In this document: piece by piece, positions 1 to 64,000 of the stretch | How positions within the stretch are numbered: position 1 is the first letter of the stretch | Layout of the letters: each line of letters begins with the position of its first letter | Assembly (NCBI GenBank): GCA_051294905.1 | Contig: CM119371.1 | Location: forward strand, 31,746,001-31,810,000 | Direction of reading: 5' to 3' | From: Botryllus schlosseri | Taxonomy: Eukaryota | Length of the DNA stretch: 64,000 nt | Notes under the pieces: model-generated | Seen by the model: the letters and a program-made list of their open reading frames with translations, nothing else | What the model was told of the DNA's origin: nothing | Database searches by the model: none | Translations under genes and position numbers: made by a program

Positions 1-1360
1 GCATACATTGCTATCAATTTTTATCTTCTCTCTGCTCACGTAATCAGATTTGCCGGTAGAGCTGAGTGAGGTGTGTTTAAAAAGGTAGGACCACTCAATA
101 ATAATTAAACATCTTCGGGCGTATACCCGTTGGCAGGAACAAAACAGCACCTCGTCAGGCCCCCAAAAACGTGGGTCTTGGGCTCCCATAGGGTGATAAA
201 ACGACCCCCTCCATCACGTTGTTTGCGTTTGTCACGAAATTACCCGTACTGTATAGTGAGCCAGCGCGAAGCGCGAAAATTTTCGATAATTTATGATAAA
301 ATCGGTCAATCAGATCGGCGACTGCATATATAATATGCTATCAATATATTGTCCTCTCTACTCACGTAATCAGATTTGCCGGTAGAGCTGAGTGAGGTGT
401 GTTTGAAAAGGTAGGACCACTCAATAATAATTAAAAATCTTCGGGCGTATACCCGTTGGCAGGAACGAAACAGCACCTCGTCAGGCCCCCAAAACGTGGG
501 TGTTGGGCTCCCATAGGGTGATAAAACGACCCCCCCCCCATCACGTTGTTCGCGTTTGTCACGAAATTACCCGTACGGTATTGAGAACCAGCGCGAAGCG
601 CGAAAATTTTCGATAATTTATGATAAAATCGGTAAATCAGATCGGCGACTGCATATATAATATGCTATCAATTTATTGTCCTCTCTACTCACGTAATGAG
701 ATTTACCGGTAGAGCTGAGTGAAGTGTCTTGAAAACGGGAGGGCCCGTAAATAATGATTAAACATCTTCGGGCGGGCGGAACCGTTGATATGACTTCGTT
801 ACATGATGTTATTTCGTGACTTCAAGTCTGCTATATCAAAAAATATAGAACCGCCCAAACGTAGGCTTCTAAACTAAGAGAAGCACACGATTTAAAATTG
901 GTATTTCTGCACTGGCATAAAATTTTTCCCAGCGGGATGGTATTTGTCTTGTGAGGTTCAGATTGCAAAGACAGAAACATTCGGCGCCAGTCATTTAGGC
1001 GCCTATGGACAATTTAACCTATATGTATTTTGTATATATAACGAAGTCTTTGATCTGCATAAGGGCATAGACCTTTTCTCGCTGCCAATCGTTCTGGCAC
1101 ACTTCTTGGAGTCGCATGTTATATGGCCTAAAACTTGATTGTATGTCTTGGTGGGTCGTGTCGCGGTAATGGCCCAATACCCAACAGGAATGATAAACGG
1201 CTACGTGAATTCGCGCGCAGCGCGAAAAAATTTTGAAAAATTGCATAAATTTTCAAAAAATACTCTATGATTTTTGCTAATTCACGAAATAATTTTGGGC
1301 CCCCGTCGAGCTCGGGCCCCCCCCAATTGGGGGGTTTGGGGTGCGGCAGTTACGGTGCTG
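1..1360. mobile_element. Right part of a hAT-type element containing a tandem repeat of about 327 bp
   Basis: Ends GGGGTGCGGCAGTTACGGTGCTG; internal unit (CTCACGTAATCAGATTTGCCGGTAGAGCTGAGTGA) near 35, 361 and 688. Confidence 0.75.
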
Positions 1361-2323
1361 AGTAAGATCAATCACGGTGACTTCGAGATGTTTGTAAGTT
1401 GGCAGTCTCAGTAATATAGTCAGCAGTCGCAAGAAATGGAAATTTTTGATCCATTTTCTTCTGTATACCTAACCACTATTCAAGTATAATTGCAAGTTGA
1501 TCTGCTAGATAGGAATGGCTAGGCTGGACTTTCACTCAAAAAACTGTTTCTAAATTTTGGAGCCTTATACGGTGTCGTCGGAAGCGTTACGAGTTAATAT
1601 TACATTCACCGCCACCTGTCTTTGAGGAAGTGGATTTTCAGCACTCGTTTACAGCAAATCAGAAGCGCGGGTTTCAAGACATGACCATAAATTTCAATAA
1701 ATGTACCTGAAATATTCGCTTTGAAATAATAAAAATTGATACACTTTCCACATAATGTATGATATTATTTATAGGATCAGTCAATTTGTTGCTATTTATC
1801 ACTGCAATTTCTACATAATGTATGATAATATCTATAAGATAGGCCATTTTGCTGGTGTTTATCAATATCCCACAGTTAAATTTTGCAGACATCATATCAC
1901 GGTTGCGCGATAATTGAGCTAAATTTAAACGAAAACTTGAGGGGGTCCGCGGCGCTCCCTGACGGCCGAAAGGGGTCCGCGAGGACAAAAAGGTTGAGAA
2001 CCACTGATTTAGAGGCTGCTCAAGACATCTCAACCTGATCGGTGAGGTGGCTAAGTGGCACGTTTCAAAGCAAGCTGCAACACCAACGGGTTGGATATTC
2101 AAATACGCTCAGCCTGGTCAGTCCATCCGCGTTAGCAGTGTTCTACAAGACCCTGGCAAATCGGAAATTCGGTAACGAATATACCAATCTGGGGAAGAAT
2201 GAACACAGAAATAGCAATGTAACGTGATCGCGGTATAGATTAGGCAATATATATTTCGCCTATGTGAAATTATCGCAGTTTTCCATACACGAGTATTTTA
2301 ATATCATATTCGGGAATACGTAC

Positions 2324-5300
2324 TTGCAGTGAGTCATTCCGTCACAGAAATATCTCCTCCGCATACACGTCGCCCCATAGTCACAAGAGTATTCGTCGGA
2401 ATGACATGATGAACCTGAACCAAAATACGCAAGTTGACTAACGAGCGTTTGCGCTCCCTACGACCAGCTTTGCCTTAACCCTAGGGCGGGGAAAAACAGA
2501 GTACCTGAATGATTCGATTTTGAACTCGCATTAGGCTTCGAGTCGCGTCGAGTGCGCGGGTACCATTCCTTTATGACGTCACAACAATATGAGAAATGTG
2601 GAAATTTCAAATATGTCCCTATTTTCGCGACCACGAAGAATAAAATGCCGGCATTTTGGATCTTCAAGTATTCGACAATATATTTAACTTCCACATATCC
2701 TTTTTCAATTTGAGAACTTAAAGTTCACCTAAAAACTACTCAGAAAACCAGAAAATTCATCTAACTTCATTATCACGTCACTTTCAAAAGCTACACACAA
2801 AAAAATCTGGTAGATTTACAAAGAAATTTCTGTAAATTTTACAACGAATTACCGGTCGCAGCTAATAGCAGCGTGTAGTTTGTCATTTTACATTTTGATA
2901 TGTAATATTACATTAATTTAGCTCCTAAGTCAAGTTACCAGAATTTCTTCGCAAGGTTACTGACAGTTACTCGCTACGGCATTTTACCAAGCTATTAGCA
3001 AAATTGATTAGCTTCCAAGCCCCAGCAACCAGTGGATACGTGGAAGTGCATGTCACTGTGATATCATTCTCGTTGCGATTTGACCTGATTCAACCTCGTT
3101 CGCGAGACAGGATTAGGTCACACGGAACTGGTTAACCCTAGTACCAATTTCGGTATAGCGCATAGTTGGGTGCAAGAAGCAGCTGACAATGTAGTTACAC
3201 CATAGATATACATTATATTATAAGGCTATGGCTACACGGTCGGTCTCGGCGGTTAGATTTGTTGTAACAGATAGGGCTAATGAGTTACAAAAATCAGTTT
3301 AGGATATATAATCTTATTCTTGAAATTAGAAATATCACCACAGCAGCAGGCTCAGTTGACCATTTCTTAATGGCGGACAAGGCGACCTATAATAGGTTAC
3401 CTTAAGTTGCGCGTTGCAGGTTTTTCTGAGATTCGTAGTAAACAACCAACAGTCAACTGTGACATCACAAATAGCGTCCGGTTAGGTAAGTAAGTAGGGA
3501 ACAACACGTGGAGCAATAAATATCAATATATACGAAATTAGATGCAAAAGAAAGGGACTATAGGTGTTGATAGATGTTTCTGTATGAAAAACCAACCTGG
3601 ATTGAACATTATAACGTGGACAGTAAATATTATTGGTGGCATATGTGAGCGGATGAATATCACTTATTTCAAAGTCGTCTGCGTGTCGAGCCGAGTAGCC
3701 GACTGGTCGGCCATTAATATTGAGCTTTGGGCATGCAAAGGCTGACGGTGCGAAGCTTGTGACTTGTGATTGAAGAAAGTAGAGACTTTCGTTGAAGATT
3801 CTCAGGACTGATGAATGGGATGCGCATCGTAAAAGGTACAGTAGCCTACTGTATAGTATTAGTTACCGTGAATATCTACGACTGTGCACACCACCCGGAT
3901 GACTTTGGTTTCATGATTTAAATATTTCAGTCGCCCCATTCTCAGTTCTATTTTGGGATATTAGTCGACTTGTATAATGACCTGCGACACCACATACTCT
4001 GCCGCGGAGTAGTTGAAACTGTTAGCTTGTTATTGACATTTATCGGGTCATAGCTTAGATATGTTTTCATCCACTGCTCGATATGTTTGGCTCACATGCC
4101 GCATCAAATGAGGCACGTTTTCTTTCAATACATTGATCATTAAAGTCATGAATCTCTGCTATATCATGTGAAGTGAGGAGTCGTCAACTCACAATGTACC
4201 AGTACCGGTACTTCAAAACTTGTTATATTTTTGTTAAGCCTATTTGTCTTAGTCTTTATAAGTCATGTCTAGGTTAGCAACTTGGCTTAGTATAGCGATT
4301 TACGCATGAATTATTTTTAGTGGAACTGCAAGATACTAGTCACACAGAAGGAATGAAGACGAGAAAAAGAAACAATTGGAAGTTTATCCGGCGTTGGAAT
4401 TAATTCACCTTTTCTTGGGACCACTCGTGCTATATTTGCATGCCTCCTAAACAAGAATTATACCTCCAGCAGCAATACTTTTTCATCGTGAATCATGAAT
4501 GAATATACAGTTGTCCTAATGTCGCCTTGAGAGGGTGAAGAAACTTTTGCGGTATTTTGGCATCGCGTTGCTTTGGGATAGGTATGGATGTAGGCTGAGA
4601 CGTGAATTTACAAGCTGGCATGTAATCTGATTTACAAGGACAGCATGTAGGGTTGTTGTAGGTAGGTAAGGCGGTAAAATTACAGTCTCGGTGGTAAATG
4701 TACACAGAAGAAAATGTAGATTGAATATACAAGAGGTGACTGTAACATTACAGTCTGGCATGTAAAGTTAGATTACCGGACGGTTGTAAGTTGAATTTAC
4801 ATTGAGTGACGGTAATGTTATATTACTGCCAAGTGGCTGGCCACCCTGCTTCCAGACATTTCGCGGTAAATCGAGGTAAATCTTTTTTTCAGTGTACCAT
4901 GCGGTGGAAGTCAGCTATTATGTCACGTTTCTAGTTCACGATGATAAAACATGACCCGTCAATGATTCGTGACTGAGAATTATGTTTGTACTTGGGCGAG
5001 ACCGCTCGTAAAATTACTCGAATTCTGAATCACTGGGTGATAAAATAAAAATAACTCGATTTGAGTCTGGTCCAACGTTAAAATCATAGGACTTGTGACT
5101 CAGAACGCCGTGACTTGGTACGACCACGGACACAACGAACTATCAAAGATCAAACTATTATGGGGACTAGTAATATATCAGAAGGTCGTAGCTTGCTCTG
5201 CGTGGCGTAGGAGCTATCTAATGAGGTCACTATGGAATCCATTGACATTCTGTCGCCTCCATAGTGTAGGACTATAGTTAGCTACATCGTGGTTGATATA

Positions 5301-8300
5301 TGTTCTCTTAATCTGTGTAATTATCGCCAGTGGCGAGTAAGGTAGTAGTACGCTCCACAGCTGTAAAGTCATTGGACTTTTCGTCGATTGTACATTTCCC
5401 TATTTCAGTGGTCTTAAACCGGGCTCCATGAACCCCATCGGAGTATAGAGCACCACGTCAAGGGGTACGAGATGTATTGCGAAATTAGGCTTATATGTTA
5501 TCTAGAGCTCAAGGTTATTTTGCAAAGCCACAAGAAACGTACTATTTTCTCGGCCAATATAGTCAACTGAAAAATATTCGTCACGCTACGCGCGATTTTA
5601 CGTGAATAGAGGTGTTTATTTTAATATAGGTACCATGGGAAATAGTGTTGAAAATGAATAGGGGTAAGAGGCATCATATTGAAAGTACTAGGGGTACCAT
5701 CGCTAAACACCTTAGGAAACACTGCTAATACTATGCCACAATAATTATTATATTCAAGTTGTTATTGACAAATGGTCTGCTACCAGATCAATCTTTGGGA
5801 AATTCTAAAATGTTCTCTTTAAAATGGTGGCACGTCAAATGTCCACTGCCTCCAATGTTATAACGCGTCGGGCCATGATGCACTTGTCCTCTCGCACAGT
5901 GTATGACTCATTATTTTGACAAATTATGCCCAGCACTATAACAATGTTATTAAAATATTTAGAATTCGATATTTTTCGTGCCAAGCGTGAATAGGGCGAT
6001 TATAAATTACATTTTCACGGTGTTTGTGAAATTCCAGTCTGGAACGTTCCGTCAAATAAGACCTACTTGGAAATTATACATTGAATAACCTTACTATTGA
6101 TACTGCGGCCCGCCCCACCAAAAACTCGGAAATTGGCCCGCGATCACATTTGAGTTCGAGACCCCTGGTGTATAGAGGTACCTGCAATGGATAGCCTTCG
6201 AAACTTGATTTGGCTGGAGATATTCCTTCTCAATTCAGGTTAGTGGATGTTTACTCTCTTCCGGATCCATATTAATATTAATAACTCTAAAATTGTGAGT
6301 TGTTACCTTCGCAGTATTTGACTCGGTGTATTTTCGGCAACGCTTTGCACACTCGATGTAACATGCCACTTCCTCTGCGACAGAATGATACATTGGAATT
6401 GTACTGGATGCGGGTGTCCATATATTGTTCATCCGAGTTATCCCTGAACGAATTTGTCTTTAATCGCCGATGCTCAAATTGGGTCATTGCTTTCCAGGAT
6501 TCTTGTAAGCAAACAATTACTTCCAATAAGTCATTGCTAACGTGTCGTGCGCTCAAATGCGTCATTTATCATTATATCGCATGCTCACTTGTTGACCAAC
6601 CCTGTGGATTATGATGTTTGGTGAAAAGAAAACACTCGATTATCAGTGTTCTTGGAACACTTACCGGCAATTTTTCACACCATCGCAAAAATCTCTCTCC
6701 GGTATGCAGCTCGTATTGTCGAAGCACGGTATTTCATAATCTCGGCATGAAGTTCCTGTGTTCACAAACTTGCGCTAAATGCTACGTTATATATTATAAT
6801 GATGATATCGCAGCCTTTCGCGATACATGCCGCTGACTCAAGGAGTTAAATATCGAATTCCACGAGTTTATTACCAGGTAACTTAAATCGCTATATGTTT
6901 TGCATGAGAATCTTTCACCTCGCCGACATAGCGACATAAAACTTTTTCGTGTGAAAGAAAATATTACCTTCACATATCTTGTCTTCGTATGGTAGGTGCT
7001 GTGGTATTACGCAGATTAGTCCAAAGCTTCGGCCTCTACAAAAGGTCATATTACTGCCGTATATAACGCTGGATTTCCTCAACGGAGGTTCATCAGATTT
7101 ATCCCTGTGTAAACAATTGCGAAGGGTAGACCTTTTACGATGTTCGAATAATGATGAACGCTATTGTGTCATGTAGCTGTCCCGATATGCACTCAAGTCG
7201 GGTGCAAGATTCTCGTTGGTGAAAGCTATAGACAGAATATAACTCTAAATATATGAATAAATATATAAATATAATATATATATATAAATAGTATCATTCC
7301 TTATGATATATGATGGACAAAATATCCCTACAATTTTATTTTGTAGCTCTCTCGTACTGTCATACTAGCATATTTAACTTATTTTTCAACACTCTAAATT
7401 GGTACGGGCCATTAATTAACGAATAATCTTCGAGGGTATACTATTTCACTCATAAAATGATAGCAATATGCATCATTATGCAATGATCTATATTGCTTCG
7501 CAACTGTTCTGAGATCTGATTCAAAAGCTGTAGAAATAGACTGTGAAATAAGGCCACTTGAATACGTATCGCATTTGGTAGAAACTTATCTCATTAATTG
7601 AGAACAGTCGAAATGTGACGTTTTCAACGATAACACTTACCAGCAATCAGCCTGTCCATTGCAAAATAAATGCGCCGGAATGCATTGCGATCCGTCCGAA
7701 CAAGGAAACTGATTCGGTCGACACGACCTACCTGAAATACAATGGCGATCCCAGTTGATGCAGCGTAACTTCCTTTCGAATTCAAAGAGAAATGGATTTA
7801 CGTGTCTTTGATTGATATACCTTCACTCACTTTAACCAATAGAAATAGCCTGTTGTTGCTGATAAACAGAGTGGACCAGGTTCGGCATATCGCTATAGAT
7901 TATCGACTTCAGTAGATTAGCAACTAAATATTTTCTGTGTACTGCGAATAATTCGGACATTTTGGTTCCGATCACTTTTGGAAGAATTTGTCGGAAAATC
8001 ATTCGTTCGTTTCATAGCCATGCATAAATGTAGGTGATGTGGTAAAATACTGTACTGGTGCGTAATAAAGGAATTGCAGCTGCGCTATACTGCAGTAAGT
8101 GACACTGATCGCATACAACGTACGGGATTTATACCTTTAAGTTAGTAGTAGCTACAATATTTCGAGATCAAGCGATTTAACATGGACTGTATACTGTGTA
8201 ATGGATAGGGTTGCATTTAAAACAAATATCAATTTAAAACAAGCATGTTAAAAACAAGACCCTAATTTAAAACATGTTTTTATTGATTTTTATGTTTTTT

Positions 8301-11300
8301 TTTCAAGGCATGACGTCACGGATATTTAATTGTGAAGTGATAGTGGATTGACATTGACAATTGAAAATATAGGGTAAAAATAGCTCCTCCCAAAATATAT
8401 GTACTATTGCTGTTGAACCGACCATTTTGAGGGTTCCAACCATCCCATATCGATATAGGTTGGCTAGATCGGGTGGTAATTGTCAGTAAGCTCATATAAC
8501 ATGTTTTGTGTAAAATATTTACACAATTATGACATCATTTTACAACTTAAAAAAACATAATTTCTTTTAAAACCGTTTTTTAAAACGCTGTTTAAAACAT
8601 GTTTTAACAAAGTGTTTTAAATCACCGTTTGTTTTAAATGCAACCCTAGCTATGGACAGAGTGGACTCATATTTTGGCACGGCAGAAAATTATTCATGGA
8701 GCAGCTATCATCGCCAATTGAAGGCTAAATCCACAAATAAACCATGATTCCAAGGGCCGTTATACGTTTACGTTGCAGCCTTGGTTGAAGTATGGCGTCA
8801 GGTGAAATTTGAATAACCATATGATGGTGCCGCATTTTCTTCAACAGCATAGTCATCCTGTTCAACAATATGGCGCAAAGATGCTGTGAATCTGTCACAG
8901 CCCTCTATATTAGTTCATTTCGATTAGTAGGGCCTACTGCATGGATCGCCCTTGTTTCAACATATTCCTTCATCTCGTGTTACAACGAACGGAGTTCTCG
9001 TTATATTTCGGCATATCCAAACTATAGAAATAGCGAGAATTTGTCCGGATTAAGCATCGCATCGTCCGAATCAGGCGGAGTTTTTTTCGTGAAAGTTTTG
9101 ATCGAATAAAACGTTTTCCGGGTGATACGCTACACAAAATAAGCGGAGTTCAATATAGTCGAAGTCGAAGTTGTTTCCCAATCCTATGGATTGCCACACA
9201 TCTTATATTTGCATGAGCTACTGGATTTTCAAAATACGGAACTAGAACCAGAAATACTCACTTTTAGAAACCAGCAACTAGAATTAAAACTAAAACAAAC
9301 AAACTTTAAAATCTCCTAACTAACTAACTAAAATGCAACAAAGTATATATTAAAATCCAAAGCAATTAATACAAATTAGTGAATTGCAAATTAGGTAAGC
9401 AATATTAAATAATGAATCGGAATATCAATAGGACGCGGTTTCATGTTTGATATAGGAGGGGTTTCGATTCCGATGATTCAGGTTCCGGTCTATACGCCGT
9501 TAGTAGGTCGATTTCTTCTTTACCTAAAAAATGGACGATTTGGACCTAAAAATCAAATTTTTTACATTTTTGACATTAAAAAACCTGAATTTGATAAAAT
9601 TCAGTACTCGTGTGTGTAAATTAGGTGCTTCGCACAAAATTTTGGGATAATTTTACTACTCATCTTCATGTCTGGTTGGAAATTTCTGAAGCTACGATGA
9701 ATAATGAAAACACTGAAAAAACTTTTTGACTTGAAAAGTGACACATTTCGACATGAAAAAACTTCGTCTTTACGAAATCTGGACCTAAGGAATTCCAGTA
9801 GTTACATCACTCATCATGGTGGAAATAAATAAAATTTGTTGCAGTACAACGAAAGATACTTTCCTACATCCTCGTGTAGAAACTGTTTGTCCTTAGCCAT
9901 GAATGGAGAAAGAACGTTCAACAGCAACAGTTGATGGCTGGGAACACTAAAGTTTTGCGTACACTGCTGGTGACACGCCGTGTTGCTTGCTATTGATCTT
10001 TGTGCTATTGATCATTATTTCGTGTTACCTCCTTTATTTGTGTACTGCTCAATGAACGTGGTGCAAAAGGCCGTCAATTTTTCTGTTTAATAAACAACAA
10101 CAACCGCGTTGCTTCATTCTGATAATGTTGTCTACATCAAAATAGTTCATTATGCGCTTCTTGATATGAAAACCAATCCCCACGAAGTCTTGTTTCAGTT
10201 GGAATATTGCGGTACGTCAAGGATAACGCCATGTCCACCAATTCGTTTCATTTTACCGTTTATGGTTTACAATAAGACAATGGTAAACCTATAACGTAGG
10301 CTACAAGATGTCGAATGTTTACAGTGCAATCATCTACTATACAAACGAATTACAGGTTGCAAAAAGATATTGAATTTGTAAACAATTTTGACAATATTTT
10401 GTCCTGACGCTACAATTTTAAAAAGGATTTTGACTAATTGTGACATGTAAAAAAATCGCTCTAGTCATTAGTGATTGATCTGAGGAAGCAATTGATACAC
10501 CAACATAACACAGCACAACACTGGACCTAGGACTAGATATAATCACTTTTTAAGATTAGCTACTAGAACTAGATCTTGAGCTACTCATAAAAACGGCAGT
10601 TTGTTGACCGTCAACTGCAAAACCGTTTTAGACTCGCTATGCCAATTTTGGTGGAAACATTAGCGTTATAACAGCCGCACCACATTTGTTGGCGTGTTAC
10701 GCACTTATCCCCCATGTAATCATATTTCCAAGGTATCCGTCGGGATTTACGGTAATTACATTAACGGTGTTCTTAGCTTACACTTCCGACAAACACCATT
10801 AAAAATAGCTTTGCGCGACGACTCACAGAACAACGACCGGGGAATTACTTGCGTACTGTCGTCATCAGCTCTGCAGTCATCTTACCAGAACAAAACGTAT
10901 CAAAATGTGGCACGAGGTGCGGCTGTAAAACGCATACGGATGATTTTCCGCTCTTCCCGACGCATATCGTAGCAGTGTGATCGTCTCTTGCGTGATAGCT
11001 CTTTACGGAGGGCTCGTCCGATCCATCACTGCATATATTCAGATATAGTAATACAGCTTACATTCATAATATACCATTACTAGCTCAAAGAATTGTTCGC
11101 GTGCACTTATCAAGAGCTACAAGGAGGCTAAGGGAAATACAACGAAGTTGAATTCAAAACCAAATAGCGAAATATTGGATTATGATCAGGCCTGTTTATT
11201 TTTGGATTTCTCCAAAAATAACAAAAATAGCTTAGTTTTGGATGTTTTCAAATTTTATTTTTGGAGAATCTCCAAAAATAAGAAATGAATGTGTTTTTAG

Positions 11301-14300
11301 CCCTAATATTACATAGAAAACTTCACCGAAAGTATGTTATTATCATGTATTCATGTTCTTCAACACATCGACATCATCAGTGATCTTGATCTAACTTTCT
11401 AATACTTTCGTCACAAAGTCTTTGGCCTGGAGAATACCCTCCAAAGAAAAATCAGTGGGTGACGCCCGGTAGAGACCTTTCTCCCAGTTGATTTTCGAGA
11501 AATCGGCTTCGACCGTCGCACTTGTGGGAAACATCGAGCCATGTGGGTCCAAAGAACTGTCGCTCTTCAATAATGCGCTTGAAGGTGACGTCCATTTTGT
11601 ATCGGACAGACATGGATTGGAATTGGTCTTCGATATCTATTAGGGTGTCCACTTGTTCGACAGCCCACCCCGGTGTTTGTCGATCAATTCACTGAGCTGC
11701 AAATAAAGTAGCTTACATATATGTATCACTCTTGCTAATATTATTAGAATCTAAAAGAGCAAGAAGTTCTGTCCTGCCTACACTGTAAAAATTATTCTTG
11801 TAAATTTACAGGAAAAAATATGGTATATTCGATTATTAGTTTACAGTATTTTTCTTGTGATCGATTACTAGTTTACAGTATTTTTCTTGTAATTCGTTAC
11901 AAGCTCTACAAGCTAAATCTAGTAAGCTCAGTACAAGCTATATCTTGTAACTCTCTTTTTCCCTCTCTTGTTATACCCAAATCTTACACTTGTACTGGCA
12001 GAAAGACCCAATGCATTCGGCGGCCATGATTGTTCACAAAACTATAGCGAAAAGGCTCATTTATTTAAAGCCGATTAACAGCAGCAGATCAGCAGGAAAT
12101 ATACAGCATAGGCTCAAGCACAGTATGAAAATCAACAGCAGCATGTATAAAAAGAAATTGTGCAAAAAATATTTGCATGACTTAGCCTGCAGCAGACCAA
12201 GCATGCTCCACAGGAGTGCAGCTCAAATGGCTTGACAAGCACTCATGTAGTTCCTAAAGTATCATTAGGTCCAGTACAAATCTATTTTCTACTTCACAAC
12301 GTCAGAATTGTCAAGTAATGAAGTATGCTGAAAATATAATCACTTGAGGCCAAATCTACTTCAGCACTCCCAAAAAAGCAAAACTATTGACACTTACCAT
12401 TGTATATCAATGATCAAATGAATTTAAAAACTGCAAATCAATTTGTTTCACACATTGAAGCGACCGCAGACGGCATATGCAGCCCTTTGATTTTTGCAAT
12501 GCAGATGGACAAGAAATGTAGAGTCTTATCCACACCACGTGCGAACTGGATATTGAATACCCAATGTATTGACAGGATGAGAGCTAAAGCATGTGTGAAA
12601 TCTACTACGTCATTTATCACTAGCCCGTCGAAGTGCACCGTCCACTTGGTTTGTCGAGTGTCAAGATGTATGACTGGGTGCGGTGATTCTGGATTATCCT
12701 GAAAAAAGAGGGCACACAACTGTATACTGAAAGGCAAAGAGAGTATAACTTATATAGCCAATAATACTATCAGAGTAATAATGGCTGATGTATTAGGTCA
12801 AAATTATGACTATGACAGCACTTATACCAGGGGTACCTTTTCAGCCAAAGGGACACAAGAGATTTGGGAACCATTGAGTGGGCCACTTGAATGTTAATGA
12901 CCTTTCTTAAGTCGTCCGATAGGAGCCAACCGAATTAGGTAACATTAAAAATAAGACTTACATTTTACATTATGTCATGAGAACTCTGTGGGCATTCATG
13001 TCACTAGGTGGGAAATATTTTCAAAAACAACGAATGAATTCGATAAATAAATATGTTACTTGCAAATATTGAGGGTTGCCTTTGTATACCACTGGGTTCA
13101 TTTTGCAAGGACATGATTATTCGGCGTTTAGATATAGCAATATCGAAGGTTTCGGTGAACATCCCTCCGTCCTATTGTGCAAAGTTTCATCGTCGACGAT
13201 CTCGCTGCGAGCACACAAGCGAAGTCGCATGTTGGACGACACAACGTTATCTCCTAATTGCGAATATATATTTGGACTCAATTCTGTAAGTGATGCGTAT
13301 ATATAATTTTCAGGAGGGCTCCAATACTAAATGCAAAAAATCGAGTGACAATAAATCATGCGAAGTGCCAAGAAAAATATCTAGTCGAATAAATCTGCTG
13401 CAAGATATTCTACTTAATGGTCATATACGAAAATCTGCGATAAATGTGGCTGGCCCCTAAATACGCCAATGCGTCGGAACTGATTTTTTAGTCATCATCA
13501 AATTTCGCGGTCAGACCAATCAAATTTTGGCAGGCCTTGCTATTTTACCCGATGTTTCGAGAATTACCTCGAGGGCCATACACAACCATCTCGCAAGCCA
13601 TGGGTTAGCCGCCACCGACTTATACTGACATATCTAGCTGTGAGCCTATTATCAGCGCAGTAAAGTATATTTTATAGAAATGCAATGTCGACATGTACTT
13701 GGTACTAACCTTGTTTATAACCAAGAATTTGTCATAGGATTCGTTGAACATTGAAGGTATACCGAGCATCCAATTGAGTTCTGCAGAATATGAAAAAAAC
13801 ACAAATTCATATTTTGAGTTGTCCAATAATTTGTATTTTCAAAGCATTGTACCTATCACATCTACAATGTCGGCTGACAAGAGATCCCACTTGATTCTTC
13901 TTGCATGCTTGGAGAATTTATTTTCTTTGATCTTGTCCAGAATATCTAGACCATTGTTAATCAGCTTCATTTCTTCCAATAGCTGAAACATTATCAGTGA
14001 CCGTTAAACAGAAATCAAACCAATGATATTGCTTCTTACCCAATATGAATTTCTGAGAAGGGGATACTCCACAAGAATGTCAGCAGTTGGCATGTTCCTG
14101 TCTTCTATATCTAACCGACGCCTTTTGAAAGTGACTTTCATTGCTTTCATAAGCTTTGCCTTGGCTGGGTTAGATGAACTTGATTCCGATAATATGATTG
14201 ACTTATGTTCGGCGAAGCTTTCCTCATTGTTCGAAGATTCTCCGACCTGAAATTTTTAATTAATATATGAATCAGCGGTTCCCGACCGACAAGTCACGAA

Positions 14301-17300
14301 AATAGTAATTTCCTACTTCGTTAGCAGGAAGACCAGAACTTCGGGGTTTCTTGCATCGAGGGCTGCTCGTGTCGGATTCTTCAGTATGGAGCCGTCTCCG
14401 TGGACCAGGTCTTCCATACTTTATTCTATTTGCGATGAGAACCGGATCGTCTGGATTTTCTACTTTCCGACGTTCGTTAAAAATTTCGTTATCGAGTTTC
14501 TTTTTCCAATCGTGCTAAAATGTTACGGATTTTAGAGAGTGTAGCACAGGGGTGGGCAAACTTTTGATCTTTTACTATGTGTAGAATGTAGATTCTACGC
14601 ATACACACAACGAATCTACCCGAATCGTTTTTTATAAGCACATCACTGAAATAATTAAAAATGAAGTGGTCAATCTGAAATCCCACTGGTGATCCAAATT
14701 ATGTCAATCTCGTTGCAGCAATCCCGCTGTGATATTAAGTATCTACCTTAGATCAGTGGTTCTCAAACTTTTTAAGACACGCCCCCCTCCTTATGATGGT
14801 GAATGATTTCGCGCCCCCTTATCGTCATCTCACAAAACGCATCCACCCAGGATGCTAAAAAACCTAACGGGTAGTTTGATGGCATGGAAGGTTACGACTG
14901 TGGATGAGAGATTTTAAAATATGTAATTGAGACTAAATACAGAGCAATAATTTTTTTCAGTCGAGCTCAGCTTCGCGCCCCCATTCAGATGCTTGCACGC
15001 CCCCACGGGCGTGCCCACCAGTTTGAGAACCACTGTCTTAGAATTATCGTGGTGAAATATACTAAGAAAAATTTAATCAAGTCCCTGCATTAATTCGATT
15101 TTTTTGTGCGCATTTTATCAATATTTAAAAAAGTTTCTTTAGACTCTCGCGGGCCGCACAGAACGGTGTTGCGGGCCGCATGCGGCCCGCGGGCCGTAGT
15201 TTTCCCATCCCTGGTGTAGCACTACCATACTTCAAGCTTCAAAACTCACCCATGCAGGAAGATAATGATCTTCATCTGCCAAGCTTGATCTCAGAACTTT
15301 ATATTCTTGCACTAGAGCTGTACATGCCGGAGTTCTTGTATACGGTGGCCCGTCAAGTCTGAATGAAAAGTGGACGAACGTTACATAGTCAAGAAGCTGA
15401 ATGCACCAAAATTGGGATCGGGTCATCTCCAGTATTTTCATTCAGTATATCGTGAGTACATAGGACTATGGTTGTCACAAAGCGTTAGTCTGTGAATAAG
15501 GAAGTAATAGAACCGACCAGATTGTGTGCAGGGCCCAAAATTATACCCTTTGTGACCCACCCCACACGTTGAAAAACGCTGCACTAGAATATAGATCACT
15601 TTAACAGCCAATACATACCCAAAGTGTTTCGTTAGATCGTGGAACAGATGGTCCACAATTGCTCTTCTTAATCTTGGCCTCAAGTCGCTTTTTGACTCCA
15701 GTTTTTCCACCTCGTTGTGCAGATAAGCAGGAAGTATATCCAAAACATTCAGCATTATATCCCGAAATGTCGACTTTGGTAAAGTGAATTCTTCCCGGCA
15801 TCGCAACGTAAATAAAAAGAAACTGTCTTCAAAACTTTCAATTCTTTTTGCAACTTCTTTCGAAGAGGTATCAGTACCGCTTTCACTTTCATTCATCAAT
15901 TGTCCATCATCATTACCTGCATTCTCAGCAGCAGGCACTTCAAGTTGACTATTGCTGTCTGTCGTTTTTGTTGAATTTTCTAGTACTTCTTTGTGCATTC
16001 GATAAACATGTACCTCATAACTCTTGTACGTACCAAACGTCCGGTTGCAGCAGTCAATTTTGCACAGGAAGTTACTTTCGTTTCGGTGGAACCGCCTCAG
16101 GTGAGATAATAAGGACCTCCTATTGGGAAACGACTCTACACCATCGCAACATTCGGTCGGACACAGCCACAGACTCATCCTAAGTTGCAATAAACGGAGA
16201 AACTAAAACGTAAAAAACCTGCACCACCACAAAACTGGCTGGTTTCGCCATTCGCGTTCGCGCCGAGATGGTCTGATATAATATTGTAAAATCCAAATCC
16301 TGTTAGGAATTCGAGATTAAAATCCAAGTCCAAATCAATAAAAGGTAAATAAAATTATTAATTGCGATTATTTGAAATCGAAATCCAAATCCTTCCTCGT
16401 ATTGATCTCGCGCCTTTTTGATAAACCGCTCAACCAAAACCGGCGGGTTTATTTTGTGCAAACAGGGTGAATTGGGAGTATATATTGAAATATAATGACC
16501 AAAAGGAAGATAATGAAAAATAGTAACATTGGAATTGCATCGTATTTTGTGTCTTGTGCATTTTCTTATTGTCGGATATGATGTCTGGGTGTTTTTGAAC
16601 AACGTTTCAATTCACATATCTTAGGGGCTTGTCAGGGGTGTGTTCGAACTGCGTTAACACTCGGACATCATGTCTGAGGCGTGACTGGAGTAAGTTCGGA
16701 CTGCGTTGTCTATCGAACATCATGGTAGGGATGTGTTCGGACTGCGTTATGACACTCGAGCATCATGTCTGGGACACATTTAGGGCATGTCTGGGGTGTG
16801 TTCGGCCTGTATTGACACTCGGATATCATGTCTGAGGCTTGTCTGGAGATAGGTTCGGACCACGTTGTTAATCACCCATCATGTCAGGGGGTATTTGTAG
16901 CGCGGTGGACACTCGAACATCATGTCTGGGGCATGTCAGCGCATATGTCGACGGGGGGGGGGGTGTTCGAGCTTCGTTGACACTCGGACATCATGACTGA
17001 TGCATGTCTGAAACAGGTTCGGACTGCGTTGTCTATCGAACATCATGTTTGGGATGTGTTTGGACTGCGTTTTTACATTTGAGCATCTTGTCTGGGTCAT
17101 GTCTAGGGCATGTCTGGGGTGTGTTGGGCCTGTATTGACACTCGGACATCATGTCTGAGGCATGTCTGGAGATAGGTTCGGACTGCGTTGTCAATCGAAC
17201 ATCATGTCAGGGGTGTGTTCGAACTGTTGTTGACACTCGAACATCATGTCTGGGACATGTCTGGGGTGTGTTCGAAATGCGTTGACAGTAAGAAATCATG

Positions 17301-20300
17301 TCTGAGGCATGTCTGGAGTAAGTTCGAACTGCGTTTTCGATCGCACATCATGTCTGGGACATGTCTGGGATATGTCGGGGGGTGTGTGCGAACTGTGTTG
17401 ACACTCGGACATCGTGTCTGGGCATGTCTGTGGTGTGTTATGGTGTCTGGGGTGTGTTATCGTGTCTGTGACGAATCTTGAGTGAGTACAGACTGCTATT
17501 TTTGTTCATTCTTCTTGCAGAAAATATAAACAATTTACAAGCACAATTACAAGCATCGACCTATGACAGCTTGTTATATGCTTGCATTTGGCATTTGCAA
17601 GCTCCATCGAGCTTGTATCAAGCATTTATTAGCTCGTTACAAGCTATTTTACAAGAATTATTTTTACAGTGTATGAGGTTGCGCCACTTGGTGTGGTAGA
17701 CAGGGCAGAACCCGCGTTCATTGTCGGCAACTTCAATTTTCTTTATGCCGTCGATGAGCCCTGCTATAAGGAAGGCTCCTGGCTGCCTCGAACGTGGACT
17801 GCTTCTCTTCTTCGTCGATATTCTCGAGAAGGTCGAGGTCTGCACAGTGCACACTCTGATCCTCCACGAAACTGCGTGACTCAGTGAACTTGATAGCCCA
17901 GCACCCTCTGACCAGAGGACCTTCCTTGCCGCGGGTGTCATTGTCCCAGTCCTCAGATGCATGGGCAGTGGGCACCGAGATCGAAGGCGTTCGACCAGGC
18001 GATGGAGCTCGTCCTGATGCTCCACGATCAGATGGCAAAGTCCCTGAATCTTTGTGACGGTGGTGATCAGCTCTGTGGCCATGCGCTCGAGGACGATTAG
18101 TTGGATCCCCTACTGCAGCGGAGGTGCACAGGCCGGACCTTTATCGTTTATAACCCCGAGGAGTTTTCCTGGATCAAGTCCTGTTGCCGTTGGAGGTAGC
18201 CATGCAGTCCCATCATCGTGTGGACGAATGTTATTGTTGTAGAGGTGGCGGTATTCGGCCTGCGTTACAAGGTCCCGCCCGCACCACACTAGCACGATTT
18301 CATACCATGCCGCCTCTTCAACCCTTGTCGTGTCGCCTCTGATCCTTCCAGTGAGTGGAAGTACTTTTAGCGCTTTGGAGACCGCACACACATGCTGTTT
18401 TTGTGTGTGTTTTTGAGTTTCCTGGTTGTTTCAACAGTATTTGCACTGCTCTGACTCGTGCATTTTACTAAAAAACTTGAAAAAACATCATCCAAAAAAA
18501 CCTTATTTTTGGATGTTTTCAAATCTTATTTTTGGAGAATCTCCAAAAATAAAACCCAATATCCAAAAATAAACAGGCCTGATTATGATACATGATTTGT
18601 ATATGACATTTGCAAGGTGCAACTATAGATATAAATATATTGACATATATCTTGTGATTTCACACAAGTTACGATTGTGGAGTTACTCAATATACAATAG
18701 ACGAATCTTGTTTGTAACTGTATTTATGATTGAAGACGGAACTTTTTTTCGAATATGGGGTCAGAAAGCCTCGTGACGCCCCAAAAGTTATCATTGATGT
18801 TGCCGATCTCGAAATTTCATAGCAGTCGGTTATCGCATCGTTCAGTAAGAGCACACATTCTCGTAGGAGTTGACAGTTGACAGTTGACAGTTCGTATTAC
18901 TCAGAACATAAGCTAGGATTTATTTTAAATTTGATTTGACCTCTGGCATCTCCATAGGACATTTACCCTGTACAGCCGCAGTTTGAATGGTATACGGCTG
19001 GTGTACTCAAAGCAAACCGAAGCAATAAACAATTAGCCGTTAAAATAATGATTTTGGAGATGGACTTTTGCGATCTACAAATGCATCTATTTAATGCTAC
19101 TATGTTAACCACCCGGAAAGTAGGGTTACCATGCGTCCTCCTTCTCCCGGGAATTTTAAAATGTCCTCCGTGGGCGCCTAAATGTTATTCTTTTTTCAAT
19201 CCGTCCTCTACAGCTTTTCTAGCTAGGGTAATGGACAGGGTGAACTGGAAATCGGCATAAATGGCGTGAAATGGGTAATGTGGAAGTTTGAGCGGGTCAT
19301 TCGAGAGTCCAATCAGAGTGATGACTTTGTTATGGTCATTAGCACAAGAGCGTCGGGAAAAGTGGTGTTTCGGGAGCCGAGTCAAAGATATGACTTTTTT
19401 CTTTCTTAGTGAGAACCACAGAACTCTCAGTAAATATTTAAAAGTCAGCTGTTTTCAGTTTTGGTGAACTAACTTTTAGGATTTTGTAAAGGTGTCCTCC
19501 TTTCCCGGTTCCAAAATATGGTAACCCAACTGTAACCGAATGTGCAATTGTGCATCTGTAATTTCTTTTCACTGTTTAGATTTGAAGTTATTGTTCTCTA
19601 AATTGGGGATTTTGCTTATAACGTAACAATTCATTTCATCTGGATAACGTTATATTCAGTAGGCTACCACTGACCTGCAATCTGGATTGCCGTTACAGAA
19701 ATACTCGGCTGGAATGCATCCGGAGCCATCCAGACAACCAAACTCATCACTTCCACATGATGTGCCTTGAACAGTTCAGAAACTTAGAGATTTTCTATGG
19801 TAACTAATCAATAATAGATTTACGGTACGCAGTTGGAAATGTTATCAGTAGGGCAAGTTTTTGTAACTTTGGCAACTTTTTTTTACAGCTTCCAGCAGCT
19901 TCCTAAATACTCGTAAGATATGTAGAATGCTGTTTTAAGCTGTTTTAAGGAATCTTATAGTGCAACTTTTTGTGAACTTTTGTCCATTTTTTTCATGCAA
20001 CTCTTTGCAACATTTTCCAACTTTTCGATTTTTCATGAAAGTATTTTCGGTTTTGGTGAAATACACGGCCAAATTCGACTGAAACACCGTAAATCAGCAC
20101 CGAAGTACGGGTATTTCGGAAGCTGAGCCGGTAAATTGACCTTTTTTTTAGTCAACCGAACAAAATGTGCTCTTTTAGTGCAACTTTTGTCAAAAATAAA
20201 TACATAAATGCGGCTTTCCGCGGATTTAACTGCAACGAAAACTTGTCCTAGTTATCAGTATTTCTCCACTATTATGGCATACTCGTGATACCGTATGTAG

Positions 20301-23300
20301 GTTGAATACTTGCAATTTACCATCGCATTACGTTCTGCAGAGCAGTGGTTCTCAATCGCCGGTCCGCGGACCGGTGCCGGTCCGTGACAAGCTTCCTTTC
20401 GGTCCGCCAGAGATATTAGAATTTAATATCTCAACTCCAAAATGCAACAGGTTGGATGCTAGTCCATTGATTAGACAAATAAAAATATAATTTTGAATTT
20501 ATTCAAAAGTGAGGACTGTGATGCATGGCGTCGCAATAGCTAATTCATGGTCTACTTTTAAAGACATTCATCACAATGGTACAATTGTTATAAAAAGTGT
20601 CAGAAAGCAGCCCGTTTCGAACAAGTTCTATATGTGAAAGCTATACGGAGACTGTTAAACAATAAACTTCAATTAAGCAACTCTTGGCAATAGGCTATAA
20701 CGGTGGTTCTCGACCGGTGTGCCGCGGCACACTAGTGTGTCATTTACGTCTCGCAGGTGTGCCGCGAGCGATTTCTTGGGAATTTTGAAATTATGCGCGA
20801 AATAATTCTAGTCTATAGCAAACGATCAATAGCCGCGCGTGAATTGCTTCGTAGCAATGAGCCGAGACGAAGACAACATATATATGCAAGAATTTCGGTG
20901 TTCACACGTAACCAAATGAACTATGGAAATTTCAATATTAAGAGCTACAATATATTTCTGCGTCAGTATGACTGTCATTAATGACGTTCAGTTACCAGTT
21001 TCACAATTATCTCATATAAATTCTTGTCAAATATCGGATCTGGGTTTTTGTAGATTCTTTAACGTACACAACTGGGATTTCTCGAAATAATGGAGTGAGA
21101 TCCCTGATAGTATGTGTCCGAACTAGCGAGAAGTTTAGTATGCCTTATTGTTTCGATAAAAATTTATTTACAAATTCGAATTACAAGCATGGCAATCCAC
21201 ATTGCGATTGTTAGGTATCGTGTCGGCACTTCCGTTAAAATGTAGGCTTGTAGCACCCCGTGTTATTGTCTGCGAATATGAGAGTTGAGAAGAAATGATG
21301 ATCAAATTATATCAGTTAAGAAACCTCTTCGTCGCCGAGGTTATAATCTTGCTTTGTTGGAAATATAATTGAACTGCGGGTGGCTGCCAGTACAACCATT
21401 AAGGTATGGCTATCCTCACGCGTGCTACACGATCTGCGTGGAGATGCAATGTGCAGCCTGGTATAGCCTACACCTCTACGCCTCCGTATATTCGTTAGCG
21501 GCTATTGTGCTTGACCTGTTCGACCCAATGCGGCAGTGGATAGATTTATGGTCAAATAAATCTTATGAAATGGAATCTACGGGCAGCCCGGAGTTTCTGT
21601 GTCGTCGCATTTCAAAATGACCCCTTTTACTTTCGTCGGGAAACGCCCTGTTCGTTGTAATCACAAAGGACGATATCCTGGCACGAAGAAAACGACCGCT
21701 TCATATTACGGCTTAGTAAGCTATACGAGGGATGCTTTACTTCCAAAAGTTTACTTTTAGAAATATTAAAATGGAGAAGTTCATTTCCAAATAAAGGAAG
21801 TACAGACGCATTTTGGATTGACTGCAGAGGTGGTTTCATTAATCGGCGTTACTACTGAGTGATAGTAAGTATTTTGGTAGTCTGCAGGTTCCGTAAGCCA
21901 AAAAAGTTCAAAAACCACTGTGATGGTGTGCCGCGAACTATTTTTCATTTCCAAAGGGTGCCGCGAGGTCAAAAATGTTGAGAACCACTGGACTATAATA
22001 AAGCCTACAGCCAATAGCAAATAAATTCACATTTCCTTCGTAGGAAAACGAATAATCACAATCAAGTCAATGGTCCTAAACAGGACTTCGCCTTGCAGAA
22101 ACTTCAATAGAACCATCGTACAAATATCCAGTAACAAAAAGGCACCATTAAATGGAGTTTTAAATATTACATTCAAGTTGTCGTAATTAAACATTGGGCG
22201 ATTTAGTTTTTAAAGGTTCGCTGGTCCGCTAGATTTTTCCGAAGTTTTACTGGTCCTCGAGGTCAAAAAGGTTGAGAACCACTGCTGTAGATTATACTAC
22301 GAGTACTTTTCGCTCAATAATCCTTGAAAACTGATCGCGCTACTGATGCATCCATGTATCGATAATAATGATGCCATAACAGCGGCGGTTATGATTGCAT
22401 TGACGGCTGCCGCGTATCTAGCCTCTTACACTGACCCATGGTAGTAATCAGTAAAACGACTCCTGGGTTTATACACCTTGATTCTGGTTTTCGAGCATCT
22501 GGGATTGACATTGATACGGAGATTTGTAGTGCAAAAACATAATGAATTATTGAAGCCGCACGCGAATTGTTTCATAGCAATGAGCCGAGACGAAGACAAC
22601 ATATATATAGAGGAATTTCGGTGTTCAAACATAACCAAATGAACTGTGGAAATTTCAATATTGAGAGCTACAATGTATTTCTACGTCTGTATGACTGTCA
22701 TTAATGACTTTCAGTTACCAGTTTCACAATTATCTCATATAAATTCGTGTCAAATATCGGATCTGGGTTTTTGTAGATTCTTTAACGTACACAACTGGGA
22801 TTTTTCAAAATAATGGAGTGAGATCTCGGTTAGTATGTGTCCGAATTAGCGAGAAGTTTAGTAGGCCTAATTGTTTCGATATAAAAACCGCAGAGTCGAG
22901 TAATAACGACATCCTAGCATAGGTGAACACAGTTTGTGGTCATGATGTCTGGATTGCGACAATTCGCGCTTGAATGCGTCGCCGTTTTCTCGCTATAATC
23001 AAGCTATGAGCGGCCCTGATCTCAGTAAAGACGTGAAATTGGCCGGTGTGAACTAGAAGTCGACAATTAAATCTGGCAATATATATTTGAAATACAGATT
23101 TGTCTCACCATCGCAGATGTGTTCTGATCTTGGAATTAGATTCGGTGGTAATACGCATATGTGTCGATATCGGTTAAATCTCTGTATCTGACGACAGTAA
23201 GTATCGCTGCGATTGTACAATGCTGTGAAATTTCTCACTGGCGGCTCGTCCGATCCATCCCTGAAAATTTGAATAGTATATTCATATCAGTGCTGGGATC

Positions 23301-26300
23301 AAGTCACTACCTTCGAGTCACGAGTCATCTCGAGTCATTGCACATTTTTACTCGAGTCAAGTCAAGTCAAGTCAAGTCACAAGTCAAGTAACAATTGAAG
23401 TCAAATTGAATTTTCGAAGTATGAGTGATCATTCAAATTCATTATATTTTATTAGCTCTGTTTAAGATATTAATTAGTCATTTATCTTGAATCAAATACC
23501 GAATATAAAGTTAAATATACATGCAAAAATGCGTGGTATGCTGATAAAATATGTCAGTAACTGAATAGCTATTTCAGGGGTGTCAAACATACGACCCGCC
23601 AAATGATTTCATTCGGCCCGCGAAGAAATTCTGAATATCTGTTGAAATTTGCGTGATTTTATCCAACACATTTTTCGAATTTGTAGTAAGAAATACTACT
23701 AATTAATATTCCTTCAAGATAGCAAATTTTGAGTATGTTCGTAGGCCACATTATAATCACCCGACAGCGGAGTTGTGATTGTGCAAATGCGAAAAAGTGC
23801 ATATATTGAGTTAAGAGTTAGTAATATTTTGGAATCATTTGACTGGTGCGGCCCGCGAGTGATCTTAATATTTAAATACGACCAGCGACGTCAGTTGAGT
23901 TTGACAACTCTCAGCTATGCTACCATAGTGTCCTATATGGTGTCGACACAAGCAAATCTCACGGTTCAATGAAATTGTATCACGTCACAGTTTCCATTTG
24001 GCTACAGGCAATTTGACGGTCATTTTTGACCGGCTTGCCGAGCAATAAATTTGATGAATCGGGTATCAATCGAAAGCTAACTCTGCACTGATTACGAAAA
24101 TAAAATTCTCTGCCCTCATCCGCGTCAGCGGTGTCTTACAAAAGCTCAGAGGTGGGCCGTGCTATAAGTCGGCAGTTACGGAAAATAAGAAAAATATCGG
24201 CCTGGTGTAAATGACCATAGTAGCCGACAAACACCATGAATACCCCAAAAACAAACAAACTCTGCACTGATTACGAAAATAAAATTTTTATTCCACTCAT
24301 GACCTTGGAACCCCAACAATCAGCCCAAAAATATTCACTGTTGAGTAGATTGGCAGTGTGACGCAACAATGCTGTCTGGTGAAACGAGAGAGAAACTCAA
24401 GAGCAAGGATGCGGCCGAGCGGCGAGAGTGGGATCAGCTGACGTCGCGGCAATAGCTATGTGCAATTATAGATAACTATCCTAGCTATACTTAGACGGAA
24501 GGATCTCCATAAGTTGAAGGGTATTGCAGGGAAATTCGTAGGTCCCAAATACATTCTGTGGACCCAGTTCTACCTTTACAAATCAAGGAAAGGCTGGTAA
24601 TGTGTGCTCGCTTTTAGCGAAGTGCCTATAGAGAGTATCAACAGCGCCACGCATCTCTGGAACCCTACGCAACAACCGGGCTAAGGTAATCGATATCATA
24701 ATAATCTGACATATCCAATGTAGACTACTTAGACGTAGCCTACATATCTCTATCAGCTGAAGGATATTGCGCGAAAATTGGTAGGGACCAAATACATTCT
24801 GTGGACCCAGTTCTACCCTTACAAATCAAGGAAAGGCTGGTAATGTGTGCTCGCTTTTAGCGAAGCGCCTATAGAAAGTATCAACAGCGCCACGCGTCTC
24901 TGGAGCCCTACGCAACTAGCGGGCTAAGGCAATCGATATCATAATAATGTGACATATCCAATGTAGACAATTTAGACGTAGGCTAAATATCTCTATCAGT
25001 TGAAGGATAATGCGCGAAAACTGGTAGGGCCCTAATACATTCTGTGGACCCAGTTCTACCCTTAAAAGTCAAGGAAAGGCTGATAAGGCGTGCTCGCTTG
25101 TACCGAAGCAAATAGAAAAAGTATCAACAGAGCAGCGTTTCTCTGCGACGCGATTGCACATAGCTATTGCCGCGACGTCAGCTGATCCCACTCTCGCCGC
25201 TCGGCCGCATCCTTGCTCTTGCGTTTCTCTCTCGTTTCGCCTGACAGCATTGCTGCGTCACACTGTCAATCTACTCAACAATGAATAATTTGGGGCTGAT
25301 TGTGGGGGTTCCAGGGCCATGAGTGGAATAAAATTTATATTTTCGTAATCAGTGCAGAGTCAGCTTTTGATTGATACCCGATTCATCAAATTTATTGCTC
25401 GGCAAGCCGGTCAAAGATAACCGTCAAATTGCCTGTAGCCAAATGGAAATTGTGACGTGATACAATTTCATTCAACCGTGAGATTTGCTTGTGTCGACAC
25501 CATATAAGACACTATGATGCTACATTCTCCTATTATCAGTCAAAATCGAGGATCGAATACGAAGCCCCGCGAAGATGAAAGAAATTGATATCGTACAATA
25601 CACTAGCTATCTATACACATCGGTGAGGATATAAATGCATAAAATATATTTGTTCGATTTAAATCATACAAGAGGGTTGGTAAAGGTGAGCACCGTACAA
25701 TGTAAGGACAGAGCCGTCCAATAAACAGCGATGCGTTGCTATTAAATCAATCTGCTACTACGACAACGCAAGCTGTGATCATTTCGTTTGCGATCAGTGT
25801 ATTTGTGATGGAACAATGTAGGATCAGTGAAACGTACAACCATTTAATGACTGGTTGCTCTCACAAGTTACAACGGCGTCTCGTGAATAATCCGAACATG
25901 CACAAAATACATTGATTTAGTCGACACTGTTTACTTGATGACTTGAAATTGACTCGTAAATTTTGCTCCGAGTCACGAGCCAATCCACATTTTTGAAGCG
26001 CCGAGTCAAGTCAAGTCAAGTCATTTTTGCAAAGTGACTCGAGTCAAGTCAAGTCATTCAAAAAAGTTGTCTCAAGTCATTCCAATACTGATTCATATTG
26101 AAATAAACCCGAATATTTTCGGCTGACACTCGTTAGGGGTAATCTTGAGCAACTAGTAGAAAATTAGAAAGAACATTTTATATGAACCGAACAATCTTAT
26201 CACAAAATATGACGTCGCCAGCATGAAATTTAAAACGAGAAAGCGATCATTGCAATATTTTCAGGTGGTACACGAAATCCTTTTGGTGACAGAGTTTGGG

Positions 26301-29300
26301 CTGGTGTATTCTGATAAAAGTCGACTCCCAGGCACACAAATGGAAGTGTGAACGGCTTCTCCCAACGACGTGAAATCTGTCGTCTCGATAATTATTCGCA
26401 CAAATCGGATTATCTGATAGATGATTGCCAATGGCCGAATTATTGGCCTTTGATCTGTCAGCATCAAGCTTAAGCGGATGAGTTAAGGGCGAGCTTCTCA
26501 CAGAGCCTGATGCACGTGTTCTGATAAATCTGGGGACATGCTGGTTTACGTTTCCTGCAGACGCTTTGACGTTGTTCCTACGTAGCCACAATCAATTTGA
26601 CAATATATAAGAGTCACATGTATCTTTTCAGGTTATAAAGTGAAAATCCCCTCTTAAATAGCTCTGAAAGCCTTAAGGGATCGCCAGACAGGACGCCTAT
26701 TGCCCAAAACCTAGCCTATAGCCGGAAACCTAGTCAATAGCCGAAAACCTATGCGATACAGACAGGTCGCCTACGAAGAAGCGTTCTCTCGTTTTTCGCG
26801 AGCCTGGCCGAAAGCCTACGGGCGCGAATCGAGTTAAAATATTTTTAACTTCATGCGCTATCGGCGCCGACGGCTGGTCGTTCATCGTGTGCTTCAGTCG
26901 TATTTGGCTTGATAGGCGATGTTTTGTTGAGTGTTGTGAATCACAGGGAGAAGAGGTGCTGTGGCAGTGGCGTTGTTGTTTGAAGTAACAGTACTAATTT
27001 ACTTCAATTGTATTGGAGTGTAGTGCCAATATTGTTTACCGCACTGTATACTTGATGAGGACAATATGAGGTGGTCGGCAATCATGGCACCAGATATGTT
27101 GGTATATTGAATCATTGATATACATGCAGATAGATAGATATAGATAGATCGGTAGATATAATATGTTGGGGCTCAGTTCTTCTGATGGAAGGGGCCCTGT
27201 TGGTTTTACTCATATTTTCTTGTATGCAGTGACCTGACAGACCTATTTATGCTGTGCATTTGATATTAATTTTAATGAGGAACTGATCGAGAGCGTCCGG
27301 GACTACCCGGTGCTCTATGACTCTACACATACGAAATTTTTGGATACAATACGAAAAGATAATATTTGGATAAAGATCAGCGAAAAACTCGCTAAATACA
27401 ATACAACAGGTAAGCATGACGAGTTTATGGTTATGAGTGTATGGTATGGTATAGCCCCAGTGGTTCTCAACCGGGGGTCTGCGAAGCAATTTTAGGGGGT
27501 CTGCGAGACGTGAGACCTCTAAATTTTTAAAATGATTGATAAACGAATTTCAAATTTTTTAAATTAGGGAAATCACGAGGCAGTTTTGCTCCTCATCTAC
27601 AAAATCCTCATTACTCACATCATCAGAATAATCGCCGGGCATGAAATATCCTACTGTGTAAATTCATTTTAATTGCCAAATTGCCAATAACCTACTGATA
27701 CAATCATTTTCCTGTTTAGAGACATTTTGTTGTAGTTAGTGGAAAAATATAAATACTGGTAAGGAGATAGTTTGACGTTTGCGAAACCTTTTCAATTTAA
27801 AGATGTCAGTCGACTATAAAAATTCCTCAAGTATTTTCCCTAATTTGTCGCAATGTCTTACTTTTCAGCGGTAAGTGCATGATTGCACTGCTAATATTGC
27901 ACTCCACCCCAGCTCCAGTAATGTTGTTTTATAATATGAAATACTATGACAGTTCTGGCCTTACAAACATGAATTCACACAACTTACACATAGGCTAACT
28001 ATGAAAATATGGTATTTGGCATTTTTCTGCCCAACCTCAAATCTGTTTGCTTTGTTAATATGGTAGGACTGTAGAATGACATTGTGCGAACAACATAGTT
28101 GAAGGAATTTGTCCATCAGAAAATTGTTCTGTGAAAATATTGCACGTCTCATCTTGGCCTCCTCACCCCTACCATTTGTGTAAACAATGCATAACGGAGG
28201 ATGCAGTGGTATCACCCCGGGAAGTCTAGACTGATGCTATTGTCTATGCAATGTCCTATTTGTCGACGTACACACACTGCTCTTGATATGCATGTGCACT
28301 AGGGGTGTCAAAAAAACAAACTTTTTTTTATTCAAATTTCATCGGCTTGGTTATCAAATCGTGAGTTTACCTAAAAAAAGTACGTTGCACACCAAATTTT
28401 ACTCAATTCCAACCAGAGAAACCGAGGCCAGTCGAATTGACAATTCGGCCATATTTGAAGTGATTACCAGTGAACTCGGCACTTGGTGAATTTGGCCGCA
28501 CAAACTCGGCACTTGGTGAATTCGGCCGTGGTAGATCTCGTAGCGGTACCGGTCACCATAATTGGTTACTGGACTGTTTGCTGGTGAACTTGGCACTTTG
28601 AGTGGTTGTCAATGTTGTACGGGGGTCAGGGCATGGGTAGATCACACAGTCACGGCGTGATTAGATCACAGATTGCGTAACGTCGGGAAATAACGCGATG
28701 CTCTTCACTTGGTGAACTCGGCCCTTGGAGGAATTGGCACTAGAACACCTTCGCTTTAGAAATGCATTTAATATGAATGAACAGTATCAAAAAGGAAATG
28801 TAAACGTGTCGTGGCTGGCGGTAGATCTAGAATCTTGGGATCCTTCAACCCTGTTATCGAGACACCCTAACCCCAGAGTGGAATCGTCTCTCCAAAGGCA
28901 AAAAATAATTTATTTTGACGTGATCATGCGAAACATTTGTTGATGAGGAACACTGGCTTGTCGTGATCAATAAAGGAAGAAGCGCCGCTTGATCTTCCAC
29001 AGCTCCGATCTTACATACAACGACAAGATCCATCTTCTCAAAACTTACACGACACAGGCCCGTCACTCACGCCATCGATTCCAAGCAGACCGCGCTTGGT
29101 CGGTATATGAGCGCTTCGTCATTTCCCGCGGCTATGCAATCCGTGATCCAATCACGCCGTGACTGCGTGATCTACGGATACCCTGACCTCCTTACAAGAT
29201 TGACGAATCACTTGATAATGCTATTATTAGTTTAATAATTCATATTATTAGCTGTTAATACACTTCATTACAAAATTTCCCGAGGGCCGAATTCACCAAG

Positions 29301-32300
29301 TGCCGAGTTTGTGCGGCCGAATTCACCAAGTGCCGAGTTCATCGGCAACCTTTGAAGTAATAGTATTTACAGTGACCAATTTCGTCACACCGACACCGAC
29401 ATGACCAAAAATTGTCCAGTAGGGAGTTGTAAACAAATGTATTATGTCACAGTATAATGGAGACGGACTCTCAGCATTCCCGTGGCCACTCACTGGCCAC
29501 GGATTTTTCTGTGGCCGGCCACAAATATTCCGTGGCCGGCCATGAAAAGTGCTATTCCATGACCGGCCACAGTGAATATTATGGCCGGCCATGAAATTTC
29601 ACTGTGGCTGGCCACGAAACTTCCTTGGCCGGCCACGGAAAACTCGATTTCATGGCCGGCCATGAATGAATTTCATGGCCGGCCACAACGAATTTTCATG
29701 GCCGGCTGTAATATACCACTCAATATTTAATATCAGTACTGTCCGTGCCCCAATCGTGGTCAAATGTCTGATAAATTATGTTCTATTATGTGCGTACAGT
29801 CAATAAAACTAGGTGAGAGCGAGAGTTTAACTCAGTCTATAAGCATTTCACCCGAAATACCAGAAGAATAGCGATACAAGGAAACGATAGGAAGAAGTCG
29901 AAACGATCAGGCAGAGTCTCTAAAATATCAATTAAAAACACACAAAATGATGTAAAGAATGCATTAAAAAGGGAGATATCCGCTAAATGGAATAGGAAAT
30001 AATGGTATAGAAAGCTAGCAGCAATGAAGACAGTATCAAAACTGGTAACCGGTAAGCGTTGATTTTTTTTGTAAAAATAGACCCGAATATTCGGCTGACA
30101 CTCGTCACGGCTAATCGTAAGAACCTTTATAGAATTGGAAAGAACAATGTACGCCAAATATATGACAAAAAATCTCTATAAGTTCCCCAAAAGCTGTGAA
30201 ATTCGCATGACATTCTATGGCCGGCCACAGAATAGATTGGAGCTCGCTGTGGCCGGTGCTTCGCCCGTTCTGATATTGATTTTCTACGGAAAGGTGAGCT
30301 GTGTAGAGTGTACTGTACAGTTGCAATCGATTATATAGTTCGTTATATTTTGTAAATATGTATACCTGCGATTAAATAATATGAGGCGCATTATGTCCTT
30401 CATTTTTCAACCATGTTTATCGTTTAGGATAAGTCTGCGATGCGAAATTATACATATATATTTGATCATATGTAGTTTAAGGATGTAGGGGCAGTTTAAA
30501 ATCTTTCGTGAATTGCCCTGATGAATTTATGAATAGTACAATACTGTACTGGAAATCTGTCTTAATTCACTGCAGATTTGTTCGATTTACGTTTAAGTTG
30601 ACTCGACTATATCTCCTTGAATACAGATGCATGTTCCATCGCGATACTTAATCGGTCAGTATGCGGTCATTTTACCTATATTTTCTCGTTCTCAGTACTA
30701 AATATAGTAATCGAAGTGCCGGAAAGAAACAAATAGGGAATCAAAGAACCAAGAATATGTGGAAAATACTCTTTAAGTTGCAGAAAAGCTGTGAAATCCA
30801 CTTGACATTCTGTGGCCGGCCACAGAGCAGCTCGCTGTGGCCGGTGCTTCCCCCGATCTGATATCTCTTTCCTGCGGTATAGATAGGATATGTAGTTGCA
30901 AACAATTCTATAGTTTGTTATCTTTCGTATATCTGAATAGCAGTGCCGGGCTGATAAAATCTTTCCTTTTTGTATCAGGTCTATGATAAGTCCACGATAT
31001 ACGGTTATATAGATATTTGATCATCGTAGCCTACTGCTATACATATGAGATACAACGTTCGCTATCCTCAACATCAATGGAGCTTGCTGCACTCATATTG
31101 TTGGACGATGATAATTGTGTCGAGGAATCTATGAATATTTCCATGCTGTAGCAGCACTTGAACTTGACGCACTGCAGATTTGCTGCATATGTGAAAAAAG
31201 TCAACGATGTAGCCTATCCTACCGCCGGTACTAATGATAAAATGTGGGGCTTTGTTCCCAGAAATTTGATTTTGGTCGCGTTTCCGATCCCATATAATTT
31301 GTGTATATATATGCATCTAGTAGCCGTTCTTCCAGGTTGAAACAAATCATGTACAAATGAAATGGATGTTGCAGTCACTATCGATGGCGTGCATGCCAGA
31401 GGATATATGATTACTTGGGTGCAAGGATCGTTTTTGTATCGCATGTCGTTCAAAAATCAAGCTGATAACCGATGTGGTGGGCATAGGACGTAAATGCGTC
31501 TGCTTTATAATCAAATAACTGCTATAATAGGCTTTATAGATCACTCCAGATACTTTGCGTCATCAAATGCAGTAGGCTACCATCGTCCGAGGAAAAAACG
31601 CCTATGCCTATGCCTGCGTATTGACCAATACTCATGATATATTTGTGGTTAATTCAAGGAACAATGGAATGTTTCCCGAAACAACGTACAGGGAACAATT
31701 TTGATGACACAGACAAGTTAGAATCGTTCACTATGGTTTAGCATCTGAAGGCAGTGCAAATACTTATCGCTGTAAATGCCCAAAATCCATGAGTGGACGG
31801 CCCAGAACAACCTTTGCATAAACGCCTCGAAATCGCAATTGCTGACAGTAAATTCAAAAAATAACCTAACCGTTAATATCGCTGGTCAGCCCGTTTCTAA
31901 CACAGATAGTGCCAAATATCTCGGAGTTTTACTGGACTCGAACATGTCCTGGAAGAGTCATATTCAGTCCCTAGAAACTAAATTATCACCGAAGTGCGGC
32001 CTGTTCTACAGCCTTGGGCGCTTCATGCCAGCATGGGTTCTTCTGATACTCTTTAAATCCCTAATCCAATCGAAGTTACATTATGGCATACTCTGTTGGG
32101 GGGCTGCCAGTAAAACTGCACTCAAGCCACTGCAGAAACTACAGCATAAAGTACTCCGAATCATAGCTAGGGCCCCAAGGGGGCCTGGCTGCCCATCCAA
32201 TAAGTCGCTGCTGAAGAGATTCGGCGTCCTAAACATAGAAGATATGCGGAAACTAGAAATCGCCAAGTTTATGTATCAGTTTCACTGTGGTCGTTGCTCC

Positions 32301-35300
32301 GAATATTTCAATGACTTCTTTACCTCTGAATCAAAAGCGCACAAATACAACACACGCGCGTCCACGTCGTCCAAATATCATATGATCGACCGAAAAGATC
32401 ATCGCTCCATCAAATATGCCGGACCTGATGTGTGGAACAGTATCCCGCCGGCCATCCGACAGTCGACGAGCATGTCCACATTCAAGTCGAAATACAAGCA
32501 ATTACTACTAAATAAATACAGTCCATCCTCAAGATTACCGGACCACGACTGACCTATCGATCTCGCTTCCCATGACATGCAGCCCTATTTCTTGTCGCAT
32601 TCTTTTTCTATACTATCTTCTTTACTTTCATTCAGTGTGCATGCCTCCTCTTTACATCGCCTAGGCCAAGGTGCGTGTCAGATTCCATAGACTACTCCTT
32701 GTCGCTTCGACATCTTCCTGTCTTTTCATTGTATCGCATTTTTGTGGTGTATTGAACTGATAAAATTGCTAATAAACCAATGATGATACCGTTGTAAAGT
32801 GCATCTGATCTCTCGTGCCCCTGGGTGTCTTCTATGAAAAGCATGCATTCGACACATTGTATTGAAATACTTGTATGTGAATGATTGTAATAATATCTTC
32901 AATTGCTTGCGATTTTGTGAAATTGATAATAACGGAATAAACTTTTTGAAGAGAAATATTTGATGTTTTTTTACGTAGAAAAGGACGGAGGTGCAGGGAT
33001 TCGGGTTATCTAGTTTGGATCACTAATGGGCTTGGACGATGGAGAAACGAAGAGACTGCAAGGCTATCGAGTCTGCACCACGCTTTTATCTCTCCACACA
33101 ATCCCAGCGCGTTAAGCGCCTGGCGTGGAAGCTGTGGACAACAGTTTTATTGTAAAGTCGTTTGTCTGACCGAGCAATAAGTTTCTAACATTACTCTATC
33201 AACTATCTAGGAAATTCAAGAAACACATGTTTCGGTGTTATAGTTTACAACGCACCGCCTCAGAGTAATTTTTCATAGTCAGAGGGAATTAGATTCATTT
33301 CTACAGCGAACACTGAAGATAAACATGTGTAAAACCATGGTAATTTCGAACCAATCCCTGAACTGCGCAATAAAATGGTAATCTAACTTGAGTACATGCG
33401 ATATTAGTGGAAGTCGTCTAGAAACCTAGACGCCAGCAAATTCGTAGAGCAAATGAGGAAGATCCACGCGAGTATAGTCAAAGTAGAGGCAAAGGGCGGA
33501 TTTTCATCCAACTAGATGTGCCGAAATCACGAACAGGCCACGAACTCGTGGCCGGCCACGATGATTTTGTATGGCCGGCCATGAAATTCCCTGTGGCCGG
33601 CCACGAGACAACGCTTTTTCATGGCCGGCCACGAGATATTCGTGGCCGGCCACGCAAAAATCTGTGGCCAGTAAGTGGCCACGGGAAAGCTGAGACCCCT
33701 ACTGGTATAATGATTAATGTTTTTTATTAATTTCACATTGTTTACAGCGGAGAACTGCAAAAAACGTTGGAAACAACTCCGAAACAGGTTCAGCAAATAT
33801 GTTGGCGAGTTGAAGAAAGCCAAATGCAGTGGCTCTGCCGCAAGCACTATCAAGGAGTTTACTCATTATCAGTCCATGTCTTTTCTGCTTGATCATTTGA
33901 AGCATAAACCGTAAGTCCTAACATCATATAAATATCTATAACTACAAGATGGCCCACATTTCTTACTTGGTATTGCTTATTTTGCGATCAGAACTATTGG
34001 AAATGCTGCACCAGATTCTGATGGGAATGGAGATAGACTGGATGTTTCTTCAAATACTGGTAACCTGCCACAGGATGAATTCATGTGTTTGGTCTGCTTC
34101 ACGTGTGCAACTCTAAAAACAGCAGAATCAAGCCAAGAAGAAGATGTAATGCAAGTCCATGAATCTCAAGAAGATGTAAGCCAGGTTATGCCTGATGATG
34201 GTAGAAATGAGGTTGAGTGTGCGGATCAGTCAACAAGCTCACATACCGAAGTTGTCTCTAGAAAGAGGAAGAGATATGCCGATAAACAAGAATTCCAGGT
34301 GAGTCGGATGTGATGAAGGCTTATAGCCAGGGCTTTGGAGCAGCCGTAAATTTGCATTGCTCCAGCTCCGGACCGGCATTATTACCACTGCTCCGGCTCC
34401 AGCTCTGAAAACTGTCGAAGGTGTCTGTCTATATCAGGGGTGGGCAACCCGCGGCCTGCGGGCCTTATATGGTTTTGAGTAGCCCGCGAGCTAATTTCCC
34501 ATTATATTATCGAAATCCTGTTATATTATCGAAATTGAATTGCTCAGATTGTGAACTTGCAACCTGGCCAACCAAAAATATGATTAGTCTGGCCGCGACA
34601 CTTGGGATGTTGATGACTAGAATATCAGTTCCGACGCGTTAGCAAATCCAGGATCCAGTCACATTTGGATGCAGCAAGGAAGAGGAAAAGATTCTTGATT
34701 TTGCGAAGGGCTGCTGTTGAATTATGTGAACTCATTAGATATGGCTGTTGCATATATAATAGCATCTTATGAGATACGTCGGAGCCGGAGCTACCCCTCA
34801 AATAACTAGCTCCAGCTCCGGCTGAATTTTATGTAGAGCTCCGGCTCCAGCGAAAATGCAAGGCTCCGGCTCCAGAGCCCTGCTTATAGTACAAGTAAAG
34901 TTATTGAAAGTGGTGATATTCTTATATTTTCCATTTGCAGGCTGCAATATCCGACCTCATGAGCCAAAACGTTAAATCAATGAATGACTTTACTGCTCAT
35001 CTTGCAAACCGTCCAAGAAACGAATATGCCCACTTTGGCAGCATGGTGGCAAAGATGTTGGAGAAATTGCCACCAGTCAAAGCTATTTCTACAATGAGCT
35101 GTATCATGCAATTCATGGGTGAGCAGATGTCTTCACTCGAGACACAAGTTATTGATACTCAGGATACAGAATGATGTATGTTGTATGATGACTTGTACAA
35201 GCGACTGGATATGTGTAACTGGAACTATAACTACTCGCTTTTGAAAATCGGAAACTAGAACGATTCAATGTTCAAAATCTGCAATTAGAACTAGGACCTA

Positions 35301-38300
35301 CTCAGTTTTCGAAATCCGTAACTTAGTCACCACGTCCGTTAATTAAATTGGTAGATTGCACAATTCTGGCTTTATGCTTTTGACATTGTTGTTTACCTCT
35401 GTGTTGATACATGCTTGCTGAATTCTCTTCACTGCATTTTTTGCTTTTGACATTTTACATGTCTTTCGCTGTATTCTACCTTTCTTATGCGTTAACTTGC
35501 CCCTAGTACTCATTCTTGATCCGTGATATTCTGTACTTAGCTGTATGTGTTTCGTTATACCCTGATGTCAAACTATGTTCGCACAAGCAATTGCCATATC
35601 TTCTTCAGTAAAAACTGTTCCAATATGAATGCATTAACTTGCCCCTAGTACTCGTTCTTGATCTGTGATATACTGTACTTCGTTACACATTGCTTTCAAA
35701 CCATGTTCACACAAGCAATTTTCATATTTTCTTTAATAAAAACTGTTCCAATAACGTGTATGAAAGAATATTAATGGTTTGGAACAGTGGTTTACAATCA
35801 AATGTACATCAGGACAATGTCATTTCGTCAAGCAATATATTCAAAAGCAGATTTATGGTACCAGAATATCCAAAGCAGATCTGTAGTCCGCCAGAGACGA
35901 CGAGCTCACACGCGATTTACCACTGCTTCTTGCCACGCAACTCTGCCAATATTGCTCATAAAGTAATTGGTAAATTTCTCCCTCACCTCCTTTGCTTCGT
36001 TGCTGTACATATTGGACCCCAGCCTCCCAGTTCGAGGAGTGGTCTCGGTTTGTGAAGTGGTTGTCGGGCCTCCAAAATCACTGGACGTGGCTGGTGCGAT
36101 GCCAAGGTTTGAGAGTGTGCACGAGGATCTAAACTGCAAGAAGTTGTGCAAACAACATGCAGCTTTGGTAATGTCAATGGCAAGTTTCGGCTCGGCAGTA
36201 ATAGTGCCCCGGAACACTCTCCACCGTGCTGCCATCACGCCAAATGCGTTTTCAATGACACGCCGTGCACGTGATAATCGGTAATTGAAAATTGATTTGT
36301 GTGATGGCAATTGTTTGCCGGGATAGGGTCTCATCAGATTCCTGCGTAATGGAAATGCCGCATCTCCAACCATGACGTAGGGAACACGTACATCTGTCCC
36401 AGGTAGGCAGCCATCATCAGGCACATTTAGTTTACCATTCATGAACTTACTTCCGAAGGTCGAATTCGAAAATACCCCACCATAACTATGTCTCCCCGAA
36501 TCACCTATGTCTACCAGAGTGAAGCAAAGCTGTGAGTCACATGCAGCGAGAAGCACAATACTAAAATTTCCCTTGTAGTTATAAAATTCTGATCGCGACT
36601 TGGCAGGGGCCTCAATGCTAATATGTTTTCCATCGATGGCACCAAGGCACATTGGAAAATCCCACTTCTCCTGGAATCCCTTTGATATTCTTTGCCACTC
36701 CTCCGGTGACGCTGGTGACTTTAAAACCTCAGGCATTAGTATGGTCCATATCGCCTCACATGTCTCCTCAATTATCACTCCAACTGTTGAATGTCCAACA
36801 CGAAAACTCTTGGAAATTGACTTTCGAGAATCCCCAGTTGCTAAGTGCCTAAAGCAAGATTTACTAAGCCTGATGACGGCTTCTTAAAAAATTTCAAACT
36901 TTACCTCAGTGCAATTGCCAGTCTTATGTCAGCCGGAATAGCTTTTCTCCAATCGGTATCCTGCTTTGTTATTTCTGGCTTCAGTTTTTCCAGCAGCTCA
37001 TAGAAGGTGTTAAAATCCATGCGAAAATATTCATGAAACATTTCCGGATCGTTGTGCATTTCTCTAACTAAGTTGTACTCCCCCATTTCGTCTCTGTTTC
37101 GGAAAATTGGGCGAACCCATTCCCTGTAATGTATCCCATATGCTTGAACTGAACAATGAACATGAACATGTATGGTACACAAATTTGCCGGATCATCAAA
37201 TCATACCCTTCAGACGAAACTAGCAGAGCCAATGCCGAGCAGATATTTTGCTGCACGCGCAACACTGCCAACAAGGACTCAATATCACCGTCCTCCAACT
37301 CCACGTCCATTTCCAATGCTCCTTCCACGTCCATTTCCTTTCCAGCCAGTCAACAATGTTTTGATCGCAATAATATTTTGATCGGCCCGCGAAAACGCGG
37401 TCCGATACACACCAATGAAGCGGAAAGCCGAAAGCCTGCCGAAAGCCTGCCGATAGCCGGAAACCGATGCGCTTCGGCTATAGGCTAGGTTTTCGGCAAT
37501 AGGCGTCCTGTCTGGCGATCCCTTTAAACTATTCATCAAACTTCACTATCACATCAATCACGAAGGCTACAATGCAGTGGAAGATTCACTATTTCGCCAC
37601 ATTTCCAATTCGTGATGACAAAACCCGACCCTTAGACGATTCGTGACTGAAATTTGCGTGTTGGACTTGGACGCGACCTTCCTTAGAATTACTCAGACTC
37701 GGGCTAACTCGATGGAAAAATCGAAATGACTCGAGTGGATTTAGAGTGACTCGGAATGCCGTGAATTTGTTAGAACCATGGACGCAAAAAACTAATCGCG
37801 TGCCAGGGTAATAGTAATAGATCAAATGGTCGCAACTTGGTATTTCACCAACTGAGCAAGTAGTTATGGCAACCATTGGAAATCTATTGGTTACATCTTC
37901 GGTCTCTAAGCCATGTTATTAAGGCCACTTAAAGGTACCGAGTACCGTAGGGGTACACTCCAACGATGTAACAGCAATGGGCCGTTCGGCGTTCCGACGT
38001 TTCAATCACTAGGACACACTCATTAACATATTTATATTATATTAAAAAAAATTCCGCTCCTATATTTGAATATATTTGGCCATGAGATTATTACCCTACT
38101 TATCGGAAGTATACTCGAATCCTGGATTGGAATTAAAATGCCCAATTTAAAAATGTTTTGATATCAGATCAGTCTCTATTATCAATCTGTAAATTTCAAA
38201 ATATGCATAGTAGCTGAAAAATTATAGCCCGATAGCTTTTATGATGGCATCATACATTTGTCCGCCCATATGGTGTCTATATCTTATAAATAATATATAT

Positions 38301-41300
38301 CAAGTACAACAACAATTATATTCAAATTGTTATAAATGTGATGATACTTTTCGTGCCAGTCCTAAATTGGTACAAGAGTAAATCACATTTTGATGATGTG
38401 TGTTCACTGTCAGTCTGCTGGATAAGCTCACTTTCAATAGATCAATTCATTCCCGCCAAATAAGTTCTACTTGGAAAGACATAGAATACCCCTATAAATG
38501 CTGCGGCCCACGGCGTCGTCAAAACTGGAAAACTGGCCCGCGAGCACATTTGAGTTTGAGACCACTGCTGTAGTGTATCATAAGTACAACTGATCTGAAT
38601 AAAGTCTGTCGCCATTCGCTGCACGACATCTCGAGCTCCCAGAAAATCGGTAAATCCTAATCCTAATCCAAGCTGAACTCTGACCCAAAGTAGATGGGTA
38701 TAAACATCGTTGGTTGTTCGCTCGGGTCTGTTGACTTTTCTGCGTTGAACTGCGTTAATTTCCCCTCTATGCCGCGGTTGATGACGTGTTCAGGGTAACC
38801 GTTATCAAATAAGATTTTGCGGATGTTGTCAAGTTCTAAACTAAGTTTGTTAACCGAACATATCATCAACGCTCTATGCACGAGGGAGCCTATGAGATCG
38901 ATTTGTCTGCGTCGAGGACTAAATGAATTCCAACGAAGGTATTGGCATGTTAACTTCGGTTCCCTGAAGACGACGTTTCAAAATTGTTGGTATTGTGCTT
39001 TTCGACTGAGACGTCCAAAACGATAGTAAGTTATTGCGTTCTTTTTCAATTGTAAATTGCAAGGCCGGGTGAAGCGAGTTTAAGCGAACGAGAAATTGAT
39101 CATACTCTGACTCATTCCTGAATATGACAAAAGTATCATCTACATATCGGCGGTACATGAGTGGTTTGACGGACTCACGCTGGACGAGAAGCTCGCCCTC
39201 ATTATATCCTACGAAAATGTTAGCCAAAATAGGTCCCAGGGACTTCCCATCGCTGTGCCATCTATTTGGCGGAACATAACATCGTTAGCTCAACTCAACG
39301 GAACAGGTTGCAGCCTCAAAAAGGTCAACGGATACGTTACGCGGGATTGATGGTGGTGGTACCTTGCCACCGTATAGAGCGTTGGCACAAATATCAATAG
39401 TCTCTTGCAGCGGAACGTTCGTAAAGAGACTAGAGATATCAAATGAGCTCAGAAACACGTCTGTATTCAGCAAATCCAGGTTTCGTATTTCTTCAGATAG
39501 TAATATAAACCGGCGACATAATACAACATTTTGAAACGCCTACACAGGCGCTGCAGAGTAGTGGTGGGTAATGCCATTGGCTTCTGTTATTGACATGTAT
39601 CGTTCTTGTAATTAGCTCGTGACTCGCGGAGGTTTATTCGCATTTTTTTTTGGTTGAATCTATTCCATACCCAACAGACATATATTAACCCCGTGAGTTT
39701 TTTCAGCAAATGTAACGCAAATTGGTTTTAAAAGTTATGTCAGGCAGCGAGCTAATAGGCGTAGAATAGACTATAAAACATTTTCTTGACGGTTTGCTTA
39801 CTTCTATTTATTCTATTGCATTTAACTTATTTTATCTGCCGAATTCTATCTACAGCACTAGCCTATACTATTTATTTATAGCGGCAGTCTTTTACAAGTG
39901 TGGACTTGGAATGTTCGAAGCATTTTCTCATGGAATGGCTCACTTTTATATAACCTATCCCAATTAATATCAATGATCGTCAGATTATAATTTCATCGAA
40001 TTTGATATAGTGAACAGATAGCAGAGGCAGAAACGACGTGTTGTGATCTCTTATTGTAGAATCCACCTCGGCCCAGTGTCCGAGGTCACATTCTTCTCGA
40101 TGGTAATCTTTATTCGGCAGTCTTTATGATTTTCCTTCCTATGCGAGTTGCACAACTTTTTTGTCTACGATAGGTGTCTTCTGGGGTGGATGAATCTGAG
40201 TCGCAATTTGAGACATGAACAAAACATAGACCTGTCAGTGAATTATTTTTTGAGGTTTGCAATTGATTTGACAAATCAAAAGTTCGATCTTGTCATGGGT
40301 CTGACTAGGCTGCCATGTATGGATGTATGAGAAAGATTTTCCATGCCGTATCATACTTCCATAACATACCATACTATACCATGCCCTGCTTTTGAGGTGA
40401 AGACACATACTCAACTCACTCATGCTTTATATTTGTTATGAATAGGTCGTTTTTTACAGGTCATAATAAGTCGAAATTTTGTCAAAATCGTAGAATTGTT
40501 TAGAAAGTAAATTTTTTGCCACCTGCATTTCGTTTCTATCGTAAATGTTTGCACTGTCGGTGAACGTATCAATTGACATTTTACAATTTTAACCTATACT
40601 TTATGGACCTACTACGTCCTTTCCTACGTCCTTTCCTACCATTGTAGACGGCCCATTATTTTCTGATTGTGAATCATAAACGGTCAAATGAAACAAATAG
40701 GTCGACATGGTGTTGCGCTCAACGTACCGCAATATCCTAGTTGAAGCACGACAGCGTGGGCATTGGTTCTTATATCAAGAAGCGCATGATGAAAAATTGT
40801 GATGTAGAAAACACTGTCAGAATGAAGCAACACGCTGTGTCACCAGCTGTGTACGCGCTGCTGCTGTTGAATGTTCGTTCTCCATTTATGACAACAGTGG
40901 GAAGCTTCTTAGTAAGGAAGAACCCTTTCTACCCAAAAATGTAGGAAAATATATTTCGTTGGACTACAACAAATTTTAATTATTTCCACCATGATGCATG
41001 ATGTAACTACTGGAATTCTTTATAGGTTCAGATTTCGTTAAAACAAGGTTTAGCCATGTAAAAATTTTTTTCAGGGCAATTTTTCCATAATGCATGATGT
41101 ACCCTAACTTCATAGGTCAAGTTTTTTTTATTGAAGTTTTTTTTTGTAAAGAAATTGTCAGTTTTTAAGTCAGATAAGCTTTTTTTTCAAGCCAAACTAC
41201 TTCATAAGTGTTGTTTTACAATTAATTGAGTGTAAGCTGTAATTTGTTATTGTATGAAAGGGGGTAATTGCATCCTGTCATTTTCTTCTTGGGGGTAACG

Positions 41301-44300
41301 ATATGAAAAGGTTAAGAACCACTGCTCTATAGTCTAAAGCAGTGCTTCCCAGCCGGTGGGGAATTCCCCACTTGTGGAGAATTTCATTGTTTCTGGTGGT
41401 TATAGACGCATTTGGTAAACATCATATACGGGACAGTCTACATATTTACGGATACACCTGCGCGATTACCTTTACCAGTAAACTGCTCTGCAATGTATGT
41501 ATCGAAAATTGTATTGCGTGTTGTTCCCAAACTCATTTCAACTCCCGATAACCAATTATGGTGTCACAGACACATCCAGCACGACCGGTATGACGTAATA
41601 TAACGCTTTCGCTAAATTTTGTTGGATACCGGTATCAGTTCACAATACGTTTTATGTTGCAGTTATAGGCGATTGCCTTGTGTAGCCTACTGGTATGAGT
41701 GTGTGTCTTGTGTACTCAAATAAGAAAATGGCTGCTCCGTAATGACAAAAGTTTTGGGTATTGGGGAATGAAGACAAAAAGGCTGGAAACCACTGGTCTA
41801 AAGTTTGAGCAAAAAAGCTATTTACTTGCAATCTTCTTTGCCGTCGCAAAACAACCATCCAAGAACACATTCCGAGCCATCCGCACATGGAAACTCATCG
41901 CTTTTGCAGGACGAACCTTGAACGTACATGCCATGAAGTTATAAACCATTTCCATAACACGTCAGAGGTAATTTGTTCTCTATAGGCCGACAATTTTGTT
42001 TTTGTTATTCGTGGGCTTACAGCACGACCCACTCTCATCCGAGGCCCTGCTTGCGCGGATTGTATGGTGATGACAGATTTACATAGGTATTCTGGCAGTG
42101 GCATGCGATTAGGGGAGGCAAGTGAGGCTCTGCCTCATCCGTCGCCTGGATGAGCCAAGGAAAATGTGGTTCACTTCAATCTTGTAAAAGAGTGGATTGG
42201 ACAAGAAAAGGGCAGTAGACTCTAAATATCAAGCCATGGGCGTTACAGAGATGGGGTACATACCTGTGCTGCTCGCCACCTAACCACGAAGGAGTGCTAT
42301 TGAATAATGTGAAATTGAATAAAAGTAATATTGAAAATGGAATATTTACCATCGCAGAGATCATTTATAAGCGGTAGTAACTCAGGTGGCATTACGCAAA
42401 CTGAATGACTAGAATACATCCTCATGTACATATCATCCCTTTGTCGACAAAATGTGACATTGGCAGCGTATTCTTTGCTGAAGCTTCTCTTTGCGGGCTC
42501 GTCCGATCCATCACTGTGTAAGGGTAAAGTAAAAGAGAAAAATATCGTTAACCAATGCCGACAAATTATTACAAATAGTGGGTGTAATGTCATTGGTGAA
42601 TAATAATTGATTCTGGTATACATCAGCCTTTAGGGTTGCGCCTTTTATCCTCTATTTATTCCTTGTTTTCTGTTACTGTGTACGCAGGGATATCTAGATA
42701 TCCCTATGTGTAAGGAACTGTCAATAGGGTTACCATACGTCCTCCTTTAGGAGGATTTGTCCTCCTTTTTCAGATTTGGTCAAATTTACTGTGAAATTGG
42801 AGTGAGATAGGCTACCGTAAATCAGCATCGAAGTAGAGCTTCGGCGGGCAATTTTGGTGCCGAGAGCCCTAAATATGCCCTTTTTTTAGTCAACCACCTG
42901 TAAACGTGAAGAAAACAGCTGTAATTTGGGCGCTGGTCGATAAAGTTGACCTTTTTTTAGTCAACCGACTACGAAGTGAGAAAAAATTGCCATTTTTCCA
43001 GATTTTTTTCTCCGGAATTGTGGGTTTGAAAAGTTCGAAAAAATCCTTTCCCGATTCCAAATTATGATAACCCTATACTTTACAATAAACCAGCTCATAC
43101 TTGGTAGTCGTAGCGTGTATGCTGTTAGTTTCCAACAGATTATGGGCCCGGCAAGCGTCCGATGAGACGATTAACGAGTTTGGGAATTCGAAGAAGAGAT
43201 ATTGCGAATATCGGATCATGCGGAGAGTGCTTTGTATACACTCAGCAAAAAGAGTGTGAATTCACAGCTCTAAAGTGGTGCACGAACACAAAGTAACTCA
43301 GAATTTTATCCTATAAATGTAAATAAATCGTATTTGCCTACGTGCATGCGTTCCATAGTCCCTATGTGCAAGCATCAATTAGAGTGATATGTTGTATTTA
43401 ATTTATACCGCGGTGTAAGTCTGAGGTATGTTCTGGTTTCTTGTATCGCGGGGGTTTATTGACACCCGTGTATCACGGGTGGTACACGGGTGTGAATACA
43501 CACTTATTCCGCTTGCAGCGTTCGAGAGAGATTGAAAGACGTTCCCGAGAATACAAGATGTCAAAGGTCGGGGAGCATTGTTAAACTTGTGTTGTGGAGC
43601 TCAAGACCTAAAAATTCGTTAAGGTCCACTGCGTTATGCCCATTAGTGCAATCCTTCACAAACCTGCAATCTGCCTTTCCGTTACAAAACAGTGAATTTC
43701 GTATACACTGAGAGCCATCTGAACACGAAAAGTCCTTTTTGTCGCAGCTTGAACCTGGTAGAAGGGGTTGCACATAGCTCAATTGTTTCATAAAGTGGAA
43801 TGCATACGCGAATAATTAAGCTTTTCTTCTCTGTTACAGAAACGCGTTGCACTTGGATATGAACATGATTGCGTTGGTATGTAGGCTACAGATTTGTGCA
43901 TTAATACCCTCAGTAATCAGTAGCCAGTACTAAGCGGATTTTCATTTTATTTGAAATCCCAACCAGTCCAACCACTTCAGTATATGTAATATAATCCATC
44001 CGAATCTCGTTCAGAAATTCACCTGACTCCGAAAGCTATCGTCGAAGTATCCGAAATATCCGTATTTATATAGTTTTGTCGGAGAATCCTTTTACAACTG
44101 AGCTGAGTTACAGTAACGTATTTTAAAAAAAGAACCAAGGTTAGGGTTGGCTTAATAATATTTGAATTGACAGAACAACTTTTGAGTGCTATCACGTTGT
44201 ATAGACCTGACGATTTTTCTTTTTGGTTTATAATCAAAAGGTCACTTCTGGTTACAGCTATCCGAAATTATCCGGAACAATGGTTACAACTATCCGAAAG

Positions 44301-47300
44301 TATCCGAAACAGCGTCTGAAATAGCATCAGTATCCTATCCGACTGCCATAAAATTGTGGAAAATCCGGTTCAAATAATCCACATGATGCCCATCACTGGT
44401 GTATTTTACGCTCATGTAAAGATAACTTGCATGGCGTCAACCGCACTCCGCAGATGATCGGGAATGTATATTAGATTCATGCAAACGATATTTCGCTTCG
44501 TGAATACTTTATAGCAGTGGTTCTCTACCTTTTTCACCTCGCGGACCGGTAAAATTCCAAAAAATATTCGGCGGACCGGTGAAGTTTCAAAAATTGAAAT
44601 CAACTCAAAACGTGAAGTATGCAACTGTTTTATGCAAGTATATGATGCTAGAGAGACACATTTTGAGGGGTTTGATCGTAAATAAAGATGGTTAAAGAAG
44701 TTTATTATGGCATTCATCTGATTATACTGTAGTGGGTCTGCTGAGTCGAGGTAAAATTGCCCTGCCAAAATAAACGTGCTGGAGCCGAGAGTCTTTTACA
44801 GTCTTTCGCGCTGTCAGGATGTACTTCAAAACTTCAACATTGTGGCATAATGTGGCCTTAGTCGTCACTGTACAATATTATATCACTTCACTGAAATATG
44901 TAAGGTTGGAATATGCAATTTTACGTCACGTAACGTCATAGGTACACGATCGCGTTCACACAGAACTTTTCAAAATGGTTCGCGTTCACACGAACCTGAA
45001 CCTATCAGAGGTTCATACGATCCCTACTATGAATACATGCGCGGCACGAAAACACCTGACTACAGCTATACCTGACCATCCACAGAATTAGAGCCGATCA
45101 TCAGCCTAATTGCCCAAAATCGGCAGTCTTGGGCCCCACAAAGCAATAAACCAAACTTTTAGCTAGGGGGCATCACCCCCAGACCCCACAGTTGGTTGGT
45201 TGTTTCCGCCAGGACTTGCGAACGCATTCAATTTACTGAGCATAGGCAGATAGTTTTCTATAGGCAATTCATGGCTGAATCAGTCAATAAAATTGTTGAT
45301 TGCATATATATTGCTGTAAATTTGTAGACTATCATAATTATCAGACTTTCCGCTAGAGTTGATTAAGGTGTCGTGTTGGAAAATTTAGGGCAGGTAATAG
45401 ATAATATAATTAAACATATTCGGGTGGGTCTGTTGGAATAATTACTTTATTGCATGTCAATATTTCGTCACCTTACTGTCTGTTATTTTGTGACTAGATA
45501 TTGAAATCACCCAAGCGTACTAAACTAAAGTACGCACACTATTCCCAATTAGTGTTTCTTCATCGGCAAATAATTTTACTCTGGGCTTTTTCATTTGTGC
45601 TGTGGAGCACCGATTGCCAGGACAGTGAAATTAGGTACCAGCCATTATGGAGCCTATGGACAAATATACATATATATATATCGAAGTTATCGGTCAATAA
45701 AGGGCAGTCATTTTCGGTCAAGGTTATCCCACCGGTGAGTTTATCGCACACTTTGTGGATTCCTATGTTAGCCTAAACTTCATTACGTGATGGTGCGTCC
45801 CTTCACAAAAGGAATGAAGCGAAAACGAATGATCGCGGAAACTGCGCGGATTTGTGAGTCAGCTCGTATTAGTCCTTGCCGCTCATATTTCGTAAAATGA
45901 CACAGGTTGAACTTCAAGTCAAATCGAACATGCTCCCAGACCTATACTATGTTACTTCACGACGTTCTGAATGAGTTTAAAATTTGATATTTGATATTTA
46001 TTTTATTTTATCAACGGACAAGCCTTCAACATATTCCATCTTGAAATTTTGTTATAAAATTGCAAAACACCTCGCGGACCGGCGGTTGAGAACCACTGCT
46101 TCATAGGACTTTTGCATTGTCTATCACAGTTTTGGTACAGGCTCTACCGTACACTGTACGGTACGTGTACAGTGAAAAAGTTCGTAGAAAGAAGGTGCAA
46201 ATGGAAAGAAGTCCTTCTCTGGCGCGCCTAAGAAGACTTCACCAAGAACAAAAATGAGTCCAAAGCGCGAAGTAACATCATATCCATCAATACGCACACT
46301 TGAATTAAAAAGCAAGCATACACATCACTGTACAGTGCGTTTTTATTCTGAAAATATCATAGGCAAAAAAGACAATGCGTGCGTTTTATATATTTTAGCG
46401 TCGTTACTCGTTAGCACGACAATGCGCAGTCCCTAAAATAGTTACCTCAAGAATATAGTCATTACTAGGATTGCATTTAAAAGAAACAGTTTGTTTAAAA
46501 CATGTTTCAAACAATTGAATATTCGTGACGTGATGGCTTAAAAAGAAACTTTAAAAAAGAACAATAAAAAACATGTTTTAAATTAGGACCTTGTTTGAAA
46601 CATGTTTGTTTTAAATTGATTTTTGTTTTAAATGCAACTCTAGTCATTACCATCGCATAGTACATCCCGATATGATTCGAGACTTGCTGGCATTACGCAT
46701 ATCCAGGTTGTCCTTCGAGACCAATGCTCCTCGCCATAGAAATGGGCCGCACCCCTGCCATGACAGAAAGTAGTATCGGCGTCGTAGCTCATATTGTTGT
46801 ACCGTAAAAGTGGCTCTTTGGATTGATCCCTAGGTAGAATTGAGCATAAATTTACCACAAATCCAAGAGTAAAACTATTGTCGATGTATGTCACTGGTAG
46901 TGAGTGTATTTTTTTACATCGCCGTTCACCATAATAACAGCTTTTCATCAAGTATTTGTTTCAGTCGGAATTGCAATTGCAAATTAGGTTTCCGTTACAT
47001 TGCATAAGATACCTCGCATATCTCGTTACGGCAATAAAAGATTGCAATAATTTAGCACATATATGTAAATAGGAGGATGTCTCAATATATTCAAGAGCAA
47101 AATTATAGCAAACTAAAATATCAAATTAGACATATTAGGAATACAAGTATTTGTAATAATGCATACAAAAATCACAAAAGTCATACCGGCATGTATTCCA
47201 TCCGTTGCAAAATTGAACTATGTTAATGCATCCACTTCCGTCTCGACAGGCAATTGTATTTACTGGACATTTGCTTTCTGAAATACATTTTCCATGAAAT

Positions 47301-50300
47301 CGCAAAGCTCCTGTTGGCGCGAATTGTAATACATTCCTGATATCGCAATATATATTCATTAGCCATTAGATAACACAGCAGCACGAAGCAGTCAGGTATA
47401 ACCTACACATCGAAAAGAAATTAAATACACTCGTAAAGCAGGTCAGAATATTCAACATCCATAAAAAATAATTGAATTGGATTTGGATATTGTTAAATTA
47501 CGCAACTTTCAACAAGGTATTTTAGGAATAGTTTGGCGTGATGGATCGCAGGCAATAAATCGCTAACTTTGGCATCCATTGTTCAGATACTGCAACATGA
47601 CCATGTCCATTGTCCAAGTGAGGCAAACCATTTCGTTATCAAGAGCTTAAATTAGTGGTTCCCCAGACATTTTTCCACGGTAGTGGCAGACTATAAAAAT
47701 CATGAAACTGTTTCGCCATACTTAATGAAGAAGAACGGTTGACTTACAAAAATTATTTTCTCGTGTTGATGCGATGACTGTGTTTATAGGATGAACAGGT
47801 GCGATGGAAACGAGGTAACCTTGTTAACAAATATACCAGTATTTTCCGTCAATTCCATGCAATATTTATAATTACGAATTTTAATTTGAACCAAAAGAGC
47901 AGTTGTTACATAACCATAACGATGTAAGGTGCAATGATCACCGAATATGATTTAGTCCAATTTATGGTCGATGCACCCTTAGACACTCGATGTAATGTCT
48001 TGTTTCGATATGGCAGCTTCATCAAAATACTTTTTAGTGATAGTTTGACATAGAGGATTATGTAAACGGATATCTGAATAAAACCCGTGAATAAGTGGAA
48101 CATTATTTATAAGTCGAAATAGAGGTACGGTCTTCCTCGTCGAGTTTGTGCGTTATCCGACAAACATTCAAATAGATATGAATTCAATGCAGGTAATACG
48201 ATTGTATTATAATCTAAACACTTACGTTCGCAAAATTCGAGTTTGTCCGGTATAAATGTCGTCGTTATCGCGCAGGCCCTGTCGTGTTTGCGACAAATAG
48301 CCGAGTCGGAGTGGTTTGTAACGCTTTCGTCGCGATAAATCTCGTCGGACCCGTCCCTGAAATGGATTGGGTCCTAAGACAGCAATTATAATTGAATGGC
48401 GTCGTGCATGCTAATCTTCGTTTCACAATTATCAATTTCTAATCAAGTAACAGTAATATTTTGCTACCAACGGGTATAAGATTCACTCCTCGTGGAATGT
48501 ATATTATGGTCTAGTATTAGAGCTATGTGGGGTTGCATTTAAAATAAATTGTAACTCAAAAAAATTAAAACATGTTTGAAGGGGACCAGTAATCCAATCG
48601 ATTTTTTTTTTCTGGTAGGAAATATTAACATTGTATCTCTGGAGTCACCTCATGGCCTTATTTCACTCAAACAATAACTAAAAACTGCAAAATTTCAATT
48701 TTATTTTCCTTTGATAATGAGGGGGGGGTGTTTTTTGTCAAGTTCCAACCAAAAAATCGCATATTTTGTCTGATAACTCTATAAATCATATGGTTTGACC
48801 GGTATAAAATATCTATCTATATTATCTCCCGATACAAATATGTGAGTTTGTTGTCAGTTGTCATTCAAGCATTCCGGCGCTCATTCTTATCATTGCAGTG
48901 GCAATACTTGTTCATTGACTTTTTACTTTGCAAATGTTTGTAAATGTTTTTCTCAATTATAAAATTTTGCTACGTCGCATCACGGTAAACCAAAAAGGCG
49001 TTAGATCGGGAAAAAACTTCACAATTTCGAGATTTTGCATTCCCCGTGTCGGTGTATTTTCTGTCCTTCGAATCCACTTTATGCCACAACATGCAGAGTG
49101 GAACCCAATTTTTTTTTTGTATGTAGCATAGCGACATCCAACGATTGTGAAATTTTCATGGTGATTGGGGTAGCCATACGGAATTTGGGCTTTTGGATTG
49201 CTAGTCTCCTTGAACAGTGTTTTAAAAAATGCCTTCAATGAAACAATTTTTTTTTTGATTCCGTCGTTCTATATTGTTGCCATAATTGTGTAAATACATT
49301 CGAAAAAACAGGTGGCATGAGCCTAAGGACGATTGCACCCGGTGTAGTTTACGTATACGATATAGAGTGGCTCTTTGGGACACAGAACAGTAATATACAT
49401 TTTAACGATATATTCATGGAAAAAATATATTTGAACCAGAAGCTTTTCGAGCTGATTTCAAAAACATGCATCTAGCTACATTGTCTAAAACTAATTATGG
49501 CGTCATAGAAACAAACAACATGAAATACAGCCAAACCGCGAGCGCAGCTATTGACCAATTTTAGATTGATTAAAAATTCCTTCTGCTGACACAAACGCGG
49601 TGGGTTTTAATATATTTTTATCATATTTTGATATTTTTGAATATAGAGTTAATGCAACACTCTAAATCATCGCTATGGAGATATGATAGGCATAATGAGC
49701 TCTATAATATTATATCGTTTCAAACATTGATATTTTTGAAAACAACATATGATATTTAATCATTGCATATTTCTTCTTTAATTTTAACGTAATTGTCATT
49801 CGCCAAGTCAGGTTTTATCATCATGAGCTACGACGTGATGATGAATAACCAACAACTATATTTTATTATCATGACTAAGACGTATGTTATGTCACACACA
49901 AGTAATATTTCTAAGAGATACGCATGCAGTGGTATGTTTCCTATGTCACGTCTCGTGTATGTGCAAAACTTACGGACAGTGTTTGATACCATCACAAAAG
50001 TACGTCCTTGGTATGCATTTGGAGCCGTCCGCACAGGGAAATTCCAGAACTTCGCATATTGATCCTGCAGCGACAAAATACAATAATCAGAAGTGGTCAG
50101 TATCAAAGTACGTTTATTATGTCTATTTGTTCATTTACTCAAGTGATTACGTTTGTAGATAACATACCCTTCTACTTAACCATTTTCAGACAAAACAGCA
50201 AACGTATTACACTTTGTAATTTTATAAGTAAGACGTAGTTTTTAATAAGTTTGCATTATTTTCCCGAGTAAAATTTTGGTAGGAAATACGTGAAATAGTC

Positions 50301-53300
50301 CTTCCCCGTATCGCGGTATATGACTTTATTTTTTAAATGGTAACTATTTTTATACCTTCTCTTGAACTAGTTCTTTCGTGCCTTGGATATACTTTATACT
50401 TGCAATTGAACAGTAAATCGCTGCAATACGTTTCATTCTACTAGACTAGCCCGTTGACTATACTTTCACCACCTTTGACAATATCAGGAATCAGAGCGCG
50501 ACATCATCATCGCAATGCTGTTTAAGAACGGATATCGCGTAGCATTGTGGATATGTTACCAATAGCTACCCGATAAACCTTCCGTTATCAAACTCGTATA
50601 TCTTTACACGTCATTATGATCCCATAATCCCGTTACATATTCCGTGAATAATCTCTGACACGTCATGATCCTATTGGATTCATGCAAGTACGATATGACC
50701 GCTTGGTAACAAACGCATACTCGGTAATACCTTCGCAAAGTTCTTCCTGGCGTGCATACAGCTGTAGTGGCAGTATGCAGAGTCGAGGACTGTACGTATC
50801 CTTTCCTCTGCGGCACACAGTTTCGTTGGAATATTCGCTTGCGTTGTTTGTTCGGTACGGTTCGTCTGATCCATCCCTGGATTGATCAAACTAGTGTCAT
50901 ATGTCATTGAGAATATGCAGCCATCATAACTTTATAGCAGAGGTGGTCAAAGTAGTCACCGTCGCTACTCAAGTAGAAGTAGAAGTAACGCCGGAATTTC
51001 TACTCAAGTAGAAGTAGGCGTTATGGTTCACCAAGTAAGTAAGTAAGTAGGTATTCTACGCTTATCTTTGCCTAAAAAACTGAAAATTGTCAAGTAGAAG
51101 TAGAAGTAGTCTCAAATCATAACTACTTAAAAAGTAGTGTGAGTAGGAAAAATCTACTTCAAGTACTTCAAAAAGTAGAAGTACTTCGTTACTGACCACC
51201 TCTGCTTTATAGAGCCACACCGACATATTTTGAAGAGCTTCTTATAGGTAGAGGACTTCAAGATACAATTAACTATTATATTCATATTGAAATAAGCCTG
51301 AACATTTTCGACTGACACTGGTCCGGGGTATAGCCTACTTGTCCATTTGAAGAACTTTATGGAGGTACCGGCGATTACTCGTGACGAGGTTCATCCGAAA
51401 ATATTCTGGTTTATTTTAATATGAAGATATTACTCCGATTTGGCAGACCTTTTCTGTTGATTTAGCACAATTAACACAATTTAGCATATGTGAACTAGAA
51501 CTTGTAATTAGAAAGATTAATTTGAAAAATATATCTTATGTAAATTTCACTTATTTACAGTAAAATACAGCATATTAAGAAACTATTATAATTGCATGAA
51601 CTTGTAGTTTGTTAAACAAGGATTTTCGGCATTTCTCAAAAGAAGCAAACTCCTAAAGTCCTTATAAATCAATCCAACTGTAATGAAGACACTCCCACCT
51701 CTCATTTATATCATGTTTTTAAGGTTTAACACGTCACAAGATAGGCCGATGCATCAACTGTGACAGGCCGAAAACTACATCTTTATTGAGACAGATATTC
51801 TCCCGGTTTAAATATTAGCATATAATGACATTTGATATTAGAAATACATGAATAATTTGATGAAAACGATAATTATATTATTAGTGAATAATTGTTCGCT
51901 ACTACTGTATTCATGCTGATAAAGGCAAATTTGCAATTTCAGATGAGAACCCTGCATAATGCATTAACCATACGTACATGCAATTCTTCGATCCGTCGCA
52001 AAATTGTAGTATTGAAACACAATTACTGCCATCCGAGCACGCAAATTCCATGCTTCCGCATGATAAGCCTGAATAAAACGTTGACAAAGTTCACCGTTTT
52101 AAAACTAAAATTTATTAAGGAACTGAGTCTTACCTTCAGTTTTCGAAATATATGTTACTAATCCAGTTACAATATGGAAACATACCAATTCTTTCATGTT
52201 TTCATGTTTCATTTCACATATATATGGAATTGTGTACGTAAAGCCGCATCGCTTCCAAAGCACGATCAAAAAGTTACTGAATTCAATTGATTGCGTGTTA
52301 CCTATAGACACCTAATATTCGAACTGTTGCCTGTAACCTCCACTATAGCTATACAGTCACGACCATCACCGAAATTCGTGGTATGATCCGGTTGGAATCA
52401 TGGGATAGCGCCAACTTACGATATTCCGTGCGTTTCTTCTAGCAGATTGATTCGCCAAACATGTGTAATTCGTTTTTTCTACTAGCCGGTGGTTCACTAA
52501 TTCATGTTTCTACGTGATACAACGAGGGTACAACTTGAATTCGTACCAGCTGTTTGAAGACTTTAGCGAATATCTAATAGGCACAAGTGGGTACACCCGT
52601 ATACCCGAAAACAGTTCCTAACAATGTTCGTAAGTGAAGTATCAATACAATTTATTATATTTCATACGGGAAATCTTGAAACAAAAACATTACCAGCAAT
52701 GTTATGTGCGATCGATGAAGAATCATACGTCAGTAACGTCTGCCGTTTTACATTTCCGCCTTGGATAATCCTATAAGGAAGTAATTTTTGCTTCCGAATC
52801 AGGCAAATCGTGCTCAAGCGCCAAACTCATAGCCAAGTAGGCGCTCACTCAGTTTACAGTATATGACGTCTTATAGCGTCGACGTAATCGATTTGTGCAA
52901 GCTACACTGTTGGCATATCGCATGCAAATAGTAATGATATACCTGACAAATCTATAGCATTGGTTCCCGAACTATGAGTCGCGGCCACAATTGGGTTCGC
53001 GGCCATCACCTTTGGGCCAATTATACGTTCTGCTATCTTTCTCTTCAAATTTCAATCGTAATGATATTGTCATTGTGACATTATTAATAATTGACCTGTA
53101 TTGAACTAATCCCTTACTACCTAGCCTAAATCATTAACAACTGTACAATAGGGCTCTTCAAAAAATGACTTTTTTCTCAAATCGTACTGGCTACTTGATA
53201 AAATTGTTAGGTTACCTCATTTAAGCCTACACACAAAATTCCAATTCCAGCCAGTAACCGCTTTGCTACAGGAGAAGAAAGTTTCTATTTATTATTTAAA

Positions 53301-56300
53301 AATATATAATAAAAAATTTGAAAATTTTCTGTTTATCCCATGAAAGTGTTAGGCTGTCTATAGAAACTATGCTCACCAAATTTGGTTCAATTCCAACCAG
53401 TGGAAGCGGAGTTATTGCAGTTTGATGGATTTGAATAAAATAGTATTTACGGTGACCGATTCTTTGTTTATTTATTATAGTTCTGCTCACCGTAAATACT
53501 ATTTTATTCAAATCCAAATTTTTCGACGGCAATAACTCCGCTTCCACTGGTTGGAATTGAACCAAATTTGGTGAACATAGTTTCTATAGACAGCCTAACA
53601 CTTTCATGGGGTGAGCAGAAAATTTTCGAATTATTCATCATTTATTTTTATATAGTAAATGGAAACTTTCTACTCGTGTAGCAAAGCGGTTACTGGCTGG
53701 AATTGAACCAAATTTTGTCTGTAGGCTTAACTTAGGTAACCTAACGATTTTATCAAGTAGCCAGTACGATTTGAGAAAAAAAGTCATTTTTGAAGAGCCC
53801 TACTGTACAAGTTTTTCAGGCGGCTGCAAGACCACACAAGACATTGGTCACGTAATATGTGTAAAAGATATGCGAGTGTGCTTCGACGTCTCTTTGTCTT
53901 AGTAGAATTGTACTATATCAAATTATCAGCTTTATATAAGAGTGGCACAAACGATGCGGACCATGCATTATTTCTCAGCGATTGTCTCAGTGCATTATAA
54001 TGCATAGCTATCAAATGATTGTCTGTAATTTAGCTATAGTCGGAACCTTCCTCAAACCACCTAATTTTTGATACCCCAAACCCCGTTGTGCAGAAACCAC
54101 CACTAAATCATGTTATAAATAAATCGAAACGCAACTTCGCTCATTGTTCTCAACGAAATTTTAGTTGACCTTGACTATGGGCCTGCTGGCCAGTACTCAG
54201 TACAGCTATTGTAGCCTGTAATATAGGTGTGCAACCCTCAGGCGACAAGGAATAAGGATTCTGTGCAACTGCAAAGAAGTATCGATTCCGAATGGCTTGG
54301 TTCTCGCGGAATGAGTTTTTTAGTCTAAATTAGTGTGTTATATGTGAGAAATTCCGATCCTTTGAATTTCGAAAAAGTGTGCTGAGGACCAAATATTTTA
54401 ATAGCCTATATGTCATCAATGTATGCTCCAATAAAGCAATTACTAACCACTAGAGGTAGTCAATACCGTAGTACTTCCAGCATTTCCTCCTCGCCACCTC
54501 ATCCGCGTAAGCGGTGTCTTACGAAAATTCTAGAAGTGGGCCTGCTATAAGTCGGCAGTTACGGGTAAGATGAGGAATATAGGCCTGGTGTAAATGACCA
54601 TAGTATAGTCGACAAACCCCATGAATACTATAAAAACAAAACAATCTTCTAGCATTTTATAGTACTCAAGTGTTTTTGTCTGCTTGCAAAGAGGTTATGT
54701 TTAAACTATCCTAACGTTTCTACAATATCTCGCTCTTTAGTAAGTGTCATAAAGCATTCTCTATCTACAGCAGTGGTTCCCAAACGGTGGAGAATTCCCC
54801 ACTGGTGGTGAATTCAATGGTTTCTGGTGGGGAATAGACGCATTTGTTCAAAATTATATATAGGACAGCCTACATATTCACGAAACACATGCGCAATTAC
54901 CGTTACCAGTTACCTGCTCTGGAATGTATGTAACGAAAATTATATTGCGTGTTGTTCACGAAACCTCATTTCAACTCTGGAGGGCCAATCATGGCGTCAC
55001 AAACGCATCCAGCACGACTGGTTTGACGTGAAATAACGCTTTCGCGAAATTTTCAGCGTTACTGGTGTCGGTTCACAATACGTTTTAAGTTGCAGTTATA
55101 GGCGATTGTCTTTCGTACTGGTGTGGTTGTGTGTCTTGTGTAGTCAAACCAGCAAATAGCTGCTTTGTGATGACAAAATTGCTGCGTAGTGGAGAACAGG
55201 ACCGTAACTGCCGCACCCCAAACCCCCCAATTGGAGGGGGCAAGCTCGAAGGGGCCCAAATGAATTTCGTGAATTAACATAAATTAAAGTATCTTTTGAA
55301 ATTTATGCCACTTTGTCAAACAAATTTCGCACTGGGAGCGCGATTTATTATTGCCAATTATCTAATTATCGGGTACCCTCCCCACGAAAATACGTAGAAT
55401 TTATAGAAATGGAGACTTCGGCTTCGGCTATTACTGCGCCACGACGCACCAAGGCATATGAAGGTATAGGCCACGTAACATGCTACTCCGAGAAGTGTGC
55501 CAGAACGATCAGCAGCGACAAGACCTTAGTCTATAAGGAATGCCCTTGTCGTGAGCTCGTGACCCACAACCTCGATATATTTACAATATACGTATATGTT
55601 TAATTGGCTAAATGGCTGGCGTCGAATGATCTTGTCCTGGCGATATGAGCCCCACAGAACAAATGCCATCCAGCAGGGAAAAATTATTTGCCAGTAAGGG
55701 AATACAAATTTGAAATCGTGTGTGACTTTTAGTTTTGGTGATTTCCATATCTTTTGACATAGCAGATATAGGAGGTCACGAAATAGCATAGCAACACACC
55801 TCGTTCAGCTCTACCGGTAAATCTGATTACGGCAGCAGAGAGGGGATAAAAAATTGATAGCAAAATATATGCAATTCGCGATCATATTGGCTGATTCAAT
55901 CACGAATTATATAATTTTTTCGCGCTTCGCGCGTTTAGTTGAGGTAGGGCGACACACTAAACAGTAGACCCAATGTAGCTGATAACTTGTAGGGGAAAAG
56001 CGTACAGGTTCAGCGGGGCTAAGGGGGTTCTTGGGGCCCAATACCAACGTTTTTTTTTTGGCGAGGCTAACAAAGTGCTGTTACGGTCCTGGTGGGGAAT
56101 AAAGGCTCGGAATAAATCTGAAGTGAAGAATGAAGTCAAAAAATGTAAGAATTACTGATCTAGAGGCATACGTCTTGACGTCATGTACAAAAGTAATATC
56201 TTCTGCGGGCGATACGTAGAGCTTACCATTACTTAAATTCACGACGCCGCAAAGACTTCTTGCAGTCACGATAACGAATAACATTGAAAGACGTGTTGCG

Positions 56301-56314
56301 TCCATACGTGTCAT
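2324..56314 (-). CDS. Multi-exon secreted or cell-surface protein with at least 9 tandem LDL-receptor class A (LDLa)-like modules; 3' end lies beyond the left edge of the window
   Basis: Hand-spliced GT-AG exons. Signal exon 56314-56227 (MTRMDATRLSMLFVIVTARSLCGVVNLSN). 91-bp A exons: 52068-51978, 50064-49974, 47277-47187, 43754-43664, 41916-41826, 19765-19675, 7731-7641, 6755-6665, 2414-2324 (e.g. GSSCKSDEFPCADGSECVLGWLFCDGKEDCK). Alternating B exons: 50876-50731, 48356-48226, 46829-46651, 42513-42350, 23260-23109, 11028-10886, 7104-6968, 6443-6307 (begin DGSDE or a variant). All phases are compatible (1-2, 2-1) with no stops, about 698 codons inside the window. Confidence 0.88.
2794..4894. 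mobile_element. Second, older CACTA/EnSpm-like non-autonomous element
   Basis: Ends CACACAAAAAAA...TTTTTTTCAGTG, TA on both flanks, subterminal GTAAAT/TTTAC motifs. TIRs are imperfect and internal coding is decayed. Confidence 0.55.
8207..8648. mobile_element. hAT-type MITE (related copy at about 46466-46642)
   Basis: TAGGGTTGCATTTAAAAC...GTTTTAAATGCAACCCTA with AAAACATGTTTT subterminal motifs. Confidence 0.8.
9700..9980. repeat. Dispersed repeat with an inverted copy at about 40835-41040
   Basis: GAATTCCAGTAGTTACATCA...GAACGTTCAACAGCA matches the reverse complement of 40860-41020. Confidence 0.7.
11391..11700 (-). pseudogene. C-terminal (hAT dimerisation-like) remnant of the same transposase
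   Basis: Reads SMFPTSATVEADFSKINWEKGLYRASPTDFSLEGILQAKDFVTKVLES-stop; upstream LSELIDKH and IEDQFQSM..Y lie in shifted frames. Confidence 0.7.
12438..16178 (-). CDS. Element-encoded protein: two C2H2 zinc fingers fused to a SAMD3-like/EnSpm accessory region; 7 exons, about 511 aa
   Basis: Exons 16178-15619, 15358-15250, 14514-14317, 14246-14040, 13982-13853, 13780-13710 and 12698-12438 splice GT-AG in frame (1536 nt, no internal stop). Motifs CPTECC..HLRRFH, CKIDCC..HVYRMH, WKKKL..IFNERRK, MKVTFKRRR..I..ILVEYPLL, FTHALALILSIHWVFNIQF. Confidence 0.75.
12828..13617. mobile_element. hAT-type MITE in the last intron of the ZnF/SAMD3-like gene
   Basis: CAGGGGT... start, degenerate right end, perfect 8-bp TSD ACTTATAC. 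Confidence 0.65.
14547..15213. mobile_element. Charlie-type hAT MITE with a second MITE (about 14754-15035) nested inside
   Basis: CAGGGGTGGGCAAAC...TTTCCCATCCCTG with perfect TSD GTGTAGCA; inner element CAGTGGTTCTCAAAC...GTTTGAGAACCACTG. Confidence 0.85.
16620..17480. repeat. Complex tandem-repeat block near the right end of the EnSpm-like element
   Basis: Many copies of GACACTCGGACATCATGTCTG, GGCATGTCTGG and GTTCGGACTGCGTTG. Confidence 0.9.
17672..18391 (-). pseudogene. Frameshifted central part of the hAT-type transposase
   Basis: Fragments in different frames: TTRVEEAA..IVLVWCGRDLVTQAEY, FVHTMMGLHGYLQRQQDLIQE, LPCLPHQVAQ; several frameshifts and stops; visibly more GC-rich than the flanks. 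Confidence 0.6.
19121..19529. mobile_element. hAT-type MITE (related copy at about 42725-43075)
   Basis: TAGGGTTACCAT.CGTCCTCC...ATGGTAACCC ends. Confidence 0.7.
19849..20250. mobile_element. hAT-type MITE
   Basis: TAGGGCAAGTTTT...AAAACTTGTCCTA; perfect TSD GTTATCAG; GCAACTT subterminal repeats. Confidence 0.8.
20343..22284. mobile_element. Charlie-type hAT element with a related element nested inside (20701-21990)
   Basis: CAGTGGTTCTCAA...TTGAGAACCACTG ends; imperfect TSDs CTGCAGAG/CTGTAGAT (outer) and GGCTATAA/GACTATAA (inner). Segment about 20830-21160 recurs at about 22555-22880. Confidence 0.75.
23288..26090. mobile_element. hAT-type non-autonomous element with (AAGTC)n subterminal repeats, hosting the foldback and a MITE (about 23575-23912)
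   Basis: Ends CAGTGCTGG...CCAATACTG; perfect 8-bp TSD ATTCATAT. Confidence 0.8.
23924..25516. mobile_element. Foldback element with long TIRs, P/Galileo-like
   Basis: Ends CATAGTGTC...GACACTATG; 7-bp TSD ATGCTAC; inverted arms about 23924-24468 and 25152-25516; centre holds about 3 tandem units of about 243 bp. Confidence 0.85.
26247..26625 (-). pseudogene. Penelope-like GIY-YIG endonuclease remnant
   Basis: IYCQIDCGYVGTTSKRLQE, then after a frameshift NQHVP...SAIGNHL..NPICA..Y...F....RS.FHL...ES..I....P.LC.QK. Confidence 0.8.
27241..35174 (+). CDS. Harbinger accessory MADF (Myb/SANT-like) DNA-binding protein with a BESS-like C-terminus
   Basis: Exons about 27241-27409 (FNEELIESVRDYPVLYDSTH...KDNIWIKISEKL), 33748-33910 (ENCKKRWKQLRNRF...YQSMSFL), 33992-34298 and 34941-35174 (EYAHFGSMVAKMLEKLP) are phase-compatible. 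The start codon was not resolved. Confidence 0.8.
28462..29350. mobile_element. Foldback-type non-autonomous DNA element in the MADF intron
   Basis: Inverted tandem GAACTCGGCACTTGGTGAATTCGGCC repeats at both ends, a second inverted pair (about 28640-28695 and 29117-29172), and an 8-bp TSD TTTGAAGT. Confidence 0.78.
29460..33704. mobile_element. Non-autonomous DNA element with GGCCGGCC subterminal arrays, containing the LINE fragment
   Basis: Imperfect TIR (TCTCAGC.TTCCCGTGGCCACT.ACTGGCCAC), perfect 8-bp TSD GTATAATG, and multiple TGGCCGGCCA copies at each end. Confidence 0.8.
31776..32770 (+). mobile_element. 5'-truncated non-LTR retrotransposon (LINE): RT C-terminal region plus 3' UTR
   Basis: 258-aa ORF 31776-32552 with W...N.L.IN..KS, KYLGVLLDSNMSWKSHI, LHYGILCWG, HKYNTR and Y.GP..WNS.P motifs; no YADD core. 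Confidence 0.85.
34328..34882. mobile_element. hAT-type MITE in the last MADF intron
   Basis: CAGGGCTTTGGAG...CTCCAGAGCCCTG with GCTCCG subterminal repeats; TSD CTTATAGC/CTTATAGT. Confidence 0.78.
35906..37334 (-). CDS. Harbinger (HARBI1/ALP1-like) DDE transposase, 3 exons, about 429 aa, apparently intact
   Basis: Exons 37334-37207, 37123-36905 and 36848-35906 join in frame. Motifs EWVRP..R...GEY, FRMDFNTF, LRHLATG, GAIDGKH, VGDAAF, FNYRLSRARRVIENAFG, ACCLHNF. Confidence 0.9.
38663..39490 (-). pseudogene. Penelope-like element reverse transcriptase remnant
   Basis: Frameshifted pieces SFDISSLFTNVPLQETI, LANIFVGYNE, YRRYVDDTF, LNSLHPALQFTIEKE, HRALMICS...ILFDNGYP. Confidence 0.88.
41340..41795. 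mobile_element. hAT-type MITE (a second copy starting about 54770 is interrupted at 55197)
   Basis: CAGTGCTTCCCAGCC...GGCTGGAAACCACTG; body closely matches 54770-55190. Confidence 0.75.
44515..46098. mobile_element. Charlie-type hAT element with internal fragments of other repeats
   Basis: CAGTGGTTCTC...TTGAGAACCACTG; TSD CTTTATAG/CTTCATAG. Confidence 0.75.
50938..51204. mobile_element. hAT-type MITE with AAGTAG repeats
   Basis: CAGAGGTGGTCA...TGACCACCTCTG; perfect TSD CTTTATAG. Confidence 0.85.
53149..53802. mobile_element. Almost fully palindromic (foldback) MITE
   Basis: TAGGGCTCTTCAAAAA...TTTTTGAAGAGCCCTA; arms pair to a centre near 53475; perfect TSD CTGTACAA. Confidence 0.88.
55197..56091. 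mobile_element. hAT-type non-autonomous element
   Basis: CAGGACCGTAAC...GTTACGGTCCTG; TSD GTGGAGAA/GTGGGGAA; inverted relative of the element ending at 1360. Confidence 0.8.
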
Positions 56315-57234
56315 ATCTTACTTGGTTTGAATGGCATGCAATTTGATGTTCAATGTATGTCTTAAACAACGTGTGGACAGCCAAAAAGAGACATATTGAA
56401 ACATAAGAATTGATTGAGATAAATTTACTTGACAATTCGCCTTCGTTTCCGGAGCAGCTTCATATTTCCCTGATACCGAAACGGTTAAAATCAAAGTTAT
56501 TTTGACTAGGAGTCGAATCATGTCACGATTATTCTTGAATGTCACTTAATCCCAACTCGACTCATTGTGGTTTTATTTAAGGATGCAAACCTTTCCCTTT
56601 CCAGGACGTGGTCGCATGCGGTACCGAGAGATATTTAAATTTCGATCGTGTGTATCTTATAATGAAGGACTGAAAAGACTTGTAGCACGAGATTGAATGT
56701 GATGGGATCCTATGACCTAAATACGGGTTTATAAATGTGTTATTTTGAATTGAACTGACGAACATTTCCGGGCTTGATTTAGCCCTTCGAACTTCCCTCT
56801 ATTGAAAGTGAGCCAATAATTTGAATAGGACTTGATATCGGTACGAAGAATTCTCAACCAACATCTGCCAGGCACTACAAAATACCAGTTTACGCTATGA
56901 TACACCAATTAGCTGACTGTAGACATGACAGGGTAGAGCCTTGAGCATCGTTAAATTGTTACGAAATGATTTGAGCAAATTCCAAGATCTATTTCGAACA
57001 GTCAAGCAGAAGGTTTTGATTTGAATTTACATTTTTGCATTTCAGCAGACATTTACAGAGACGCAGACAAAAATACACAGTCGGTAAGGTGAATTCGCGA
57101 CGTATGCTGTCGTGATTTAAATTCTGACCTTTCTAGGACAACGCGTCTAGTCCAAAATGTGGCTTATAGTATGTTGTAGTTCTTTTAACATTGCGATTGA
57201 ATACGTTTACATGTAGGTGCAGAGCAAAGTCAGT

Positions 57235-60200
57235 ATGGTATATAATTGGCTCCCCGTCGTCGTTCCGGCGGTATTTTTGTTGTTCTTAATACACTGGACG
57301 GAAAGTGCAGGTAAGACTTAAATGCTTTCAACTTTTTTTTTCAGTCGCCTGAGATGACATGACCTTTTTTGCCGTTGCTGTTGTTCAATTATCAACGCGT
57401 AATTGACGAATTTGAAACTTTATCAACACCCTTCTCTCACGCCGCATATTTATTAGCAGCTTTCATTGAAAGATGTGTGAAATTCTACATCCCTTGCAAC
57501 AGAAATCTTATATTGACTTAAAATTAAGAAACACTGTTTTTTGTAAGAATTTGTGGTGCGGAACCCACGTTCTGACGACAGTGATTCGCAAATCGCATCG
57601 TGTGGTCCGTGCTACAAGTCTACAGATCGGGAATCAGACAAAATTTTGCATCCTGGTTTAAAACGACCCATTTCCAATTGTCCATGAATATCGAAACGTA
57701 TTAAAATCAAACAAAAACAGAAATGAACAAGTGCAACAATGTTTGCTACGAGCATGCAAAAGAATTCACCTCATCAGTCTATTGGATATATAGTTAGTGT
57801 AAGTTCGCCAATCTCGTAAACTACGCTAGAATATTCAACATGATCCGGTACGAAGCGACTGAATACGAGCACTGGATATACTGAATTGAATTTTTTTTTA
57901 ATTAGTCTTTTTTACTTTACAGTAGAAATAACATATGAGCTCATTATTGCATATTTATATCGATAGCAGAAGACATTTTCTTTGTTAACGAATTTCGTGA
58001 ACATTTTCAGGGCCCATCGATGGCTACAAGACGTATGAAAAGAAAAGACCAAAGGGAGTGAAACCGATAAAAGCAGATGGACTTAGTGCCGACCTGTGCC
58101 TCGGGTATTGCCAGGAGAACGCCCTAGATTGCTCGTGAGTAATACCATTTCTGAGTATGGCCATTGTAGGGTTTCTTGAAGCCTTGTGAACACATATTGC
58201 GATGGTAAATATTTATTATATCATTCACCTGGCCGTAATGCTATTGTGCTGCCTTTTATCGAGGAGCAATAAACATGACTTTGGAGTCTGATATGAATGA
58301 AAAGGATTCAAGATTTTTGCCCTAATTGGATTTGAATAAGCTATATTTCAAATTTAGATTTGGATTTGGGGATGAAAACTCCACAAATTTTAATTATCTT
58401 AGCAACAGAGCTAGCCAGCTCTGATCCTAATGGAATGTGCCTATACCATGATAAAGCGGGTGGGAGTCATTTTCAAACGAGAATAAAAATACATTGTGCA
58501 TGTCTAAACCGAGTAAATGCTGTCCGAATGTCGGTTGTGTAATTTCATATATGTAGATCTATGTTTAAACTAAGGGCTGATACATGACTACCCCTTGCTA
58601 GGTCAAATCCATCTATCCGAAATCTTAATGTTCCATCTGTGCTTTACAAATAGTTGGACAGTGATTCCTGGATCTGTGTATGGCTTTCTATAGGTAAAAG
58701 TTCGACTGTTAGGGAATGTGATCACATGCTCTGGAATCTCATCCATCCAGCTCTGATATTTAGAACGTTGGTGTGCGATGTGTGCGATGCAAAATATACA
58801 GCGTTTGGTTTTAATGTTGGCATCATTTATTCTATTTCCCCCTATATTTCCATTATTCAAGGTCATTTGATATGGAAGAATATCTGCTACTCTGAACGTG
58901 ACAAAATGACTTGCAATGTCTTTGGATCCAATCAGAATAGGATCTATAGTACAAGACAAGTCATAGCCTACCAGATACCACCACTGCACAATCGTGTTGT
59001 TCAAAGTGTAAGAGACAAAAAAATTCGATACGGTCATACCCCAATTGACAAGTGAGAATAGTGACCATAGCATGGATCTTCGACGATATCGCGAATTAAC
59101 GTTTAATGTCGATGCAGCTCATCGAATCATTTCAATATTCTTTAGAATGATCGCATTTCGACTGAGTGGCTCGAAACTCGGTAAAAATCGATGTTTCCTG
59201 TACACGTCAGAACTCGCCAGGAGCATACTCACAGGGACAGCGGCGAAAAGGCGTTTGGTCGACGCGAAGGTGTTCAATACCTACATTTTGAACGACATCG
59301 TTGGTGAGTGAATATTTCTATATAGGCCTACACTACATTCCTAATAACAAGATTACTAAAAAACATGCTTCTATTTTTCTGATCATCCAGGCTTATGCCT
59401 TGGAATGATACCATTGTGAGAATCATATACGATATCTAGATGGAATTATTTTAACCGTATTCTTGAGCATATTTGAAGCTATTCTTTCAGTTAAAGTTGG
59501 AAACTAAAAAAATTTCAGCTCTCATTCTTAAATTAGAATTAGAATTACTAAATTCGCATAAACTCGGGAATTGAGATAATTTACGAATTAGACATAAAGA
59601 CAGCTATAATCACGTTCAGTTCATATCAAATTATAGTTCATTCTAAAAAGCATGTGAATGGGAAATTTCTGTACACCAAGGCTTGACTCGTTTCGTATTG
59701 CATTATTCCCCTGTACCATTTTCAGGTAAACCAGAAATTAGATTAGAATTAAGATTAGTGCTTAAAAACATTTTGAAAATTAGATCATAATTAGATTACT
59801 GGTATTTCTCTCTAATTTGTAGTCCAATGAAACAATTAAAATTATCTAGTCCGTGTCTGTTTCCAGATAGATTGGTTGGAATTTAACGGAACTGCAGCAC
59901 GTGTTCCTCTCAATTAGCCATCAGAGGAAGATTCAGCTTCTGATAGTATTGAAGTCTTTCCTCGACAATAATTTGAGCTTGGAAACACTGTATGTTGTAC
60001 CCCTTGATAGTGCTCTATGCGACCAGTTCTTAGGCTTTTATTAACATGAAGGTAAGCTAGTACACCTTAATACAACACGGCAATAAAACAGAGTTTACGC
60101 AGGTACAACGAACAGAAACGATGCCACACTCAACTTGTACCGAATGAAATGAATAGTCACGATGTAAAACAAATCAGAAAGCTATCAGCATAAACACGCC

Positions 60201-62586
60201 TCTTGTGGTCAAAAATATCTTGATAGCCTCACTGTAGCCAGACTTCCTCTCGATTCACAGAGTCGGAATGCGTACGCGGTACTGACCACAGTGACTATCG
60301 CGGTACCGTAGCCGTAACCGCGAGCGGGAAGCGGTGTCAGAAGTGGACCGCTAATCGTCCTCACGTGCCTAATTACAGGTCAGTAGCATCTTGATGAACG
60401 GAAAACTAATAGTCGCAGTAACGGCTGCGTATTTATGATATGATGATATAGCTCTTTACCTGCAACCTAATGCTACGATAATCAAAATGTTTTACGTACT
60501 TCTTTATAGATATAACGTCTGAACGCTCCATATATAATGTTATCGTAACTCTTTTATGCGCTTTAATCCATTAGCAATGACTCAGCCCAGAAAGATATTC
60601 GACACCATACGTACTAAACATCTTCCTACTACAGGAAAAATGTAAACCATATTCATGCGAGTCTACTCACTGCCACAGAGTTTTTATCAGTTTGTGACAT
60701 TTAGGCATGATTTTCATTGAGACCCTCCTTGTTACCACATTCCTGTTGGCATATATGCCGATAAAGTTTTAATTAGAGGATATGACATAGAAGAGACCGT
60801 TGGCGCAACCAAAACATGATGTAAATATTCAGGTATATGTCATTCAACTGCAACGTTAATCTAAATATTGGAATTTGAAATTGACAAATTAGTTCAAGCC
60901 AGATACACACTATGAACGAAAAGCGTATTTTCGATGATTTTCATCTTAACGTTTGGTGTAAATCAGGTGATAGGTACTTTCAAAATCATCTGATGAATAT
61001 GAGTCAAAAGGTTTTTGTTGTTGTTGTTTATTGAAAGAAAAATTTGGCGCTTATCACCTGTTGGTCTTTCGCGCCACGGTCAACAACGGCGTAAGAAATA
61101 AAAGGCAGTCAATGATGGCGTACGTATGAGTCATGAGGTGATACACGTAGGTAAAACCCACTACACCCCAGAGATATTCGCTAAAAGGACTGGTACAAGT
61201 AGGCTAACTCATTTTTACCGTTTGGAAGAGCGTCACAGCACAGTTAGCTACCTTGAGTGTGCAGTTTAGCTGATTTAACCCAACGCTAGAATTAATATCT
61301 GATAAATACACCTATTCCCACCCATGGCTTCAAAGAGCGGAATATGTTGTATTTCATTTTTACACTACGGTTAATTCACTGCAGTCCACCATTTTAGGTG
61401 GGAATTTGCGAGAGACACAAAAATTTTAGCTATATAAAGCAAAATCGCCGAGACATTTTTCGATTTAATTCAATTTATTGCTAGTAATTTCTTTATTTCA
61501 TTGCGCTACTAGACTGCGATACAACGAAAGATATTAGTAGATGTCGAAACGACTTAAAGTAGTCTTCGAGATCAGACACCCGCTAAGCCTAGGGCTGTAT
61601 AAAAAAGGAGTCATGCACACTGAATGAATAGTAAATGAGGATAATATAAAAGGACAGGGGGTAAAAGAAAAGATGGCATATTTCGGAAGGCGAAATCGAT
61701 ATGTCAGGACGTGGTCCGGTATAATAGAGGGCAAACTATAATTTATTCAGTCGAAAATGTTTGTATCTTGACTTGAATGTAGACATGATCGATGATTGTT
61801 GGATACCCGGCGAGATACTGTTCCACAAATCGGGTCCGGTATATTTGATAGAGTGATCTTTTTTGCTCACCATATGATAGTTGGACGACGTGCACGCGCG
61901 TGTGTCGTACTTATGCACTTTTGATACCGGGGTAAAGAAGGGCCAGTGGCCGCAGTGGAACTGATACATAAACTTGGCCATTTCTAGTTTCCGTATATCT
62001 GTTATGTTTAGGACACCGAACCTTTTGAGCAGTGATTTTTTGGACACACATCCTGGTTTCTTTGGAGCCCTGGCCCTGGAGGAACTGATGTTGTCGTTTT
62101 GGCAGAGGCTTCAGTGCAGTTTTACTTGCAGCCCCCCAACAGATGATGCCGTATTGTAACTTCGATTGGAATAACGATTTAAAGAGTATCAGAAGGACAT
62201 GTAATCTCTAAGGCTGCTATGTCACAGACTGATTTATTATGTGACGCGGCCCATTTTCAATAGACAATGACAAGACCATCTACTTTTTTCATGGGCATTA
62301 TACCTGACATTTAATTGTGGATCTTTTAATCATCTATGTCAGGTAGTTTGCTGATAGAATCAACGCATAAATCATTGGTTTGAAATGAGTAAATACAGAT
62401 TTACTGTATCACGTCTAAATCCGTATTTTCATTCAATAAGAAGCAATCTATCTTACTGCAGACCAACAGACAACGGCGGGAATCATAACTATTGCCGAAA
62501 TCCCGACAACGACACGCAAGGAGTGTGGTGCTACACTAGAGATGCAAATGTGAGGTGGCAGTATTGCGACGTTCCACAGTGCGAAG
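57235..62586 (+). CDS. Signal peptide + PAN/apple + kringle protein (plasminogen/HGF-like N-terminus); probably continues beyond the window
   Basis: Exons 57235-57310 ([25 protein letters not shown]), 58011-58134 and 59146-59303 (PAN-like: [12 protein letters not shown]...RCFLY), 60261-60378 ([27 protein letters not shown]) and 62462-62586 ([19 protein letters not shown]...WQYCDVPQC). All GT-AG and phase-compatible. A possible upstream non-coding exon lies at about 57048-57083. Confidence 0.88.
61480..62200 (-). mobile_element. Degenerate copy of the same LINE family in the kringle gene intron
   Basis: [27 protein letters not shown] matches the 31776-32552 ORF, and the 3' UTR similarity continues. 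Confidence 0.85.
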
Positions 62587-64000
62587 GTAAAGTGTAGCAA
62601 TAAAGACACACTCCTACGCACCTGCAAAATCTATCTATATATTCCATAATAAACGATCTATATAATTAAAGAGTTCGAATGATATTTATTCATGACAGAG
62701 TAGAGGTCAGTGATTCCCAACCGTGCCTTTATGCTTGCCTTCGTGCGGCTCGCATTGACCCCTATAAATTTCACGAACGTATAATAGACACATGGTGCTT
62801 GTTTATATAAATAGTTCCCGTCGATTTTTATATATCAGAGTTAAAGTAGCAGACAAGACTAGAATCAAACTCGTCACATACCGGATATATCTTGCGTTCT
62901 ACTGATAATATATATTTGTAGATTGATTCGGTGAAGAGCATATTAAAATAATGGCTTATAGGCTAGGGTTACCTTACCATATTTTTGTTTCACAAATTTC
63001 GGGCGCTCTGCAGCGCCTACTAGCGGATTTCAAATTGAGGTGTGAGCACATTGTAGATCAATATGACGTCACACCAGAAACACTTTGTCCATCGATCCGG
63101 TTCAGGAGTATGTGGTTGTGTATTTTAAATTGTAACCAGGGCCGAAGCCAAATTTTTCAGCCCCCTCCCGCCCAAATAAACAGTCATTTTGGGCCCGCCG
63201 TATATGGGTTATTCGATGCAACTTCTGGGGGCTAACCATATCCATCTGGTCGTTAAATGATTTGAATGAATTTTTTCGATAATATTGGCTCTTCCATATA
63301 TTACTGTATAATTTTGATCCTCTCTCCGTCCACAGGATCAGAGTTATCGGTAGAGCTGGTGCAGGATGGTGACTTCGAAAATGCAAGAAGTGTAATTGTG
63401 CATCGTTAAATCATGTTCATGTCAGGCCGATAAGATTATTTATCAGCCTGATGAGCACTGCCGAGCTATATAAACACCGCACATCCGGTGGTTTCCAACC
63501 ATTTATCGTCGCGACTTCATTTCCAATTTGAAAATGTGCCTTGGCCCAGCTCAAAATTTGATGAGCTTATTACTAATTAAAGGTCGGCACATTTGCCCAG
63601 ATTTACTCACGGCCTAATTTGGAAGCTAATTACGTTCAACATCTTCACGAACCCCAGAATAAAGGCAAACTACCCCCAGGTTTAGAACCACCATCTTTTA
63701 ATAAAGCATCCAAGCAGCCTAAACCGACTCTATGAATATACCGTTATCTTGTAATTCCGATTACAATTAGACTTCTTTGTGTAAATGAATGTTATTTTTT
63801 TAATTATTTTTGATCGCAGTTTTTGCAAGGGTGGTAGTCTCCATCTTAATACCAATATATATGATACTAAATCGCGCGCAGCGCAAAGAAAAATATCATG
63901 TACCATAAATTTGTCCAAAAATAATCTTCTGTATGTTGATTTACGAAAAAATAATGAGCTAATTACTTCAAGCTTTCGAAATTCCGGACATTTAGGCATA

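Follow-up and report, generated by a model that had tools for sequence, protein, structure and literature searches.

The window analysed here, a 64,000-nucleotide stretch of Botryllus schlosseri DNA, carries on its minus strand, from position 52068 down to 2324, nine exons of one type (A) and eight of another (B) in strict alternation. Each A exon is exactly 91 nt long and runs from phase 1 to phase 2, and the B exons measure 131-179 nt (146, 131, 179, 164, 152, 143, 137 and 137 from B1 to B8) and run from phase 2 to phase 1; all have AG/GT ends, and the introns of the array range from 212 to 18,565 nt.

In the direction of transcription, the array opens with A1 (51978-52068; PF00057, 1.2e-05), which covers Cys1-Cys5 of an LDLa module, and B1 (50731-50876), which contains DGSDE, a linker and three further cysteines. 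They are followed by A2 (49974-50064; PF00057, 2.2e-06) and B2 (48226-48356), A3 (47187-47277; PF00057, 0.0043, under the curated cut-off) and B3 (46651-46829; DQSKE at the DGSDE position and the longest variable loop), and A4 (43664-43754; PF00057, 6.5e-07) and B4 (42350-42513). A5 (41826-41916; PF00057, 2.5e-06) is separated from B5 (23109-23260) by the 18,565-nt intron, which is rich in transposon fragments. The remaining exons are A6 (19675-19765; PF00057, 1.3e-08) and B6 (10886-11028; the sole B exon without an N-glycosylation sequon), A7 (7641-7731; PF00057, 1.1e-08) and B7 (6968-7104; DKSDE), A8 (6665-6755; PF00057, 0.0074, under the curated cut-off) and B8 (6307-6443; DNSDE), and A9 (2324-2414; PF00057, 9.9e-05), the last exon inside the window.

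A six-frame scan of the window found LDLa-type motifs on the minus strand only, where the first-pass annotation had placed them. Profile scans in all six frames returned exactly nine A segments (E<=1.1e-14) and eight B segments (E<=6.6e-18), the next-best matches having E values of 0.13 and 0.69. The A cysteine motif occurs nine times in the window and in none of 20 base shuffles; as a chance control, an AG-91 nt-GT frame occurs at 0.3% of minus-strand positions. When the 17 exons and a candidate first coding exon (56314-56227) were joined in silico, 2096 nt with 698 codons, no stop and 70 cysteines were obtained. The boundaries, phases, AG/GT ends and 698 stop-free codons confirm the earlier description of nine 91-bp exons alternating with eight of 131-179 bp. 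Judged from the sequence, the array is almost certainly one real gene, and its 18 exons are predicted to be joined by splicing.

The candidate first coding exon (56227-56314, minus strand, 29 codons plus 1 nt, donor GTAAGC) is signal-peptide-like. Upstream of A1, 78 ATG-to-GT phase-1 exons are possible, six of them with a strong donor. The chosen exon is the most hydrophobic of these six; some weak-donor candidates among the 78 are more hydrophobic. The signal peptide proposed earlier is therefore the best of the strong-donor candidates but not the most hydrophobic of all. At the other end, no B-type acceptor was found in 1-2323, to the left of A9, indicating that the gene runs on to the left, out of the window. 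Inside the window, neither a 7TM exon nor any other C-terminal exon was found, and the 698 residues encoded there contain no LRR.

Halves of a kringle domain were observed on two plus-strand exons at about 60270-60380 and 62462-62586, the second matching Pfam Kringle (5.8e-13). This neighbouring gene runs from about 60270 on the plus strand, heading away from the LDLa gene, and fits a start of the LDLa gene at ~56.3 kb.

Cysteine anatomy of the repeat unit

All nine A exons match Pfam PF00057 (Ldl_recept_a) over model positions 2-28 of 37, six of them above the curated cut-off, which bears out their earlier assignment to LDLa Cys1-Cys5. The best PDB matches of the A exons were LDLa modules of LRP4, LRP2, VLDLR, enteropeptidase and RXFP1/2, and an ESM Atlas search with A5 returned ordinary LDLa clusters only. 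A complete unit of one A and one B exon has 74-90 residues and eight cysteines, and the spacings from Cys1 to Cys5 are invariant (7, 6, 7, 6).

In a canonical LDLa module, disulfides join Cys1 to Cys3, Cys2 to Cys5 and Cys4 to Cys6. The sixth cysteine, expected a few residues past SDE, is absent from all eight units; here 15-16 residues separate the SDE Glu from the next cysteine, as the first reading of the sequence had reported. In all 38 control modules from six ordinary LDLa proteins, Cys6 came 3 or 5 positions after E, and none of 42 CxDxSDE motifs lacked a cysteine within 6 residues. The unit shares with canonical LDLa (PF00057; LDLR, LRP2, LRP4, VLDLR, RXFP1/2) the Cys1-Cys5 spacing, F-x-C, C-[DN]-G and D-x-S-D-E, but differs from its ~40 residues and six cysteines in length and cysteine number, in the absence of Cys6, and in a calcium site that is only partly kept. 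At the positions that we take, from LDLR structures, to be the four acidic calcium-site positions, all four residues are acidic in one of the eight units (unit 5); the terminal D-E is present in seven, and unit 3 has lost most of the acidic residues. The LDLa module is described, in the accessible part of PMC10074552, as held by three disulfides and as having an acidic calcium site to which basic residues of the ligand bind as well.

The three cysteines of the B half are termed Ca, Cb and Cc. In the window units, Ca lies 16-17 positions after the SDE Glu, the Ca-Cb distance is 7-22, the Cb-Cc distance is 12-14, and Cc stands 5 positions ahead of the next Cys1. The motif C[VI][LMI]P, described earlier as typical of B exons, is present in most of them, but B2 and B8 deviate; likewise the sequon said to be usual there is found in seven of the eight, with B6 as the exception. 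The Ca-Cb loop carries a net positive charge in all eight units and is, in most of them, the least conserved part relative to the nearest database exon.

No Pfam family was matched by any of 19 B exons (eight from the window and 11 from databases, described below), and a PDB sequence search with B exons gave no match. A profile-profile comparison of B with A (hhalign) gave a probability of 0.4%, that is, no similarity, and with B3 no ESM Atlas match reached 0.9. Modelled by AlphaFold on its own, B5 (51 residues; pLDDT 73, pTM 0.38) shows a predicted beta-hairpin (21-27/30-36) that holds Ca and Cb; the hairpin of an LDLa module holds Cys2 and Cys3. With the isolated 51-residue B5 model, Foldseek found no match at E<=0.001 and the VIA fold search returned one row (Z 2.1, rmsd 2.6, 33 aligned). 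A two-chain prediction of A5 and B5 with calcium, run without alignments, scored 0.03. As to spacing, LDLa Cys3-Cys5 is 13-14 in 38 of 38 canonical modules, and the SDE-to-Ca distance of 16-17 compares with 12-18 from SDE to the next Cys2 in 10 adjacent canonical pairs.

Relatives and age of the unit

When the B profile was compared with 1.84 billion representatives, 14 matches were obtained, of which 11 are B-type exons and three are unrelated repeat proteins (P0008, P0011 and P0012) that were left out of the B alignment. The 11 exons lie on short unspliced contigs, where the reading frame continues into the intron; the seven that were looked up are Logan or ENA entries. Their presence on other contigs indicates that the module is part of a gene family present in other samples. 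In the resulting 19-row alignment, no row departs from D1, E5 or any of the three cysteines. Cb-Cc measures 14 in 17 rows, Ca-Cb spans 7-28, and the linker holds a sequon in 15; one database exon is identical to B6 at 35 of 48 positions.

Spliced relatives were sought with weak searches: the B profile against longer proteins gave none among 2314 candidates; the A profile gave 6 of 642, all unrelated LDLa proteins (the four named ones are from flatworms) and none with a B module; and the 19-row B profile gave 4 of 7249, every one already in the query. No spliced or named full-length protein with the A+B repeat was found in these profile searches. The search with the B extension that the first-pass annotation had proposed thus yielded 11 B-type exons and no Pfam or PDB family, but no spliced full-length protein. 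A DNA pattern that fits four of the eight window B exons hit 65 metagenome loci, none of which carries a B exon. Six of these loci (L062, L008, L024, L040, L058 and L059) hold ordinary LDLa-like exons (best E 7.4e-05); in L062, DGSDE comes right after a cysteine-x context with the next cysteine 4 positions on, which is the canonical arrangement and not the B type.

A closer counterpart was found in Ciona intestinalis, which has 14 LRR-less LDLRR-GPCRs with an RXFP-like 7TM domain and 1-10 LDLa repeats (Kamesh, Aradhyam and Manoj 2008, PMC2396169). According to the accessible part of that paper, their ESTs come mostly from blood and haemocytes, most of their repeats are termed classical, and large proteins or lipoproteins are suggested, as speculation, to be their ligands. 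Inspection by eye, without an E-value, of the models in supplement 1 revealed one similar segment in each of seven of the 14 (ci0100137355, 142353, 144713, 145358, 149830, 150116 and 151225). In six of the seven segments, an 8-residue stretch free of cysteine separates D-x-[ST]-D-E from F/L-x-C, the F/L-x ahead of Ca being a feature shared with LDLa Cys2. A loop and C-[VI]-L-[PA]-Q come after it, with the third cysteine 14 positions on in five of the seven (145358 and 144713 differ). Three of the seven continue after the third cysteine with E-D-[GK]-S-D-x-C, resembling the module ending C-x-D-x-S-D-E-C of the same proteins. The LDLa ahead of the segment in ci0100137355 has all of Cys1-Cys5, which makes a complete 8-cysteine unit. 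As far as these published models go, the 8-cysteine variant is therefore not without precedent, since Ciona carries a similar segment in single copy. The SDE-to-Ca distance in the Ciona segments is 9, below the canonical value, so that the 16-17 of the window units may agree with canonical spacing by coincidence. No mention of an 8-cysteine segment was found in the examined text of PMC2396169, and no description of the unit or of its amplification in the literature searched, most subscription journals being outside reach.

By eye, cysteines seem to be missing from repeats of ci0100141547 and ci0100141745, such as Cys4 together with Cys6; paired cysteine loss seems common among the Ciona LDLRR-GPCR repeats in the part of the material seen.

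The copies in the window are old. Pairwise identity at codon positions 1, 2 and 3 is 0.56, 0.65 and 0.39 for the A exons and 0.55, 0.69 and 0.43 for the B blocks; this pattern, with the third position most diverged, is that of purifying selection on old duplicates, and the exon copies are near saturation. Self-BLAST of the window gave 64 self-hits, none touching an exon, and the flanking introns of the copies are without similarity. The tandem duplication of an exon pair that had been proposed as the origin of the gene is supported by these identities and by the dissimilar introns, as an old event. Mantel tests gave r=0.22 (p=0.20) for A(i) against B(i) and r=0.43 (p=0.038, uncorrected for two tests) for B(i) against A(i+1), a weak hint that B+A was the duplicated cassette. 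A recent duplication of the exon pair was ruled out, as there is no intron-level similarity around the exons.

A candidate receptor ectodomain and its alternatives

The B half is likely to be a worn second LDLa module, in which Ca, Cb and Cc would correspond to Cys2, Cys3 and Cys5. The Cb-Cc spacing at the LDLa Cys3-Cys5 value, the LDLa-type tail of the Ciona segments and the predicted hairpin with Ca and Cb are consistent with this; the hhalign probability and the lack of Pfam or PDB matches speak against it, and the hairpin fits a Ca-Cb bond equally well.

The main alternative is a single LDLa with an insertion, in which Cys4 would pair with either Ca or Cc as a displaced Cys6 and the remaining cysteines of B would close a glycosylated loop. 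We regard this as doubtful. It agrees with the lack of profile similarity between B and A, and in the B5 model Ca is set opposite Cb in the hairpin, which would allow a Ca-Cb bond with Cc as Cys6; moreover, the next Cys1 follows Cc after 4 residues, comparable with the canonical Cys6-Cys1 linker. Against it stand the Cb-Cc distance, which takes the LDLa Cys3-Cys5 value in 17 of the 19 exons and in five of the seven Ciona segments, and, in the Ciona models seen, the F/L-x before Ca and the LDLa-like tail after Cc in three of the seven. Because of the Ciona segments, three with an LDLa-type tail, a worn LDLa is the more likely origin of B. Of the extended LDLa with a glycosylated loop that had been proposed at first, the LDLa-derived 8-cysteine unit with a sequon was retained, but its inserted loop with an extra disulfide became the weaker reading in view of the spacing and of the Ciona tail. 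The identity of the receptor may be the same whether B is an insertion or a second LDLa.

For the whole array, we put at slightly better than even the chance that the exons encode the ectodomain of an ascidian receptor of the LDLRR-GPCR family in which a fused 8-cysteine double module has been amplified. A 7TM C-terminus beyond the left end of the window is fairly probable; as no C-terminal exon lies within the window, the link to GPCRs rests on resemblance. LDLa-like repeats at the N-terminus behind a signal peptide, a trait of LDLRR-GPCRs, are present if the predicted signal exon is right. Compared by eye with the Ciona LDLRR-GPCR models, the Botryllus gene is alike in its tandem LDLa-like ectodomain, in an LDLa without Cys6 followed by three cysteines, in C[VI]L[PA]Q, in a Cb-Cc distance of 14 and in that no LRR was seen. 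It differs in having at least 8.5 copies with a linker of 15-16 residues and a sequon, against one copy with an 8-residue linker in Ciona, in its longer basic loop, in a tail after Cc that is cut at the exon end, and in that a 7TM is not among the exons seen. Snail GRL101 and vertebrate RXFP1/RXFP2 are alike in carrying N-terminal LDLa on a relaxin-receptor-type GPCR, provided that the predicted C-terminus is right, but they have canonical modules and, according to PMC2396169, LRRs between LDLa and 7TM, in contrast to 698 Botryllus residues without LRR. The LRR-less LDLRR-GPCRs therefore appear more likely than GRL101 to be the nearer family, so that the GRL101-type GPCR ectodomain first suggested remains probable as a receptor ectodomain but not in its type.

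As the origin of the double module, two adjacent LDLa modules may have decayed in a complementary way, the first losing Cys6 and the second losing Cys1, Cys4, Cys6 and its calcium cage. The bonds kept would be Cys1-Cys3 and Cys2-Cys5 in the first half and Ca-Cc in the second. Canonical pairing would leave Cys4 of the first half and Cys3 (Cb) of the second orphaned, and a new Cys4-Cb bridge between them could fuse the halves and lock them into one 8-cysteine domain. The exon pair would then have been copied at least nine times by old duplications in this lineage, while the linker lengthened and gained its sequon and the loop at the hairpin tip grew into a long, basic and variable one. Strung together, the units would make a glycosylated chain, stiffened in part by calcium. 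Its acidic LDLa cages and the variable loops at the hairpin tips could bind a large ligand outside the cell, and a 7TM domain encoded to the left of the window would pass on the signal. The exon phases are such that each A exon could be spliced in frame to every B exon downstream of it. A bolder extension, which we consider improbable, is that alternative splicing makes chimeric modules and varies the array, and that arrays of fused, disulfide-swapped double-LDLa modules in an orphan ascidian GPCR family, each with a conserved calcium-type half and a second half whose basic hairpin loop is free to vary, act as a splice-diversified innate-recognition surface coupled to G protein.

If the fused double-LDLa reading is right, the gene would hold an unannotated 8-cysteine domain of which Pfam detects half, and neighbouring LDLa modules would be able to fuse through complementary cysteine loss and then multiply as an exon pair. 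The LDLRR-GPCR family and the LDLa building blocks are already known, and a similar unit occurs once in the Ciona models seen. What would be gained is a way into the ascidian LDLRR-GPCRs, orphan receptors that one paper was found to describe (PMC2396169), with the variable basic loop as a concrete candidate surface.

The receptor assignment competes with a secreted or single-pass protein (matrix, tunic, adhesive, lectin-like or protease-associated) that has borrowed the module from an LDLRR-GPCR ectodomain and has no 7TM. This possibility is rated a shade lower than the insertion: the repeats alone are visible, with the C-terminus outside the window, and many non-GPCR proteins carry LDLa arrays, but the segment was met only in LDLRR-GPCRs, in a biased sample given that the supplement of PMC2396169 lists GPCRs only. 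A recent pseudogene, or exons of several genes or transcripts (for example split at the 18.6-kb intron), is very unlikely in spite of the many transposon fragments in the introns and the coincidence of the B3 donor with the start of a dispersed repeat, because none of the 18 exons contains a stop and all have canonical sites and fitting phases, the A-B alternation holds across the 18.6-kb intron, which contains no further A or B exon, and the third codon positions are the most diverged.

Probable mobile elements in the window

The B3 splice donor falls on the opening bases of a dispersed AT-rich repeat (46511-46650, minus strand), which is 83.6% identical over 140 nt to a copy in a different intron (8198-8333, plus strand); the element may have supplied the donor or may have landed on it. 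In the 18.6-kb intron, an ORF encoding a DDE_Tnp_4 (Harbinger-type) transposase (E 1e-28) was observed at 35906-37200 on the minus strand with a 99-aa ORF adjoining it, and a weak match to RVT_1 (E 0.0011) marks another, separate fragment at 38663-39284 on the minus strand. Two related ORF-bearing fragments on opposite strands (32037-32771 and 61482-62198; 74.6% identity over 744 nt) look like retroelement ends; a Pfam search of the 32037-32771 fragment gave no match. The first intron contains a MITE-like inverted repeat of 668 nt (53142-53809, 86.9% self-complementary), and another long inverted pair is found at 23924-25516. In the A6-B6 intron, a 254-aa ORF (15438-16202, minus strand) with a weak C2H2 zinc-finger match (E 0.0038) adjoins a degenerate tandem repeat (16624-17439), and this ORF probably belongs to a mobile element.
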